DNA of 64,000 nucleotides, taken from assembly GCA_965222955.1 (NCBI GenBank), contig OZ244974.1, positions 2,077,940-2,141,939 of the forward strand, in the 5' to 3' direction. Made by a program: the position numbers and the translations under genes. Of the stretch, positions 1 to 64,000 are shown one piece after another; the stretch's first letter is position 1, and every line of letters begins with the position of its first letter. The DNA comes from Hyphomicrobiales bacterium. GTDB lineage: Bacteria > Pseudomonadota > Alphaproteobacteria > Rhizobiales > CBDCVD01. The notes under the pieces were generated by a model. That model had not been told where the DNA came from. It was given only the letters and a program-made list of their open reading frames with translations, and made no database searches.

Positions 1-31
1 AGGCGAAACCGAGGGACTTTTCACATTCAAC
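1..31. repeat. Terminal segment of a long-TIR (C/D-type) element, cut by the window edge
   Basis: aggcgaaaccgagggacttttcacattcaac matches the element ends at 1807..1837, 59770..59800 and 49360..49388, and in reverse complement those at 45994.. and 47987.. Confidence 0.75.
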
Positions 32-33
32 GA

Positions 34-501
34 TTACGATTTTGGCGGATCGCTTTCTTCGCGCACCCTCGCCATGCCAGCGCGCGCCAACTGATCGGCG
101 CGCTCGTTGCCCGGATTACCCGCGTGTCCCTTCACCCAGCGCCAGTCGATTTCGTGCCGGCTCACCACCGCATCGAGTTGCTGCCACAGATCCTGATTCT
201 TGACGGGCTTTTTCGCCGACGTGCGCCAGCCGTTTTCTTTCCAGCGCCGCATCCATTCGGTGATGCCGCCCTTGATGTAGCGCGAATCGGTGAAGAGAAC
301 CACACGACTCGGCCTCTTCAGCGCCGCCAGCGCACTAATGGCGGCCATGAGTTCCATACGGTTATTCGTCGTATCCAGGGCACCACCCTTTAACTCCTTG
401 ATGCGCTTTCCGTATTCCAGCCGCGCCCCCCAGCCGCCCGGCCCCGGATTGCCCGAACAGGCCCCGTCGGTATAGATTACGATCGCTCCCCCATCGCTCA
501 T
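34..501 (-). CDS. rnhA: Ribonuclease HI
   Basis: 155 aa; motifs [23 protein letters not shown] and [13 protein letters not shown]; its ATG overlaps the ispH stop (ATGA). Confidence 0.93.
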
Positions 502-1496
502 ACGGAACCCACTCCTTGCGCCGCCGCATCGTTCTCACCTTGCGCCATCGTCTGGCGTAGGGGGCGCGGCAGGTTAAAGGCGATATCCTCCGTTGCGGTC
601 AGGACCGTCTCGACGCGCACGTGAAACCGGGAACGAAACGCAGCGATGATCTCCTCCACCAGCGCATCGGGCGCCGAAGCGCCGGCGGTAAGCCCCAGGG
701 TCTTCACAGCCGAAAAGTCGTCCCAGCAAATATCATCGGCGCGCTGGACAAGGGCGGAGAACCGACAACCGGCGCGCGCCGCCACTTCCACCAGGCGCTG
801 GGAATTCGACGAGTTCGGCGCCCCCACGACCACCATCGCATCGCAACCGGCAACAGCGGCCTTGACCGCCGCCTGGCGGTTGGTGGTGGCATAGCAGATG
901 TCGTCCTTGTGCGGCGCCTTGATGGTGGGAAAGCGCGCCTGAAGCATCGCCACGATTTCGGCCGTATCGTCGACGGAAAGTGTTGTCTGCGTAATATAGG
1001 CAAGGGGCTTGCCGCCTGTTGGACTGAAGCGTTGCGCATCGGCCAGGGTTTCGATCAGATGCACCGCGCCAGGGGGCAGTTGCCCCATCGTGCCGATCAC
1101 TTCGGGATGGCCGGCATGGCCGATAAGAATGATTTCGAAACCGCGTGCGTGATTGCGCTCGGCCTGCTTGTGAACCTTCGAGACCAGAGGACAGGTGGCA
1201 TCGAGAACGAACAAATCGCGCGTGCGGGCGTCCTCGGGAACCGCTTTTGGCACCCCATGGGCGGAGAACACCACTGGCGCGCTCGTGGGCGGAATTTCGT
1301 CGAGCTCCTCGACGAACACAGCCCCCTTGGCGCGCAGACTATCCACAACGAATTTATTGTGAACAATCTCGTGGCGCACATACACCGGTGGCCCGTACAG
1401 TTCCAGCGCCTGTTCGACAATCTGGATGGCGCGGTCGACACCGGCACAAAAGCCGCGCGGCGCGCATAACTTGATGAGGAGGTCCGGCTTGTTCAT
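498..1496 (-). CDS. ispH: 4-hydroxy-3-methylbut-2-enyl diphosphate reductase
   Basis: IspH/LytB-like sequence ([31 protein letters not shown]). Start moved to the ATG at MNKPDL because the 36 upstream codons of the ORF run into a repeat element. Confidence 0.93.
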
Positions 1497-1526
1497 GAAT
1501 CGATTCCACCCACCGCTTATGGTCGC

Positions 1527-1837
1527 GTTGATCATGAAGAAAAGTGCCTCGCTCCGCTTGCGTGTACTTTTCTTCATTTGAAACAATGAGAAAACAACGC
1601 TCAAAAAGGCACGGCACTTTGTTTTCCCTTGGCCTCATTGCAAGGTTTTAGCGCATTTGCGCATACTATCAAGGGGCTTTGCGTTTGACTCCCGGCCCGG
1701 ATTAGAGCGTGTCAGGTCTTATCAGCACAATACACACGCCAGCGTGTACAAAAAGCCAATGCCGCTGATATGATTTGTCCTTATTTATTGGGAAAAAGTA
1801 CACCGAGGCGAAGCCGAGGGACCTTTTCACATTCAAC
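1527..1837. mobile_element. Long-TIR MITE-like element (about 300 bp) with a B-type core carrying a solo A-type terminus
   Basis: Left end gttgatcatgaagaaaagtgcctcgctccgcttgcgtgtacttttcttcatttgaaacaatgagaaaac and the reverse complement of the right end align at roughly 70 percent. Homologous copies lie at 45994..46599, 49177..49388 and 59504..59800. Confidence 0.8.
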
Positions 1838-1868
1838 TAAATCATTTTCATGGGAGGCCTGGCAAGCA

Positions 1869-3824
<1,956 letters not shown>

Positions 3825-3842
3825 TACAAACACCAACCCGCT

Positions 3843-4415
3843 TTAGCCGGAAAAACTTACCTGGGGCACTGCCCGTTCACCGGGGTCGGCGATCTCAAAA
3901 TATTCGGCCTGCTCGAACTTGAATTGCGCCGCCACCAGATTGCTCGGAAATGATTCCACCGCGACGTTGAGATTGCGGGCCGCGCCGTTATAATAGCGCC
4001 GCGAGAGCTGAATCTCATCCTCGATTTCTTCCAGGCCATTCTGAAAATCAAGAAAGTTCTGGCTGGCCTTAAGGTCCGGATAGTTCTCCGCGAGAGCGAA
4101 TAATCTCCCGAGCATCCCCGATAGCGCGCTCTCGGCCTTTGCCCGGCCCGCCACATCATCGCCGGCTGAGGTCGCCGCATTGCGCAGTTTTACAACCTCC
4201 TCCAACGTCTCGCGCTCGTGGGTCATGTACCCCTTGACCGCCTCGATAAGATTGGGAACCAGATTGGCGCGGCGCTTTAGCTGTACGTCGATGCCGCTCC
4301 AGCCCTCTTCGGTCATTTGCCGATACTTCACTAATCGGTTGTACAGAATAATCCCATATACCGCGAGCACGGCGACAAGGACAAGTATTACGATTACCCC
4401 GGTTCCAAATGTCAT
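3843..4415 (-). CDS. lemA: LemA family protein
   Basis: 190 aa with an N-terminal TM helix and LemA-like core (QLKRRANLVPNLIEAVKGY, NFLDFQ..LEEIEDEI..SRRYYN). Confidence 0.85.
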   Translation of the reverse strand: MTFGTGVIVILVLVAVLAVYGIILYNRLVKYRQMTEEGWSGIDVQLKRRANLVPNLIEAVKGYMTHERETLEEVVKLRNAATSAGDDVAGRAKAESALSGMLGRLFALAENYPDLKASQNFLDFQNGLEEIEDEIQLSRRYYNGAARNLNVAVESFPSNLVAAQFKFEQAEYFEIADPGERAVPQVSFSG

Positions 4416-4634
4416 AGTTTTTTAACCCTGTAAATCATACATCGAATGCGGCGTTGCTTTCGTACCGGTGAACCGTTACACGCCAACCGCGCCGATGGAA
4501 AAAGTGTAATGGCTCCTGATACCCGCTTATACAACCGAACATACAGGGAAAATGTATCGAAAATCTTTAATACCGGCAGCTTTGCTTCTACCGACCGGCT
4601 GGCCTTTGGAGTTTTTGAAAGGCTTGCGGGGTGT

Positions 4635-5576
4635 TCAGGCCGAACCGCCGGCGCTGGCAAGCCAGGCCTCGCCGCAGGCTATTGCCAATGCGCGCACACG
4701 CAGAATATAGCTCTGCCGCTCGGTAACCGAGATCACACCGCGCGCATCAAGAAGATTAAACAGATGCGATGCCTTGATGCATTGATCATAGGCGGGTAGC
4801 GCAAGTTTATGCTGCCCGTCCTGCCATCCGGCGGCGATCAGGGTGCGGCACTCCGTCTCCGCATCGTCAAAATGGGCAAACAGCCGATCCGTATTGGCAT
4901 GGGTGAAATTGTAGCGCGAATACTCCTGCTCGGCCTGTAGGAACACATCGCCGTAAGTGATTTTTTCGTCTCCCTCGCGGCCATTGAAGTTCAACCCGTA
5001 AACGTTGTCGATCCCCTGAATATACATCGCCAGTCTTTCCAGCCCATAGGTCAACTCCCCCGATACCGGCGCACATTCAAACCCCGCCACCTGCTGAAAA
5101 TAGGTGTATTGCGATACTTCCATGCCATCGCACCAGCACTCCCAGCCAAGCCCCCAGGCGCCCAGGGTCGGGCTCTCCCAATCGTCTTCAACAAAACGGA
5201 TATCATGCACATTTGTATCAATGCCGATCGCCGCCAGCGATCCCAAATACAAGTCCTGCATTTTCGCAGGCGATGGCTTCAGGATCACCTGATACTGGTA
5301 ATAGTGCTGTAACCGATTGGGGTTCTCGCCATAGCGGCCATCGCCCGGACGCCGCGAGGGCTGCACATAAGCCGCGTTCCACGGTTTGGGCCCCAGGGCG
5401 CGCAGGGTGGTGGCCGGATGAAACGTGCCGGCGCCGACTTCCATGTCATAGGGCTGCAACAGGACGCAACCGTAGTCCGCCCAATAGCGATGCAGGGCCA
5501 GAACAAGACCCTGAAACGAGCGCTGCGGCGCGTTATCCGTAGCGCTGCGACTCGCGGTCTTTCGTTTCGCCGCCAT
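4635..5576 (-). CDS. glyQ: Glycine--tRNA ligase alpha subunit
   Basis: 313 aa; strongly conserved GlyQ sequence ([58 protein letters not shown]). Confidence 0.95.
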
Positions 5577-5643
5577 GAGGAACCCTTTCTTGAATCGCCT
5601 GGTCGATTATGGGCGCTTCCGACCACATTTCAACCGCCCGGCG

Positions 5644-5898
5644 TTACTTTTCCTTTTCACCGCCGTCATCGCGGCTGGTGTTTGCTGCGGTGTCGTCGCT
5701 GTTGTCGTCCTCGACAGGTTCATAAACGCCCGTCCTGGGACTTTTGCGCAAAAGCGTACCGCGACTATCCTCGCTGCTTTCATCGACAGGCATCGGCCCC
5801 CTCTTTGCCGGCCCCTGCCATCGGCGCTTGTATGTGCGCCAGGCCCACCAACCACCATAAGCGATGAGCGCAAAAAGGATAAGCCGCTGCAATGCCAT
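5644..5898 (-). CDS. Hypothetical small membrane protein
   Basis: 84 aa from the ATG at MALQRLILFALIAYGGWWAW: one TM helix and a charged tail. The longer ORF to 6021 runs into an E-type repeat. No family recognised. Confidence 0.35.
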   Translation of the reverse strand: MALQRLILFALIAYGGWWAWRTYKRRWQGPAKRGPMPVDESSEDSRGTLLRKSPRTGVYEPVEDDNSDDTAANTSRDDGGEKEK

Positions 5899-5927
5899 AT
5901 CTCCCGATAAAACGTTGTACCCTGAAC

Positions 5928-6059
5928 GTGATATTTCAGCAGGTTGTTCCCAAAACGGGCAAATCTGAAGCGATACCTCTTGCGCCCTTGCCGCCAGGGA
6001 GGTCATAACCGGACCATCCATCTGACGGGTTTTTTGAGAACAACTTATTGAAATTACAC
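5928..6059. mobile_element. E-type palindromic element
   Basis: TIR-like ends gtgatatttcagcaggttgttccc / gagaacaacttattgaaattacac. The core matches copies at 38537.., 31299.., 46187.. and 60125.. Confidence 0.75.
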
Positions 6060-6061
6060 AA

Positions 6062-6233
6062 CTAGAGCATGTCAGGTCTTAATAGAAGCAATTCTGTTTC
6101 TCGATTGGCGAGGCGGACCACGCCCAAGGCGATCGAAGAGCGATGTTTATCCATCTCTCGAGAGCGGCTTGGGCGTGGGCGTCCGCCAATCGAGAAACGA
6201 AAATTGCTTCACTTAAAAACTGAAAGGCTCTAA
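6062..6233. mobile_element. A-type palindromic element, 172-bp form
   Basis: ctagagcatgtcaggtcttaatagaagcaatt...aattgcttcacttaaaaactgaaaggctcta. The roughly 80-bp arms are inverted repeats around ctctcgagag. By-eye alignment to the copy at 39758..39931 shows close similarity. The right terminus supplies the TAG stop of the S49 peptidase gene. Confidence 0.85.
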
Positions 6234-7108
6234 AGACCGAAGCGGGCCCACAGAGCGCGCTCGTGCAAGGCCGTCATAACCTCTCCGGTCATTTCTCGCG
6301 CCACAGGCGCGCGCGCCGCCGCACCGGTGAAGCGGCCGAGAAACGAGCGCGACGGGCTGACATCCCTGATCTTGACCTTGTCACCATATTTTTCCCGCAT
6401 CACATCGCGCAAAACGCCCAGCCGGTCAACCAGACCGAACTCCATGCCGCGCCGTGCGGTCCAGAAGGCGCCGGAAAAAAGCGTTTCCTCATCGGCCTTC
6501 AGAGCCGCTCCGCGGCATTGGCGTACATGTTCGCAAAAATCGGTGTAGATATCGCCTTGCAGCGCCATCAAATGATTTACGTCCTCCGGCTTTTGTGGTG
6601 AAAACGGATCGAGCATCGCTTTTTTATCCCCCGTGTGGTGCAGGCGGCGCTCGATGCCGATCTTGTCGATCAGTGCCTCAAAGCCAAAGCCCGCATGGAC
6701 CACGCCGATAGAACCGACGATAGAAGCGGGATCGGCGATGATCTCATCGCCAGCGCAGGCAATCCAGTAGCCGCCCGAGGCGGCGACATCCTCGACAAAC
6801 ACATACACCCGCTTGTCATGCTCCCTGGCCAGTGCGCGAATACGGCGAAAGATCAGATTCGATTGTACCGGCGATCCGCCCGGCGAATTGATCGACAGGG
6901 CCACCGCCCTGGCGCGCATTTTAAAGGCCTTTTCCAAGGCGCCCGCCACCGCCTTTAGGTTCAGTGCGCTGCGCATGGCGCTGCGCTCGGCAATCACCCC
7001 TGACAAGCGCACATGCGCGATAACGGCCCGGCGATCGCGCCATAGTTTGGGCTGGTGTTTGCCCCACATGCGTGAAACGTTCCTGAGCGACGATTTCAGT
7101 TCTACCAT
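6230..7108 (-). CDS. S49 family peptidase (SppA/SohB-like)
   Basis: 292 aa; motifs SINSPGGSPV and DVAASGGYWIACAGDEIIADPASIVGSIGV, typical of S49 signal-peptide-peptidase-like proteins. Confidence 0.85.
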   Translation of the reverse strand: MVELKSSLRNVSRMWGKHQPKLWRDRRAVIAHVRLSGVIAERSAMRSALNLKAVAGALEKAFKMRARAVALSINSPGGSPVQSNLIFRRIRALAREHDKRVYVFVEDVAASGGYWIACAGDEIIADPASIVGSIGVVHAGFGFEALIDKIGIERRLHHTGDKKAMLDPFSPQKPEDVNHLMALQGDIYTDFCEHVRQCRGAALKADEETLFSGAFWTARRGMEFGLVDRLGVLRDVMREKYGDKVKIRDVSPSRSFLGRFTGAAARAPVAREMTGEVMTALHERALWARFGL

Positions 7109-7179
7109 GGTATTCCTGTTCTTCAGTTCAGAGCCATTTGCATTGGTAACAGCCGTCGGCCGCAGGCCGACAACGCCTT

Positions 7180-7283
7180 AATACCAGAGGGTTTTGCGTT
7201 TTGACTCCTGGCTCAGATTAAAACTGTTGTCTTATCAGCACGATACACAAGCCAGCGCGTACAAAAAGCCAATACCGCTGGTA
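7180..7283. mobile_element. B-type element (about 105 bp)
   Basis: ataccagagggttttgcgttttgactcc...cgtacaaaaagccaataccgctggta. Same family as 11679.., 14877.., 15014.., 18565.., 46086.. and 59631.. Confidence 0.8.
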
Positions 7284-7549
7284 CAATACCGCAAGGCGTT
7301 ATTACTTTGTTCAATTTGTTTGCGGCTTTTCTTCAACCGCATTTAGCCAATACATCCGTAGCGCACTCGCTAAAATTGATACCACGCCCGCATATTCCCG
7401 CAGAATTTGTTTTCGTGAGTCGAATCTCCTCTCCATGTTTGAACAGATCCTTAAAAACGGCAAGACCAATTAAGTAAATTGTAAGCGTATTTCTTTTTCT
7501 AACCTCAATTTATCTATGGGACATTTGCCTTCCAGACAGGGATGGGTAA

Positions 7550-8194
7550 ATGAAAAACCGCATACACATTGCTTTCGTCTCGATACTTGTCATGTCAAGC
7601 GCGATATCGATGGCGAAATCCGAATTCGCAAACGCGCCAAACCCGGTCACGCCGGCGTTTATGACCATCACGCGGGCAACAAGCGCGCCCCTTGGATACC
7701 TGCAATTTTGCCAGGTAAACCCGGGAGATTGCAGCAGCGCGGGCAACAGCGATATGCAAGGCGTTCCCGCCACCCTGTCGCCTTCGCGCTGGCGGCAACT
7801 TGTTACCATAAACAATCACGTCAACCGCAATATCAAGCCTGTCACCGACTATGATCTGTACAGGATCTCGGAGAAATGGACCTATCCGGTTGCCGAGGGA
7901 GACTGCGAAGACTATGTATTGTTGAAACGCCGCATGCTGATGGCGCAGGGTTGGCCGGAAAACACCCTGCTGATCACCGTCGTGCTGGATCAAAACGACG
8001 AAGGTCATGCGGTTTTAACGGCACGCACCGATCAGGGCGATCTTATCCTCGACAATCAGTTCGACGCCATACTGCCCTGGCAACACACACCATACTACTA
8101 TGTCAAGCGGCAATCCTATGACAATCCGCAAAACTGGGTAGCCATTCACGACAACAGGCGTCGCCTCGCAGCGCTCGCCGAACGCACGCCGTAA
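7550..8194 (+). CDS. Transglutaminase-like cysteine peptidase (BTLCP, peptidase C93)
   Basis: 214 aa with a signal peptide; GDCEDYVLLKRRML (Cys), DEGHAVL (His) and LILDN (Asp) fit the BTLCP catalytic triad context; AGGGA precedes the ATG. Confidence 0.8.
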   Translation: MKNRIHIAFVSILVMSSAISMAKSEFANAPNPVTPAFMTITRATSAPLGYLQFCQVNPGDCSSAGNSDMQGVPATLSPSRWRQLVTINNHVNRNIKPVTDYDLYRISEKWTYPVAEGDCEDYVLLKRRMLMAQGWPENTLLITVVLDQNDEGHAVLTARTDQGDLILDNQFDAILPWQHTPYYYVKRQSYDNPQNWVAIHDNRRRLAALAERTP

Positions 8195-8338
8195 GCGCGT
8201 AACCATTGCCTGACAGCGGGCAATTTCAAGGAACACACGAGAAAGGCCCGGTCCCGTCCCCCACCTCCTCCCTCCCCCGCAAGGGATCCGGGTCTGGGAG
8301 CCGGTCCGATACATCGGATCGGCTCCACTTCCCTGCCC

Positions 8339-9346
8339 CTACCGGCGCTGCACACAAGCCCGTCGCTCCCAGGAAAATCCCAGCAGATTCCACGATTGCA
8401 CCATATGAGCCGGCAATGGGGCGGTAACGTCCAACAAACCGCCGCCGGGGTGAGGGATGACCAGATTTCGTGCATGAAGATGCAAACGGTTCTGCAAGCC
8501 CCCCGGCAAGCTCCAGTTTTCCATGTTGAAATACTTGTGGTCCCCGACAATGGGATGTCCCATATGGGCCGCATGTACGCGCAACTGGTGGGTGCGCCCG
8601 CTTTTCGGCATCAGCGCCAGCCAGCTTAAGCGGCTCCCGAGTCGCTCGATCACTTCATAGCGGCTCAACGCGTGCTGGGCGCCCACCTCGCCGTGTTGTA
8701 CGACGCGTATGGTCTCGGCCATAGGCGCACCGCGTTTGGCGAGATGCGTACTGATTTTCCCCCTGGGCGGTCGCGGCACGCCAGCGACAAGCGCCCAATA
8801 GGTCTTGGAGACCTCCTGGGTTTTGAAGGCGCGCGCTAGTTTCGATGCCGCGGCGCGGTTACGCGCAACAACCAACACACCGGCCGTGTCCTTGTCCAGC
8901 CGGTGTACAAGACGCGGGCGCGGGCAAGCGCCATCGCACAGACTGCGCAGCAGGCCGTCCACGTGGCGGGCAATACCGGAGCCGCCCTGCACCGCCAGTC
9001 CGGCCGGCTTGTTGAACACGAAAAGATCTGCGTCCTCATAAAGCAGCATGGAGTCCAGCAGGGTTCTGTTTTCATCCGTTTTCCGGTCTGGTATTGCCGG
9101 TATTTCCGGTACGGCGTCCCTTAGGGGCGGAATGCGCACTTCCTGGCCGGTGTGCAGGCGCGCGCCCGCCTTGACCCGCTTGCCATCAACACGTACCTGG
9201 CCGGTGCGCAGCAGCTTTTGCAAACGGCTATGGGGAAGCGCCGGACAGGTATGTTTAAACCAGCGATCGACACGCAGCCCGTCTTCATCGGGCGCGACCC
9301 GCAGCTTGCGCACACCGCTCACGGGGCCAGTCCGCGAATAATCCAC
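8339..9346 (-). CDS. RluA/RluC-family 23S rRNA pseudouridine synthase
   Basis: S4-like N-terminus plus catalytic HRLDKDTAGVLVVARN motif. The start is a GTG at 9346; an alternative GTG at 9322 forms a GTGA overlap with the crcB stop. Confidence 0.88.
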   Translation of the reverse strand: MDYSRTGPVSGVRKLRVAPDEDGLRVDRWFKHTCPALPHSRLQKLLRTGQVRVDGKRVKAGARLHTGQEVRIPPLRDAVPEIPAIPDRKTDENRTLLDSMLLYEDADLFVFNKPAGLAVQGGSGIARHVDGLLRSLCDGACPRPRLVHRLDKDTAGVLVVARNRAAASKLARAFKTQEVSKTYWALVAGVPRPPRGKISTHLAKRGAPMAETIRVVQHGEVGAQHALSRYEVIERLGSRLSWLALMPKSGRTHQLRVHAAHMGHPIVGDHKYFNMENWSLPGGLQNRLHLHARNLVIPHPGGGLLDVTAPLPAHMVQSWNLLGFSWERRACVQRR

Positions 9347-9699
9347 AATCCGGCAACCAGCGCGGCAACGGACACAAACAACGATGCGGCCACATACATT
9401 ATGGCGGCAAGTACGGCACCTCTTTCATAAAGGGTGACGACATCGAGAGAAAAAGCTGAAAATGTTGTAAATCCGCCGAGCACGCCGGTGGCGAGAAAGA
9501 TGCGCAAATCCTGCACCCCGGAGCCAAAACGTGCCAGGAATGCGATCAAAAGCCCCATGGCCAGACTGCCGATGATGTTGACCCCGAGGGTTCCCCAGGG
9601 AAATCCGGGGCCGAAGGTGCGCAGCGCCGCCACGCCCGCGCCATAACGCAGACTGGCGCCCACGGCCCCGCCAACGGCCACAAGTAATAGATGGTTCAT
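9319..9699 (-). CDS. crcB: Fluoride efflux channel CrcB/FluC
   Basis: 126 aa from the ATG at MNHLLLVAVGGAVGASLRYG; four TM segments; GGFTTFSAFS motif. Confidence 0.88.
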   Translation of the reverse strand: MNHLLLVAVGGAVGASLRYGAGVAALRTFGPGFPWGTLGVNIIGSLAMGLLIAFLARFGSGVQDLRIFLATGVLGGFTTFSAFSLDVVTLYERGAVLAAIMYVAASLFVSVAALVAGLWIIRGLAP

Positions 9700-9824
9700 G
9701 ATTCGTCGTCGCCTGTGAATAGTTCGCACTTCAACCGTAAAGCCTTGCAGTTCTTAACCGGGGCGTTCTGCCAATACACTTTGAAGGCAGTTCTGTGACA
9801 AGATCGCGTACCGCGTTTTGCCGC

Positions 9825-10727
9825 TTACGTCACGATCGACATTGGCTCCAGGTCGACCCGACAGTAAAGCATTCTTTTGCAGTACTTGTACCGTTGCGTC
9901 TGCAATCGATCTGGGAAAGGCGATCGCGCCAAGTCGGCACGACTGAAGCTGGTGTAGATATTGTACGCTAAAGACAGACGCGATCGAATAATGTTCCCGT
10001 TCCGGTCAACCGCCTGATAGGTACGCAAATTTCTACCGAAGTGGCGGGGCAGTTCCGGTTTGACCCTTGCGAGCAGTTGCTCCATTTCCGAATCAAGGGA
10101 CCGCCCTTTTTCTTTGAGCGCCGCACGCAAGGCTACACCGGCGTCACGTGTGTGACGCACAGCCACATCGTCCAGGATAGCGGTTCGCTGATAAGGTCGA
10201 TCAAACAAGCGGGCCCATACATGATCCAGTCCTCTGCAGGTCATATTGTCTTGAAACAGAGGCAGTATTCTGGTCAAGTGCGCCGCTGAAATGCATGGCA
10301 CCATAATTTCAACGAAATTCGTGTATCGCAGAATGAATTTCTTTTTTTGCACGTGCTCAAAGTTCCCCGCATAACTGTCGATTGTCAGAGACGGCTGCAA
10401 TAAGTCGAGCTGGTAGGTTGTCATTGCATCAAAGGTGCGATTGATATCATCACAACAACAATCAATGTCGTCATCGGGAAGCCAAAAGTAATCATAGGCC
10501 TTCAATAAGTCGGACCGTTCTTGAAAAAGCTTGTATAGCGCGTCCCATTTGCCACCTTTTTGATCGAGGCGCTGGCCACGGCCATTTTTGAATTTTTTTG
10601 GATCGTCGTCATAATAACTGACAATCAGGTCCCAGTTCGGAGACGCATCACCGTCACTCCAGCGTTCGTGCAACGATTCATCGCCGGCGCGAACAACAAC
10701 AAGATTTCGACTTCTCTCGGTATTCAT
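9825..10727 (-). CDS. DUF707 domain-containing protein (putative glycosyltransferase-like)
   Basis: 300 aa from the ATG at MNTERSRNLVVVRAGDESLHERW; the N-terminal pattern and size recall DUF707 (from memory, not searched). GC is visibly lower than in flanking genes. Confidence 0.55.
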   Translation of the reverse strand: MNTERSRNLVVVRAGDESLHERWSDGDASPNWDLIVSYYDDDPKKFKNGRGQRLDQKGGKWDALYKLFQERSDLLKAYDYFWLPDDDIDCCCDDINRTFDAMTTYQLDLLQPSLTIDSYAGNFEHVQKKKFILRYTNFVEIMVPCISAAHLTRILPLFQDNMTCRGLDHVWARLFDRPYQRTAILDDVAVRHTRDAGVALRAALKEKGRSLDSEMEQLLARVKPELPRHFGRNLRTYQAVDRNGNIIRSRLSLAYNIYTSFSRADLARSPFPDRLQTQRYKYCKRMLYCRVDLEPMSIVT

Positions 10728-10801
10728 AGCAGCATAAAATTCCCACAAATATTGGACCTTTGTCAGCCCCCTTTCAGGGACCGAGCGATGTGAGCAGTTC
10801 G

Positions 10802-10849
10802 GGGGCGCAGGCTGGCGCCCCCAAGCGCAACGAGTAAAAGATGGTTCAT
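10802..10849 (-). pseudogene. Relic duplicate of the crcB 5' end
   Basis: ATGAACCATCTTTTACTCGTTGCGCTTGGGGGCGCCAGCCTGCG encodes MNHLLLVALGGASLR. It matches the crcB start at 9699 (MNHLLLVAVGGAVGASLRYG) with a 9-nt deletion, then diverges and reaches a stop after 28 codons. Confidence 0.55.
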
Positions 10850-10861
10850 GACCATAGCCTG

Positions 10862-11665
10862 TCAGGGTGCGGGGAAAAACCTGTTTGAGCGCCCCGTCAA
10901 CCTGTACACCGCCAGTCCCACCCATTCAAGTACGGCGATATCGAGCAAATGCAACCCTCTGGGCAAGCGTGTGTGCAGAAAATACAGATCGGACGCGCCA
11001 TGCGTGCGATAGTCCACCACTGCCGGAACAACAGAAAATCCCGCCTGCCGGAACGCGCCCACGGCGCGCGGCATATGAAAGGCCGAGGTGACGAGAACCC
11101 ACGTCTGGTCTGCCCGAGGCTTGACGAGGTCGCGCGTGAACACGGCATTTTGATAGGTGTTGCGCGCCTGCGGCTCCACGATAATCCGATGGGCCGCGAT
11201 GCCGGCCTGGCGCAAAAACGTCCCAACGGCGTCTGCCGCTTCATGACCCTGCGCTGAGGCGCCAGCGGTGCTGCCGGTAAAAACCACTTTGGCCATGGGC
11301 CAGCGCTGCGCCAGGCGCATGCCTTCCATCAGCCGCTCTGCCGCTTCGTTTACTGCAAGCCCGGGCCGCGCCGCACTGATCCTTCCCTCCTCAAAGCCGC
11401 CAAGGATTATCACCCCCTCGACATTATCGCCCGAAGATGGCAAACGCATCGCCGCAAACCGGTTCTCAAGAGGCAGCAAAAGCCATGTGCCGAGTGGCAG
11501 AAAGCCGCTCATGAGCAGCAGCACAAAACTGAAGACGAACAATCGTCGCCCTGTCCGCCGCCACGACGGATGGAGAAGACACAGAACGCCGACGCCCATA
11601 AGAGCGACGATAAATGAAGAGGGCTGAATAAAAAAACCCGCAATTTTGGCAACCGTATGGAACAT
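10862..11665 (-). CDS. YdcF/ElyC family protein (DUF218)
   Basis: 267 aa with N-terminal TM helices and a DUF218-like core (VIILGGFEEG, WVLVTSAFHMPRA). Confidence 0.8.
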   Translation of the reverse strand: MFHTVAKIAGFFIQPSSFIVALMGVGVLCLLHPSWRRTGRRLFVFSFVLLLMSGFLPLGTWLLLPLENRFAAMRLPSSGDNVEGVIILGGFEEGRISAARPGLAVNEAAERLMEGMRLAQRWPMAKVVFTGSTAGASAQGHEAADAVGTFLRQAGIAAHRIIVEPQARNTYQNAVFTRDLVKPRADQTWVLVTSAFHMPRAVGAFRQAGFSVVPAVVDYRTHGASDLYFLHTRLPRGLHLLDIAVLEWVGLAVYRLTGRSNRFFPAP

Positions 11666-11678
11666 GACACGCTTGTCT

Positions 11679-11784
11679 TATACCAGCGGTATTGGCGTTT
11701 TGTACACGCTGACTTGTGTATAGTGTTGATAAAACAACGGTTTTAAGCCAAGTCAGGAGTCAAACGCAAAGCCCCTTGGTATTA
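11679..11784. mobile_element. B-type element
   Basis: tataccagcggtattggcgttttgtacacgctgac...caggagtcaaacgcaaagccccttggtatta. Confidence 0.8.
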
Positions 11785-11964
11785 TGATTTTTCAACAGGT
11801 TGTTCCTGATAAACCCATCAGGTACAGGCGGCCATTCACCTGATCACTAGAGCGTGTCAGGTAAATGGCCCGGTATGGCCTTGCGGCTCGCCATCCGCGG
11901 CAAGGGCCGCAAGAGAGGTAACGTCAGATTTGCCCGTCCCGGGAACAACCTGTTACAATTATAC
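11785..11964. mobile_element. E-type element carrying an about 40-bp insertion with an A-type terminus
   Basis: Ends tttttcaacaggttgttcc / gggaacaacctgttacaattatac. Relative to the copy at 38537.. it has the extra segment tacaggcggccattcacctgatcactagagcgtgtcagg. Ends 2 nt from the rarA TAG stop. Confidence 0.75.
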
Positions 11965-11966
11965 AG

Positions 11967-13328
11967 CTATGGGTTCGTCTTTTGCGTTCGCCCGCTAACG
12001 TGACCTTCAGCATCAGCGTTTTGCCTGGCGCGCATTTCGCTCCATCGATCGATGCGCGCCTTCAACACCTCTTCAAATCCGCGTCCGTCCGGTTCGTAAA
12101 AAGTCTGGCGCGCCATTTGCGGCGGGAAATAGTTCTGGCCGGAAAACACCTCCGCGGTGTCGTGATCGTAGACATACCCTGCCCCGTACCCCTGCTTTTT
12201 CATCAACTGCGTCGGCGCGCCAAGGATGTGCTTGGGCGGCATGAGCGAGCCGTGCTCCTTGGCCGCCTTCATGGCGGCGCCATAGGCACGATAGGCGGCA
12301 TTCGATTTCGGCGCGCTGGCAAGATAGAGCACCGCCTGAGCAAGCGCCAGTTCGCCCTCGGGGGAGCCCAGCATATTATAGGCATCGCGGGCCGCATTGG
12401 CCTGTACAAGCGCCTGCGGATCGGCCAGACCAATATCCTCGATAGCCATGCGGATCAGGCGGCGCGCCAGATACATGGGGTCCTCGCCGCCATCAAGCAT
12501 GCGGGCGAAATAGTACAGGGCAGCATCGACATCGGAGCCGCGCACCGATTTATGCAGCGCCGAGATCAGGTTATAATGGCCATCGCCCGATTTGTCATAA
12601 ACGGGCGCGCGCCGCTGTACCAGGTCCTGTACGGCGACGGCATCCAGCAGCGGCGTCGACCGATCCGATGGAGAGGCGCGCCATATGTCCTCGGCCAAAT
12701 TCAGAACAGCACGGCCATCGCCGTTTGCCATGCGCATTAAAGCGCCCCGCGCCTCGTCATCGATCGGCAGGGGGCTGCCCTGGTGCCGCTCTGCCATGGC
12801 GAGCAGGCGCGCCAGGGCGGTATCGTCGAGGGGCTTGAACACCATTACCTGGGCGCGCGACAGCAGGGCGGCATTCAATTCAAACGACGGATTTTCTGTC
12901 GTCGCGCCCACAATGGTGACGGTTCCGTCCTCCATGACGGGCAGAAAACTGTCTTGCTGGGCACGATTGAAGCGGTGAATCTCGTCGATGAAAAGCAGCG
13001 TACCGGTGCCGGTCTGGCGGCGCGCACGCGCCTGTTCGAACAGTTTCTTTAGCGCGGCAACGCCGGTAAAAATCGCCGAAATCTGCTGAAAATGCAGCTT
13101 TGTTTCATTGGCAAGAAGGCGCGCAACACTCGTCTTTCCCGTGCCGGGCGGTCCCCAAAAGATAAGAGAGCCGATATTGCCCGCACGCAGCATTCGCTGC
13201 AACGCTCCCTGGCTGTCCGTCAGGTGCGCCTGGCCGACAACATCCGACAAGGCGGCAGGACGCAACCGATCAGCCAGGGGGCGCGGCGCGGCGCGATCCA
13301 GACCGGCGGCATCAAACAGATTGCTCAC
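11967..13328 (-). CDS. rarA: Replication-associated recombination protein A (AAA ATPase)
   Basis: 453 aa; Walker A FWGPPGTGKTS; LFIDEIHRFN; MgsA C-terminal region. GTG start preceded by GAGGA. Confidence 0.93.
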   Translation of the reverse strand: MSNLFDAAGLDRAAPRPLADRLRPAALSDVVGQAHLTDSQGALQRMLRAGNIGSLIFWGPPGTGKTSVARLLANETKLHFQQISAIFTGVAALKKLFEQARARRQTGTGTLLFIDEIHRFNRAQQDSFLPVMEDGTVTIVGATTENPSFELNAALLSRAQVMVFKPLDDTALARLLAMAERHQGSPLPIDDEARGALMRMANGDGRAVLNLAEDIWRASPSDRSTPLLDAVAVQDLVQRRAPVYDKSGDGHYNLISALHKSVRGSDVDAALYYFARMLDGGEDPMYLARRLIRMAIEDIGLADPQALVQANAARDAYNMLGSPEGELALAQAVLYLASAPKSNAAYRAYGAAMKAAKEHGSLMPPKHILGAPTQLMKKQGYGAGYVYDHDTAEVFSGQNYFPPQMARQTFYEPDGRGFEEVLKARIDRWSEMRARQNADAEGHVSGRTQKTNP

Positions 13329-13364
13329 GAAATTTCCTCAATACCGACAGCGATCGGTTGCCTG

Positions 13365-14825
13365 TCATCCGCTCACCATCGTCGAAATCAGACGGCCATC
13401 GCGCTCGATGGTAAAGCGCCAAAGGCGCCGGCGCTGGCTTGTCAGGGATTTTATTGTGGCCGTATCGGTTATCTGCGTATCATCGATGGTACGGATAATA
13501 TCGCCACGTTTCAAGCCCAGGCGCGCCGCCCGGGAGCGGCGGGCAACCTTGACGATCGCAACGCCGGTAAGGTCATAGGCCAGGGATAGTTCATCCGCCA
13601 CCGCTGGCGATAGATTGACAACCACAGCGCCACGAAAGGGCGTCGGCCCCGATAAATCCACCATCTGGCGCGGCACGGTCTCCAGGGGCGGAACCAGTTC
13701 GATCGTCAGAGCACGTTGTTGATTGTTGCGCAAAACGGTAATTTCGGCCGTGGCGCCAATGGCCCTGGTGGCAAAACGATAGGTAAAACTCTGCGGATCG
13801 TCGATCGTCTTGCCATCAAGGGCGAGGATCACGTCGCCAACGCGCAAACCGGCCCGGTCTGCCGGCCCGGATTCAAACACGCGGGTGACAATCGCCCCGA
13901 TGGGCCGCGACAGGGAAAGGGCAGCACGCATATCGGGTGTGATCGCCTGCAGGCTGGCGCCGAGCCAGGCGCGCTTGACGCCGCCACCGGCGGCCGCCGA
14001 TTCGATTATCCGGCGCACCATATTGGCGGGGATGGCGAAGCCAATGCCGTTTGAGCCGCCGGATCGGGTAAAAATGGCGGTGTTGATGCCCACCAGGTGC
14101 CCGTTCATATCGATCAGCGCGCCACCGGAATTGCCCGGGTTGATCGCCGCATCGGTTTGAATGAAGAACTGATAATCGGAAATCCCCACCTGCGTGCGCG
14201 CCAGGGCCGAGACAATGCCGCTGGTGACCGTTTGCCCGACGCCGAACGGATTGCCGATGGCCAGGACCAGATCGCCCACTTGAAGACCCTCTGAATCCGC
14301 CACCAGGGGAACACTGGAAAACACCGGTGCCTCTGCCTCTGCCTCGCCTCTTATTTTCAGCACCGCCAGATCGGTTCGCTCATCGCGCAACACGACATCG
14401 GCGCCAAAGGCGCGTTTATCAGCCAGCACCACCTGAATATCCTCGGCCCCGGCGATAACGTGATGATTGGTCACCACCAGCCCATCGGTGCGCACGATCA
14501 CCCCGGAGCCCAGAGACCGTTCCACCTGATCGGGACGCCGCCGGGTCTGTCCCTCGCCGAAGAAATGGCGAAAAAACGGATCATCGAAAAACGGCGACAG
14601 GCGGCGGCGCGAAAGCCGCTTGGCGTAGATGTTCACAACACCCGCCGATACCCTCTTGACGATCGGCGCGAACGATAACTGAATTTGCTGCTCGTCCTTT
14701 GGCACCAGACGCCGCGTTTCGCTTTGCGACAGGGCCCGCTCCGGCGCGGCCACCAGCCATACCAGCATCAAAAAACCGGTAATAATATACCCCTTCCGGC
14801 CCCCTGGAAAATGCCGTTTGGTCAT
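13365..14825 (-). CDS. Do/DegP/DegQ family periplasmic serine endoprotease
   Basis: 486 aa with a signal peptide; His/Asp/Ser protease motifs (TNHHVI, DLAVLKI, GNSGGALIDMNG) and two PDZ-like regions. Confidence 0.92.
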   Translation of the reverse strand: MTKRHFPGGRKGYIITGFLMLVWLVAAPERALSQSETRRLVPKDEQQIQLSFAPIVKRVSAGVVNIYAKRLSRRRLSPFFDDPFFRHFFGEGQTRRRPDQVERSLGSGVIVRTDGLVVTNHHVIAGAEDIQVVLADKRAFGADVVLRDERTDLAVLKIRGEAEAEAPVFSSVPLVADSEGLQVGDLVLAIGNPFGVGQTVTSGIVSALARTQVGISDYQFFIQTDAAINPGNSGGALIDMNGHLVGINTAIFTRSGGSNGIGFAIPANMVRRIIESAAAGGGVKRAWLGASLQAITPDMRAALSLSRPIGAIVTRVFESGPADRAGLRVGDVILALDGKTIDDPQSFTYRFATRAIGATAEITVLRNNQQRALTIELVPPLETVPRQMVDLSGPTPFRGAVVVNLSPAVADELSLAYDLTGVAIVKVARRSRAARLGLKRGDIIRTIDDTQITDTATIKSLTSQRRRLWRFTIERDGRLISTMVSG

Positions 14826-14876
14826 GAATATCTCGCTGTCCTTCTTCGTTGCGATGTCGATTCTACCGGATCATTT

Positions 14877-15119
14877 ATACCAGCGGTATTGGCTTTTTGT
14901 ACACGCTGACAAGTGTATCGTGCTGACAAGACAACGGTTTTGATCCGGGCCAGGAGTCAAACGCAAGGCCCTTTGGTATTACACGATTGAACTACCCGCT
15001 CCTGTAGAGCGTGTAATACCAAGGGGCTTCGCGTTTGACTCCTGGCCCGGATCAAAACCGTTGTCTTATCAGCACGATACACTTATCAGCGTGTACAAAA
15101 CGCCAATACCGCTGGTATA
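14877..15119. repeat. Two B-type elements head to head (about 240-bp palindrome)
   Basis: 14877..14981 and 15014..15119 are reverse complements of each other, separated by about 30 nt that include gtagagcgtgt (an A-type terminus remnant). Confidence 0.85.
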
Positions 15120-15228
15120 ACTTCAACAGGTTGTTCTCGAAAAACCCATCGGGTGCTGCTGGCGGCAAGGGCGAAAAAGGTATCACTTCCGGTTTGCCTG
15201 TCGCAGGAACAAACTGTTGAACGATCAC
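15120..15228. mobile_element. E-type element, short variant
   Basis: cttcaacaggttgttctc...caggaacaaactgttgaacgatcac. The terminal gatcac contains the lipB TGA stop (15225..15227). Confidence 0.7.
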
Positions 15229-15953
15229 ACCTGGGGCGTTGCAAAGACGGTGCCGAATTCGCGGCGCAAAACCGCATCAACTTGCGCCATGGAAACCGTA
15301 ACGCCCAGATCGGCAAGGCTGGTCACACCGTGCCCCTCAATGCCGCACGGAACAATGCCCGCGTAATGGGAAAGATCGGGATCAATATTCAGGCTGACGC
15401 CGTGCCAGGTTATCCATCGGCTGACACGCACGCCGATGGCGCCGATCTTGCATTCGGCCGGCGCGCAGGACCCTGCCCGACCCGATGGACGCCTCACCCA
15501 CACGCCGATACGATCGGTGCGGCGCTCGCCGCGAATACCGAAGGCCGCCAGGGTGGCGATGAGCCACTCCTCCAGACGCCAGACAAAGGCGCGAATATCG
15601 CGGCCACGACAGCGCAGATCGAGCATGACATAGACAACCCGCTGGCCGGGACCGTGATAGGTGTATTTCCCGCCGCGCCCGGCCTGAAAGACGGGAAAAC
15701 GATCCGGATGGCGCAATTCATCGGCCCCGGCGCTGGTACCGGCGGTGTAAAGGGGAGGATGCTGCAACAGCCAGATCTGCTCGCCAGCCTGGCCGTTCGC
15801 AATCTGCCCGATGCGCGCGCGCATCGTGTCCAGGGCCTGCGGGTAGTCTGTCAGACCTGGCGATACCGTCCACTCAGGCGGCGGGAGCAAGGCAGCGGCG
15901 GGGAGTTGTTGCGGCGGGGAGTTGTCGATGTCAATCGGGGAGGTGTCGTTCAT
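15225..15953 (-). CDS. lipB: Lipoyl(octanoyl) transferase
   Basis: 242 aa; LipB motifs ([54 protein letters not shown]). Confidence 0.93.
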
Positions 15954-15988
15954 CGGCGCTCCGGTCAGCGCTGGTGTTAAAAGTCACG

Positions 15989-16000
15989 CCCCCCCCCCCC
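15989..16000. repeat. Homopolymeric C12 (G12 on the coding strand) tract
   Basis: Read directly: aagtcacgcc cccccccccc gcagc. Lies between the rplQ stop (16014) and the lipB ATG (15953). Confidence 0.9.
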
Positions 16001-16013
16001 GCAGCCCGCGGCG

Positions 16014-16448
16014 TCAGGTGATTGTTTCGGCGCTATCACCGTCGTCGCCATCGGTCATCACCGGGCCCGAATCCTGCCCCCGCGCATCCGGATCACGATC
16101 GACGAATTCGATAACCGCCATGGGAGCGTTGTCACCATGGCGAAAGCCGGCGCGCAAAACCCGTGTGTAGCCCCCCTGGCGATCCGCGTAACGCGCCCCC
16201 AGGGTATCAAAAAGTTTGCCGACCATGGCCTTGTCGCGAACCTTGCCGATCGCCCGGCGGCGCGCCGCCAGATCGCCGCGTTTGGCCAGGGTGATCAGCT
16301 TGTCGGCAAATGGACGCATCTCCTTTGCCTTGGGCAGGGTGGTAACGATCTGCTCGTGTTTGATCAACGCCGCCGCCATATTGGCGAACATTGCCTTGCG
16401 ATGGCTTGCCGTGCGGTTCAGCTTGCGGCCTTTGTTACCATGGCGCAT
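16014..16448 (-). CDS. rplQ: 50S ribosomal protein L17
   Basis: Starts [21 protein letters not shown] at the ATG at 16448; acidic C-terminal extension. Confidence 0.95.
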
Positions 16449-16541
16449 GCCTGTCTCCTTATGCAATCAAGTGGCTCTGACAAGTGGTTTCGAGCCATCG
16501 CATTATCCTCCATGGAAGCGATGCGACTCAACTCCGACCGA

Positions 16542-17558
16542 TCAGTATTTGTCCTCGAATTTCTTGGCCAGTTCCTCGATACTCTCCGGCGGCCAACTGG
16601 GCACTTCCATTCCCAGATGCAATCCCATACCCGCCAGCACTTCCTTGATTTCGTTAAGCGATTTGCGGCCGAAATTGGGCGTGCGTAACATCTCGGCTTC
16701 GGACTTCTGGATCAGATCGCCGATATAGACGATGTTATCGTTCTTAAGACAGTTGGCGGAGCGCACCGAGAGTTCCAACTCGTCCACTTTCTTCAAAAGG
16801 GCCGGATTAAACGCCAGTTCGGGCGCCACTTCCTGTACCACCTCGCGCTGGGGTTCATCGAAGTTAATAAAGATCGACAACTGATCCTGCAAAATACGCG
16901 CCGCAAAGGCGAGCGCATCTTCCGGCGTGACAGAACCGTCGGTTTCAATACTCAAGGTGAGTTTGTCATAGTCGAGGACCTGGCCCTCGCGCGTATTCTC
17001 CACCTTGTAGGAAACCTTCCTGACCGGAGAGTAAAGGGAATCGACCGGAATAAAGCCAATCGGCGCATCCTCGGGGCGGTTCTGCTCGGCCGGATGATAG
17101 CCTTTGCCGGTATTGACGGCGAATTCCATGCGAATATCCGCCCCCTCGTCCAGATGGCAAAGAACAAGGTCCGGATTGAGAATCTCCATATCGCCGACAA
17201 GCTGGATGTCACCGGCGCTGACGACCCCGGGGCCGTGCTTGCTCAGCGCCATGCGCTTGGGACCCTCGCCCTCCATGCGAATGGCAATATCCTTGGTATT
17301 CAGAACGATATCGGTCACGTCTTCGCGCACGCCCGGAATGGACGAAAATTCGTGCAGCACCCCATCGATCTGAATGGCGTTAACCGCCGCACCCTGTAGC
17401 GACGACAGCAGAACGCGACGCAGCGCGTTGCCCAGCGTCATGCCGAAACCACGCTCCAGCGGCTCCGCCACGATTGTCGCCGTCGTGCGCGCATCCTCAC
17501 CCGAGCGCATGTCAAGGCGATGGGGCTTGATGAGTTCCTGCCAGTTCTTGCTGATCAT
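16542..17558 (-). CDS. rpoA: DNA-directed RNA polymerase alpha subunit
   Basis: 338 aa; canonical RpoA N-terminal and C-terminal domains ([32 protein letters not shown]). Confidence 0.97.
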
Positions 17559-17680
17559 AAATGAAAACCTCTTGTCTTCGCTTCATCGAAGGTATTTGTT
17601 GCCTCGCAAACCGACTGTAATACTTCTCCGCCCCTTTTTGGATTTCGCCGCCCCCCAATGAGAGAAGCCCCGAAAGGCGT

Positions 17681-17738
17681 CATTCCGGGCCATTCACCTG
17701 CACCTATGGGTTTCGTAAGAATACCGTTGAGGTTACAC
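17681..17738. repeat. E-type half element
   Basis: cattccgggccattcacctgcacctatgggtttcgtaagaataccgttgaggttacac resembles the right half of E copies. Confidence 0.55.
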
Positions 17739-17747
17739 ATCCGGGGC

Positions 17748-18104
17748 CTAGAGCGTGTCAGGTCTTAATAGAAGCAATTTTCGTTTCTCGATTGGCGAGG
17801 CGATACCCAGGCTCAAGGCGATCGAAGAGCGATGGCGACCCATCTCTCGAGAGCGGCCTGGGCGTGGGCGTCCGCCAATCGGCAAAGCCGAAGGGACGGG
17901 CGCTTTTGCACCAATATGAACCTTAAGTCTCTTGAAAACAGCCCCACTATATCCTGCGAGACTTAAGGTTCATATTAGATCAGCTTGGCGTTAGCTGTAC
18001 CCATTTTGCCAAGGGTAATGCTAACGCCATAAAGCTGATCGCCCTGAAATCTATAGCAAAATCGCTCCGTCAGAATGATTCTATTAAGACCTGACACGCT
18101 CTAG
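17748..18104. mobile_element. A-type composite element, 357-bp form (arms plus hairpin module H1 plus nested F module)
   Basis: Perfect 24-bp TIR ctagagcgtgtcaggtcttaatag / ctattaagacctgacacgctctag. H1 hairpin at about 17914..17975 (18-bp stem atatgaaccttaagtctc). F module at about 17976..18055. The right terminus overlaps the rpsK TAG stop. Confidence 0.9.
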
Positions 18105-18490
18105 ACCCGCCGGCGCTTGCGCGGCCGGCAGCCGTTATGGGGGATGGGTGTCACATCGCGAATAGACGAGATGGTAAAACCCGCCGCCTGAAGCGCCCGC
18201 AGAGCCGATTCGCGTCCCGAGCCGGGCCCACTGACCTCAACCTCAAGGGTTTTCATGCCGTGATCCATGGCTTTCCTGGCCGCCGCCTCCGCTGTCAACT
18301 GGGCGGCATAGGGGGTGGATTTGCGCGATCCCTTAAAGCCCATGGCACCTGCCGAGCTCCATGAGATGGTATTTCCCTGTGCATCGGTAATGGTGATCAT
18401 GGTGTTGTTAAACGTGGCGCGAACATGCGCTTTGCCGGATGCGATATTCTTGCGCTCGCTGCGCTTGATACGTGCCTTGTCTTTCGCCAT
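18101..18490 (-). CDS. rpsK: 30S ribosomal protein S11
   Basis: 129 aa; S11 sequence ([34 protein letters not shown]). Confidence 0.97.
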
Positions 18491-18545
18491 ATCCCAAATG
18501 GTCCTTGTTCGTCACAGATGCAGCCACATACAGTGGTGGTGCCGA

Positions 18546-18770
18546 CTAGAGCGTGTCATGTCTTATACCAGCGGTATAACCGTTTTGCACACGCTGACTT
18601 GTGTGTCGTGCTGATAAAACAGCGGTTGTAAACCGGGTCAAGAGTCAAACGCAAAGCCCGCTGGTATTAATAGAACCATTCTGACCGGCAAAACTGACGT
18701 TCCACCTCTTACGGCCGTGACCGCAGATTGCCGCAACAAGGTCATACCGGGCCATTCATGGGCCCCGACA
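18546..18770. mobile_element. A-type terminus interrupted by a nested B-type element, followed by E-like sequence
   Basis: ctagagcgtgtcatgtctta | taccagcggtat...(B, 18565..18668)...ctggtat | taatagaaccattctgac, i.e. B inserted inside the A-type TIR. Confidence 0.75.
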
Positions 18771-18939
18771 CAAGATCAAAACACCTCTACCTCGCTTAAA
18801 TCTTCGCTTGAGACTTTAACGTGGCATTGTCACAGATTGGTTTCAGTTAAGTGCAAAACACTGTAGTGGAACCTTGAATTCGACGTTTGGGAACACGCCC
18901 GGCGGCAAACAGGACTCAAATGTCATATTCAGGGTTCCA

Positions 18940-19009
18940 CCAGAGCGTGTCAGGTCTTAACAGAAGCAATTTTCGTTTCTCGATTGGCGAGGCGATACCC
19001 ACGCTCTAG
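18940..19009. mobile_element. A-type element, internally deleted 70-bp form
   Basis: ccagagcgtgtcaggtcttaacagaagcaattttcgtttctcgattggcgaggcgatacccacgctctag. The right terminus overlaps the rpsM TAG stop. Confidence 0.8.
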
Positions 19010-19374
19010 GTCTTTTTGCCGGCGATGGGTTTTGCCGGCCCTTTGCGGGTGCGCGCGTTGGTATGGGTGCGCTGACCGCGCACGGGAAGCCCACGGCGAT
19101 GGCGCAATCCGCGATAGCATCCCAAATCCATCAAACGCTTGATATTCATTGCCACTTCGCGGCGCAAATCCCCTTCCACGATATAGTCGCGATCAATGAC
19201 CTCACGGATCTGGATAATCTCCGCATCCGAGAGTTCGTTGACCCGGCGCGCCTGGGGAATGTTGATTTTCTCGCAAATCTCCCGTGCCTTGGCCGGACCA
19301 ATTCCATGAATATACCGCAGACCGATCTCGACCCGCTTCGTTGTCGGAATATTGACCCCAGCAATTCGCGCCAT
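19006..19374 (-). CDS. rpsM: 30S ribosomal protein S13
   Basis: 122 aa; [10 protein letters not shown]...[24 protein letters not shown]. Confidence 0.97.
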
Positions 19375-19501
19375 TCTGGCTCTCCTTTAAGCGTCTTGTC
19401 CTGCATGACCGCGCCAGCACCACCGCCCGCCGCATGTCACCGTGCTCACACCGACACGTACAAACCGCGTAACCGAATCCGTTGTTCTGATTTTGCCAAG
19501 C

Positions 19502-19534
19502 AAAAAACGGCGCCACCCCTCACGGATCGCACCG
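19502..19534 (-). terminator. Candidate intrinsic terminator/attenuator between adk and rpsM
   Basis: The minus strand reads CGGUGC...GGCGCCG (6-bp stem including one G-U pair) followed by UUUUUUG, about 120 nt downstream of the adk stop. Confidence 0.35.
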
Positions 19535-19654
19535 GCAAACATACCTAACACTTGTCTCTCTTATCGTATTCCGCGCACCCACGTCAATCATTTTATCCCC
19601 GTTAACGGCCGATATCACCTTTGCCCGATTGATTGTTCCGCCCGTTATCCGCCC

Positions 19655-20227
19655 TCAGTCAGCCAGAGCCGAAGCGATCTGCGTTGCCACGTCATCGACC
19701 GGCGCCATGCCATCAACGGCTTTCAGTAAGCCGCGCTCGCGATAATACGACGAAAGAGGCGCCGTATCGCGATGATACACCGACAGGCGATGGCGTAACG
19801 CCTCCGGGGTGTCGTCGGCACGCACCGCGCCCTTTGATTCCTGCGCCCGTTTGACAATCCGCGCCAACAACGCCTCACTGTCCACGACAAGCTCGATCAC
19901 CGCATCAAGACGCAACGCCTTTTCATCCAGCATCGCATCCAGAGCGCGCGCCTGTGGGAGCGTGCGCGGAAACCCGTCCAGGATAAACCCGTTGGCGCAA
20001 TCAGCCTCATCGACCCGATCCGAAACAATGGAAACGACAACCGTATCAGGCACCAGTTCTCCACGCGCCATGATATCCCTGGCCTGCAAACCGACCGGCG
20101 TTTGCGCCGCCACGGCGGCGCGAAGCATATCGCCGGTAGATAACTGCACGATGTTATATCCCGCGACCAGTCTGGCGGCTTGCGTTCCCTTGCCGGCGCC
20201 GGGGGGACCAAGTAGGATTAATCTCAT
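19655..20227 (-). CDS. adk: Adenylate kinase (short-lid form)
   Basis: 190 aa; P-loop [12 protein letters not shown]; LSTGDMLR; its ATG overlaps the secY stop. Confidence 0.95.
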
Positions 20228-21564
20228 CGCCTGCCTCCGCGAAGCCTCGATTTTCTGATCAGGCCCTCATACTGATGCGCCAGCAGATGCCCCTGAACCT
20301 GGGCCACCGTGTCCATAGTCACGCTGACGGCGATCAGCAGGGAGGTACCGCCAAAAATCATCGCAATTCCCGAATAGGAGCGGAAAAACTCCGGTATCAA
20401 GCAGATAAACGCCAGATACAACGCGCCAACCGTGGTGATGCGCATAAGCACGTAATCGATATATGCGGCGGTACGCTCGCCAGGTCGAATACCAGGAATA
20501 AAGCCGCCTTGCTTTTTCAGATTATCCGCTGTCTCGCTCGGCTTGAAAACCAGGGCGGTGTAAAAGAAGGCGAAAAAGATAATAAACCCCGCATAGAGAA
20601 GCAGAAACAATGGCTGGCCGGGGCCCAGATAGGCGGCGACGGCACCAAAGAATCCGGTCGACTCCGCGCCCTGCCCGCTGGCAAAACTTGTCACCGTGGC
20701 GGGCATTAAAAGAAGCGAGGAGGCAAAAATCGGCGGAATAACGCCAGCCGTATTGAGTTTCAGCGGCAGATGCGACTGATCCCCCTGAAACATGCGATTG
20801 CCCATTTGCCGCTTCGGATATTGCACAATCAATCGCCGCTGGGCGCGCTCCATAAACACAATCAGGACGATAATCGCAACAGCGGCAACCAGAACCCCGA
20901 GGATCAGAGGCGTCGATAACTCCCCGGTGCGGCCGCTTTCGAACAACTGCGACAACGCGCCGGGAAATTCTGCCACAATGCCGGCGAAAATGATCAACGA
21001 GATACCGTTGCCCACACCGCGTGCCGTGATCTGCTCGCCCAACCACATCAAAAACAGCGTGCCGCCTACCAGGGTAATGACCGCCGAAATGCGAAAGAAC
21101 AGGCCAGGATCAAGAACAAGGGTGCCCGAGCGCTCAAGGCCGATGGCCAGACCGAACGCCTGCACCGTGGCCAGTAATACCGTCAGATAGCGCGTATACT
21201 GATTGATCGTGCGCCGACCCTGCTCGCCCTCCTTCTTTAACGCCTCAAAGCTGGGCACCACGGCGGTCATCAACTGAACGATGATCGAGGCGGAAATATA
21301 GGGCATGATACCCAGGGCAAAAATCGCCATACGCCCCACCGCCCCGCCGGTGAAGACGTTAAAAAGGCCAACCACACCCCCTTGCAGGCGATCAAGAAAG
21401 CTGGCCAACTCAACGGGATTAATGCCAGGCAGGGGAACAAATGTGCCGAAGCGGTATACCAGGAGGGCGCCGAGAGTAAACCAGATACGCTTCTTCAGTT
21501 CATCTGCCTTGGCGAAGGCGGCAAAATTGATATTTGCCGCAAGCTGTTCTGCTGCTGAAGCCAT
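20224..21564 (-). CDS. secY: Preprotein translocase subunit SecY
   Basis: 446 aa; 10-TM SecY sequence ([28 protein letters not shown]). Confidence 0.97.
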
Positions 21565-21583
21565 AATGTGTCAAGCGAGAGTG

Positions 21584-22111
21584 CTAGCCTTGATCTGTCG
21601 GGGTCGATTGGGATGGTTCATCGGGTGCCGCATTCGCGCCAGTCGCACCAGAAACGGACAAGCGAAGGGAGCCGCCGCTCTTTTCCACCTTTTCGCGTGC
21701 CGTCTTCGAGGCACCAGCGAGGGAAAATTCAAGGGCCGTCTTCACTTCACCTCCGCCCAGAAGCCGCACGCCATCGTGAATGCGGCGAATAACCCCGGCA
21801 TCCTTCAGCGCCTGCGCATCAATAAGGACATTGCCGTCGAGTTTACCCGCATCAATGGCCATCTGGACACGGCCGACATTCACGGCGTTGAACTTTTTGG
21901 CAAAAATGTTGTTAAAGCCCCGTTTGGGCAGGCGCATATGGATGGGCATCTGCCCGCCCTCAAAGCCTTTGATGGCAACGCCGGAACGCGATTTCTGCCC
22001 CTTCATGCCCCGCCCGGCGGTCTTGCCCTTGCCGCAGCCAATGCCGCGCCCGAGCCGTCGTCCGGATTTTCGTGCGCCGGCCGTATCGCGCAGCGCATTG
22101 AGTTTTGTCAT
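21584..22111 (-). CDS. rplO: 50S ribosomal protein L15
   Basis: 175 aa; RRLGRGIGCGKGKTAGRGMKGQKSRSG; C-terminal low-complexity extension. Confidence 0.95.
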   Translation of the reverse strand: MTKLNALRDTAGARKSGRRLGRGIGCGKGKTAGRGMKGQKSRSGVAIKGFEGGQMPIHMRLPKRGFNNIFAKKFNAVNVGRVQMAIDAGKLDGNVLIDAQALKDAGVIRRIHDGVRLLGGGEVKTALEFSLAGASKTAREKVEKSGGSLRLSVSGATGANAAPDEPSQSTPTDQG

Positions 22112-22115
22112 AGCC

Positions 22116-22316
22116 TTATTCCTCGACGATCCGCACCATATGGCTCACCTTGGCGATCATACCGCGCACCGCGGGCGTATCCTCAAGGCGCCGCCGGCGG
22201 CCGATTTTGTTCAATCCCAGTCCGATCAGGGTGCGGCGCTGGTCCCTGGTGCGCCGAATAGGGCTGCCCGTCTGTTCGACAACCACCATTTCCTTTGTCT
22301 GCCCCTTACGTGCCAT
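22116..22316 (-). CDS. rpmD: 50S ribosomal protein L30
   Basis: 66 aa; position between rpsE and rplO and L30-like sequence ([13 protein letters not shown]). Confidence 0.92.
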
Positions 22317-22413
22317 GAGTTATATCTCCTGCGTCTTGCGATGCCGACACCCTGGCTGCGCGCACAATGAAGTCTTCGTCACAATGCTGTCGCCGTGCCA
22401 CGCCCGTCAAGCG

Positions 22414-22992
22414 CTATGCGCTTTGCGCTTCGGGCGCCTCTTGCACTTGCTGTATCTCTTGCGCCTCTTGCGGTTGTGCAATGCGGCGGCGCGCCTGAAG
22501 GGCTGAGACTTTCATGCCGCGACGCACGGCAACGGCGCGCGGGCTGTCCTGTTTGCGCAGCGCGGCGAATGTCGCGCGAACCATGTTATACGGATTTGAC
22601 GTGCCAAGGGATTTGGCGACGACATCGTGCATGCCAAGCGCCTCAAAGACTGCGCGCATCGGCCCGCCGGCGATAATGCCCGTTCCCGGCGGAGCGGTAC
22701 GCAGCACCACCTTGCCTGCCCCGAAGCGCCCGCGCACGTCATGGTGCAGGGTTCGTCCCTCGCGCAGGGGTACGCGGATCATCTCACGCTTGGCCGCATC
22801 GGTGGCCTTGCGGATGGCTTCCGGCACCTCACGCGCCTTGCCATGACCGAAGCCGGCGCGGCCCTTTTGATCGCCGACGACCACCAGGGCGGCAAAGCCG
22901 AACCGGCGACCGCCCTTGACCACCTTGGCGACACGATTGATATGGACGAGGCGGTCAATAAACTCGCCGTCGCGTTCTTCGTTTCTTGCCAT
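22414..22992 (-). CDS. rpsE: 30S ribosomal protein S5
   Basis: 192 aa; [24 protein letters not shown]; Q/E-rich C-terminal extension. Confidence 0.96.
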
Positions 22993-23037
22993 CGCTTGGT
23001 TCGCTCTATCCTGTTCGACTATTGTCCGCTATCGTCT

Positions 23038-23400
23038 TTAAAACGACAGCCCCGTTTTCCTGGCAGCATCCGCCAGGGCTTTAACCCGTCCGTGATACAG
23101 ATAGCCGCCACGGTCAAAGACGACCTCCTTCACACCCGCCGCCACGGCGCGCTCGCCGATCAATTTGCCCACATGGCCAGCCGCTTCGCAATCGGCACCA
23201 CTGCGCAGCGTGTCTTTCAATGCGGCGCTAAGGCTGGAGGCGTGGGCGATTGTCACCCCCTTTTTATCATCGATAACCTGGGCGTATATGTTCTTCGATG
23301 AGCGAAACACGCTGAGCCTGGGACGATCCGTTGCATGTTTGCGCAATGATCGCCGCACCCGCTGGCGCCGCCGCTTTGATTTTGCTGCTGTATTCGCCAT
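23038..23400 (-). CDS. rplR: 50S ribosomal protein L18
   Basis: 120 aa; [19 protein letters not shown]...[20 protein letters not shown]. Confidence 0.96.
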
Positions 23401-23411
23401 AAGCCCGATCC

Positions 23412-23945
23412 TTACTTTTTCTTGCCTTCCTTACGGCGCACATATTCATCCACATAGCGCACCCCCTTGCCCTTATAGGGCTCGGGCGGCCGAAAGCGGC
23501 GGATTTCAGCCGCCACCTGTCCCACCTTTTGCTTGTCGATGCCACTGACGACGATCTCCGTCTGGCTCGGGCAAGCAAGCGTAATCCCCTCGGGCGCCTC
23601 ATAGACCACATCGTGCGACAGGCCAAGGGACAAGTGTACCGCCGTGCCCTGCATTTGCGCCCGATAACCAACGCCCTGAAGGCGCAGGCGCTTTTCGAAC
23701 CCCTTGCCGACACCCTCGATGATATTGTGCACCAGCGTGCGCGATAACCCCCAGCAGGCGCGCGCGCGCTTGCTCTCATCCGCCGGCGTGATATTCAGCC
23801 GGCCCTCATCCAGGGCCACCCGAACGTCCTTGACAAGTTCAACATGCAAACTGCCCTGCGGGCCCTTTGCGCGTACAATCTGCCCTTCCACCGCCAAGCT
23901 TATCCCGTCGGGAACCGTGATTTCCTTACTGCCAATTCGAGACAT
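23412..23945 (-). CDS. rplF: 50S ribosomal protein L6
   Basis: 177 aa; [12 protein letters not shown]...[11 protein letters not shown]. Confidence 0.96.
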
Positions 23946-24038
23946 TGTTGTGTCCGTTCATTTCACCATTCTACCAGTATCGTGCCGGCGCGGCGCCCCC
24001 GGGCGCCGTTCGCGCCCGATCGTGTGGCCTCACGGGCA

Positions 24039-24437
24039 TCAGAATATCTGACACAGAACCTCGCCACCGACATTATGGTCGCGCGCCTGCCTGTCAGACA
24101 TAATCCCCTTCGATGTGGAGAGGATGGAGACGCCCAGACCGTTCGCCACGACGGGAATTGTCTTGACCGAGGTGTAAACACGGCGCCCGGGTTTGGAGAC
24201 GCGTGTCAGGTTGCGGATCACCGGCTCACCGTCGTAATATTTCAGTTCGATTTCGATTTCCTTGCGGCCGTTGTCGTATTCGATCTGCGCATAGTCGCGA
24301 ATATAGCCTTCCGACTTCAACACATCGAGAACACTGGCACGCACCCGCGAGGCGGGCGTTGAAACACGCGGTCTGTTGCGCATGGTGGCGTTACGAATGC
24401 GCGTTAGCATATCACCGATCGGATCATTTACACCCAT
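24039..24437 (-). CDS. rpsH: 30S ribosomal protein S8
   Basis: 132 aa; [13 protein letters not shown]...GGEVLCQIF. Confidence 0.96.
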
Positions 24438-24446
24438 ATCTTTACC

Positions 24447-24752
24447 CTACCAGCTCGACTTGACCATGCCGGGGATTTGTCCTTCTCCGGCCAATTGCCG
24501 CATCGCGATACGCGACATGCGCGTTTTGCGATAGAACCCGCGCGGGCGGCCCGATAATTCGCAGCGGTTGCGAATGCGGGTCTTGCTGCCATCGCGCGGC
24601 ATCGCGGCAAGGCGCATACTGGCCGTAAAACGCTCGTCCAGCGGGCGCGCCTTGTCCATGATAACCGCCTTGAGCGCCGCCCGCCGTTTCGCCTCAACGG
24701 CAACGCGTTTGCGCCGGTGTTTGTTCTTTTCGATCGCACTAACCTTAGCCAT
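24447..24752 (-). CDS. rpsN: 30S ribosomal protein S14
   Basis: 101 aa; RNRCELSGRPRGFYRKTRMSRIAMRQLAGEGQIPGMVKSSW. Confidence 0.96.
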   Translation of the reverse strand: MAKVSAIEKNKHRRKRVAVEAKRRAALKAVIMDKARPLDERFTASMRLAAMPRDGSKTRIRNRCELSGRPRGFYRKTRMSRIAMRQLAGEGQIPGMVKSSW

Positions 24753-24781
24753 GCAAGCACCCTCTTTGCTGATTACCGTTC

Positions 24782-25339
24782 TTACTTGCGAAACGGAAAA
24801 TTAAACTCACGAAGCAGCGCGCGCGCCGTATCGTCATCGCGCGCCGTGGTGCAGACGATCACATCAAGCCCCCAGATAGAATCGGCCTTGTCGTAATCGA
24901 TCTCGGGAAACACGATATGTTCCTTGATCCCCATGGCGAAATTGCCGCGGCCATCAAAACTGTTCGGATTAAGGCCGCGAAAATCGCGCACCCGCGGCAG
25001 GGCGATGGTAATCAACCGGTCTATGAAGTCATACATACGCGCCTTGCGCAACGTGACCTTGGCGCCTATGGGCATATTGTCGCGCAGTTTAAACGATGCG
25101 ATCGACTTGCGCGCCCTTGTGACAACAGCCCGTTGGCCGGCAATCAGGGTAAGATCGTTTGCCGCCGAGGCCGCCTTTTTTGAATCAGCCGTCGCCGCAC
25201 CGATCCCCATGTTAAGAACGACCTTTTCCAGCCGGGGCACCTGCATAATGTTGGCACAACCCAGTTCGCGCATGAGTTTATCGCGCATGAGCGTCTCATA
25301 GTCGGTCTTCAAGCGCGGACAATAAGCGGTCTCAGCCAT
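24782..25339 (-). CDS. rplE: 50S ribosomal protein L5
   Basis: 185 aa from the ATG at [15 protein letters not shown]. The upstream ORF extension overlaps rplX in another frame; the ATG lies within the rplX stop region. Confidence 0.95.
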
Positions 25340-25655
25340 CGATCGTCTCTCCGGATTTGCGCGCCACGCGAACCTTGCGACCATCCTTGAGCTGCGTATA
25401 GCCAATGCGCGTCGCGGTATCGTCCCTGGGATCGGCGATAGCCAGATTGGAAATGTGAACAGGCGCCTCGCGGCGGATAATGCCGGCCTCCTGCGCCGCC
25501 GTCTGGCGCTGGTGCCGGCTGACCATATTGATGCCCTGTACCAGCGCACGATTTTGCCGCGGCATAACCTTGAGTACCTCGCCTTTGCGTCCCTTGTCGC
25601 GGCCGGCAAGAACGATCACCCGATCGCCTTTTCTGATTTTGCATTTAATGGTCAT
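25332..25655 (-). CDS. rplX: 50S ribosomal protein L24
   Basis: 107 aa; [25 protein letters not shown]. Confidence 0.96.
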
Positions 25656-25656
25656 G

Positions 25657-26025
25657 TCATAACACCTCGGGGGCGAGGGAAATAATCTTCATGTGCTTTT
25701 TAGCGCGCAGTTCCCGTGTAACGGGGCCGAAGATGCGCGTGCCGATAGGCTCGCCCTGGTTGTTGATCAACACCGCGGCATTGCGATCAAAGCGAATGAC
25801 ACTGCCATCGCCGCGGCGGATATCCTTGGCGGTGCGCACAACAACGGCGCGCATCACATCGCCCTTTTTGACGCGGCCGCGCGGGATCGCCTCCTTGATG
25901 CTGACGACAATAATATCGCCCACCGAGGCATAGCGCCGCCGCGATCCGCCAAGCACCTTGATGCACATAACGCGGCGGGCGCCGGAATTATCCGCCACGT
26001 CCAAACTTGACTGCATTTGAATCAT
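25657..26025 (-). CDS. rplN: 50S ribosomal protein L14
   Basis: 122 aa; [27 protein letters not shown]. Confidence 0.97.
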
Positions 26026-26041
26026 GTGCTCGCTTTCTGTC

Positions 26042-26075
26042 CTAGAGCGTGTCAGATCTTAATCAGCGGTATCTA
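26042..26075. repeat. A-type terminus fragment between rpsQ and rplN
   Basis: ctagagcgtgtcagatcttaatcagcggtatc. Confidence 0.6.
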
Positions 26076-26110
26076 CCAGCCATATCCGCTTTGGCCCACC
26101 GGTCCGGCAT

Positions 26111-26350
26111 TTATTCCGAGCCGGCGGCAACTACCGTCCATTGTTTTGTCTTCGAAATCGGCCGGCATTCCTGAATAAACACGGAATCGCCAACCTTGTT
26201 CGCATTGTCCGCATCGTGGGCGTGATACTTCTTGGTTCGCCGCACCGTCTTCTTTAAAAGCGGATGGGTATAGCGCCGCTCGACGCGCACCACAACCGTC
26301 TTGTCCTGTTTGTCGCTGACAACAGTGCCTTGTAAAATGCGCTTGGGCAT
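26111..26350 (-). CDS. rpsQ: 30S ribosomal protein S17
   Basis: 79 aa; [31 protein letters not shown]. Confidence 0.96.
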
Positions 26351-26353
26351 AGA

Positions 26354-26560
26354 CTAACTCCCGCTTTCGCTTTCCTGGCCCGCTTCGTTGATAACCGTCT
26401 TGATACGCGCAATACCGCGGCGCACCTGGCGGATGCGGCCGGTGTTCTCAAGCTGCCCGGACGCCTTTTGAAAACGCAAGTTAAAGCGCTCCTTCTTCAG
26501 GCTTTCCAACTGCTCATCAAGCTGATCGCGCGACAACATTCTCACATCGGCAATTTTCAT
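26354..26560 (-). CDS. rpmC: 50S ribosomal protein L29
   Basis: 68 aa; [20 protein letters not shown]. Confidence 0.94.
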
Positions 26561-26591
26561 AACCCGCTCTCGTGTTCTTTCCCGCTCTCGC

Positions 26592-27005
26592 CTAATCGCC
26601 CAGGCGCGTCACAAAACGCGTCTTGACGGGAAGTTTCATGGCGCCCAGACGCAGCGCCTCGCGCGCCAGCGGCTCGGGCACGCCGTCAATCTCGAACATG
26701 ATGCGCCCGGGCTTTACCCGCACGCACCAGAATTCGGGCGTTCCCTTACCCTTGCCCATACGCACTTCGATGGGCTTTTTTGAGACGGGAACATCCGGAA
26801 AAATCCGAATCCAGACACGTCCGGCGCGTTTCATATGGCGCGTCATGGCGCGGCGCGCGGCCTCGATCTGGCGCGCCGTAATGCGCTCCGGCTCCTGCGC
26901 CTTAATACCAAAGGAGCCGAACACCAGCGTCGTTCCCGCCTTGGCATTCCCGCGAATGCGGCCCTTGTGCTGCTTGCGAAATTTCGTCCGTTTTGGTTGC
27001 AGCAT
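26592..27005 (-). CDS. rplP: 50S ribosomal protein L16
   Basis: 137 aa; [16 protein letters not shown]. Confidence 0.97.
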
Positions 27006-27062
27006 AATCGTATTCCTGTTCTTTCATACCAGCCAGACCAGCCATACCGGCGGCATCGGTCT

Positions 27063-27100
27063 TACCAGAGCGTGTCATATCTTGACAGAACCATTGTCGT
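27063..27100. repeat. A-type terminus fragment between rpsC and rplP
   Basis: ccagagcgtgtcatatcttgacagaaccattgtcg; compare ctagagcgtgtcaggtcttaatagaaccattctgacg at 54818. Confidence 0.6.
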
Positions 27101-27173
27101 CTCAATCGAGGATATCTGCCAATATCCCCGGTGCTGGTCCGGTAGGCGGCTATCGCTTGCGTTCTCTCACCGA

Positions 27174-27872
27174 TCAGTTTGTCCCGGAACGGCGCCGTGT
27201 ATCGCGGCCCTCCATGGCCTTGCGCTCCTGTGCCAACGGGTCGTGCTCCATGATCTCGCCCTTGTAAATCCAGACCTTGATACCGCACGCCCCATAAGCG
27301 GTACGCGCCGTGGCGATGCCGTAATCGATATTGGCGCGCAATGTATGCAGAGGCACCTGGCCCTCGCGATACCATTCCGTCCGCGCGATCTCGGCGCCCC
27401 CCAAACGACCGGCGCTGTTGATGCGAATGCCCTTGGCGCCCAGACGCTGGGCATTCTGCATGGCCCGTTTCATGGCGCGGCGAAAGGCGACCCGGCGCTC
27501 AAGCTGCTGGGCGACCGCATGGGCGACAAGGCAGGCATCGGCTTCGGGTTTTCGCACCTCGACGATATTGATATGCACATCGCTGGCGGTAATCTTGCGA
27601 ACGCGCTGCTTGAGTTTTTCGATATCGGCACCCTTTTTGCCGATAACAATGCCGGGGCGCGCCGTATGAATGGTGATCTGGCACTTGCGGTGCGGCCGCT
27701 CGATGGTAATCCGCGAAATCGCCGCCTGCTTCAGGGCCTCATTGAGCAGGGCGCGGATTTTAATGTCCTCGTGCAACAGCGAGCCGTAGTCATGCTTGCC
27801 CGCGTACCAGCGCGAGTCCCATGTGCGGTTGATGCCCAGGCGCATGCCGATCGGATTGACTTTCTGGCCCAT
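27174..27872 (-). CDS. rpsC: 30S ribosomal protein S3
   Basis: 232 aa; [24 protein letters not shown]; shares one nt with the rplV stop. Confidence 0.97.
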
Positions 27873-28252
27873 CAGGCGCTCTCCTCCAACTCGCGTACAA
27901 TGATTGTCAAGTGAGAAAACGGCTTGACAATCCGCCCCGCCCGACCACGGGCGCGGGCGCGCCAGCGCTTCATGACGATCGATTTTCCCACATAGGCCTG
28001 GGCGACGACCAATGCATCGACGTCGAGACCATGGTTGTTTTCCGCATTCGCAATGGCCGCCTCAAGGGTCTTCATGACCGTTGAAGCGATACGTTTGCGG
28101 CAAAAAGTCAGATCAGCAATGGCTTGCTCCACCCGCTTGCCGCGTATCATCGCGGCCACAAGGTTCAGCTTTTGCGGGCTGACCCGGATGGTACGCGCAA
28201 CCGCACACGCTTCATTTTCTGCCAACCGGGTTGGCTTTTTGGCTTTGCCCAT
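27872..28252 (-). CDS. rplV: 50S ribosomal protein L22
   Basis: 126 aa; [17 protein letters not shown]. Confidence 0.96.
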
Positions 28253-28264
28253 GACGGCTCCTGG

Positions 28265-28543
28265 TTATCTTCGTCGCGCCTTTTTATCGGCGGCATGGCC
28301 GTAGTAGGTTCGCGTCGGGGCGAACTCGCCCAGTTTGTGGCCGATCATATCCTCGGTAATGAATACCGGGATGTGCTTGCGGCCGTTATAGACGGCGAAT
28401 GTGACGCCAACGAATTGCGGCAGAATGGTCGAACGTCGCGACCAGGTTTTAATCGCCTGGCTGCGCCCCGAACTGCGTACCGCATCGACTTTTTTCATCA
28501 GATAGCCGTCGACAAAAGGCCCTTTCCACACCGAACGTCCCAC
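28265..28543 (-). CDS. rpsS: 30S ribosomal protein S19
   Basis: 92 aa; SVWKGPFVD...[16 protein letters not shown]. Confidence 0.97.
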
Positions 28544-28603
28544 GATTTTATCCTTTACCTGCCTTGCGCTGTCCTGATTTGCCCTGTCATCGAACCCTTA
28601 AGG

Positions 28604-29443
28604 CTAGCGCCGCTTCTTGCGCTGATGGCGACTGCGAACAATATACTTGTCGGTTTGCTTGTTGTTGCGGGTGCGCGCACCCTTTGTCGATTTGCCCCAG
28701 GGGGTGACCGGATGACGGCCGCCGGAGGAACGCCCCTCGCCACCGCCATGGGGGTGATCGATGGGATTCATGGCAACCCCGCGCACCGATGGACGTTTGC
28801 CAAGCCAGCGTTTGCGCCCGGCCTTGCCCAGATTGGTATTGCTGTTGTCAGGATTGGAGACGGCGCCGATACTCGCCATACAGCGCGCCAGAACGCGCCG
28901 CTGCTCCCCCGAATTCAACCGCAACAGAGCGTAATCGCCATCGCGCCCGACCAGTTGCGCATAGGTACCCGCAGCGCGCGCGATCTGGCCCCCCTTGCCG
29001 GGTTTCATCTCAATATTGTGGACAATCGTGCCGATGGGTATATTGGCCATGGGCATGGCGTTGCCCGGCTTGACGTCGACCTGCTCGCCCGAGATCACCC
29101 GATCCCCCACGGCAACCCGTTGGGGCGCCAGAATATATGCGATTTCCCCGTCGTCGTATGTAAGCAGCGCAATAAAGGCCGAGCGGTTCGGATCGTATTC
29201 GATACGCTCAATGACGGCGCTTATATCATGCCGGTTACGTTTGAAATCGACAATGCGATAGAGCCGTTTATGGCCACCGCCACGGCGGCGCGCCGTCAGG
29301 CGGCCATGATTATTGCGCCCGCCCTTTTTACTCAGCCCCTGGGTCAGCGCCTTTACGGGTCTGCCCCGGTGCAGCCCGGCGCGCTCGACCGTGATCAACT
29401 GCCGTTGACCAGGGGTGGTCGGATTGTATGTTTTCAAACCCAT
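28604..29443 (-). CDS. rplB: 50S ribosomal protein L2
   Basis: 279 aa; [22 protein letters not shown]. Confidence 0.97.
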
Positions 29444-29536
29444 GGCATTTCTTTCCGCAACATCTGTTGTCGATGTCTCTTATCCTGTCGTTCCGGCTTT
29501 ATGACCGCTGTATTGCTCTGTGGAGCCTGTCATGTC

Positions 29537-29842
29537 CTATAAGCCCGTGGTGATATCGATCGACTCGCCCGGCGCGAGGGTTACAATGGCCTTCTTGATC
29601 GCTTTCTGCCGCCCGAAGCGACCACGAAATCCTTTCAGTTTCCCTTTTCGTATCAAAGTGTTCACCGCCGTCACCTTGACCGAGAACAACGTCTCCACAG
29701 CCCCCTTGATCGCCGGCTTGCTGGCGCCGATGGCGACATTGAAAACTACCTGATTGGCCTCAGATGCCAGCGTCGACTTCTCGGTAATCACCGGCGAGAG
29801 TATGATGTCGTAGGCATCCGCCCTACCCGATATATGCTTCAT
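29537..29842 (-). CDS. rplW: 50S ribosomal protein L23
   Basis: 101 aa; position between rplD and rplB and L23-like sequence ([28 protein letters not shown]). Confidence 0.95.
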
Positions 29843-30456
29843 GCAAGCCGCTCCTGTAGCGCCTCAACCGCAGCCTTCGAGAGCATCAGCGTATCGCGGC
29901 GCATAATGTCGTACACATTAATCCCAACACTCGGCAGAACATCAATATTGGGCACATTGCGCGTCGCGCGGCTGACGTTCTCATCCACGCGATCGCCGGT
30001 GATGATCAGCGCTGAAGTGATCCCAAGTGCGCCCAGTTGCGCGCGCAACGCTTTTGTCTTGCCGGTTGCAACCACCTCATCGACGACAATCAGTTTATCG
30101 TCCTTGAGCTTGGCGGACAGGGCATGACGCAGCGCCAGTTTGCGCACTTTTTTCGGCAATCCGATGGCATGGGAACGCACGAGCGGTCCAAACGCCTTGC
30201 CGCCGCCGCGAAATAACGGCGCACTCGCCGCCCCGTGACGGGCGCCGCCGGAGCCCTTTTGGCGATAGATTTTCTTGCCCGTGCGGGCAATCTCCGAACG
30301 CCGCTTCGTCTTGTGGGTTCCGGCGCGCCGCCTGGCCAGTTGATAACGTACCATGCGCTGCAATATATCGGCGCGTGGCGCAAGGCCAAAGACGCTCTCC
30401 GAGACAGCGAGCGTCCCGGCGCTCTTACCCTCCAATGTGGTGATATTGAGTTCCAT
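29839..30456 (-). CDS. rplD: 50S ribosomal protein L4
   Basis: 205 aa; [26 protein letters not shown]. Confidence 0.96.
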
Positions 30457-31247
30457 CAGACGGTCTCCCCGGCCCCCGTATCGCCATTGCCGGCGGTTTG
30501 CGCGGCATCGCCTATGTCGCTTTTATCATGGGCATCCCTGGCAACGGTGGCGTCCGCTTCTTTGGCTTTCCTCGCCGCGATAAAGGCGCCCGGCACCGGC
30601 GCCTCTTCCGGCAGGGCCCGCTTGCAGGCATCACGCAGGCGCACCCATCCGCCCCTGGCGCCGGGAACGGCGCCGCGCACAAGAATAAGGCCGCGCGCCG
30701 GGTCCGTTTTCACAACCCGCAGGTTTTGCACCGTGACCGTTTCATCCCCCATATGGCCAGCCATTTTCTTACCCTTGAAGACCTTGCCCGGGTTTTGGTT
30801 CTGCCCCGTCGAGCCGTGGCTGCGGTGACTGACGGAGACCCCGTGAGAGGCTCGCAGGCCCTTGAAATTATGACGTTTCATGGCGCCGGCAAATCCCTTG
30901 CCAATAGAGGTTGCGGTGGCATCCACGTACTGGCCGGCGACGAAATGATCCGCGGTGATCTCGGCGCCGACGTCAATCAGATTTTCGGCGCTGACGCGAA
31001 ACTCCGCCAGACGATAGCGCGGCGCCACATTGGCCTTGGCGAAATGGCCGCGCTGCGCCTTCGACAGACGTCCTGCCCTGGCCGCGCCGGCGCCCAGCTG
31101 GACGGCCGTATAGCCGTCTTTTTCCTCGTTGCGCTGGGCGACGACCTGGCATTTGTCCAGATGCAGGACGGTCACGGGCACGTGCCGGCCATTCTCATCG
31201 AATACGCGGGTCATTCCCATCTTTTGCGCGATCACACCGCAACGCAT
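30456..31247 (-). CDS. rplC: 50S ribosomal protein L3
   Basis: 263 aa; [20 protein letters not shown]...[28 protein letters not shown]; about 40-aa low-complexity C-terminal tail. Confidence 0.96.
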
Positions 31248-31298
31248 GGCTTATTCCTTCATTACTCGCAGCCCACGTGTTCCGTGGCCCGGCTAGTT

Positions 31299-31436
31299 GT
31301 GATCTTTAAGCAGGTGTATCCAGGACCGGCAAACCTGAAGTGATCTTTTTGCGGCCTTTGCCACCACAAAGACCATACCGGGCCATCCATCTGCACCCGA
31401 TCAGTTTACCACGAACCACCTGTTGCAATGACACCG
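31299..31436. mobile_element. E-type element between rpsJ and rplC
   Basis: gtgatctttaagcaggtgtatcc...cacgaaccacctgttgcaatgacaccg. CTAG occurs on both flanks (31293 and the rpsJ stop at 31437). Confidence 0.7.
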
Positions 31437-31745
31437 CTAGAGCTTGATCTCCACATCGACACCGGCGGCAAGATCGAGTTTCATCAACGCATCGACCGTC
31501 TGCGGCGTTGGATCCACGATATCCAAAAGGCGCTTATGGGTGCGAATTTCGAATTGCTCGCGACTTTTCTTGTCCACGTGCGGCGAGCGGTTTACGGTGA
31601 ATTTCTCGATACGCGTCGGCAGCGGAATGGGACCGCGAACCTGCGCCCCCGTACGCTTTGCCGTCGAGACAATCTCGCGCGTCGACGTATCCAGAACACG
31701 ATGATCAAAGGCCTTTAAACGAATGCGTATGTTTTGACGATCCAT
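31437..31745 (-). CDS. rpsJ: 30S ribosomal protein S10
   Basis: 102 aa; [14 protein letters not shown]...[22 protein letters not shown]. Confidence 0.97.
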
Positions 31746-31800
31746 AAATAACCCGTAGAGTGTTAGCGGTGACGATCACGGGGCGCTGCGGCGCCGCCTG

Positions 31801-32649
31801 TCAGGCATCACCGGCGTGTTGAAACTGCGTGACTTTCCACTTCCGTAATATCCGATAGGGAGGCATTTGATCATCGGCGCCGCTGTGGGAGCCGCGAAAG
31901 AAAATGCCGAACTGGTCTGTGGCGCGGCAATAAATGCTTCCCGAGAGTTCCTCGGTCGCTGGCGCGCAACGCTCCAGCGCTTGCGTGTGCGAATACAACT
32001 TGTCCAGAGTCTGGCCGATACGCTCACCCTGAACGCCCCTGACACGGGCGCTGGAAGAGATGATGGCGTTCACCCTACCGCCTTTGTAGCGCAGATTCCT
32101 GTACGTGTTCGTTTTCGCCTCGACGCCATCGTGAAGCACCCCATCGGCGCTAAACCGGGCGCGGAAAACTTCTTCATCCCCATCAAGAAAACGCAGTACA
32201 GGAAAGACGCCCGATTCGGTGCTTTGCCAGGCGGAGACCATTTTTAACGGCGCAAACGCCTTTTGCAATGTGTCCCGGTCGCGCCAGCGCGTCCCCAGAA
32301 CAAGCGGCCCGAGGCCTTCGTAGCCAAAGCGATAACGCTCTTCGGGGCGTATCGAAGCGGCGCCCGTAACCAGTGTCGACGTGGCATCTGTCTGCGTAAC
32401 CGGGCCAGCCGCGGCGATTGTGCCGACCTCTTGCGTATCCTGGGCATTCTGCTGCGCCGATCCTGCGGACAGTGCGGCAATATCATCGCTATCGGCCGGT
32501 ATATCCGAAGAGGCGGCGATACGCCCGCCTGGTGCGCCCGTATCAAGGCAGGCAGCGAGCACCATTGAGGCGCTCAATACCACCAGAGCGGGCAGTATCC
32601 TGCTTGTCCAGTTGGCCTTTGTTACGGGCAATAAGGTCTCGGGGGTCAT
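31801..32649 (-). CDS. Hypothetical lipoprotein
   Basis: 282 aa from the ATG at 32649 (the ORF track starts at a TTG at 32670). Hydrophobic leader ends in lipobox LAAC, followed by a low-complexity linker. No family recognised. Confidence 0.55.
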   Translation of the reverse strand: MTPETLLPVTKANWTSRILPALVVLSASMVLAACLDTGAPGGRIAASSDIPADSDDIAALSAGSAQQNAQDTQEVGTIAAAGPVTQTDATSTLVTGAASIRPEERYRFGYEGLGPLVLGTRWRDRDTLQKAFAPLKMVSAWQSTESGVFPVLRFLDGDEEVFRARFSADGVLHDGVEAKTNTYRNLRYKGGRVNAIISSSARVRGVQGERIGQTLDKLYSHTQALERCAPATEELSGSIYCRATDQFGIFFRGSHSGADDQMPPYRILRKWKVTQFQHAGDA

Positions 32650-32731
32650 AACGTAATGTTTTCCTCTCAACTGGCGCTAGAGCGTGCTTGTTTGCCAGTG
32701 GAACGTTATCACAGCTGGTGGTTCCTTGATC

Positions 32732-32776
32732 CCAGCATTTGCAGGCAAGCCTGCGGTCAGGGCGTGCAAATGCTGG
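32732..32776. other. Stem-loop downstream of tuf (12-bp perfect stem)
   Basis: ccagcatttgca...tgcaaatgctgg, 15 nt after the tuf stop. No U-tract, so it may be a terminator, a processing site or part of a repeat. Confidence 0.35.
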
Positions 32777-32791
32777 AATCGAAACACCACA

Positions 32792-33982
32792 TTAATCGAT
32801 GATTGTGGCGACGACGCCGGCGCCCACCGTGCGACCGCCCTCGCGAATGGCAAAACGCAGCTTCTCTTCCATCGCAATCGGCACAATCAGTTCAACCTCC
32901 ATCTCGCAATTATCCCCGGGCATCACCATCTCAACACCCTCGCCAAGACTGACAACCCCCGTCACATCCGTCGTGCGAAAGTAAAACTGCGGACGGTAAT
33001 TCGTGAAAAACGGCGTGTGACGACCCCCCTCGTCCTTCGTTAATATATACGCCTCCGCCTTGAACTTCGTATGCGGCGTCACCGAACCGGGCTTGCACAA
33101 AACCTGGCCGCGCTCAATGCCATCGCGATCAACGCCGCGAAGCAAACAGCCAACATTGTCCCCAGCCTCCCCCTGATCAAGCAGCTTGCGAAACATCTCA
33201 ACACCCGTCACCGTCGTCTTGCCCGTGCCGCGAATGCCCACAATCTCAACTTCCTCGCCAACATTCACGATGCCACGCTCAATACGCCCCGTCGCAACCG
33301 TCCCACGGCCCGATATGGAAAAAACGTCCTCAACCGGCATCAAAAACGGCTGATCCTTCGGACGCTCCGGCTGCGGAATATAGGCATCAACCGCCGCCAT
33401 CAACTCGAGAATCTTCGCCTGGCCGATCTCATCGTCGCGCCCCTCAAGGGCCGCTAGCGCCGAACCCGCAACAATCGGGATGTCGTCACCGGGAAAATCA
33501 TACGACGAAAGAAGCTCGCGCACTTCCATCTCCACAAGCTCCAAAAGCTCCGCATCGTCAACCTGGTCCACCTTGTTCAAAAACACAACAAGCGCAGGAA
33601 CACCAACCTGGCGCGCCAAAAGAATATGTTCGCGCGTCTGCGGCATCGGACCATCCGCCGCCGAAACCACAAGAATTGCACCATCCATCTGTGCCGCACC
33701 GGTGATCATGTTCTTCACATAATCCGCATGGCCCGGGCAGTCCACATGGGCATAGTGGCGGTTCTCCGTCTCGTATTCCACATGGGCCGTCGATATGGTA
33801 ATACCGCGCTCGCGTTCCTCGGGCGCCTTGTCGATATCCTCAAAGGCTGTCGCCGTCGCCCCGCCGCTTAGGGCCAGAACTCGCGTAATCGCCGCCGTCA
33901 GCGTCGTCTTGCCGTGATCAACATGGCCAATCGTGCCGATGTTCACATGCGGCTTGGTGCGTTCAAACTTTTCCTTCGCCAT
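32792..33982 (-). CDS. tuf: Elongation factor Tu
   Basis: 396 aa from [27 protein letters not shown]; the 18-codon upstream ORF extension was discarded. Confidence 0.98.
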
Positions 33983-34276
33983 AAATCGCTCCTCTTGCGA
34001 AATGGATAATACCAGCGCTTTTCGATTTCCGTGCACGCTGGCTACAGGATCGATCGGCCTGGTCCGATCAAATAAACAACTGCCTGCTTTTTCCGCCCAG
34101 GCAAATGCGGCTCCAGCATGGCTTTAAACGATCGTACCTCTACATCGTCTTACATCGCCGCGATGCAAATCAGCGATCACCGGCTCTGCGCCGCTGGCAT
34201 CACTTGTACAAATCGCGCCCTGTACTCCCAAACGCCCCTGAACCCCAAGCCAACCGTACCCTGAATCCAGCGGCAG

Positions 34277-36352
34277 TTACGCAAACTTCGCCTGAATGGC
34301 CTCGGCTTCCGCCTGGGGCACCTGCTGATAATGATCAAACTGCATGGTAAACTGCGCCCGCCCCTGGCTCATGGAACGCAGGGTGGAGACATAACCGAAC
34401 ATATTGGCCAGGGGAACCATGGCATTGACCACCGTAGCCACGCCGCGCGCTTCGGTGCTTTGTATCTGCCCGCGGCGCCCGTTCAGATCGCCGATGATGT
34501 CGCCCATATATTCTTCCGGCGTTACCACCTCGACCTTCATGATCGGCTCAAGCAGTTTCGGTGCCGCCTTGCGCGCGCCCTCGCGAAACGCCGCCCGCGC
34601 CGCAATCTCAAATGCCAGAACACTCGAATCGACGTCGTGATAGGCGCCATCGAGCAAAGTTACCGTGGTATCGACCATGGGAAAGTTGGCAATAACGCCC
34701 GTTGAGAGCACGCTATCGATGCCCTTTTGCACCCCGGGGATATATTCCTTGGGCACATTACCGCCGGTAATGCGGCTTTCGAAGGCGTTGCCGGTGCCCG
34801 TTTCGCTGGGCTCGATAAGCAGTTTTACGCGCGCAAACTGGCCGGCGCCACCGGATTGTTTCTTGTGGGTATAATCGATTTCCTCGGCACGCGAGACGGT
34901 CTCGCGATAGGCCACCTGCGGGTTGCCGATATTGGCCTCCACCTTGAATTCGCGCCGCATACGATCGACGATGATGTCGAGATGCAATTCGCCCATTCCG
35001 GCGATGATGGTCTGCCCGGTCTCCCCATCCGACTTGACGCGAAAACTGGGGTCCTCCTGCGCCAGCCGGTGCAGGGCCTGGCCCATTTTTTCCTGATCCC
35101 CCTTGGTTTTGGGCTCGACGGTAATTTCGATGACCGGATCGGGAAAATCCATCCGCTCCAGTACGACCTGGCTATCCACATCGCAAAGCGTATCGCCGGT
35201 TGTTGTCTCCTTCAGCCCGGCGATAGCGACAATGTCTCCCGCACAGGCTTCGCGAATATCCTCGCGGTGATTGGAATGCATCAGCAACATGCGCCCCACC
35301 CGCTCGCGCCGTCCCTTGACGGAATTGATCACCCCGGAGCCGCTCTCGAGTTTGCCGGAATAAATGCGCGCGAATGTCAGGGAGCCGACAAAACTGTCGT
35401 TCATGACCTTAAAGGCGAGCATGGAAAGCGGTTCGTCATCGCTTGCGCGGCGAACGATTTCGTCGCCGGTTTTAACGTCAAGGCCCTTGACCGCTGGAAT
35501 ATCCACAGGGCTTGGCAGATAATCAACCACAGCATCAAGTAGCGGCTGTACTCCCTTGTTTTTAAAAGCTGTTCCACATAATATCGGCACGAATGTATTG
35601 CTGATCGTGCCCATGCGGATCAACTGCTTGAGCGCGTTCTCACAAGGCTCCTCACCCTCCAGATAGGCCTCCATGGCGCCTTCGTGAACCTCAACCGCCG
35701 CTTCTATCATCACCTCGCGCGCCCTGGCCGCCTCGGCCGCCCTGTCCGCCGGGATTTCCTCCTCGTGAAATGCCGCGCCCAATCCCTCATTATCCCAGAC
35801 AATGGCCTTCATGCGGACCAGATCGATGACACCGGCAAACTTCGATTCCGCACCAATGGGCAATTGAATCACCAACGGGTTGGCGCCGAGACGCGTGCGG
35901 ATCATCTCAACCGATTGATAAAAGTCGGCTCCCAACTTGTCCATTTTATTGACGAAAATCATGCGCGGTACGTTGTATTTATCCGCCTGGCGCCAAACCG
36001 TCTCCGTTTGCGGCTCAACCCCGGCATTGGCATCCAGCAGCGCCACCGCCCCATCAAGCACGCGCAAGGAACGCTCCACCTCAATCGTAAAATCCACGTG
36101 CCCGGGCGTATCGATGATGTTCAGCCGCTTGCCCTTCCAAAAGCACGTCGTCGCCGCCGAGGTAATCGTAATGCCGCGTTCCTGCTCCTGCTCCATCCAG
36201 TCCATGGTGGCGGCGCCATCGTGCACTTCGCCAATCTTGTGGCTCTTGCCGGTGTAATACAGGATCCGCTCGGTCGTCGTCGTCTTGCCGGCATCAATGT
36301 GCGCCATGATGCCGAAATTGCGATAATCCTCGATTTTATATTCTCGCGCCAT
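34277..36352 (-). CDS. fusA: Elongation factor G
   Basis: 691 aa; [24 protein letters not shown]; full EF-G domain order. Confidence 0.98.
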
Positions 36353-36540
36353 AAATCAACTCTTTTGGTGTCTCAACGGTGTTTCCCAAATGTATCGGTC
36401 GCCGTGCAAAGGCCCCCAACATCCTCATCAAGCGCCCTAGCCCGGTGTTCCAGCGTCAAACGCCCGGCATTATCCCGATTACTGCCGCCCACCATATCCA
36501 CGTCCCATCCTTTGCGCATAACGGCCTGTAACTGCCACCC

Positions 36541-37011
36541 CTACCAGCGATAGTGAGAAAATGCCCGGTTGGCCTCGGCCATACGGTGCGTATCCTCACG
36601 CTTCTTGACCGCGTTACCGCGCTCATTAAACGCATCAAGCAACTCACCCGAGAGGCGCTGCGTCATGGTACGCTCGCTGCGCGCGCGGGCCGCGGCAATC
36701 AGCCAGCGAATGGCCAGCGCCTGCTTGCGCACGCTGCGCACCTCGACGGGAACCTGATAGGTTGCTCCACCCACCCGGCGCGAGCGCACCTCAATGGAGG
36801 GCATGACATTGTCAAGCGCCTGGTGAAACACTTCCACCGGATCCTGCTTTAATTTGCTCTCAACAATATCGAAAGCGCCGTATACGGTACGCTCGGCGAT
36901 CGACTTCTTGCCATGCTTCATCAGGCTGTTCATAAACTTGGAAATCACCTGATCGCCGTATTTCGGATCGGGGATGACATCACGTTTTTCTGCGCTATGG
37001 CGTCTGGACAT
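36541..37011 (-). CDS. rpsG: 30S ribosomal protein S7
   Basis: 156 aa; [19 protein letters not shown]. Confidence 0.97.
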
Positions 37012-37058
37012 GGGTCGATTATCCGTTACAAAGCATTCAATATCGTTATTTCGATCGA

Positions 37059-37430
37059 TTATTTGGGCCGCTTGGCGCCGTATTTCGAGCGCCGCTGCCG
37101 GCGGTCCTTGACCCCTTGCGTATCGAGCACGCCGCGCAGGACATGATAGCGAACCCCGGGCAGATCGCGCACGCGCCCGCCGCGGATCAGCACCACAGAG
37201 TGCTCCTGCAGGTTATGCCCCTCGCCGGGGATATAACTGATGACTTCGCGGCCATTGGTCAGCCGCACCTTCGCTACCTTGCGCAACGCCGAGTTGGGTT
37301 TTTTCGGCGTTGTCGTATAGACGCGCGTACAGACCCCCTTTTTTTGAGGATTGGCCTCCATGGCCGGCACTTTTGAGCGCTTGATCTTGGACTGGCGCGG
37401 CTTGCGGATCAACTGGTTGATCGTCGGCAT
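37059..37430 (-). CDS. rpsL: 30S ribosomal protein S12
   Basis: 123 aa; [12 protein letters not shown]...[19 protein letters not shown]. Confidence 0.98.
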
Positions 37431-37724
37431 CCTGACCTCATCTTAAACTGGTTCGACACGCATTTTAAACCTTGTTTCGACACTCGCAACATCGTCCCCG
37501 GGGCCACACTACCGCCTCTGCGGTTCAATACGTCACGCCCGAACGCCCGGCTGCCAATGCGGGACATTCCCCTGCCCCGCTTGCCTCCCGCTTGAGCGCC
37601 TGCCCCGACACGCCAACTATCCATCGCATGACCGTACGCCCAAACGGCACGCCCGATCATGCTCCGGAAATATTGTATAAGTGTTGCCGGCAGCGTCTAG
37701 AGATTCATAGGTGACCATACATAT

Positions 37725-37776
37725 TGTGCGCGCACATACCCGTAAACGTGTATCTGGCCCGTAAACGTGCATCTGG
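37725..37776. promoter_or_regulatory. 12-bp perfect palindrome plus tandem 19-mer pair in the rpsL / YHS-gene divergent region
   Basis: tgtgcgcgcaca (37725..37736), then cccgtaaacgtgtatctgg | cccgtaaacgtgcatctgg (37739..37776, one mismatch). Confidence 0.4.
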
Positions 37777-38003
37777 CGAACCCACCTGTGTGAGCCCATG
37801 TTGTACGCGCGCATGGCACAGCGAACTCTACGGCCTGGCCGAGAATTGTGTCATGTCCTACAGGCTCTGCTCCAAAGCGTCAAGCGAATTCGCCGCTGCG
37901 GCGTTAATTTTTCGCCAATCAACCACATTTTTGTCTGCATTAAGGGTTTTATGACAGACTCATGGGTTTCCCATGGGTTTAAATCCGATACGAGGTAGAA
38001 ATT

Positions 38004-38534
38004 ATGCCTGTTGATCCAAACCACAACGACAATGCAACTGCAACACCACCGCGCTCGCGGGCGCGCCTGTCTGTGGCGGCCATCGCCGGAGGCGTGGCAG
38101 CGCTGGTCGGCGGCCTGGCGATCAGTCTGTTTTTGCTGACTTCGCCCCTTGCGGCGGGCACCTACTTTGCGCCCGACGGGGTGGCAATCGGCGGTTATGA
38201 TCCGGTCGCCTATTTCACGGCGCGCAAGCCTGTTGCCGGTACGTCACAGTACGCGCACAAATGGCGCGATACGACGTGGCATTTTGCCAATGATGAAAAC
38301 CGCGCCGCATTCGTTGCCAACCCGCAACGTTACGCACCCCGATACGGCGGCTATTGTGCCTATGCGGCGGCGAAAAACTATGTCTATCGCACGGACCCCA
38401 ACGCCTGGTCGATCGTGGACGGCAAACTCTACCTCAACGCCTCCCTGGGCGTTCGCAAAACCTGGAGTGGCGACATTCCCGGCAATATTGCCGCCGCCGA
38501 CAAAAACTGGCCAGAACTGGAAAAAGGGCTGTAG
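38004..38534 (+). CDS. YHS domain-containing protein
   Basis: 176 aa with an N-terminal anchor, then GYDPVAYF...WHFANDENRAAFVANPQRYAPRYGGYCAYA, typical of the YHS-domain family. GAGG precedes the ATG. Confidence 0.75.
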   Translation: MPVDPNHNDNATATPPRSRARLSVAAIAGGVAALVGGLAISLFLLTSPLAAGTYFAPDGVAIGGYDPVAYFTARKPVAGTSQYAHKWRDTTWHFANDENRAAFVANPQRYAPRYGGYCAYAAAKNYVYRTDPNAWSIVDGKLYLNASLGVRKTWSGDIPGNIAAADKNWPELEKGL

Positions 38535-38536
38535 GT

Positions 38537-38681
38537 GGATAACGTCAACAGGTTGTCCTCAAAAAAGCAATGATCAGGTAAATGACCCGGTATGGCCTTG
38601 CGGCTCGCCATCTGCGGCAAGGGCCGCAAGAGGGATAACGTCAGATTTGCCCGTTTTGGGAACAACCTGCTGAAAGGTCAC
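38537..38681. mobile_element. E-type element, full-length reference copy
   Basis: caacaggttgtcc...ggcccggtatggccttgcggctcgccatctgcggcaagggccgcaagag...gggaacaacctgctgaaaggtcac. Confidence 0.8.
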
Positions 38682-38711
38682 ATCCAGGCGCACGCGTTCG
38701 CCGCAAGCGGC

Positions 38712-39719
38712 CTATAAACGGCGAATACGCGGATTGATCAGGCCATACAACACGTCCACCGCCAGATTGACGGTCATGACCATGACGGCAATCAGCAACA
38801 GTCCGCCCTGTACGACCTGGTAGTCGCGCCGCGAGATCGAATCGACCATCCATTTGCCGATACCCGGCCAGGCAAAGATCGTCTCCGTCAGGATCGCCCC
38901 GGCCAGCAGCGTGCCAACCGAAAGACCGATTACGGTCACAACGGGAATGAGGGCGTTACGCAGCGCGTGCAGGCCGTTGACGCGCCATGCCGACAGACCC
39001 TTGGCGCGCGCGGTGCGCACATAGTCTTCGCTCAACACCTCAAGCATGGCCGAGCGGGTCTGCCGGGCGATCACCGCCAGGGGAATGGTGCCCAAAACGA
39101 TCGTCGGCAGAACCAGGTGCCGCACGGCCGAGGAAAAGGCCCCCTTTTGCCCCGAGAACAGACTGTCGATCAGCATGAACCCGGTAGGGCCATCAAAAAA
39201 GTACAGGAGCGAAATCCGTCCCGAAACCGGCGTTAAACCAAGAACGCCGGAAAAGACGATGATCAACAGCAGGGCCCACCAGAAAATCGGCATGGAGTAT
39301 CCCACAAGCGCCGTCGACATGAGCGCCTGGTCGAATATCTTGCCGCGGTTGACGGCGGCGATCACGCCTGCCGGCAGACCGATCACAGTGGCGAATACGA
39401 TGGCGCACAGGGATAACTCAAGGGTCGCTGGAAAAAGGGCGAAGAACTCATCCCAGACGGGCCGTTTGGTGACAAACGATGAACCCAGATCGCCGCGCAG
39501 AATACCACCGATATATTCAAGATACTGCCACCACATGGGCTGATCAAAGCCGAATTTGGCCATCAGTTCCGCGTAGCGTTCATCACTCATACCGCGCTCG
39601 CCCGCCATCACCAGAATGGGATCCCCCGGCAGCAGGCGAATGAACGAAAACGCAATAAGCGTCACGCCAAAAAACGTCGGGATAAAAGTCAAAAGCCGTC
39701 GTAGGGTGAACCACAGCAT
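38712..39719 (-). CDS. Peptide/nickel-type ABC transporter permease (DppB/OppB-like)
   Basis: 335 aa; MLWFTLRRLL start and EAA-loop region (YVRTARAKGLS) of the binding-protein-dependent transport family. Confidence 0.9.
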   Translation of the reverse strand: MLWFTLRRLLTFIPTFFGVTLIAFSFIRLLPGDPILVMAGERGMSDERYAELMAKFGFDQPMWWQYLEYIGGILRGDLGSSFVTKRPVWDEFFALFPATLELSLCAIVFATVIGLPAGVIAAVNRGKIFDQALMSTALVGYSMPIFWWALLLIIVFSGVLGLTPVSGRISLLYFFDGPTGFMLIDSLFSGQKGAFSSAVRHLVLPTIVLGTIPLAVIARQTRSAMLEVLSEDYVRTARAKGLSAWRVNGLHALRNALIPVVTVIGLSVGTLLAGAILTETIFAWPGIGKWMVDSISRRDYQVVQGGLLLIAVMVMTVNLAVDVLYGLINPRIRRL

Positions 39720-39757
39720 GGGTGTCTCGCTAACGGTCGATCATAAGCCTGCCCGCA

Positions 39758-39931
39758 TTAGAGCGTGTCAGGTCTTAAGTGAAGCAATTTTCGTTTCCCG
39801 ATTGGCGAGGCGATACCCAGGCTCAAGGCGTTCGAAGAGCGATGGCGACCCATCTCTCGAGAGCGGCCTGGGCGTGGGCGCCCGCCAATCGGGAAACAGA
39901 ATTGCTTCACTTAAGAACTTAAAGGCTCTAG
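39758..39931. mobile_element. A-type palindromic element, 174-bp form, between the M24 peptidase gene and dppB-like gene
   Basis: ttagagcgtgtcaggtcttaagtgaagcaatt...aattgcttcacttaagaacttaaaggctctag. The right terminus overlaps the TAG stop of the peptidase gene. Confidence 0.85.
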
Positions 39932-41079
39932 CCAACAAACATAATCTCGCGCGTAAAGTCCGTTAATGCGGTTGCCCCCTCGGGCGTGATCAGCACATCG
40001 TCCTCGATACGCACACCGAACCCCCCCAGTTTATACAGCCCCGGCTCAATGGTAAAGACCATCCCCGCTTCCAGGGGTGTATGATTGCCGCGCATGATGT
40101 AAGGCTCCTCGTGCACCTCACGCCCCAGACCGTGACCGGTCCTGGTGCGCATATAAGAAGCAAACGGCGAGCGCTCCAGAACAGCACTGACCGCATCATC
40201 AAGATCATGGGCGCTCACCCCCGCCGCCGCCAGATCGCGTCCGCACCGGTTGGCGCGCAGAACCGTATCGTAAAAGGCGCGTTGTTCATCGCCGCATGTG
40301 CGCACGAACACCGTGCGCGTGATGTCGGCGCACACCCCGTCATGACTCACGCCGAAGTCCAGCAACAGGGCATCCCCCGGGCGAACGGCGTAATCGGGAC
40401 GGGCGGAGGCATGAGGACGAGCAGAATTGTCGCCAGCGGCCACAATGGGCGAAAAGGCGAAATCCTGGGCCCCATGGGCGAACAGGCTTTGCTTGAGCAG
40501 CGCCTCAATCTCGGTCTCAAACATCCCGACACACACGCCCGCCAGGGTATCGGCAAGGGCGCCCTGGCAAATGCCGATGGCGCGTTCCATGGCGGCGATC
40601 TCGCCGGCACTCTTGCGCAGACGCGGGCCAGATATGGCCCTTTGGGCATCGACAAGCTCCAGATCGTCAAAGGCGCGCGCCAGGGCATGGTGCACAAACA
40701 CCCGCATCTGCTGCCCCTCAACGCCCAGACGGCGCATGGGCCGATGCGCTGCAAGGGCGGCAAAAGCACCATCATAGCCGTCCTGATCGCGCCAGTCGAA
40801 AACCGCGCCCTCGAAACCCAAAAGGGCAAACGAGGCCAGTTCCAGATTGGGCACCACCGCCGCCGGCAGCCCCTCAACGGGGATAACAATCACCAAAGGC
40901 CGTTCGTTTTGCAAAAACGTCTTGCCGTAAAGGCGGGCAAAATTCGCCCCCGGCACCAGCGCCACGCCATCCAGGGCCTGATCGCGGGCAATGCGGCGAA
41001 ATACATCATAACGATCCGAACGCCCGGGGCGCTCAGGATGTATTGGCGCATCGCTCTGATGAGAACCCGCCGCAGCCAT
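39928..41079 (-). CDS. M24 family metallopeptidase (Xaa-Pro peptidase-like)
   Basis: 383 aa; metal-ligand context (LLLDFG, DITRT, HGLGREVHEEP, FTIEPGLY, GVRIEDDVLIT). Confidence 0.88.
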   Translation of the reverse strand: MAAAGSHQSDAPIHPERPGRSDRYDVFRRIARDQALDGVALVPGANFARLYGKTFLQNERPLVIVIPVEGLPAAVVPNLELASFALLGFEGAVFDWRDQDGYDGAFAALAAHRPMRRLGVEGQQMRVFVHHALARAFDDLELVDAQRAISGPRLRKSAGEIAAMERAIGICQGALADTLAGVCVGMFETEIEALLKQSLFAHGAQDFAFSPIVAAGDNSARPHASARPDYAVRPGDALLLDFGVSHDGVCADITRTVFVRTCGDEQRAFYDTVLRANRCGRDLAAAGVSAHDLDDAVSAVLERSPFASYMRTRTGHGLGREVHEEPYIMRGNHTPLEAGMVFTIEPGLYKLGGFGVRIEDDVLITPEGATALTDFTREIMFVG

Positions 41080-41117
41080 AAAGCGTACCCCCTGCCCTTG
41101 CGCGCAAGCGTTTGGCC

Positions 41118-41179
41118 GCTAGAGCGTGTCAGTTTTTAACTGAAGCAATTCTGTTTCTGTTAAGACCTGACACGCTCCA
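41118..41179. mobile_element. A-type element, minimal 62-bp form
   Basis: ctagagcgtgtcagtttttaactgaagcaattctgtttctgttaagacctgacacgctccag. Confidence 0.8.
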
Positions 41180-41257
41180 GGGAGCAGGCGAGGCAAGTAC
41201 TGTAACCAACGCCCGCGCCCGGTCCTATACAGCGACTGTCGCAACCATCCTGTTCGC

Positions 41258-42850
41258 TTATTCGGCCAGATCGACGCCATAGAAAATATGGCCGCCGAAC
41301 GGATCGATTTTGAAGTTCTTCACTTCCTTGCGAAGGGGCTTATAGACGACCGAATGGGCAATCGTCGCCCAGGGCGCCTGTTCCTTGAAGAGTTGCTGGG
41401 CCAGTTTGTAAAGGGCGATGCGCTCGTTGCGATCCGATACCGTCTTGGCGCGTTTAACGATATAGTCAAAGGGCGCGTAGCACCATTGCGCCCGGTTGGA
41501 GTTCTCGATACCATCGCAGCCGAGCAGGACAGCAAGGAAGTTATCGGGATCGCCATTATCGCCGGTCCAGCCGAGCAGAATGGCGCCATCGCGTTTGAGT
41601 TCGCGCGAGCGTTTCAGATACTCGCCCCATTCGTACGAGACAATTTCCACCTCGACACCGACCTTGGCGAAATCCGCCTGAATAAGCTCGGCCATGCGCC
41701 GCGCATTGGGGTTATAGGGGCGCTGCACGGGCATCGCCCAGATTTTCATCTTCAAGTCCTTTATTCCCTCGAGCGCGAGCAGGGCCTTGCTCTTGTCCGG
41801 ATCATAGGGATCATCGACAATACTGTCGTCATACGACCAGATGGTAGGCGGGATGGGGTTTTTGGCAATCTTGCCGGATCCCTGAAACACTGCATCAAGG
41901 ATCGCCTGTTTGTTGATCGCCATGTTAAGGGCCTTGCGCACATTGACATTGTCAAACGGCGGCACCTGGGTGTTATACGCCAGATAGCCCACATTCAGTC
42001 CTTCCTGGTTGATCAGGTTCACATCCGGATCCTCCCCCATGGCTTTCAGATCGGCCGGGTTCGGATAGGGCATGATGTGACACTCGCCAGCTTTCAATTT
42101 TTGATAGCGCACCGAGGCGTCCGGGGTAATGGCGAAGACGAGATTGTCGATGGGCGTTGCGCCGTCCCAATACCCGTCATGGGCGGCGTATCGGATGACG
42201 GCGTCTTTTTGATAACCGACGAATTTGAACGGGCCTGTGCCGACGGGTTTTTGATTGACCATTTCCGGCGTACCGGCGGCCAGCATTTTGTCGGCGTATT
42301 CCTTGGAGACAATGGAGGCGAAATCCATCCCCAGATTGGCGATCATGGGCGCTTCGGGGCGGTTCAAGACAAAAGTGACCTTGTAATCGCCATCGCGCCG
42401 CAGGGATTTGAGCAGATCGGGCATGGACATGCCGCCGAAATACTCCCACGTCCCGCCGGAGACCTTATGGTATGGATTGTCGGCTTTCCACTGGCGCTGG
42501 AACGAAAAGATGACATCATCGGCATTAAAATCGCGGCCGGGGGTAAAATAATCCGTGCTGTGGAATTTTACACCGCGGCGCAAGTTGAATGTGTATTCCA
42601 GACCATCATCGGAGACGCTCCAGCTTTCCGCCAGTGCCGGTCTGATGCTGGTCGTGCCCGGCTCGAACTCAACCAACCTGTTATAAATATTTTTTGATGA
42701 TGCATCGAAAGTGGTTCCCGCCGTATAGAGGGCCGGATCAAAGCCCTCGGGCGAGCCTTCCGAGCAATACGCGAGGGTCTTGGCCTGGGCGGCCAGAGGC
42801 AATGTGGCCGCGGTACAAACGGCGGCCAGAAATAACGGTATACGTTTCAT
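41258..42850 (-). CDS. ABC transporter substrate-binding protein, family 5 (DppA-like)
   Basis: 530 aa from the ATG at MKRIPLFLAAVCTAATLPLAAQA (signal peptide); SBP_bac_5-like sequence throughout. Confidence 0.9.
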   Translation of the reverse strand: MKRIPLFLAAVCTAATLPLAAQAKTLAYCSEGSPEGFDPALYTAGTTFDASSKNIYNRLVEFEPGTTSIRPALAESWSVSDDGLEYTFNLRRGVKFHSTDYFTPGRDFNADDVIFSFQRQWKADNPYHKVSGGTWEYFGGMSMPDLLKSLRRDGDYKVTFVLNRPEAPMIANLGMDFASIVSKEYADKMLAAGTPEMVNQKPVGTGPFKFVGYQKDAVIRYAAHDGYWDGATPIDNLVFAITPDASVRYQKLKAGECHIMPYPNPADLKAMGEDPDVNLINQEGLNVGYLAYNTQVPPFDNVNVRKALNMAINKQAILDAVFQGSGKIAKNPIPPTIWSYDDSIVDDPYDPDKSKALLALEGIKDLKMKIWAMPVQRPYNPNARRMAELIQADFAKVGVEVEIVSYEWGEYLKRSRELKRDGAILLGWTGDNGDPDNFLAVLLGCDGIENSNRAQWCYAPFDYIVKRAKTVSDRNERIALYKLAQQLFKEQAPWATIAHSVVYKPLRKEVKNFKIDPFGGHIFYGVDLAE

Positions 42851-43010
42851 GGTGTTCTCCCAAATTAACACAGATCATCTTCGTTAAGATCGCTTATCGC
42901 CACTTAACATCAAATCCGTCGGGATCGCAATGCCGGTGGCAACCATGCGGGTATAACTTTATACCCGCCGCGCGGAATAAAAGGCAAAGCGGAACATCTG
43001 CAAGCCCGGT

Positions 43011-43137
43011 TGAGATCTTCCAGCGGGTAGTTTTTCAAGGCGGCAGGTCCAACGTTCCCCCCTCTTGCGGCCGTGGCCGCGAGAAGGCCGGTTCGGGCCG
43101 TCCATCTGATAGTCCAGAGCGTGTCCTGTCTTAATAG
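43011..43137. repeat. E-like half element followed by a solo A-type terminus
   Basis: gagatcttccagcgggtag...ggccgtccatctgatag, then ccagagcgtgtcctgtcttaatag (43114..43137). The ispB TAA stop (43131..43133) lies inside this terminus. Confidence 0.65.
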
Positions 43138-44147
43138 CCGCGCGCGATACAAAAGTCGATAACCTCCAAAAGCGCCCGCTTGTGCGCGCTGTCGGCAAGC
43201 GGCGCCAGAGCGTCGCGGCTGATGGCACCGTAATGACGGGCGCGCTCCAGAGTATCCTCAATGGCGCGGTGGCTGCGCATGAACGCAACCGCCTGCTCCA
43301 TATCCCCCGGCCCGACTTCGCCGTCCACCAGCGTGCGTTCCCAGAAATTTCGCTGCGCGTCGGTGCCGCGCCGATAGGCAAGAACAACGGGAAGGGTAAT
43401 CTTGCCCTCGCGAAAATCATCGCCGGTGTTCTTGCCCATGGTCGCATGGGCGCCGCCGTAGTCAAGAGCATCGTCCACCAGTTGAAACGCCAGCCCCAGA
43501 TTGGCGCCATAGGAGCGAAGCGCCAATTGCCATACCCTGGGGGCGCCGGCAATAACCGCACCAACTTCCGCCGAGGCTGAAAACAGCGTGGCCGTCTTGG
43601 CGCCGATCACGGCCAGATAATCGTCCTCGGTGGTGGCGGTGTCCTTGGCGACGGACAATTGCATCACCTCGCCTTCGGCAATGACCGATGCTGCATGGGA
43701 GAGAATGGCAAGAGCGTCCAGGGATCCCACCTCCACCATCATCTTGAATGCCTGGCCCAGCAGATAATCCCCCACCAATACGCTCGCCTGGTTGCCCCAA
43801 AGCAACCGCGCCGCCTCCTTGCCCCGCCGCATATCGCTTTCGTCGATCACATCATCGTGCAGCAATGTAGCGGTATGCATGAACTCGACGCTCGCCGCCA
43901 GACTCACATGGCCATCGCCGCCATAGGCGCACATGGCGGCGCAGGCCAGGGTCAGCATGGGGCGGATGCGCTTGCCGCCCGAGGAGACCAGATGGCGCAC
44001 AATCTGCGGGATCATATCCACATGAGAGCCCGCCTTGGCCAGAATCAGCGCGTTAACGCGATCCATATCGGACTTGACGAGTTCCATCAGCGCCGTTAAC
44101 TCCGGTGCCTTGCTGGTGTGGGTTTCCATGGAAACGACTTTGCCCAT
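43131..44147 (-). CDS. ispB: Polyprenyl diphosphate synthase (IspB-like)
   Basis: Asp-rich motifs LLHDDVIDESDMRRG and DDALDY. ATG at 44147 preceded by GGGAG is preferred over the GTG at 44192. Confidence 0.88.
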   Translation of the reverse strand: MGKVVSMETHTSKAPELTALMELVKSDMDRVNALILAKAGSHVDMIPQIVRHLVSSGGKRIRPMLTLACAAMCAYGGDGHVSLAASVEFMHTATLLHDDVIDESDMRRGKEAARLLWGNQASVLVGDYLLGQAFKMMVEVGSLDALAILSHAASVIAEGEVMQLSVAKDTATTEDDYLAVIGAKTATLFSASAEVGAVIAGAPRVWQLALRSYGANLGLAFQLVDDALDYGGAHATMGKNTGDDFREGKITLPVVLAYRRGTDAQRNFWERTLVDGEVGPGDMEQAVAFMRSHRAIEDTLERARHYGAISRDALAPLADSAHKRALLEVIDFCIARGY

Positions 44148-44368
44148 TGCGGCTCCCGCCTGTTGTTTGCTGTACCGGTCAATTTGCGGCACTATAGTTT
44201 ATTGCCCGTTGTACGCAAGGCACAAAACACATCCCGGATGACACCGGCGTCAGGACGGGCTATGTTTGCGCTGTAGCGATCACGGCAAGCACCCGTGAAA
44301 CCGTCTGATCGCCGCCCCTGGCAAGAACCTGCTGAAAGATCACAGCCAGAACGTGTCATGATAACGTT

Positions 44369-44596
44369 ATGATAACATTGCTGCGTACAACCGATAATCT
44401 TACCATTAACTTCGTGCGCATGGTGCTCGAACAGGCAGGTATCGGCGTATTCGTCGCCGATACGGCAATCAGTGCGATGGAGGGAGGGATTGGCGCCTTT
44501 CCCTTGCGCTTGATGGTGCACGACGACGATGCCGCAGCGGCACGGCGCATTGTCGCCCAGGCCGGCTACGGCCACGAACTGATAGCCGACACCTGA
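44369..44596 (+). CDS. DUF2007-like small protein
   Basis: 75 aa; the pattern (N-terminal L..T.N......V...LE..GI, C-terminal ARRIL-like helix) recalls DUF2007; divergent from ispB. Confidence 0.55.
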   Translation: MITLLRTTDNLTINFVRMVLEQAGIGVFVADTAISAMEGGIGAFPLRLMVHDDDAAAARRIVAQAGYGHELIADT

Positions 44597-44629
44597 GTAC
44601 GATCTTGCAGCACGCTGCGCCTGGAACGG

Positions 44630-44746
44630 ACAAAGACGGACAAACCTGAAGGTACATCTCTTGCGTCCTTGCCGTCAGCAGGGCCGGCTCGGGCCATTCA
44701 TCTGCACCCGGTGGCGTTTTCGGGAACAACCTGTTGCAATTGCACA
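44630..44746. repeat. E-type partial element
   Basis: caaacctgaaggtacatctcttgcg...gggccattcatctgcaccc...cgggaacaacctgttgcaattgcac. Confidence 0.65.
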
Positions 44747-44781
44747 CCCAAGCCACGTACTGCCAAATTTGTGGGGCGATC

Positions 44782-45177
44782 ATGCTGCGTCTGGTCTGGA
44801 TCGGTGGAGGCATTACGGCGCTGGCCATCGGTGTGCTCGGCATTTTCCTGCCGCTCCTGCCAACCACGCCGTTTTTGCTGCTGGCGGCGTTTTGTTTCTC
44901 GCGCGGCTCGCGGCGTCTGCACAACTGGTTGCTAAACCACAAACTGCTCGGCCCGCCCATTCGCGACTGGAACCGCTGGGGCGCCATCGCGCCCGGCGCC
45001 AAGGCCGGCGCCATGATCGCCCTGATCGCGATTATCGCGCTAAGCCTGTTCGCCGGCGTCTCGCGCCTGGTCCTTGCTGTACAGATTGTGGTGCTCGCCG
45101 GCGTGGCGGCCTTTATTCTCAGCCGCCCCGCGCCGCCGAAAGACGCGCCCCGTGCCAGGCAAAATGATCGCTCATGA
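44782..45177 (+). CDS. ybaN: YbaN family inner membrane protein (DUF454)
   Basis: 131 aa from the ATG at MLRLVWIGGG; GIFLPLLPTTPFLLLAAFCFSRGSRRLHNWLL is the DUF454 signature. Confidence 0.85.
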   Translation: MLRLVWIGGGITALAIGVLGIFLPLLPTTPFLLLAAFCFSRGSRRLHNWLLNHKLLGPPIRDWNRWGAIAPGAKAGAMIALIAIIALSLFAGVSRLVLAVQIVVLAGVAAFILSRPAPPKDAPRARQNDRS

Positions 45178-45970
45178 ACGTCGCAATGAAATAATACGAG
45201 TGATCATACCCCTCGCGCATATTGAGTTGCAGGGTGATCCCCGCTTCTTTACAGGCGCGTTGCAGGCGTTTTGGCTGCAACTGTTCGTCAAGAAACGGAT
45301 CGGCGCTTCCCTGATCCACCAGAATATCTGTCACCCGCGCCCCGTCCTCGACAAGCGCGCACGCATCATAGGCCCGCCAGGAGCGCCTGTCGGCGCCCAG
45401 ATAATGGCCCAGCGCCTTTTGCCCCCAAGGAACCTCCATAGGCGCCACAATGGGTGCAAAGGCCGATACCGATCTGTAAATATGGGAGTTTTTCAGGGCG
45501 ATGGTAAGCGCCCCGTGGCCGCCCATGGAGTGCCCGCACAACCCTTGACGCGCCATATCGGCGGGGAAATTCTCGCCAATCAAGCCGGGCAGTTCCCCGG
45601 TAATATAGGAATACATGCGGTAATGGCGGGCGTAGGGCTCTTGCGTCGCGTCCAGGTAAAAACCGGCCCCCAAGCCGAAATCATAGGCCCCCTGGGGATC
45701 ATCGGGCACCTCATCGCCGCGCGGGCTGGTATCGGGCAAAACCGCCATGATACCGTGTTCGGTGCAGCAGCGCTGAATGCCGGCCTTTTCCATCGCATTG
45801 GCGTGGGTGCAGGTAAGGCCGGAAAGGTATGTTAGCACCGGTACCGGACCGTGATGCGCCTGGGGTGGCACAAAGACAGCAAATGTCATGGTTCCGCCGG
45901 TCTGGCTGGCGATGTGACGGTAAACACCTTGTACGCCGTCAAACGATTTCTGCTCTGATACGATTTCCAT
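45119..45970 (-). CDS. fghA: S-formylglutathione hydrolase / esterase D
   Basis: 283 aa from the ATG at MEIVSEQKSFDG; YLSGLTCT and GHSMGGHGAL motifs. The upstream ORF extension lies in a repeat. Confidence 0.92.
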   Translation of the reverse strand: MEIVSEQKSFDGVQGVYRHIASQTGGTMTFAVFVPPQAHHGPVPVLTYLSGLTCTHANAMEKAGIQRCCTEHGIMAVLPDTSPRGDEVPDDPQGAYDFGLGAGFYLDATQEPYARHYRMYSYITGELPGLIGENFPADMARQGLCGHSMGGHGALTIALKNSHIYRSVSAFAPIVAPMEVPWGQKALGHYLGADRRSWRAYDACALVEDGARVTDILVDQGSADPFLDEQLQPKRLQRACKEAGITLQLNMREGYDHSYYFIATFMSDHFAWHGARLSAARGG

Positions 45971-45993
45971 GTTTACTCTTTCCTGTCTGATCT

Positions 45994-46599
45994 GTTGAAT
46001 GTGAAAAAGTCCCTCGGCTTCGCCTCGGTCTACTTTTCCCAATAAAATAAGGACAAATCAGTCCCTGGAGCGGCCCGGCGAACTGATACCAGCGGTATTG
46101 GCCTTTTGTACGCGCTGACTTGTGTATCGTGCTGATAAGACAACGGTTGTAAACCAGGTCAGGAGTCAAACGCAAAGCCCCTGGTTGTGATCTTTCAGCA
46201 GGTTGTTCCCGGGACAGGCAAACCGGACGTGACACCGCTTAACACTCTTGCCGCCAGAAAGGCCATACCGGGCCATTCATCTGATCATCGCTTTTTTTCG
46301 ATTTCTCCAGCGCTGTCAAGGGTTTAGGAACCGCTGAAAGCGGCGCGAAGCGCCCTTGACAGCGCTGGAGAAATCGAACACCTCCAATGATCAGATGGAT
46401 GGCCAGCAGCACCCGACGGGGATTTCGAGAACAACCTGCTGACAGGCCACACCCGGGCTTTACGCGCAAATGCGCCAAAACCTTGCAATAAGCCCAAGCG
46501 GAAACAAAGCGCCGCGCCTTCTCGGTCTCAGTTTTCTCATTGTTTTAAATGAAGAAAAGTCCACACAAGCGGAGCAAAGGACTTTTCTTCACGATCAAC
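45994..46599. mobile_element. Long-TIR element (reverse orientation) with nested B, E and G elements
   Basis: gttgaatgtgaaaaagtccctcggcttcgcctcgg...(B 46086..46185)(E 46187..46450 containing G 46281..46393)...acttttcttcacgatcaac. Confidence 0.8.
46281..46393. repeat. G-type palindrome with perfect 25-bp arms
   Basis: tcgatttctccagcgctgtcaaggg (46298..46322) and cccttgacagcgctggagaaatcga (46353..46377), with a 30-nt spacer holding small inner hairpins. Flanked by ctgatcat / atgatcag of the host E element. Confidence 0.85.
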
Positions 46600-46839
46600 C
46601 GATCTGCCGATTGCTAACGGAATATTAGGGCTCTTGTTGCGAATCCGCCACGCCTGAATTGAATTTTAACCCAACGCGCGCAATCCTGCCTTCATTACAT
46701 TCATGCGGGAAACTGTTGCGCAGAATCTTCCATTCCTGCACGGCCCTCCGGTTTTTGGGCGCCGCAGCGCATCCCGCGCCAGGCCCGAACGCCGATAGCA
46801 CCAGTATCGTCCCAGACCTTCAAGGCTTCGATCATTTCC

Positions 46840-47850
46840 ATGCTCAAACTGATAAATCTTGTCCTCGCAACCATCCTGTGGGTAAGCGCGCTTGCCCTGG
46901 CGCTCCTTGCAGTTATGGGCCTTCTTGGCTTCACCATGCCCCATTTCGACGGCATCAACAACTTCCGTCCCGTCATTGCCGCCGGGGCGCTGGTCCTGAT
47001 CCTGCTCGCCAGCCTGCTGCGCTTCCTGCCGGGCCGCTTCGCCAGCGCCGCCATGGGATTCATCGCACTACTGACAAGTCTGGTGACCATTGTTCCCGAA
47101 TATGCCAGTTCGCGCACCAATGGCGCCAGTGGAGACGAGAGTTGCAAATTCAGCATGCTCAACCTCTCTCTCGGTAACAATAGCGGCGAACCCGCCGCCC
47201 TGCCCGCCTATCTTGACGAGATACAGGCGGATTTCGTCGCCATTCATGGCGCCAGCCGCCTTGGCACGTCGCAATACGAACAGATCGGCAAAGCCTATGG
47301 CCACAGCGTCTCCTGCAGCGCCGAAAGGAATTGCGATCTGACACTGTTTTCCAGGCATACTCTCGCCAAACAACCGCTGAAGGACATCTCCCCTGATACC
47401 ATGCCGCCTTTGCTGCTGGCACGCGCCAAGACCGCGGCCACGTGCCAGCCGGTCACGTTGGCGGTGACACAACTCGCCTGGCCGGACGGCGATACAAAAC
47501 AAAGCGAGCAGATGATCGCGCTGGCAAGTACCATGCGCCGGCGTATCGAGACCGGCACCCATGTGGTGCTTGCGGGAAACTTTAACGCCACTCCGTGGTC
47601 CGTTGGCCTGTCGCAGTTTCCCCAGTGGGCGGGCCTGTCGCGCGCCACCTACGGGGTATTCACCTGGCCGGCGCGCCCGATAACGAAATACGCCGTGAAC
47701 GCACCGGCGTTTATGCCCCTTGATCACGTCTTTGTATCGCCGGGTTTGCGCGTGGTGGATGCCAATCGGGGCGAGGATGTGGGCGCCGATCACTATCCCG
47801 TCGTTACCACCATCGCTATCGCCGCCGATGCATCCGCGGCCGCGAACTGA
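46840..47850 (+). CDS. Endonuclease/exonuclease/phosphatase (EEP) family membrane protein
   Basis: 336 aa; three or four N-terminal TM helices, then EEP motifs (MLNLS, LAGNFNATPWS, PLDHVFVS, ADHYPV). Confidence 0.8.
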   Translation: MLKLINLVLATILWVSALALALLAVMGLLGFTMPHFDGINNFRPVIAAGALVLILLASLLRFLPGRFASAAMGFIALLTSLVTIVPEYASSRTNGASGDESCKFSMLNLSLGNNSGEPAALPAYLDEIQADFVAIHGASRLGTSQYEQIGKAYGHSVSCSAERNCDLTLFSRHTLAKQPLKDISPDTMPPLLLARAKTAATCQPVTLAVTQLAWPDGDTKQSEQMIALASTMRRRIETGTHVVLAGNFNATPWSVGLSQFPQWAGLSRATYGVFTWPARPITKYAVNAPAFMPLDHVFVSPGLRVVDANRGEDVGADHYPVVTTIAIAADASAAAN

Positions 47851-47986
47851 TCCGGCGTTCATACTGCCGCAACTGCGCCCTTGACTCAACACCTGCAAAC
47901 GGGGGAGTTAACGGTGTCGTTTGAGCAGCTCCCTCTCAAGGCGGCAGGTCTGAAGTCAGGATACGTGCGGCCATTACCGTCAGGGA

Positions 47987-48186
47987 GTTGAATGGGAAAA
48001 AGTCCCCTGGCTTCGCCTCGGTGTACTTTTTCCCCAATCAACATAAGGACAAATCAATCCCTGGGTGTGTAATTTCAGCAGATTGTTCCCAAAACAGGCA
48101 AACCGGAAGTGATACCTCTTGTGCCGTTGCCGCCAGGGAGGCCATACCGGGACAGGAGTTGAACGCAAAAGCCCCCTGGTATTAAC
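47987..48186. repeat. Composite of a long-TIR end, an E-type part and a B-type fragment
   Basis: gttgaatgggaaaaagtcccctggcttcgcctcgg..., then gtgtaatttcagcagattgttccc..., then ggacaggagttgaacgcaaaagccccctggtatta. Confidence 0.7.
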
Positions 48187-48228
48187 AGGGACCAGGTACA
48201 GAGCGCGGCACAGGGCGGGGATAGGCGC

Positions 48229-49110
48229 ATGGCGGGTGATTCGACCAGAGACGATCCAAGACGGTTGAGCGGTGATATTGGCGCCCTGACGGCCCTGTTG
48301 CGCGCCCTTTTGCGCGATACCCCCCAAGAGGTGGATTTTGACGCCGCCGATGCTTTCGTGTGGCATGAGCGCGCCGGCTTGAGCGCCGTGGCGCGCGTTA
48401 ATGCCATTGATCTGTCCCTGCTCATCGGTATCGATCATCAGCGCGATACGCTGCTTCGCAATACCAGACAATTCGTCGACGGATTTGCCGCCAACAACGC
48501 CCTGCTATGGGGGGCGCGCGGCATGGGAAAGTCGTCTTTGATCAAGGCCGTTCACGCCAATATCAATGGCGAATCACGGGCGCGGCGTCTGATTCTGATT
48601 GAAATTCATCGCGAGGATCTCGATACCCTGCCGCAACTGATGAACATCCTGCGCAATCACGACCGGCGGTATCTGGTCTATTGCGACGACCTTTCCTTCG
48701 ATCACGGTGATACGAGCTACAAATCGCTGAAGTCCGTGCTTGAGGGCGGCATCGAGGGACGTCCAGGCAATGTGCTGTTTTACGCCACCTCCAACCGGCG
48801 CCACTTGCTGGCGCGTGACATGATCGAAAACGAGCGCGCCGCGGCCATCAATGCCGGCGATGCGATCCAGGAAAAAGTCTCCCTGTCGGATCGTTTCGGC
48901 ATCTGGCTCGGATTCCATGCCTGCCCGCAAGAAACCTATCTGGCTATGGTGGGTGCTTACGCGCGGTATTTCGCCCTGGACATCGAAACTTCCACGTTGA
49001 ACGCCAAAGCCCTGCAATGGGCGCAAACGCGGGGAGCCCGTTCAGGACGCGTGGCCTGGCAGTTCATACAGGACCTCGCCGGCCGATTGAACCGTACACT
49101 ATCGCCATAG
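48229..49110 (+). CDS. DUF815-type ATP-binding protein
   Basis: 293 aa; Walker A LWGARGMGKSSLIKAV; DDLSFD; ATSNRRHL, typical of DUF815. Confidence 0.82.
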   Translation: MAGDSTRDDPRRLSGDIGALTALLRALLRDTPQEVDFDAADAFVWHERAGLSAVARVNAIDLSLLIGIDHQRDTLLRNTRQFVDGFAANNALLWGARGMGKSSLIKAVHANINGESRARRLILIEIHREDLDTLPQLMNILRNHDRRYLVYCDDLSFDHGDTSYKSLKSVLEGGIEGRPGNVLFYATSNRRHLLARDMIENERAAAINAGDAIQEKVSLSDRFGIWLGFHACPQETYLAMVGAYARYFALDIETSTLNAKALQWAQTRGARSGRVAWQFIQDLAGRLNRTLSP

Positions 49111-49176
49111 GCAAGGCCCGGGGTCGATACCCGGGCCGGAACCGTGCTCGTTGCCCTGAATACGGCTTGCGAATCA

Positions 49177-49388
49177 GTTGATCGTGAAGAAAGGTGTTTC
49201 GCTCCGCTCCATGTATTTTTCTTCATTTAAAACAATGAGAAAGTAAAGCTCAAGAAGGCGCGGCGCTTTGTTTTCGCCTGGGCTTATTGCAAGGTTTTGG
49301 CGCATTTGCGCGCAGTACCTTGCAACTTCCGATCATGATTGGTCACCATGGATGTCAAATCGTACCGAGGGACTTTTTCACATTCAAC
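49177..49388. mobile_element. Long-TIR element, short form without a B core
   Basis: gttgatcgtgaagaaaggtgtttcgctccgctcc...cgtaccgagggactttttcacattcaac; ends 3 nt from the nlpD-like stop. Confidence 0.75.
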
Positions 49389-49391
49389 TCA

Positions 49392-50945
49392 TCAAACGGG
49401 CGAGAGGTATTTCAGCGGGTCCACCGGTTTCATGCTGCGACGCAGTTCGAAATGCACCTGGGGTACCGAGACCGCGCCGGTACTGCCCGCTGTGGCGATT
49501 GTCTGGCCGCGTTTGACCGTATCGCCGCGTTTGACATGCAATTCCTCGTTGTGTCCATAGGCTGAAACCCAGCCATCGCTGTGGCGAATAAGGATCAGTT
49601 TGCCAAATGTTTTCAGTTCGGTACCGGCATAGACCACCGTGCCCTCCTTCGCTGCCTTGACGCTGGTGCCGGGGGGAACGGCGATATTAATGCCGTCATT
49701 CTTGTTTGCATTGGGCTGCTTGCCAAAGGCGGAAATTATACGTCCGCGAACCGGCCAGCGAAACAGGGCAAGACGGCTCTGGGGGTCTTCGCTCTTTCGC
49801 ACAACGGCTGCATCGGGGCTATCCCCGGCCTTTGCCGCCAGGGACTTGCGCTTGTCTGTTGAAACACGACGATCCTTGTCGACAGTCGAAGCCGACCTGA
49901 CAACGACTTTATCGCCCTCGCGACGCCCGTCCGTGGCCATGGAGACGTTCTTCGTCCTGTCAGGCTTGCCAGGCTTGCCAGGCTTACCGGGCGCCCTATC
50001 GGATACCATCGCAGTTTTGCGGGCATTTGCCGAAGACGTGTTGGCGTTCGCCAGTGCCTTCGCCGGGCGTTCTGCGGTGGCGGAATTGACAATCTGCGCA
50101 TGGCCGCGCACAAGAAGGGTGCGCCCGACGCGAAGAAATGTCGGATCACTCAGTCCATTGAGTTTGGCCAACTGGCTCACGGTCAGATTGTGGCGCCTGG
50201 CGATGCCGTAAGCGGTGTCGCCCGCAACCACCACATATTTGCCCGATGGACCGCTGCCGTTCAACGGTGCTGGCGCCTGCATTTTGGCAGCACCGGTAAA
50301 AGCGGCCAGGTTGTGGGGCTTTGGTGAGGGCGTCGCCAGAGCGACCTGCATTTTCCCGGCCGAATGTTCGGCCGCCGTTGCCGTATAGAGCGGCTCGGAA
50401 TCGGACTGTGGCAGCACATCATCGCTCAGCGATGATGCCGGCACAATAAGCCGCTGCCCCGCCTGCAGTCGGGCAGGATCATCCATGTTATTCGCCGCCG
50501 CCAGATCGGCAAGGGGCACATTGTTGCGGCGCGCAATCGAATACAGCGTATCCCCGGGCTCCACGATAACGGGTTTGTCGAAGGAATCGGAAAAATCACT
50601 CGTTCCCGACATCCTCCCTGCCGATTGCACGACCCCGTCACTGCCATCGGTATCGAACTGTCCGGCCGCCACCGCGCTCCGATCATATCCGTTGTCGCTT
50701 GCCGGGCCGAGGGGTCTTGCGGTAACCGCAGCAACCGTTGCACCGGATGCGGGCTTGCGCGGTTTTTCAACGATTACGGGAGCGTTGGGCGCATGTCCTG
50801 CGGTATCATAGGCAAAGCGCGATACGTCCGAACTGCACCCGCCGGCCGCGATAGCGGTGACAATGGCGATGGGCAAACCAAGACGGGGAGAGAATGATGC
50901 AAACACATAACTGCTGTTACGCAGAACTCTATTACGCATACGCAT
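49392..50945 (-). CDS. LysM domain-containing M23 peptidase family lipoprotein (NlpD-like)
   Basis: 517 aa; lipobox AAGGC; two LysM repeats (VEPGDTLYSIARRNNV, VVAGDTAYGIARRHNL); C-terminal M23 domain (GINIAVPPGT, HSDGWVSAYGHN). Canonical position after surE-pcm. Confidence 0.9.
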   Translation of the reverse strand: MRMRNRVLRNSSYVFASFSPRLGLPIAIVTAIAAGGCSSDVSRFAYDTAGHAPNAPVIVEKPRKPASGATVAAVTARPLGPASDNGYDRSAVAAGQFDTDGSDGVVQSAGRMSGTSDFSDSFDKPVIVEPGDTLYSIARRNNVPLADLAAANNMDDPARLQAGQRLIVPASSLSDDVLPQSDSEPLYTATAAEHSAGKMQVALATPSPKPHNLAAFTGAAKMQAPAPLNGSGPSGKYVVVAGDTAYGIARRHNLTVSQLAKLNGLSDPTFLRVGRTLLVRGHAQIVNSATAERPAKALANANTSSANARKTAMVSDRAPGKPGKPGKPDRTKNVSMATDGRREGDKVVVRSASTVDKDRRVSTDKRKSLAAKAGDSPDAAVVRKSEDPQSRLALFRWPVRGRIISAFGKQPNANKNDGINIAVPPGTSVKAAKEGTVVYAGTELKTFGKLILIRHSDGWVSAYGHNEELHVKRGDTVKRGQTIATAGSTGAVSVPQVHFELRRSMKPVDPLKYLSPV

Positions 50946-51036
50946 TGCTGACTCACACTGTTAAACGGGTATTAAAAGACATTCTACGAATGTGAGTATA
51001 GTAATGTTTACGTAAATAACTGATTAAACAACACAC

Positions 51037-51699
51037 TTAACCGATGATTAACGGCACGAAACGCACATCGGCGATGTGTCGCGTTGTCGGCTCATCGCCT
51101 GTGTTGGTGAGCACGCTCAAACGCTGGGTGGCATTCTCGGCGCCCAGGGGAATGACCATCCGCCCCCCCTCCTTCAGTTGCGATAGCAGCGCCTGAGGCG
51201 CAACCGTGGCCGCCGCCGTCACCATGATACAATCAAAGGGGGCGTGGGCCGGCGCGCCCGCCGAACCATCGCCGTGCACGAAAACAACATTGGTCAGACG
51301 AAGCTCCTTAAGCCGCAGTCTGGCCATGACATACAAATCGCGATGGCGCTCAATGGTAACAACATGACGGGCCAGTTCGGACAGTATGGCCGTCTGATAA
51401 CCCGAGCCGGTACCGATCTCCAGCACCCGGCTCGATTCCGACAATTGCGCCGCCTCGCTCATCAGGGCGACCACATGGGGGCTTGAAATGGTCTGCGCGC
51501 AATCGATCGGCAGGGCGTGGTCGCCGTATGCGAGATGGCTGTATTTCTCGTCCACAAACAGCCGCCTTGGCACCGCCTCCATCGCCCCCAGAACCCGCCG
51601 GTCGGTTATGCCGGCCGCACGCAGCTTCATGATCAGCGACATCACCTCAGCCGCATCGGCGCTATAGCGTTGCGGATCGAATGGTCCACGGGTGCGCAT
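51037..51699 (-). CDS. pcm: Protein-L-isoaspartate O-methyltransferase
   Basis: 220 aa; VLEIGTGSGYQTAIL SAM-binding motif; ISSPHVVA. Confidence 0.94.
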   Translation of the reverse strand: MRTRGPFDPQRYSADAAEVMSLIMKLRAAGITDRRVLGAMEAVPRRLFVDEKYSHLAYGDHALPIDCAQTISSPHVVALMSEAAQLSESSRVLEIGTGSGYQTAILSELARHVVTIERHRDLYVMARLRLKELRLTNVVFVHGDGSAGAPAHAPFDCIMVTAAATVAPQALLSQLKEGGRMVIPLGAENATQRLSVLTNTGDEPTTRHIADVRFVPLIIG

Positions 51700-51734
51700 A
51701 ACCCCTCAATCCTCCTGCACGCCTGCCTGAACCC

Positions 51735-52523
51735 TTAACCGCGGGCGCCGGTATCCCTGGCCCCCGGCAACGCATCGCGTACTCGGCTCAGGGCGTCGTA
51801 ATCGGTCATATCGAGCTTCAACGGCGTGACAGAAATATAATGCTCATCAATGGCCTGCAAGTCGGTTCCCTCGGCGCGCCGGTGCGCATGCCCCTGAAAC
51901 GCCAGCCAGTAGTAGGAGAAGTCCCGCCCGTCCCTGCGCTCGATCACATCCAAAAGCAACTGATCCCGATACCCCTGGCGGGTAATGCGAATCCCCTTCA
52001 CCGCATCGGGTTGACAGGCGGGAAAATTGATATTGACCAGCGTTCCACGATCGCGCCCGGCGGCCAGTAATGCGTCGATAATCGTCTTGGCGTGCCGCTG
52101 GGCAATGGCGTAGTCAAGAGTGTCGCGCGTCTTGCTCGTGTAGGCCTGGCTGAGAGCGATGGCGGGAACGCCAAAGGCCGCGCCTTCCATGGCGCCGGCA
52201 ACGGTGCCGGAATACAGAACGTCCTCGGCAATGTTCTGACCGCGATTGATGCCCGACAGAACCACATCGGGTGGCGCCTCTTTCAGCACATGTTGTACCG
52301 CCATGATGACGCAATCGGTGGGCGTGCCGCTGACGCAATAGCGGCGCTTATCGAGTTGGCGCAGGCGAAGCGGCTCCGATAGTGTCAGAGCGCGGGCAAT
52401 GCCGCTTTGGTCCGAGTCAGGCGCAATCGTCCAGACATCGTCGCTGATCTGGCGCGCGATTTCCTCCAGAACCGCCAGGCCGGGCGCTAAAATTCCGTCG
52501 TCGTTGGTGATCAATATGCGCAA
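51735..52523 (-). CDS. surE: 5'/3'-nucleotidase SurE
   Basis: 262 aa; MRILITNDDG, SGINRGQN and YSGTVAGAMEG. TTG start preceded by AAGGAG. Confidence 0.94.
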   Translation of the reverse strand: MRILITNDDGILAPGLAVLEEIARQISDDVWTIAPDSDQSGIARALTLSEPLRLRQLDKRRYCVSGTPTDCVIMAVQHVLKEAPPDVVLSGINRGQNIAEDVLYSGTVAGAMEGAAFGVPAIALSQAYTSKTRDTLDYAIAQRHAKTIIDALLAAGRDRGTLVNINFPACQPDAVKGIRITRQGYRDQLLLDVIERRDGRDFSYYWLAFQGHAHRRAEGTDLQAIDEHYISVTPLKLDMTDYDALSRVRDALPGARDTGARG

Positions 52524-52550
52524 ACCATGCCACTCCTTATGTTTGTTGTG

Positions 52551-53867
52551 TTATGCTTGATGTGTTGATTTTTTGGCTGTTGATGCATTTTGCGCCGGCG
52601 GTATACGCTCCATGCCCCCCATATAGGGGCGCAAGACGGCTGGAATGCGAATGCCGCCGTCGGCGTCCTGATAGTTCTCCATGACCGCGATCAGCGCCCG
52701 CCCGACGGCCACGCCGGAGCCATTCAGGGTATTGACGAAGTGCACGCCGCTCTCTTTATCGCGATAACGCGCGTTCATGCGCCGTGCCTGAAAATCGCCG
52801 CACACCGAACAACTGGAGATTTCCCGATATGCCTGCTGGCCGGCCAGCCAAACTTCGATGTCATAGGTTTTGTGGGCCGAAAAACCCAGATCGCCGGTAC
52901 ACAGGGTCACAACCCGGTAGTGAAGTTCGAGGCGCCGCAAGACCTCCTCGGCGGCGCCAAGCATACGCTCCAACTCATTACGGGCGTGCGGCGGTGTCAC
53001 AATGCTTACCAACTCGACCTTGGAAAACTGGTGTTGACGCAGCATGCCGCGCGTATCCTTGCCCGCCGCCCCCGCCTCCAGGCGAAAACACGGCGTATAG
53101 GCGCAAACACGAAGGGGCAAATCACCATCGTCCAGGATCTGCTCGCGCACCAGATTGGTCAGGGGCACTTCCGCGGTGGGGATCAGCCAGCGGCCATCGG
53201 CGGTGCGAAACTGATCGTCGGCGAATTTCGGCAACTGGCCGGTGCCGAACATCACCGCATCACGCACAATCACGGGAGGTGAGACTTCTTCATAGCCGGC
53301 CTGCAGCGTGTGCGTATCGAGCATGAATTGCGCCAGCGCCCGCTCCAGACGCGCCAGCGCCCCTTTCAGGACCACAAAACGGGCGCCGGAAAGACGCGCC
53401 GCCACTTCGAAATCCATCAGCCCAAGCGCCTCGCCAAGTTCGTAATGCTGCGCCGGCGTAAAGGCGAAAGCAGGCGGCACACCGAAGCGCCGAACCTCCA
53501 TATTGTCCGCCTCATCATCGCCCTCAGGCACGTCCTCGTAGGGCATATTGGGAATCTGCGCCAGCGCCGCATCAAGACGCGCACCTGCCTTACGCGCCAA
53601 CGCCTCATTCTTTTGAATCGAAGATTTCAGCGTCGCGATTTCATCGATCAGCTTCTGCGCCGTCTCCTCATCGCCACCGGCCTTGGCGGCGCCAATGTCC
53701 GTGGAAGCGGCGTTGCGGCGCGCCTGCGCGTTTTGCAACTCGGCAATCACCCCGCGCCGCGTATCATCAAGAGCCATCAGGCTTTGTGCCTGCGGCGCCA
53801 GACCGCGGCGCGCCAGCGCCGCATCAAAATCCTGTGCGTTGTCACGAATGAATTTTATATCGTACAT
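52551..53867 (-). CDS. serS: Serine--tRNA ligase
   Basis: 438 aa; N-terminal coiled-coil arm and class II motifs ([35 protein letters not shown]). Confidence 0.96.
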
Positions 53868-53965
53868 GGCTCACTCTGATCGCCTGTTTGAGTGCGCGGA
53901 AGAATCGCTACCCCAAGGCGTATACCATCAAATGGGTCTTTTCCGGTAGGGAATATCGGCCGGGA

Positions 53966-54763
53966 TCACGACGCCTGCCGCGTCTCTCTTGTCCGCCGCT
54001 CGACGCGCATGACCGCAAAGATGGACAACTCGTAGAGAAACAGGGTGGGAACGGCAAGGGCGATCTGGCTGATAAAATCGGGCGGGGTGAGAACCGCCGC
54101 CAGGGCGAAAAACCCGACAACCGCAAACTTGCGCCAACGGCGCAACTGCGCCGCCGTCACCAGCCCCGCACGCGCCAGCAGCGTCAACAGCACGGGAAGC
54201 TGAAAACAAATGCCAAAGGCAAATATCAGCATCATGATAAAGGAGAGGTATTCGCTGACGCGCGGCATGAGTTGAATGGAGGCCTGGGTGTCCGAGCCGG
54301 CCTGTTCCATGGAAAGAAAAAAGCCAAAGGCAAACGGCATGATCACGTAATAGGCCAGTGTCGCGCCCAGGAAGAACAACACCGGCGTGGCGATCAGGTA
54401 GGGCACGAAAACCTGCCGCTCGTGTCGGTAAAGACCGGGGGCGACAAACATATATATCTGCGAGGCAATAATTGGAAAAGCGAAAAACAGCGCGCCGAAC
54501 AACGCCAGTTTCATCTGGGTGAAAAAATATTCGTGAGGCGCGGTGTAAATCAGCTCGATCTGCGTATTTGTCTGTGCCGCGCGCTCGTAAGGGATCAGCA
54601 GAATGTTGAAAATATCATCGGCAAAGAAAAAACAGATGGCAAAAAGCAGTCCCACGGCAACGAGCGAGCGCACCAGCCGCTGACGCAACTCGATCAGATG
54701 CTCCACTAGCGGCGCACGGGAATTCTCAATGGTCTCCAGGTCTTCCTCGTCAGGCGCACGCAT
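53966..54763 (-). CDS. tatC: Sec-independent translocase subunit TatC
   Basis: 265 aa from the ATG at MRAPDEEDLE; PLVEHLIELRQRL and six TM helices. The upstream ORF extension enters a repeat. Confidence 0.93.
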   Translation of the reverse strand: MRAPDEEDLETIENSRAPLVEHLIELRQRLVRSLVAVGLLFAICFFFADDIFNILLIPYERAAQTNTQIELIYTAPHEYFFTQMKLALFGALFFAFPIIASQIYMFVAPGLYRHERQVFVPYLIATPVLFFLGATLAYYVIMPFAFGFFLSMEQAGSDTQASIQLMPRVSEYLSFIMMLIFAFGICFQLPVLLTLLARAGLVTAAQLRRWRKFAVVGFFALAAVLTPPDFISQIALAVPTLFLYELSIFAVMRVERRTRETRQAS

Positions 54764-54817
54764 GAGGGGGCTTTCTTCAGATGGGCTTACCAAGAGCAAC
54801 CTGTTGAAATTACACAA

Positions 54818-55174
54818 CTAGAGCGTGTCAGGTCTTAATAGAACCATTCTGACGGAGCGATTTTGCGACAAGATGAACTTTAAGTCTCGCAGGATATCGT
54901 GGGGCTATTTGCAAGAGACTTAAGGTTCCTATTAGATCAGCCTGGCTTTAGCTGTACCCGTTTTGCCAGGGGTAAAGCTAACGCCATAAAGCAGATCGCC
55001 CTGAAATCCATAGCAAAAGCGCCCGTCCCTTCGGGTTTGCCGATTGGCGGACGCCCACGCTCAAACCGATCTCATGAGATGGGTCGCCATCGCTCTTTGA
55101 TCGCCTTGAGCCCGGGTATCGCCTCGCCAATCGAGAAACGAGAATTGCTTCTATTAAGACCTGACACGCTCTAG
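54818..55174. mobile_element. A-type composite element, 357-bp form, inverted relative to 17748..18104, between tatB and tatC
   Basis: Same perfect 24-bp TIRs. The arms are about 90 percent or more identical by eye to the reverse complement of 17748..18104. F module at about 54933..55012. The right terminus overlaps the tatB TAG stop. Confidence 0.9.
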
Positions 55175-55503
55175 TCCGCACGCTCGCCAGTTGTCGACGC
55201 GCTTGATGGCTTTTTCGTGGCCGCCGCCGGCGGCGTCGATTTGCCCGCGCCAATGGAATTCGATGTAATATCACGGGCCGTGGGAATATCCCTGGTAATA
55301 TCGGCGATGTCGCTTTTTACACTATCGAGTTCCGCCTCTTCCAGCGCCTGGCTGAACTGGCGCTGAAAGTCCCCGGCCATACGGCGCAACTGGGTCATTG
55401 TCTTGCCAATGCCGCGCAGTAGTCCCGGCAATTCCCGTGGACCGACAAACACAATGGCGATCACCACAATGACCATCAGTTCGCCAAATCCTATATTGGG
55501 CAT
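55171..55503 (-). CDS. tatB: Sec-independent translocase subunit TatB
   Basis: 110 aa from the ATG (MPNIGFGELMVIVVIAIVFVGPRELP); amphipathic helix follows. Confidence 0.88.
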   Translation of the reverse strand: MPNIGFGELMVIVVIAIVFVGPRELPGLLRGIGKTMTQLRRMAGDFQRQFSQALEEAELDSVKSDIADITRDIPTARDITSNSIGAGKSTPPAAATKKPSSASTTGERAD

Positions 55504-55729
55504 TATCAACGTCCCTGTACTGCGCTGCGATCAGGAGCAATCGGGTAACAAATCCTCGCGACAAACAATCGGGGACCGACTGGTAACATGGCCACCGCCT
55601 GTTGTTGCCATCCTAAATCCTGCACCGCCTTTATGAAAGCGGCGAGCAGGGGAACGGCTTTTCCAGACCACGCCACGCCACCCCTGGGCGTGAACTCCCC
55701 GGCAAGGGGGACAATCTGAATAGACGCCT

Positions 55730-55969
55730 CTAACCGCTTGCCTTGGTTTTGTTCTCGTCGCGGGCCGATGCGACATCGGCGGTCGTATCGGCGGTCTGCT
55801 CGATTGTTTTCGCCGTATCCACCGCCTTATCCTCTTCGTTCAGGCCGCGCTTGAAACTGTTTATGCCCTTGGCCACATCGCCCATGAGATCGGAAATCTT
55901 GCCGCGCCCGAACAACAGCACGATCAAAACCGCCACAACCACGATCTGCCAAACACCGACTTGTCCCAT
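55730..55969 (-). CDS. tatA: Sec-independent translocase subunit TatA
   Basis: 79 aa; [36 protein letters not shown]. Confidence 0.92.
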
Positions 55970-56105
55970 TCCCTTGTCACTTTCCTTTGTCGACTCTCAT
56001 ACGTTCATCCGGCTATCATTGGCCCGAATTATGGCAAAATAGTTATCCCATCGCAACCTGGGAGCTGTCGCACCGCGAATCGCGGCGAAATCCGCGCCGA
56101 TTACC

Positions 56106-56170
56106 GCAGCAAGGCCATACCGAACCATCTATCTGATGGGTTTTTCGAGAACACCCTGCTGAAGTTACAC
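56106..56170. repeat. E-type partial element
   Basis: gcagcaaggccataccgaaccatctatctgatgggtttttcgagaacaccctgctgaagttacac. Confidence 0.6.
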
Positions 56171-56188
56171 AACGATAGCCCCTTCGGA

Positions 56189-57316
56189 TCATGCTCCGGC
56201 ACGCTCAAAAACCAGTATCTGGCGCGGATCGACGGAAACCATAACCTCGTCAGCCACCTGATGGTGCTTACAGCGCACTTTCGCCTTGATGGGAACATCT
56301 ATATCCTGCACGGCGATTTCGAGCAGACAGAATTCCCCCAAAAACCGATGACTGAGAATGCGCCCCACCACACCGGGACCGCCATCGGCGACGCTCACAC
56401 CGTTAATGCGGATACCCAGCCGCACCCGCGTGTCGTCATCCATGCGATCCACCTTATGGCGGCCGAAGGGGGTATGCACGTGCCCGTCCCGGACAATACC
56501 CGTGATCTCGTTGAACTCGGAAAAAAAACGCGCCGCGTGCAAATTGACAGGCGCGCGATACAACTCGCCAGCACTTCCCGCCTGCAACAGTTTACCCTCG
56601 GACATCAAGACAATGCGATCGCTCAAACGCATCGCCTCATCCGGATCGTGGGTGACAATAATACAGGTTGCGCGCGTCTCGCGCAGAATGGCCAGAGTCT
56701 CGTCGCGAACCTGGTGGCGCAAGGACCGGTCCAGGCCCGAAAACGGCTCATCCATAAGCATCACAGACGGTCGCGGCGCAATAGCGCGCGCCAGAGCCAC
56801 CCGCTGCTGCTCGCCACCCGACAAGGCGTGCGGGTATTGCGACGCATACGCCGCCAGGCCAACCCGCTGCAGGGCGCTTAAACTTTCCGTTCGCGCCTGG
56901 GCGCGGGTCAGTCCGCGCAAGCCGAATTGCACATTCTCCAGCAGGCTCAGATGAGGAAACAGGGCGTAGTCCTGGAATACCAGACCGATGCCACGCTCTT
57001 CGGGAGGCATAAAACAGTCATCATCGGCAATGCAGCGGCCGTTGATCAGCACCCGTCCGCTGCGTTGCCGCTCCAGCCCAGCCGCAACGCGCAACAATGT
57101 TGTCTTGCCACAACCGGAAGCGCCCAGCAGACAAAGGATTTCTCCCGGTTCCACGTCAAGCGTGATACCGCTCAGCGAGATCTGATCGCCATAAGCGTGA
57201 TCAATGTCCTCAAAACTCAATCGCGCGGCGATGGTCGCCGCGGCCGTGCCCCGTTGCCCCCAATCCGTCTCCCCAACGGGCTGCCTGACGCCAGGCATGG
57301 AAAATCCCGCTCGCAT
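56189..57316 (-). CDS. ABC transporter ATP-binding protein (PotA/FbpC/CysA-like with C-terminal TOBE-like domain)
   Basis: Walker A GASGCGKTT, signature LSGGEQQRVALARA, Walker B VMLMDEPFSGLD. Start uncertain: ATG at 57316 has GAGGA upstream; the ORF is open to 57430. Confidence 0.85.
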   Translation of the reverse strand: MRAGFSMPGVRQPVGETDWGQRGTAAATIAARLSFEDIDHAYGDQISLSGITLDVEPGEILCLLGASGCGKTTLLRVAAGLERQRSGRVLINGRCIADDDCFMPPEERGIGLVFQDYALFPHLSLLENVQFGLRGLTRAQARTESLSALQRVGLAAYASQYPHALSGGEQQRVALARAIAPRPSVMLMDEPFSGLDRSLRHQVRDETLAILRETRATCIIVTHDPDEAMRLSDRIVLMSEGKLLQAGSAGELYRAPVNLHAARFFSEFNEITGIVRDGHVHTPFGRHKVDRMDDDTRVRLGIRINGVSVADGGPGVVGRILSHRFLGEFCLLEIAVQDIDVPIKAKVRCKHHQVADEVMVSVDPRQILVFERAGA

Positions 57317-57548
57317 TTGTGTTCCGATCCTCAAACCCGCCTTGCCGCCCTTCGTATCAAGGTCCATGATAGCACGTATATTTAACAGAATATGTGCTTT
57401 TGGCGGGAAAATCCATACAGCACCCGGCAAATGATTATGGCAAAGTAACTTTTTGTGATACGGAATACCGCCCGTTGGCTGGTGCGCCGCGACGCCGAAA
57501 CGATCCGCTTTATCCTATCGGCGTGTCAGTGCGCCCTGCCCGCCCGGG

Positions 57549-57636
57549 TGTCATCTTTCATTGCCCCAGGGTGGCCGGTTCGGGCCATCCAGTCTCACCC
57601 GATACGTTTTTCAAGAACAACCTGTTGAAATCGCAC
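57549..57636. repeat. E-type partial element
   Basis: gtcatctttcattgcc...ggccggttcgggccatccag...tttttcaagaacaacctgttgaaatcgcac. Confidence 0.6.
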
Positions 57637-57641
57637 GACCC

Positions 57642-58850
57642 ATGCCAACCCCGAAACAAGCACCCGCGAACGCCACAGGGCTGAACACGCCGTTTGCGCT
57701 GTTGGCGCTCATGGCGGTGACAAGCAGTTTTGCGTTCGCCACCTGGACGGTGGTCCTGAACAATTTTGTGATCGAAGTCGGCGGCTTCAGCGGACGCGAG
57801 ATCGGTATCCAGCAATCAATTCGCGAAATCCCCGGTTTCATGGCGTTTGCCGCGGTACTGCTGCTGCTGTTCATGCGCGAACAGACCCTGGCGATCTTCT
57901 CGCTCCTTCTCCTTGGCTTTGGCGTGGCCATCACCGGCGCCTTTCCCAGTATCGCCGGCATCTACACAACGACATTGATCATGTCCATCGGATTTCACTA
58001 CTATGAAACTGTCAAGCAATCCCTGTCGCTGCAATGGCTGGAAAAACACGAAGCGCCCCGACGCCTGGGGCAGTTGATCGGTGTTGCGAGCGCGGCGCAA
58101 CTGCTGGCCTTTGCCCTTGTCTTTATCGTCTCGCGTGCCCTTGATCTGTCATTTGCCCGCATCTTCGCCTTCGCCGGCCTGGCCGCCATGGCGCTGGCGG
58201 CACTTGCCTGGCTGTATTTTCCCATGTTGCCGCAAAAGGTGCCGCAGCACAAAAAGCTGTTTCTGCGCAAGCGCTATTGGCTGTATTATGCGCTGACCTT
58301 CATGGGAGGGGCGCGGCGCCAGATATTTCTTGTTTTCGCCAGTTTCATGATGGTGGAGCGCTTTGGCTATGACGTCCATCATATCGCGGCGCTCTATTTT
58401 CTCAACGGCGGGCTGAACATGGTCCTCGCGCCCCTGATCGGCACCTGGATCGGCCGGGTCGGCGAGCGGCGCGCCCTTGTCCTTGAATATATCGGCCTGA
58501 TCATTGTCTTTACCGCTTACGCCTATGTGGCGCATCCCTGGGTCGCGGCAGCGCTGTATGTGATCGATCACGCCTTTTTCGCCCTGGCGCTCGGCATCAA
58601 GACCTATTTTCAGAAAATCGCCGATCCGGCGGATATGGCCTCCAGCGCCGGCGTTGCGTTTACCATCAATCACATCGCCGCGGTGGGTATTCCGGTGGTA
58701 TTCGGCTTTATCTGGCTCGTCAGCCCGACGGCGGTGTTTTTACTCGGTGCGGCAATGGCGCTCATTTCGCTGCTTCTTGCCCTGTTGGTGCCACGCCAGC
58801 CGCTGCCCGGACGCGAGACGGTCTTCAGCACGCCCGCACCGGCCCTCTAA
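57642..58850 (+). CDS. MFS transporter
   Basis: 402 aa from the ATG at MPTPKQAP; about 12 predicted TM helices in two halves. The upstream ORF extension lies in an E-type repeat. Confidence 0.75.
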   Translation: MPTPKQAPANATGLNTPFALLALMAVTSSFAFATWTVVLNNFVIEVGGFSGREIGIQQSIREIPGFMAFAAVLLLLFMREQTLAIFSLLLLGFGVAITGAFPSIAGIYTTTLIMSIGFHYYETVKQSLSLQWLEKHEAPRRLGQLIGVASAAQLLAFALVFIVSRALDLSFARIFAFAGLAAMALAALAWLYFPMLPQKVPQHKKLFLRKRYWLYYALTFMGGARRQIFLVFASFMMVERFGYDVHHIAALYFLNGGLNMVLAPLIGTWIGRVGERRALVLEYIGLIIVFTAYAYVAHPWVAAALYVIDHAFFALALGIKTYFQKIADPADMASSAGVAFTINHIAAVGIPVVFGFIWLVSPTAVFLLGAAMALISLLLALLVPRQPLPGRETVFSTPAPAL

Positions 58851-59028
58851 AGCGTCGGGCGTTTAAATTGCACATCTGGAGCGTGGGTGTCGACGCGGCC
58901 CGCGGCCCTGCGGACATGAGAGGCCCCGACAAGAGACAAGACCGGACAAGAAACGGGTGGCGCGATGTTGCGGGCGCTCCGTATTCTTCATTTCAGCATG
59001 GCAATACCGCCCCTGAACCGGAGAAGAC

Positions 59029-59499
59029 ATGTCAATTCGCTTTGTCGCCCTTCATACCGATTGTGTCCGTGCGCTTCAGGGAGGAGGGCCGGACGCAAAC
59101 GGTCACACGCCCGAGCGCCATATTTCCGATGGAACCGATACCCCCTGCCGCCACTGTCTAAAACAGATCAAAGCTGGAGAATCCTATCTGATCTTGGCCC
59201 ATCGACCGTTTCCCGCAGCGCAGCCCTACGCCGAACAGGGGCCGATTTTTCTGCACGAACGCCATTGTCTACGCTACGCCTCGAACGCCGGCTTGCCCCA
59301 GGACGTCCTCAATAGTGCACACTATATGCTGCGCGGCTATGACGCCCACGATCGTATCGTTTACGGCTCCGGCCGGATGGTCGCGACACGGAATATCGCC
59401 CGTGAAGCGCGCCATCTGCTTGCCGATCCACGTATCGTCATGCTGCACGTGCGATCCGCAACAAACAATTGCTACTTGTGCCGCATTGAGCGCACCTGA
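59029..59499 (+). CDS. DUF1203 domain-containing protein
   Basis: 156 aa; PCRHCL...G....L.......PY.E.GPIFLH pattern recalled from DUF1203; GGAGAAGAC precedes the ATG. Confidence 0.65.
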   Translation: MSIRFVALHTDCVRALQGGGPDANGHTPERHISDGTDTPCRHCLKQIKAGESYLILAHRPFPAAQPYAEQGPIFLHERHCLRYASNAGLPQDVLNSAHYMLRGYDAHDRIVYGSGRMVATRNIAREARHLLADPRIVMLHVRSATNNCYLCRIERT

Positions 59500-59503
59500 T
59501 AAA

Positions 59504-59800
59504 GTTGATCGCGAAGAAAAGTCCTTCGCTCCGCTTGCGTGTACTTTTCTTCATTTAAAACAATGAGAAAACAACGCTCGAGAAGGCGTGGCGCTTCGCT
59601 TTGTTGCCAGGTTTTGGTACATTTGCGCATAATACCAGGGGACTTTGCGTTTGACTCCTGGCCTGGTTTAAACCGTTGTCTTATCAGTACGATACACACG
59701 TCAGCATGTACAAAACGCCAATACCGCTGGTATGATTTGTCCTTATTTTATTGGGAACAAGTAGACCGAGGCGAAGCCGGAGGACTTCTTTACATTCAAC
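59504..59800. mobile_element. Long-TIR element with nested B-type core (59631..59733)
   Basis: gttgatcgcgaagaaaagtccttcgctccgcttgcgtgtacttttcttc...ccgaggcgaagccggaggacttctttacattcaac. Confidence 0.8.
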
Positions 59801-59841
59801 GATACAGCGGCGCGCCCCTGGCCCCGTTCGGGCTGCGAAAA

Positions 59842-59916
59842 TGGTGGGCGCGGCTGGGATTGAACCAGCGACCCCTACGATGTCAACGTAGTGCTCTCCC
59901 GCTGAGCTACGCGCCC
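59842..59916 (-). tRNA. tRNA-Val (anticodon GAC), CCA encoded
   Basis: Reverse complement GGGCGCGTAGCTCAGCGGGAGAGCACTACGTTGACATCGTAGGGGTCGCTGGTTCAATCCCAGCCGCGCCCACCA folds by hand into a 7/4/5/5 cloverleaf with anticodon loop TTGACAT. Confidence 0.92.
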
Positions 59917-60124
59917 GCCAAGTCGACGCAGCGGTTACACCATGAAACCCGTGGCCGCGTCAAGTTATCCGTGCGATTATTTGCCTGATGGCAGGCTCTG
60001 GCCATCGCGCGCCGGATGCGATAGCATGTAGGGAATGAATTTAACATTTGCGTCCCGACTGCTTGCCGGGCACGTTTTCAAATATCACATTCAAGGTTCA
60101 ACCGGAACGTTATCGTGGCCCGTT

Positions 60125-60262
60125 GTGATCTTTCGGCAGGTCGTTCTTGAAAAAACCATCAGATGGATGGCCCGATATGGCCTTGCTGCAACAATCTGTG
60201 GCCGTGGCGACAAGAGGTGTCACTTCAGGTTTATCCGTCGTTACACAACCTGCTGAAAGATC
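60125..60262. mobile_element. E-type element
   Basis: gtgatctttcggcaggtcgttcttg...ggcccgatatggccttgc...cgttacacaacctgctgaaagatcc. Confidence 0.75.
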
Positions 60263-60265
60263 CTA

Positions 60266-60335
60266 TCCAGATCAGCACGCGTTTAGCGTTACCCATTTGC
60301 CAGGGATAAAGCGAAACGCATAAAGCTGATCGCCC
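60266..60335. mobile_element. F-type element, solo copy
   Basis: ccagatcagcacgcgtttagcgttacccatttgccagggataaagcgaaacgcataaagctgatcgcc matches the F modules inside the two 357-bp A-type composites. Confidence 0.7.
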
Positions 60336-60368
60336 CGGCCGCAAGGCCCCCGGACGGACGCTCTCCCT

Positions 60369-62366
60369 ATGAACCCGCCAGCATTTTCGCACCTGTTTTC
60401 GCCTATCACCGTCGGCCACAAGACGCTTAAACATCGGCTCAATATGGGCGCCCATACGGCCAATATGTCACAGGCACGGCTGCCGTCGGCGCGCCACAAG
60501 GGCTACTATCTGGAACGCGCCATGGGCGGTGCCGCCATGATTGTGGTGGAGCCGGTACCGGTGCACCGCTCTGGAGTGTTCAAACGCGGCTGCTTTCTCG
60601 CCGAAAGCGATGCCATCATTGAGCCCTTTCGCGATATTGTCGATGCCTGTCACGCGTACCAGACCGTGATGGTGCAGCAACTGCTGCATATCGGCGCCCA
60701 TGGCGATTACGACAATTCCTATCACGCGAACTGGTCGCCGTCGGGCTTTGCCTCCTATCACGATTCGGACGGCAGCCACGGGATGAGCGGCGCCCAGATT
60801 GAGGAAGTCATCGACGCGTTTGTCGCCGCCGCCCTACGGGCCCAACAGGCGCATTTTGACGGCGTGGAGATTTTCGCCGCCTATAACGCCCTGGTGGACC
60901 AGTTCTGGTCGCCTCTGACCAATACCCGCAACGACGAATGGGGCGGCGATTTTACCCGGCGGATGCGCTTTAGCGCCGAAATCCTGACGCGCATCCGCAA
61001 GGCTTGCGGCGATCGCTTTATTATCGGACTTGCGGTTACCGGCGATGATCTGGTACCGGGAAGCCTCGACAATGCCGCAATTGCCGCAATCGCCGGCTGG
61101 CACGACAGCCGCCGGCTGATGGACTACATCAGCGTCGGAACGGGAAGTTATTTTGATTTCTCACGGCTTATACCCACCTTTCAGCATGCCGACAAACTTG
61201 GCGCCTCCCTGGCCGCTGGCGTCAAGGCGGCGGTGATGCATGCCCGCGTTCAGGCCGAGAGCCATATTCGCACGCCGGAAAATGCCGACTATGTTATTGC
61301 CTCGGGCGATGCGGATATGGTCTCGATCGTGCGCGGCCAGATCGCCGACCCACATATGGCGAACAAGGCGCAAGACGGGCGCGTGGAGGATATTCGCCCG
61401 TGCATATCCTGCAATCAGATGTGCTGGGGACGGCGCGGACGCGACTATTACATTTCGTGTCTGGTGAACCCTTCGGCAGGGCACGAGTTTCAATGGGGCG
61501 GCGACCGGTTTCATCCCATGGAGAACCCGCGCAAGGTTCTGGTTGTCGGCGGTGGCCCGGCGGGCCTTGAGGCGGCACGGGTGGCGGCCGAGCGCGGCGC
61601 GCGCGTGACCCTTGCCGAGGCCTCCGATAAACTGGGGGGCCAGTTTCGTCTCGCCGGCCTGCAGCCGCGACGGGGACAAATTCTCGATCTTGTCGGCTGG
61701 TACGAAGCGCAGTTGCGAAACCTGCAAGTCAATGTCCTGTATAACGCGCCCATGGACGCCGACGATGTGATCGGTTTTAAGGCCGATGCGGTGGTGCTTG
61801 CCACGGGATCGCTTCCCGCCGATACCGGTTTTCAGCGCGCCCTGGCCCATGTGCCGCGTCTTGCGGGCCTGGAGCGCGGCAACTGGGCCTCCGTTGAGGA
61901 CATTATCGGCGGCGCCAAACGCGCTGGCGAACACGTCCTCCTGATCGATGACGGGGGCAACTGGCGCGGCGGCGGAACGGCGTGGTACATGGCGGAGCGG
62001 GGCCATCGGGTCACCCTCGTTACCCCCGATGCCATGGCCGCCAGGGAATTGCAGCGAAGCGCCGCAGACTTTGCTCTGCACAAAACCTTCAAGCACCTTG
62101 GTGTTGAGACCATCGTTCATTCGGCTATCGGCGAGTGGCATGGCGATGGCGCAACATTGATCAATATTCTTGACAACAGCACCCGCGATATCGCCGCCGA
62201 TACGCTGGTTCTGGCGACGCCGAACGTCTCGGTGCGCTGGCTCGGTGATGCCCTTGATGCCTGGCACGGCAGGGCGCCGCAAATGTTCCAGATCGGCGAT
62301 GGTGTGGCGCCGCGCGGCGCACCGGCCGCCATTTATGAAGGGCGCACAACCGCCCTGGCACTGTAA
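60369..62366 (+). CDS. Old-Yellow-Enzyme-type NADH:flavin oxidoreductase fused to an FAD/NAD(P)-binding domain (2,4-dienoyl-CoA reductase-like)
   Basis: 665 aa; N-terminal OYE TIM-barrel pattern, 4Fe-4S Cys cluster CISCNQMCWG...CLVNP, then Rossmann motif VLVVGGGPAGLEAA. Confidence 0.85.
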   Translation: MNPPAFSHLFSPITVGHKTLKHRLNMGAHTANMSQARLPSARHKGYYLERAMGGAAMIVVEPVPVHRSGVFKRGCFLAESDAIIEPFRDIVDACHAYQTVMVQQLLHIGAHGDYDNSYHANWSPSGFASYHDSDGSHGMSGAQIEEVIDAFVAAALRAQQAHFDGVEIFAAYNALVDQFWSPLTNTRNDEWGGDFTRRMRFSAEILTRIRKACGDRFIIGLAVTGDDLVPGSLDNAAIAAIAGWHDSRRLMDYISVGTGSYFDFSRLIPTFQHADKLGASLAAGVKAAVMHARVQAESHIRTPENADYVIASGDADMVSIVRGQIADPHMANKAQDGRVEDIRPCISCNQMCWGRRGRDYYISCLVNPSAGHEFQWGGDRFHPMENPRKVLVVGGGPAGLEAARVAAERGARVTLAEASDKLGGQFRLAGLQPRRGQILDLVGWYEAQLRNLQVNVLYNAPMDADDVIGFKADAVVLATGSLPADTGFQRALAHVPRLAGLERGNWASVEDIIGGAKRAGEHVLLIDDGGNWRGGGTAWYMAERGHRVTLVTPDAMAARELQRSAADFALHKTFKHLGVETIVHSAIGEWHGDGATLINILDNSTRDIAADTLVLATPNVSVRWLGDALDAWHGRAPQMFQIGDGVAPRGAPAAIYEGRTTALAL

Positions 62367-62419
62367 CACCAGCGGCGCTTGTATCGCAGGATACGCACCA
62401 CAATTAGCTGAATGTGAAC

Positions 62420-62440
62420 AAGACGTTTAACACGCTCTAG
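62420..62440. repeat. A-type terminus remnant overlapping a permease stop codon
   Basis: aagacgtttaacacgctctag; the terminal cta is the TAG stop of CDS 62437..63117. Confidence 0.55.
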
Positions 62441-63117
62441 CGAAGCACCATCATCGCGTCCGAATCTTCGGCGCCGAGCCTGGTCTGCACGATACGGGTC
62501 AGCCGCAAAAATACGGTCGATATCAGCCAGTACAGCAGGGCAATCGTCGCAAAGGTCTCTACCGGGGTGAACGTGCGCCCGTTGATGTCATGGGCGGCAT
62601 AGGTCAGTTCGGCCACGGTAATCATCGATAGCAGCGACGATTCCTTGATCATCGTCAAGGCGATATTGGTGCCGGGCGGAAAGACATAGCGATACAACTG
62701 GGGAAAAATGACCCGGCGCATATAAAATCCGTACTTCAAGCCGAGCGCCTCACAGGCATCGAACTGACCCCTGGGAACCGATTCAACACCGCCGCGAAAG
62801 ATCTCGGCAAAATACGCCCCGCCATAGATAGACAGGCAGAAAAAGCCCGTCGTCAGTCCCGCCAGACGAATACCGTAAAAGGGTAGCGCATAAAATACCA
62901 TGAATATCAGGATCAACAACGGTACATTGCGGACGATTTCAATATACGCGATCGCACTCCAGCGCAGAAACCGCCTGGTGGAAATGCGCATCAGACAAAC
63001 GAAGACGCCGATAAAAATCCCGATGGGAATGGAAACCGCGGATATCAGCAATGTATTGCCGATACCGCTGAAAAGAATATCGCGATTGCTCCATATCGCC
63101 ATGTAGTCAAAGTTCAT
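62437..63117 (-). CDS. Amino acid ABC transporter permease (His/Glu/Gln/Arg/opine 3-TM family)
   Basis: 226 aa; N-terminal region typical of the family and EAA-like loop (GQFDACEALGL). Confidence 0.88.
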   Translation of the reverse strand: MNFDYMAIWSNRDILFSGIGNTLLISAVSIPIGIFIGVFVCLMRISTRRFLRWSAIAYIEIVRNVPLLILIFMVFYALPFYGIRLAGLTTGFFCLSIYGGAYFAEIFRGGVESVPRGQFDACEALGLKYGFYMRRVIFPQLYRYVFPPGTNIALTMIKESSLLSMITVAELTYAAHDINGRTFTPVETFATIALLYWLISTVFLRLTRIVQTRLGAEDSDAMMVLR

Positions 63118-63143
63118 CGGTCGTTGTCCTGGATGTGCAATGT

Positions 63144-63177
63144 CAGAATGGTTCTACTAAAACATGGCACCCTCTAG
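63144..63177. repeat. Degenerate A-type right arm overlapping a permease stop codon
   Basis: cagaatggttctactaaaacatggcaccctctag versus cagaatgattctattaagacctgacacgctctag at 18071..18104; the terminal cta is the TAG stop of CDS 63174..63836. Confidence 0.6.
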
Positions 63178-63836
63178 AGGCGATACTTCATCGAACGCCG
63201 CTGCAAAAACTCGCCAAACTGGCTGATTGAAAAGCAGATGACGAAATAGATGAGCGCCGCCAGTCCCAGAACTTCGACCGGGCGAAACGTCTCATTGTAA
63301 AGCATCTGCGAGGCGCGGGTCAGTTCAACCAGCGTGATCGTCGACAAAAGCGGCGTGATCTTGATCACCATGGTGAACTCGTTCACCAGCAGCGGAATAA
63401 CACTGTAATAGACCTGAGGCAGAATGACCTTAAACCAGACCTTGTATTTGGATAGCCCAAGCGCTTGCGCTGCCTCCCATTGCCCGATAGGGATGCGGCT
63501 CAGGCCACCGCGCAGGATTTCCGCAACATAGGCGCCGCTGTTGAAGCCGACGGCCATGATGCCGGCCGTAAACGGGCCGATATTAACGCCGATCAGCGGC
63601 GCGAGCGCATAATAGAAAACCAGGATTTGCACCAGTGCCGGCGTGCCGCGAATAAAGCTGCCATAAACGCCAACGAATTTTCGCAGCAACCAGTATCGGC
63701 TATTGCGCATAAAGAGCAATCCGGTGCCGACAACCAGCCCGACCGCGCAAGCGATCAGCCCGACGAAAATCGTATAAAGCGCCCCCCAAAACAGGGGGCC
63801 CGCCTTCGGGATGATCTCAAGAAACTGAAGGTCCAT
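63174..63836 (-). CDS. Amino acid ABC transporter permease (His/Glu/Gln/Arg/opine 3-TM family)
   Basis: 220 aa; paralogous to 62437..63117; EAA-like loop (GQWEAAQALGLS). Confidence 0.88.
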   Translation of the reverse strand: MDLQFLEIIPKAGPLFWGALYTIFVGLIACAVGLVVGTGLLFMRNSRYWLLRKFVGVYGSFIRGTPALVQILVFYYALAPLIGVNIGPFTAGIMAVGFNSGAYVAEILRGGLSRIPIGQWEAAQALGLSKYKVWFKVILPQVYYSVIPLLVNEFTMVIKITPLLSTITLVELTRASQMLYNETFRPVEVLGLAALIYFVICFSISQFGEFLQRRSMKYRL

Positions 63837-63957
63837 GCGCCAGGGCTTTCCACTTGATGGGCAGTGTCGCGTTGCATTCTGGCGGTTGCGCCGCGACCGC
63901 CTTGCCCCGCCAGCCCCTCATACGGCAAACAAGCGCCTGCCGTATGAGAAAATTGTA

Positions 63958-64000
63958 CGCCTTGAGCTTGGGTATCGCCTCGCCAATCGAGAAACGAAAA
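63958..64000. repeat. A-type arm fragment cut by the window edge
   Basis: ccttgagcttgggtatcgcctcgccaatcgagaaacgaaaa is the reverse complement of the A-type left arm (ttttcgtttctcgattggcgaggcgatacccaggctcaagg). Confidence 0.7.

Follow-up and report, generated by a model that had tools for sequence, protein, structure and literature searches.

Nested families of MITE-like repeats crowd the spacers between housekeeping genes of an uncultured Hyphomicrobiales bacterium

The bacterium studied here is an uncultured member of the Hyphomicrobiales. What fills the spacers between its housekeeping genes, and is it mobile DNA? An earlier note on the 64-kb stretch analysed here (the window) had counted more than 35 copies of nested, palindromic repeats, grouped them into at least six families, called their density unusual and read them as products of real, repeated transposition rather than as conserved motifs. 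Self-BLAST and profile searches of the window raise the count to ~45 copies, some full and some partial, which belong to seven repeat modules (A, B, C, E, J, P and F). The proposed copies align with one another significantly and their termini occur far above chance, with 11 matches to the A terminus (≤3 mismatches) and 4 to the E terminus against 0 expected for either. As called by profile HMMs, the repeats total 4,627 bp and take up 7.2% of the window; of its intergenic DNA, called at 11.3 kb, they make up 39%. Self-BLAST of the window yields 32 repeat intervals with a summed length of 4,500 bp. According to the profile HMM table, 21 of the 44 spacers of at least 60 bp carry repeats, as do, by our count from that table, 14 of the 16 spacers of at least 250 bp. 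The MITE density appears unusually high, as the earlier note held, on the basis of the 64-kb window and of two unbiased loci, together 42 kb, from the deeply diverged relative OZ245032.1, which has a 3.5-Mb chromosome.

[quoted passage not shown] The elements are small (54–560 bp) and lack coding capacity, with ORFs that cross them scoring low for coding. They have terminal inverted repeats (~24 bp in A, ~9–17 bp in B, ~20–70 bp in C and ~23 bp in E), duplicate their targets in the case of A and B, and are inserted into one another exactly. They are dispersed and multi-copy, with unrelated flanks around the ~45 copies in the window, and sit in gaps between housekeeping genes, at gene ends and inside other elements. 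All of the size forms described previously were recovered: A of 61, ~70, 172/174 and 357 bp, B of 103 bp plus duplication, C of ~305–315 bp with imperfect inverted arms of ~70 bp, and E of ~135–150 bp. Of the families proposed earlier, F, found only within A- or B-containing composites, is a module of A composites and not a demonstrated independent family. Similarly, the description ‘palindromic’ holds for the 172-bp A form, a strong hairpin (DNA-fold z = -13.3), and for the near-perfect hairpins F, J and P (z = -8.0, -7.8 and -12.5, respectively), but not for B, C and E, which are not palindromic overall (z = +0.1, -0.8 and -0.3).

The A family has the tip GAGCGTGTCAGG and is found mostly within the tetranucleotide CTAG. 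We tabulated flanks for 20 complete copies. The duplicated target is TA: an empty site at locus L007 reads GAGACCTA-TA-AGTC, and its filled paralogous counterpart at locus L030 reads GAGACTTA-TA-[GAGCG...CGCTC]-TA-AGTC. CTAG as a 4-bp duplication was rejected, since flanks of the type aTAG...CTAa and aTAG...CTAt, together with the empty site, fit only TA. CTAG is ~ten-fold depleted in the window (23 observed vs 237 expected); among these 23 sites we count 9 in which the TAG is a stop codon that follows a C. In five genes, rpsK, rpsM and tatB among them, the TAG stop lies within an A terminus. The right-hand CTA of the 172-bp palindromic form (6062–6233) is the TAG stop of an S49 peptidase gene, which occupies 6230–7108 on the minus strand; the 174-bp palindromic form (39758–39931) holds the TAG stop of an M24 peptidase gene in its terminus, and an A fragment of ~70 bp (18940–19010, plus strand) ends at the rpsM stop codon (19006–19008).

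Two composite A elements of 357 bp lie inside the rpsM–rpsK–rpoA and tatABC gene strings. One (17748–18104, plus strand) is located between rpoA and rpsK, with the rpsK TAG stop in its terminal CTAG, and consists of an A left arm (17748–17886), an F hairpin (17908–17976), a J hairpin (17977–18044) and an A right arm (18056–18104). The other (54818–55174, minus strand) exactly fills the tatB–tatC spacer, with the tatB TAG stop in its terminal CTAG; in minus-strand order it consists of an A left arm (55174–55034), J (55001–54934, inverted relative to the other 357-bp form), F (54935–54870) and an A right arm (54851–54818). J follows F in the former and precedes it, inverted, in the latter: the two are not copies of one composite, and J has inserted independently into the A backbone at two positions and in two orientations. 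Recurring composite units include a 270-bp A+F form and A+F+J. The remaining A sequences are a 61-bp mini-A consisting of two termini only (41119–41179; z = -8.0), solo A-terminus-like sequences at 26042–26065 (plus strand, 3 mismatches) and 43114–43137 (plus strand, overlapping the 3′ end of a polyprenyl synthetase gene), and an internal A fragment cut by the window end (63954–64000, minus strand).

B elements are 103 bp long, with the tips TACCAGCGG and CCTTGGTA, the latter being degenerate in both genomes. The flanks of ~45 full-length copies fit a TTA, TGA or TAA (i.e. TNA) duplication, the exceptions being copies within tandem arrays and composites. This is directly visible where a B element (18565–18667) splits an A right-arm fragment (18546–18700, plus strand): the intact A terminus reads gtcTTAatag and the interrupted one gtcTTA/TACCAGCGG...GCTGGTA/TTAatag (slashes mark the junctions), so that TTA of a known A terminus has been duplicated. 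The other B copies are located at 7181–7283 (minus strand, 103 bp), 11680–11782 (plus strand, TTA duplication) and 14877–14979 (plus strand, TTA duplication), the last forming an inverted pair with 15016–15118 (minus strand), as well as inside C elements at 1667–1771 (minus), 46086–46184 (plus) and 59632–59733 (minus). Pairs of B termini 0.7–2.5 kb apart were considered as a possible insertion sequence (IS) and rejected, being separate B copies. Beyond the two genomes, B-like 101-bp elements with perfect 17-bp inverted repeats are present in six unrelated metagenome contigs, five of the six with matching TNA duplications; the underlying search gave 120 matches to the 17-mer, most of them single and lacking a B-like element, and only these six are real B-like elements.

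The C element at 1527–1841 has the termini GTTGATCGTGAAGAAAAGT... and ...ACTTTTTCACATTCAAC, and no target-site duplication is consistent across C copies. Three copies carry B at the same internal position, making this a recurring composite unit: 1527–1841 (plus strand), 45988–46599 (minus strand) and 59504–59806 (plus strand, adjoining tRNA-Val at 59842–59916). The second of these also contains E and P, resulting in three-level nesting, with a 132-bp P hairpin (46272–46403; ‘G’ in the earlier note) interrupting an E element (46188–46453, plus strand). The three nested insertions cited in the earlier note are all real: B in an A terminus (18546–18680), this one, and F (here together with J) inside the 357-bp A forms. 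A C element with an internal deletion and no nested B (49177–49391, plus strand) and a solo C right arm (47986–48055, minus strand) complete the family; the latter is flanked by two truncated E copies (47920–47987 and 48072–48154; together 47920–48154, plus strand).

The E family is further represented on the plus strand by a ~135-bp copy at 5929–6060, which has the inverted ends TGTGATnTTTCAGCAGGTTGTTC and GAACAACCTGTTGAAATTACACA and abuts A with its right end at CTAG 6062, a copy with CTAG at both flanks (31300–31434), another at 44601–44751, a divergent copy (43014–43109), a fragment (18682–18759), right halves at 17677–17739 and 56098–56171, a variant right half (57573–57641), and a right end (54773–54818) that abuts the 357-bp A element at CTAG 54818, the junction being identical to that at 6062. 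Minus-strand copies lie at 38536–38680 and 60124–60262; one at 15115–15226 has an internal deletion and one at 11788–11959 carries a small inverted-repeat insert enclosing the A-tip fragment CACGCTCTAG. A free-standing J hairpin is found at 60269–60335 (plus strand).

The families are shared with the relative OZ245032.1. The A terminus is found in at least 29 separate 8-kb blocks of its chromosome, and 232 kb of its sequence hold at least 45 A, 54 B and 32 J copies, i.e. the families are abundant well outside the window. The sites differ: the rpoA–rpsK spacer holds E and the 357-bp A element in the window vs a B element in the relative, and the tatB–tatC spacer holds the other 357-bp A element vs J and B. 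Together with the paralogous empty site and the two positions of J, this constitutes presence/absence polymorphism. The earlier note had asked whether the copies align, whether the families extend beyond the window, whether orthologous spacers differ and whether targets are duplicated; the answers, including TA for A and TNA for B, favour mobile DNA and repeated transposition. We infer mobility from comparative evidence only.

How far apart are the two genomes? Four-fold degenerate sites are 41% identical vs 31% expected at saturation, SerS is 70% identical, and the relative is below 90% identity even for EF-G, which is why cluster look-ups with ten window proteins returned only singletons. 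P0002, at first sight a close RpoA, was rejected as an artefact because its N-terminus is duplicated. Copies of A, F and J occupy different sites in the two genomes and are 83–90% identical on average between them, and up to 97%, the same as within genomes; this likeness despite near-saturated synonymous sites suggests horizontal exchange of the elements. A broader proposal, which we put forward only tentatively, is that the two lineages share one MITE pool through recent and repeated horizontal exchange, and that targeting of CTAG and TAG stops sustains a plant-level load. If this is true, a load of ~7% of the DNA and ~40% of the intergenic sequence, a level otherwise reported only for plants, could be sustainable because insertions at CTAG/TAG stops are harmless, even inside essential operons.

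Transposase would have to come from elsewhere. In agreement with the earlier note, the window has no transposase gene, as assessed by Pfam searches of 30 ORFs and by tblastn. Supply in trans, as proposed there, is plausible: the relative has a 1.48-kb IS1182-family element in four copies (>98% identical), and a homologue of its transposase, 88% identical (P0123), is encoded on the 3,393,886-bp contig that holds the window’s proteins, outside the window. The transposase matches Pfam DDE_Tnp_1, DUF772 and DDE_Tnp_1_6 and scores 322.8 and 325.8 bits with the NCBIfam IS1182 model NF033551 (cut-off 270). CTAG flanks the IS at either end; the tips of the IS, CTAG/CAGTGTGTCGG and in one copy CTAG/AGCGTGTCGG, resemble the A tip, the match being only ~12–14 of 17 nt with a 1-nt offset. 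Across the 574 ORFs of the relative’s loci, compared all-against-all, this transposase is the only multi-copy mobile gene. We infer the IS1182-family element to be the best candidate partner of A. Alternatively, A could be its preferred target and not its derivative: the tip match is imperfect, and three of the four IS copies lie against an A terminus. IS1272 of Staphylococcus, a member of the same family, is reported to target inverted-repeat structures (PMC5678879). It is also reported to insert without duplication (PMC5678879), whereas A duplicates TA and the IS here is CTAG-flanked. No IS1182-derived MITE was found in the literature.

A TA duplicated within CTAG is a hallmark of IS630 elements, and some IS5-family groups typically duplicate 3 bp of the form TNA. 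In its TA duplication and CTAG preference A resembles IS630/Tc1-mariner-derived MITEs, and in its TNA duplication B resembles those of IS5. In contrast to those systems, the only multi-copy transposase in the 272 kb sampled from the relative is IS1182-type, and these 272 kb contain neither an IS630-type (DDE_3) nor a short IS5-type transposase, nor an autonomous partner for B, C, E, J or P. Pairs of A termini 1.4–1.9 kb apart (loci L023 and L024) were rejected as candidate IS elements, given that they enclose host genes and not a transposase; by eye, the translations of the enclosed genes look like sigma/anti-sigma-like ORFs and a MutY-like ORF.

Could the repeats have spread by other means? 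The hairpin families (J, F, P and palindromic A) might be REP/REPIN-like or IS200/IS605-type elements that a Y1 (HUH) transposase, rather than a DDE enzyme, mobilises in single-stranded form. J, F and P are indeed near-perfect hairpins, and the relative has an IS200-like Y1 gene (locus L025, 3067–3513). However, the Y1 protein is of the IS200 type (151.6 bits; 39.9 bits with the RAYT model, below the cut-off of 80), the gene is present once in 272 kb and is absent from the window by tblastn, and A, like B, duplicates its target, which Y1 transposition does not; we regard this explanation as improbable. Still less probable is spread mainly by recombination, i.e. by segmental duplication, gene conversion or slippage of a few ancestral repeats. 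In its favour, the relative has tandem B arrays with a 103-bp period, for which slippage, unequal recombination or some other further process is required, the E-right/A-left junctions at 6062 and 54818 are identical, and loci L007 and L030 have a 1.3-kb duplicated segment in common. Yet most copies are bordered by unrelated sequence right from their termini, where TA or TNA is duplicated, and the empty and filled sites differ by exactly the element plus TA.

The least tenable proposal is that selection has kept the repeats as terminators, RNA-processing sites or protein-binding sites. Their exact gene-end and operon-internal positions and the strong folds of several would suit such a role, but the relative has other families, or no repeat at all, in orthologous spacers; targets are duplicated and elements nested; B, E and C do not fold significantly; and Rfam 15 at its gathering threshold matched no repeat, its sole match being tRNA-Val. 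This proposal is already largely refuted.

For the MITE community that we favour, movement would depend on DDE transposases that act in trans from genes elsewhere in the genome. A elements would land exactly at gene 3′ ends because CTAG is rare and so many of its sites are C-preceded TAG stops, and would be tolerated inside the rpsM–rpsK–rpoA and tatABC strings because the A terminus restores the stop codon. Each insertion would recreate CTAG at its own ends, and the regenerated CTAG may attract further insertions, giving rise to chains and nests. A rare target that coincides with TAG stops and is regenerated by every insertion would provide a simple rule for the pile-up at gene ends.

These elements are of a known kind, the families are previously undescribed, and the density is unusual. 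Correia elements also duplicate TA. Like the bacterial MITEs Correia/NEMIS of Neisseria, Chunjie of Geobacter uraniireducens, QMITE of Coxiella and ERIC (PMC10969869), the repeats are short, non-coding, intergenic and multi-copy, have terminal inverted repeats and target duplications, vary in size via internal deletion and are presumed to be mobilised in trans. One Chunjie copy lies within one of two phosphate-uptake operons (PMC10969869), comparable to the 357-bp A element between tatB and tatC. Unlike in known bacterial MITEs, at least six families coexist here, nested up to three levels and making up 7% of the sequence; plant MITEs reach 8–10%, and nothing close is reported in prokaryotes (PMC10969869). 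Searches of plasmids, viral contigs, Rfam and the literature for the terminal sequences gave no match to the elements, nor did the plasmid, Rfam and literature searches reveal sequence kinship to known MITEs. As short repeat types in variable intergenic mosaics, the elements are also reminiscent of enterobacterial BIMEs and of the RIMEs of rhizobia, which belong to the same bacterial order and are likened here by description; BIMEs/REPs differ in lacking duplications and depending on RAYT.

The new families, possibly including the first IS1182-linked MITE, would extend a small bacterial catalogue. If the density is genome-wide, this lineage would be among the most MITE-laden prokaryotes known. 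It would then also lend itself naturally to work on two questions: the passage of non-autonomous elements between distant genomes, and the tolerance of essential operons for hairpin-rich inserts of 350 bp. Such repeats can also mislead assembly, the binning of metagenome-assembled genomes and automatic gene calling; in the window, several spurious ORFs run through elements.

The window has a G+C content of 58% and carries housekeeping genes, nearly all on the minus strand. Gene names are our equivalents of Pfam matches (ispH, glyQ, a DegP-like protease, lipB-like, rplQ, rpoA, rpsK, rpsM, adk, secY, serS, surE, pcm, tatABC and several ABC transporters); there is also a tRNA-Val, and for the long ribosomal-protein string and the putative EF-Tu, EF-G, rpsG and rpsL genes the names rest on position, on gene calls at the orthologous locus of a relative (see below) or on inspection by eye. 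The two repeat termini quoted in the earlier note recur far above chance (11 and 4 matches, with 0 expected for each). Self-BLAST of the window yields 32 repeat intervals totalling 4.5 kb, and profile HMMs derived from these copies put the repeat total at 4,627 bp, equal to 7.2% of the window and to 39% of its intergenic DNA (11.3 kb by a codon-usage gene map). Overlap with called genes amounts to only 260 bp, at ORF ends. Repeats are present in 21 of 44 spacers of at least 60 bp, and we count 14 repeat-bearing ones among the 16 that reach 250 bp; none was detected in the 573-bp spacer upstream of rpsL (37431-38003) or in the 280-bp rpsM-adk spacer (19375-19654), the latter having the same length in the relative (283 bp). 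Altogether we find about 45 full or partial copies, in agreement with the more than 35 counted by hand earlier, and the claim of at least six families in the spacers holds, with nesting three levels deep.

Family A, with the tip (TA)GAGCGTGTCAGGTCTTAATAG, occurs in forms of 61 (mini-A), about 70, 172/174 (A172) and 357 bp (A357). B is 103 bp long (ATACCAGCGGTATTGGC...CCCTTGGTAT; eight copies in the window), and C, with five copies of about 305-315 bp, has the ends GTTGATCGTGAAGAAAAGT and ACTTTTTCACATTCAAC and imperfect inverted arms of about 70 bp; in three of the five, B is nested at an identical internal position. E is about 135-150 bp (13-16 copies, full or partial); sequences initially labelled E, H, I and K proved to be one element. 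J is a 68-bp hairpin with a tail (three copies), P a near-perfect 132-bp hairpin (one copy) and F a 69-bp hairpin module of composites (two copies). The earlier description of the elements as palindromic applies to A172, mini-A, P, F and J, whose folding as ssDNA far exceeds that of shuffled controls (z -8 to -13), but not to B, E and C, whose folding does not (z +0.1, -0.3 and -0.8, respectively). The P termini (GCCATTCATCTGATCAT) match E-internal sequence (window 11830-11870 and 46255-46410; relative locus L018, 1537-1670), and both genomes have an E::P composite with P at an identical place within E; P may have arisen from E or may target it. In one E copy a minimal version encloses an A-tip fragment.

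In an exact scan for the A tip, with one genome per species, at least 29 separate 8-kb blocks were recovered, and among the matches listed all come from one other chromosome, OZ245032.1 (3,496,944 bp), none overlapping the window. Judged by its coding sequences, this chromosome belongs to a genuine, though distant, relative. The two RpoA proteins are 93% identical, every other RpoA match being at most 84%; SerS, SurE and Pcm are 70%, 70% and 63% identical by local alignment, and the EF-G ortholog is less than 90% identical. BLAST matches of orthologous coding DNA range from 68 to 83%, and four-fold degenerate sites are 41% identical, with 31% expected at saturation.

Several lines of evidence point to transposition. 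The flanks of about 45 full-length B copies agree with TTA, TGA or TAA on both sides, with exceptions among copies within tandem arrays and composites; the copy at 18565-18667 interrupts an A terminus, gtcTTAatag, whose TTA it duplicates. B thus duplicates TNA. For A, the relative provides an empty/filled site pair in two copies of a 1.3-kb segment: the empty site (L007) reads GAGACCTA-TA-AGTC and the filled site (L030) GAGACTTA-TA-[GAGCG...CGCTC]-TA-AGTC. A duplicates TA and, since most complete copies read C-TA-[element]-TA-G, CTAG is its preferred target. Comparison of four orthologous spacers, as the earlier note had proposed, revealed different elements in the two genomes. The rpoA-rpsK spacer is 542 bp in the window (half an E plus A357) and 195 bp in the relative (B); rpsK-rpsM is 515 bp (A fragments, B and E) and 250 bp, with no element detected; tatB-tatC is 353 bp, all of it A357, and 193 bp (a J fragment plus B); and downstream of the LysM/M23 gene the window has C and the relative a J fragment. 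The duplications, the empty/filled site and the differing spacers bear out the earlier preference for transposition over conserved regulatory motifs, which these elements are not. The two A357 copies are also independent products: compared with a 270-bp A+F backbone common in the relative, the copy at 17748 carries J after F and the copy at 54818 carries it before F, inverted.

The target preference suggests how elements come to lie so close to genes. CTAG is about ten-fold under-represented in the window (23 observed versus 237 expected from base composition); among these sites we count nine TAG stop codons that follow a C, and a further eight lie in repeats or at a repeat edge. In five genes (S49 peptidase, rpsK, rpsM, M24 peptidase and tatB) the TAG stop lies inside A's terminal CTA(G). 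Insertion of A with TA duplication would restore the stop codon and create a new CTAG at both element ends. Because CTAG would be regenerated by insertion, elements could be placed at zero distance after genes, be tolerated inside gene strings that are normally, and presumably here too, co-transcribed, and be chained, and an IS (see below) could come to sit at A ends. E's right end is joined to A at CTAG twice, at 6062 and 54818. More broadly, CTAGAGC follows the E right end in several copies (6040-6070, 54795-54825 and 31430-31445), as a real A element in two and in one as no more than the initial 7 nt of the A tip; a hotspot, a footprint or a piece of the E terminus itself could account for it. 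In older elements the tips frequently show CTGG, CCAG or CCGG in place of CTAG, a drift of the kind expected from putative very-short-patch-type repair.

Despite near-saturated synonymous sites, A, F and J are about as similar between genomes as within them: 88% versus 90-92% for A (best cross-genome pair 93%), 90% versus 89-95% for F (96%) and 83% versus 83-84% for J (97%). In the two syntenic regions compared, no shared insertion site was found. Neutral non-coding DNA would have diverged further since the split and could not account for this similarity, so either there was fairly recent horizontal exchange of the elements between the lineages, or unusual constraint acts on the master copies; exchange would fit the data better. 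The B subfamilies are genome-specific (86% identity within each genome, 69% between), and copy numbers differ sharply for E (13 in the 64-kb window versus 3 in 232 kb of the relative) and J (3 versus 32), which also speaks for transposition.

As the earlier note had stated, no transposase was found within the window. The relative carries four copies, more than 98% identical, of a 1.48-kb element, whose 448-aa product combines DDE_Tnp_1, DUF772 and DDE_Tnp_1_6 domains and reaches 322.8 bits with the NCBIfam IS1182 model (cut-off 270). The ends of this IS read CTAG|CAGTGTGTCGGGTTTAA... and ...CCGACACACTG|CTAG, and in one copy the right end, ...CCGACACGCTCTAG, equals the A tip over 12 nt. An 88%-identical homologue, P0123, is encoded on the window's own contig. 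Because of the A-like ends and this homologue, we consider the IS1182-family enzyme the best candidate for mobilising A. Three of the four copies adjoin an A terminus at its CTAG, and A termini might alternatively be just a favoured target of the IS. IS1272, a member of the IS1182 family, has been reported to target inverted repeats (PMC5678879). No partner for B, C, E, J or P was found in 272 kb of the relative. A single IS200/IS605-type Y1 transposase gene there (L025, 2960-3513; 148 aa, hairpin upstream) directly abuts an IS1182-family copy and apparently truncates one of its ends.

The repeats had no matches among 72,556 plasmids, in viral contigs or in Rfam, and full-text literature searches for the terminal sequences returned none. 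B-like elements of 99-101 bp with perfect 17-bp inverted repeats (TACCAGCGGTATTGGC) are present in six unrelated metagenome contigs (L065, 7037-7139; L150, 1232-1334; L126, 1950-2052; L047, 447-548; L048, 2690-2790; L130, 832-930), four of which were checked for G+C (55-61%). The TGA or TCA duplications match in five of the six, and the subterminal motif GAGTCAAA is common to the four that were aligned. B therefore belongs to a broader MITE family, of which no description was found. Length is constant, at about 101 bp plus the duplication, and apart from the motif the interiors of the four aligned elements are very divergent. In the relative, B elements also occur head to tail, two or three per array, repeating exactly every 103 bp and joined as GGTAT|ATGCCAGC (L004, 2474-2782; L009, 1371-1576 and 2067-2375; L019, 3532-3737; L026, 1630-1834), an arrangement that simple TNA-duplicating insertion does not explain.

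By anatomy and mechanism the elements resemble the Correia, Chunjie, QMITE and ERIC MITEs (PMC10969869). We class them as MITEs; the assessable features of that class are present in A and B and in part in the other families, and on present evidence the elements are not REP/RAYT elements. According to the same 2024 review, no MITE load near the plant level has been seen in prokaryotes. What stands out here is the load (at least six families, three-level nesting, 7% of the sequence and inserts within essential gene strings) and one element pool common to two distant genomes. The unbiased sample comprises the 64-kb window and two loci of the relative (42 kb), where the load is roughly 3-7%, a method-dependent estimate. 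Mechanically called ORFs of 54-91 codons traverse A elements (17755-17919, 54899-55174, 6069-6233 and 39768-39938), and the tatC and lytB ORFs, with their starts extended, likewise reach into repeats; annotation might mistake such ORFs for genes.

Follow-up and report, generated by a model that had tools for sequence, protein, structure and literature searches.

Probable MITEs on TAG stop codons of a Hyphomicrobiales bacterium: insertion at TA with a preference for C-TA-G

Two families of short repeats, the A-type and the E-type, end exactly on the TAG stop codons of neighbouring genes in the window (the whole stretch of 64,000 nucleotides analysed here, from a Hyphomicrobiales bacterium), and this coincidence is confirmed as real and far beyond chance. 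Judged by their sequences, both repeats are very probably MITEs, that is, non-autonomous elements inserting at TA with a strong preference for C-TA-G. They provide a clear example of transposon target choice, which is mechanistically ordinary.

The gene call for the window gave 22 genes with a TAG stop among 70, in line with the count of about 21 in an initial annotation, and at 10 of these 22 genes the stop codon is also the TAG at the outer edge of a repeat terminus (7 A-type, 3 E-type). All eight stops named in that annotation were recovered (A-type at 6230, 18101, 19006, 39928, 55171, 62437 and 63174; E-type at 31437), and the ispB TAA (43131) and lipB TGA (15225) were likewise read inside termini; its list had missed the E-type ends at 11967 and 38534 and the solo A-type unit at the rplW stop, 29537 (Table 1).

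The seven exact A-type coincidences in the window compare with about 0.08 expected for random placement in non-coding DNA (P ~3e-12). The 232 kb of sister loci hold 74 A-type termini, of which 9 are stop-seated against about 0.09 expected; these loci cover about 10% of a single sister genome and were chosen for carrying a terminus, and the window covers about 2% of its own genome. The distance from termini to the nearest stop, which the initial annotation had proposed to compare with random expectation, produced a single spike: offset +1 holds 12 of the 91 termini of window and sister loci, where 0.13 were expected (P ~4e-20), and every other offset within +/-60 nt holds two at most. When both families are counted, a terminus is carried by 18/79 TAG, 3/52 TAA and 1/97 TGA stops. 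Occupancy depends on the preceding base, with 13 of 28 C-TAG stops carrying a terminus versus 5 of the 51 that have another base before TAG (P = 5e-4).

Table 1. Repeat elements of the window and the genes whose stops they touch; elements marked (M) are probable MITEs
Feature	Position	Size or strand	Stop codon and remarks
Complete A-type element (M)	6062..6233	172 bp	TA duplications 6063-6064 and 6231-6232; flanks CTAG/CTAA, i.e. target C-TA-A
S49/SppA-like peptidase gene	6230..7108	minus	Stop 6230-6232 on degenerate A-type end; plus-strand CTAA is T-TAG on gene strand
E-type element	11847..11970		Right terminus on stop 11967-11969 (A-TAG) of MgsA/RarA gene 11967..13328
E-type element	15110..15234		lipB TGA 15225-15227 inside terminus; junction CTGG (gene strand C-CAG)
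Composite A-type element	17748..18104	357 bp	Other repeat nested; both termini perfect; rpsK (S11) stop 18101-18103
Internally deleted A-type element	18940..19009	70 bp	rpsM (S13) stop 19006-19008
Solo terminal unit	29520..29539		Directly after rplW stop TAG 29537-29539; register as at ispB
E-type element (M)	31293..31440	~142 bp + TA duplications	CTAG both sides (31293, 31437); rpsJ (S10) stop 31437-31439
E-type element	38532..38689		Left terminus from stop 38532-38534 (G-TAG) of YHS-domain gene 38004..38534, plus strand
Complete A-type element (M)	39758..39931	174 bp	Right end degenerate; M24 peptidase stop 39928-39930; distal flank TTAG
Mini A-type element	41119..41180	62 bp	Two termini back to back; off any stop; minimal element structure
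Solo A-type terminal unit	43114..43133		Outward; directly after ispB stop TAA 43131-43133
Composite A-type element	54818..55174	357 bp	Termini perfect; tatB stop 55171-55173; left end adjoins E-type terminus
A-type right-end remnant	62420..62440	~21 nt	AAGACGTTTAACACGCTCTAG; stop 62437-62439 of ABC permease gene 62437..63117
Degenerate solo A-type right end	63144..63177		~27/34 nt match consensus; PWM 16.1
ABC permease gene	63174..63836		Stop 63174-63176 on solo A-type right end 63144..63177

The A-type repeat measures 172-174 bp and is palindromic over nearly all its length; the E-type measures about 145 bp. There are 91 A-type termini in the 296 kb of window and sister loci. The complete copy at 6062..6233 is predicted to fold into a single hairpin, some 80 bp long (-94.6 kcal/mol, z = -11), and the deleted copy at 18940..19009 retains just CACGCTCTAG at its rpsM-stop end. 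The features of MITEs found are terminal inverted repeats, small size, lack of coding capacity, many copies, a TA target-site duplication at both ends, and presence/absence polymorphism, the rpsM and rpsJ sites carrying an element in the window but none in the sister genome, and the rplW site differing between the two. None of 20 window ORFs checked against NCBIfam or Pfam carries a transposase domain.

The initial annotation had regarded the palindrome CTAG as the outermost 4 nt of the A-type terminal repeat. Only its G belongs to the element: the terminal "CTAG" is a composite in which C is flanking DNA, TA is the 2-bp target duplication and G is the first base of the element. With G as its first base and C as its last, the element gives junctions of the form xTAG or CTAy throughout. 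The outward 4-mers of 80 scored termini include CTAG 46 times, TTAG 11 times and ATAG 6 times, with no GTAG, and CTAA, CTAC and CTAT do not occur among them; the exception to the constant G is a truncated terminus, CTAA-AGCGTGTCAG (locus L005). C thus precedes TA in 46 of the 63 xTAG termini (73%), versus 9-12% of the TA sites of the window (P ~1e-29), and G, which precedes 27% of TA sites, is found at no terminus. The base preceding the target TA is ranked C > T > A, with G never used. E-type ends have the same asymmetry, with C constant and the outer base variable. Complete elements are flanked by CTAG/CTAG (eleven), CTAG/CTAA (three) or ATAG/CTAT (one), pairs that only a 2-bp TA duplication with an element-borne G...C fits. 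Insertion of the IS5 type, with a 4-bp YTAR duplication, was considered and rejected: the non-CTAG flanks are discordant as 4-mers, and CTAA is absent as against TTAG. These composite junctions therefore indicate probable MITEs inserting at TA with a strong preference for C-TA-G.

The preferred target is rare. CTAG occurs 23 times in the window against 84 expected, a 3.6-fold depletion, and these 23 sites comprise 16 element ends, 3 intragenic sites, 2 unoccupied stops and 2 other intergenic sites. The 296 kb hold 14 stop CTAGs next to a repeat and as many (14) with none beside them; the intergenic CTAGs have no repeat in 25 cases, a repeat on one side in 27 and on both sides in 23. The occupancy derived from these counts, 50% for stop-codon CTAGs versus 22-52% for other harmless ones, is a rough estimate, the gene calls outside the window being crude. 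TAG usage is unusually high, at 35% of stops and in 9-14 of the 27 genes of the ribosomal protein cluster.

A simple course of events very probably lies behind these observations. The junctions show insertion at TA, with a strong preference for C-TA-G, and duplication of TA alone; intragenic insertions would be purged by selection, and the TAG stops that follow a codon ending in C would make up a major class of the harmless CTAG targets. An element entering the TA of such a stop would leave TA followed by its own G, an in-frame TAG, so that the protein would be unchanged and the copy could persist. Insertion at a rare CTAG with TAG rebuilt at the junction would thus account for many elements lying exactly on stops with proteins unaltered, and as each insertion would make two new CTAGs, the nested and tandem arrays would be explained as well. 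Subsequent decay would turn junctions into CCAG/CTGG, delete internal parts of elements and now and then let a gene read through into a terminus. The CTGG junction at lipB is consistent with a decayed CTAG followed by a two-codon read-through (CAG GTG TGA); since the C-terminal tails of LipB differ between the window and sister genomes, we infer this step from the junction. For the M24 peptidase gene, the TTAG of the distal flank implies that the native stop was C-TAA and was probably turned into TAG.

The sister genome shares 91% identity with that of the window in SecY and EF-G, and its flanking spacers are not alignable base by base. Its rpsM stop is empty (aca TAG cccgac), as is its rpsJ stop (ttg TAG, in a 38-nt rpsJ-rplC spacer), both with the stop position unchanged; these two TAGs follow A or G in the sister genome and follow C in that of the window. 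The sister rpsK gene has TAA followed by a 15-bp solo unit, its stop positioned as in the window; at rplW an element of about 170 bp stands where the window has the solo unit; and the YHS-domain orthologue ends at the same position in TGA, without an element. These empty sites, together with the junction 4-mers, the flank pairs and the occupancy of C-TAG stops, uphold the earlier proposal that a CTAG preference with TA duplication places the ends on TAG stops. In the window, the C-termini of all ten genes identified by NCBIfam (SppA-like S49 peptidase, S11, S13, M24 peptidase, TatB, two amino-acid ABC permeases, S10, IspB and LipB) reach the ends of their profiles, and the length of IspB is native. 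The orthologue alignment that the initial annotation had called for gave the same picture, S11 ending in RKRRRV as in most of 46 distant orthologues and S10 in DVEIKL as in most of 30, and thus unaltered.

Near the repeats a single kind of transposase was seen, of the IS1182 family, and it belongs to the only IS seen with CTAG flanks like theirs. This IS, present in both genomes, is 1.47 kb long and encodes a transposase of 437-459 aa that scores 317.8 bits against the NCBIfam IS1182 model (NF033551), above its cut-off of 270, and also matches Pfam DDE_Tnp_1, DUF772 and DDE_Tnp_1_6. Terminal inverted repeats, CAGTGTGTCGG(A/G)TTT, are found on both sides, and the sister genome holds at least five full or truncated copies, four of them mutually 98-99.7% identical; one diverged end was also seen, and the transposase of the window's genome is 88% identical to that of the sister. 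No autonomous element joining full A-type ends to a transposase was found in the sequence examined, and phmmer with one IS630-family query matched no IS630-like ORF when run against every ORF of 80 aa or more in about 345 kb.

It is rather doubtful that this IS moves the elements by duplicating 4 bp (YTAR/CTAG, like IS5), the MITE then being AGCGTG...CACGCT between CTAG repeats. All nine observable ends of the IS are flanked by CTAG, five of them adjoining a MITE terminus; its terminal 9-mer CAGTGTGTC matches the MITE GAGCGTGTC at 7/9 positions in the same register, and a hybrid IS/MITE terminus, CTAG-CAGTGTGTCAGGTCTTAT, exists (locus L001). Relatives in Acetobacteraceae (52% identity, nearly the same ends) target CTAG at 10 of 15 sites, with direct repeats CTAA/CTAA and TTAG/TTAG; their junctions, CTAA-IS and IS-TTAG, point to a 4-bp YTAR duplication for the IS, at odds with the TA of the MITEs. 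Under a 4-bp duplication, CTAA should equal TTAG in the inward reading, whereas the 80 termini gave 11 TTAG, 6 ATAG and no CTAA, and the complete elements outside CTAG are flanked by CTAG/CTAA or ATAG/CTAT, not by identical 4-mers. MITE and IS ends have no common sequence past about 12 nt, so that the MITE is not a deletion derivative of the IS. A link between the two is suggested by their similar ends and common target, with a duplication length that appears different. An IS630-type enzyme, the candidate named in the initial annotation, would fit the TA duplication, the signature of IS630/Tc1-type enzymes; the MITEs also have the preference for TA in CTAG, a trait of IS630 itself and not of the whole family.

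Selection rather than target choice could also have placed the repeats, if they were retained at 3' ends for a function: their hairpin might, for example, stabilise or terminate transcripts or be cut by RNase III. The base of the predicted A-type hairpin takes in the stop codon, elements stand between cistrons of ribosomal protein operons, a setting in which 3'-end structures may be important, and MITE hairpins of Neisseria and Yersinia influence adjacent transcripts (PMC2229807). A functional hairpin, however, would have no need for single-nucleotide register, and both the single-offset spike and the influence of the preceding base are properties of an insertion site; non-stop intergenic CTAGs also adjoin a repeat in about half of cases, and the orthologous rpsM and rpsJ sites are empty in the sister genome. 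This reading is considered quite improbable.

That elements enter the 3' parts of genes and provide replacement stops, truncating or altering C-termini, as the initial annotation had offered alternatively, is least credible of all, being superfluous for the conserved, native ends of S11, S13 and S10 (the S11 and S10 termini match those of most distant orthologues, the profiles of these three proteins, the M24 peptidase, the permeases and IspB are reached to their ends, and TAG stands at the identical codon in the empty rpsM and rpsJ sites of the sister genome). In its favour, the terminus CTATTAAGACCTGACACGCTCTAG offers TAA, TGA and TAG in the three outward frames and closes 2/3 inward frames within 24 nt, and insertion probably changed the stop of the M24 peptidase gene from TAA. 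This reading holds in a weak sense, TA and the element's G re-forming TAG, and a few genes do have their end within a terminus (lipB, with its TGA in the E-type end, and gene 960..1664 of locus L027, which runs 6 codons into a mini-element and stops at the mini-element's TAA).

Beyond target choice itself, stop CTAGs might be self-renewing safe harbours, with feedback on the genome and cross-mobilisation of the MITEs by the IS1182-family IS, a combination judged unlikely when its parts are taken jointly. As each insertion would restore the stop and supply a fresh CTAG, arrays may grow even in ribosomal protein operons; conversion of TAA to TAG could contribute to the high TAG usage, and decay of CTAG to CCAG may yield short C-terminal extensions. 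A CTAG-seeking IS1182-family enzyme might cross-mobilise MITEs that duplicate TA. The recurrent, precisely bounded 15-bp solo unit after stops would be the mark of a so far undescribed reaction, either partial excision or deletion.

By one simple rule, a target TA inside CTAG and a terminal G by which TAG is rebuilt, mobile DNA can saturate a compact genome with genes left intact, and the probable MITEs here have colonised even ribosomal protein operons. For annotation, the rule explains why repeats and coding sequences share ends, and it cautions against trimming or extending genes at such junctions. For evolution, it offers a testable link among tetranucleotide depletion, stop-codon usage and MITE spread, and the two complete sister genomes suit the counting of insertion, decay and loss at orthologous stops.

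In IS870 of Agrobacterium vitis, the TAG of the CTAG target is the stop codon of the element's own ORF. Correia/NEMIS, ERIC and other TA-flanked MITEs are small, palindromic, intergenic, co-transcribed with their neighbours and form long hairpins (PMC2229807); their descriptions in that review mention no CTAG preference or systematic stop-codon seat, unlike the MITEs described here. IS5 and the IS5-family pair MITEPsy1/ISPsy2 target CTAG or YTAA/YTAR, with a MITE that stems from the IS or is mobilised by it (PMC3189936), but their duplication is of 4 bp, a test that the MITEs here fail. The IS1182 family, with ISPsy36, IS1272 and IS of Komagataeibacter/Acetobacter, includes the IS found in both genomes here; ISPsy36 targets the palindromic tetranucleotide GGCC (PMC8027508), and the Komagataeibacter/Acetobacter relatives insert at CTAG, CTAA or TTAG.

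The TA duplication is common to the MITEs here and to the IS630/Tc1-mariner family (IS630, ISY100, RUP). IS630-family elements duplicate TA, and IS630 of Shigella sonnei favours TA within 5'-CTAG-3', according to one account (PMC2170065; Tenzen and Ohtsubo 1991, cited there); RUP of S. pneumoniae and like MITEs are thought to be mobilised in trans by an IS630-family transposase (PMC2229807). Here, by contrast with IS630, no DDE_3 transposase was found in about 345 kb, and the TAG serves a host gene and not a transposase; the density is also unusual, with 10/22 TAG stops in 64 kb, ribosomal protein operons included. TnRErm46/ISRe46 (IS481 family) of Rhodococcus equi targets CTAG, and the TAG of its duplicated target is the stop of target genes, e.g. 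parB, whose function is hence uninterrupted (PMC6794481). TnRErm46 is an autonomous element of the 6.9-kb class with an IS481-type transposase; it duplicates 6 bp (NCTAGN) and has inserted at a handful of sites, whereas the MITEs here have a 2-bp duplication and form families spread over the chromosome. The phenomenon is thus already known in kind from IS630, IS5 and IS481/TnRErm46, and it is the MITE families themselves that are new.

Ten of the 22 TAG stop codons in the window carry the end of a MITE, either of the A-type (about 172 bp and near-perfectly palindromic) or of the E-type (about 145 bp). The window (58% G+C) contains the alphaproteobacterial ribosomal protein cluster from rpsL to rplQ on the minus strand, together with neighbouring genes, and a self-trained codon-usage call yielded 70 genes, 22 of them with a TAG stop. 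The initial annotation had counted about 21 such stops, eight of them occupied. Its seven A-type coincidences were confirmed by reading the sequence at each site, and the E-type element adjoining the rpsJ stop was borne out as well; two further E-type ends, absent from its list, lie on the stops of the MgsA/RarA and YHS-domain genes. All ten gene identities that it had given were upheld (NCBIfam), and the C-termini extend to the profile ends. Allowing up to three mismatches, the window contains 13 copies of the A-type terminus, CTAGAGCGTGTCAGGTCTTAA, with a chance expectation of none.

Positions of element ends and related features in the window and in the sister genome (L numbers are sister loci)
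Feature	Window position	State in window	State in sister genome
S49 peptidase gene stop	6230	A-type end, degenerate; + strand CTAA	
MgsA/RarA gene stop	11967	E-type terminus exactly on TAG	
rpsK stop	18101	A-type end, perfect; full composite element	TAA, then 15-bp solo unit (L110 13206-13225)
rpsM stop	19006	acc TAG, then A-type element internally deleted to 70 bp	aca TAG cccgac, empty
rplW stop	29520-29539 (solo unit)	TAG, then solo unit	~170-bp element on T-TAG
rplB stop		C-TAG, empty	T-TAG, empty
rpsJ stop	31437	ctc TAG, outer TAG of E-type element; CTAG at both element sides	ttg TAG in 38-nt spacer, empty
289-aa ORF, DUF1131 match, between tuf and rpsJ	31801-32670	terminus remnant CTAGAGCGTG at 32677, just upstream	tuf-rpsJ spacer of 366 nt, no called gene
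YHS-domain gene stop	38534	E-type terminus exactly on TAG	TGA, empty
M24 peptidase gene stop	39928	A-type end, degenerate	
ispB stop	43114-43133 (solo unit)	solo unit	
tatB stop	55171	A-type end, perfect	
ABC permease gene stop	62437	A-type remnant, about 21 nt	
ABC permease gene stop	63174	A-type solo end, degenerate, 34 nt	
lipB stop			solo unit (L110 15711-15730)
Decayed junctions	15231-15234; 18940; 41177-41180; 43114	also some E-type ends	
Other repeat families	5900-6060; 17560-17750; 18546-18940; 44300-46480	fill most intergenic space	
Tandem array of cgattatggcgat units			L110 1697-1918, rplW-rplB spacer
Inverted pair of A-type termini			L023 1362-2791
234-aa gene ending in mini-element			L027 960-1708
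IS1182-family IS, 1.47 kb			L008 4742-6212; also L003, L025, L028, L112

The nearest other genome, here called the sister, is a MAG ("Hyphomicrobiales bacterium", OZ245032.1, 3,496,944 bp) with 91% identity in SecY and EF-G; beyond the sister, SecY identity is 75% or lower. A pattern scan of genome contigs returned 29 loci, all from the sister, and since none of them matches the window over more than 600 bp, they constitute an independent sample. Scanning metagenomes with SecY gave distant relatives only (at most 73% identity), usable for C-termini and not for empty sites. Exact-sequence look-ups of S11, S12 and S10 of the window and of the transposase P0002 of its genome matched no record, and no copy was found in a pattern search of viral contigs for the A-type terminus.

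Termini were scored with a position weight matrix that gave zero matches with scores of at least 8 in shuffled sequence. When the distance from terminus to stop was tabulated for the window and sister loci, 12 of 91 termini had the stop of a gene exactly on their TAG, and every other offset within 60 nt on either side was represented by at most two. If termini were placed at random in non-coding DNA, 0.13 coincidences would be expected in all; the corresponding figures are nine observed versus 0.085 expected for the sister loci and seven versus about 0.08 for the window. Termini of either type adjoined 18/79 TAG stops, 3/52 TAA stops and 1/97 TGA stops. Among TAG stops, occupancy was 13/28 with a preceding C and 5/51 with another base (Fisher P = 5e-4).

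The four bases preceding AGCGTGTC, read inward from the flank, were CTAG (n = 46), TTAG (11), ATAG (6), CCAG (4) or CTGG (3), and never CTAA, CTAC or CTAT; base 4 is thus constant and base 1 variable. Complete elements were flanked on the + strand by CTAG...CTAG (n = 11), CTAG...CTAA (3) or ATAG...CTAT (1). C precedes 9-12% of the TA dinucleotides in the window versus 73% of xTAG termini, and G precedes 27% of TA sites versus no terminus. E-type ends, read outward, show a constant C, then TA (CA or TG where decayed) and then a variable base. A 4-bp duplication is disfavoured for the A-type, because it requires both identical 4-mers at the two ends and CTAA as frequent as TTAG, and neither was seen. 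The A-type junctions fit a 2-bp duplication of TA, with G as first and C as last base of the element, a preferred target C-TA-G, and the minor targets C-TA-A/T-TA-G and A-TA-T. The CTAG preference with TA duplication proposed in the initial annotation is therefore supported by the junction 4-mers, the flank pairs and the frequencies of the base before TA. The CCAG and CTGG junctions represent one T-to-C transition seen on either strand, affecting 7/80 A-type ends and about 6/19 E-type ends, which may stem from a bias like that of very-short-patch repair. At lipB, such decay would have changed TAG to CAG, making the ORF two codons longer and ending it at a TGA inside the terminus.

An element entering a stop codon at its TA would leave TA followed by the element's own G, and the protein would be unaltered because an in-frame TAG is thereby re-formed. 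The alternative, that elements enter the 3' ends of genes and supply replacement stops, was weighed at orthologous gene ends of the sister, the intergenic spacers of both genomes being too diverged to align. The rpsM and rpsJ stops are empty in the sister and already read TAG, so that, at least for these two genes, the stop position is native and TAG is older than the insertion; in both, the base before TAG is C in the occupied genome and not C in the empty one. Where an element is complete, its distal flank shows which base originally closed the stop codon, implying a native TAG at six occupied stops and a native TAA at that of the M24 peptidase gene (distal flank TTAG). The commonest C-terminal endings in distant orthologues, RKRRRV for S11 and DVEIKL for S10, are the same as those of the window. 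Replacement does find a genuine case in the sister, where the reading frame of a 234-aa gene continues through six codons of a 65-bp mini-element and closes on the TAA in the element's terminus.

For the preserved stops, the scarcity of the target offers a reason for their prominence. CTAG occurs 23 times in the window versus 84 expected; three are inside genes, two are stops without an element (rplO and rplB), two are at other intergenic sites, and 16 are at element ends, seven of these also being stop codons. Over 296 kb, where gene calls outside the window are crude, stop-codon CTAGs divide equally into those next to a repeat (14) and those with none beside them (14), and intergenic CTAGs have a repeat on neither side (25), one side (27) or both (23). 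Only 9/67 intragenic CTAGs touch a repeat, at least five of these inside or at the end of an IS1182-family IS. Of the CTAGs that can be hit without harm, roughly half are occupied, and a large portion of that pool consists of stop codons; by a rough estimate, occupancy is 50% for stops versus 22-52% for other harmless sites, varying with how distal ends are counted.

TAG stops are unusually common, at 79/228 scored genes (35%); from rplC to lipB they end 9/27 genes in the window versus 14/27 in the sister (L110 8-15713). Highly expressed genes normally favour TAA. In the 296 kb sampled, repeats make up about 27% of the sequence lying outside confidently called genes, and one further family, GTCTTATACCAGCGGTAT, has its outer terminus in common with the A-type.

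Four stop codons are directly followed, in the same register each time, by a solo unit, a TA...TA-bounded stretch consisting of the last 14-15 bp of the A-type inverted repeat, GACATGACACGCTC. For both rpsK and rplW, one genome has the solo unit directly after the stop and the other has a full element on it. This suggests internal deletion from duplicated TA to TA within the distal repeat. The sister's short tandem array lies within an element bounded by TAGAGCGGGTC...ACGCTCTAG. The paired termini of L023, about 20 nt each and both flanked by CTAG, are 1.43 kb apart; as an autonomous element the pair was rejected, since it encloses an ECF sigma/anti-sigma factor gene pair and not a transposase, and it may represent either a derivative with cargo or just a pair of solo ends.

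As to the mobilising enzyme, an IS630-type transposase, as the initial annotation proposed, would be a candidate explanation of MITEs that duplicate TA, because the IS630 family duplicates TA and IS630 itself prefers TA in CTAG (PMC2170065 and the Tenzen and Ohtsubo reference cited there). No IS630-like ORF was found within about 345 kb. An IS1182-family IS was favoured first. This 1.47-kb repeat, common to four loci at 98-99.7% identity, codes for a 437-459-aa transposase (NF033551, 318 bits versus a cut-off of 270; also Pfam DDE_Tnp_1, DUF772 and DDE_Tnp_1_6), and a transposase in the window's genome is 88% identical to it. Its ends are CAGTGTGTCGG(A/G)TTT, for comparison with the A-type end GAGCGTGTCAGGTCTTAA; the terminal 9-mer matches GAGCGTGTC of the MITE at 7/9 positions, in register. 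Five copies offer nine observable ends, each preceded by CTAG and five of them adjoining a MITE terminus, and the L008 copy, which lies on the TAG that terminates a transaldolase-like gene, has a MITE-terminus-like hybrid left end, AGCGTGTCGG. No report linking IS1182-family elements to CTAG was found in the literature. Relatives on Komagataeibacter and Acetobacter plasmids (protein 52% identical, ends CAGCCTGTCGGGTTGGG) occupy 15 distinct sites, 10 of them CTAG/CTAG; among the rest are direct repeats (CTAA/CTAA, TTAG/TTAG) as well as CTAA-IS and IS-TTAG junctions. Since the base adjacent to the end varies, all four bases appear to be target, pointing to a 4-bp duplication (YTAR), as in IS5. 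The IS was downgraded on these CTAA-IS and IS-TTAG junctions; if the Hyphomicrobiales IS makes the same 4-bp duplication, it would fail to explain the MITEs. The IS630 element of plasmid pKNA05 was dismissed as a partner on its unrelated ends.

The original observation is thus confirmed, and its interpretation as CTAG preference, TA duplication and preserved stops is supported. In the sampled DNA, elements occupy about one TAG stop in five and, where the preceding base is C, nearly one in two; the occupied stops include some inside ribosomal protein operons. Targeting of CTAG is known for IS5 and MITEPsy1, with a 4-bp duplication (PMC3189936), and for IS481-type elements, with a 6-bp duplication (PMC6794481). 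No report of MITEs systematically on stop codons was found in the literature. The novelty lies in the scale and in the vehicle, which comprises at least two MITE families from the genomes of two uncultured Hyphomicrobiales. The mechanism is of a known type, of which the A- and E-type MITEs are new examples. For TnRErm46, the authors state explicitly that target genes take their stop from the TAG in the CTAG target and so remain uninterrupted (PMC6794481).
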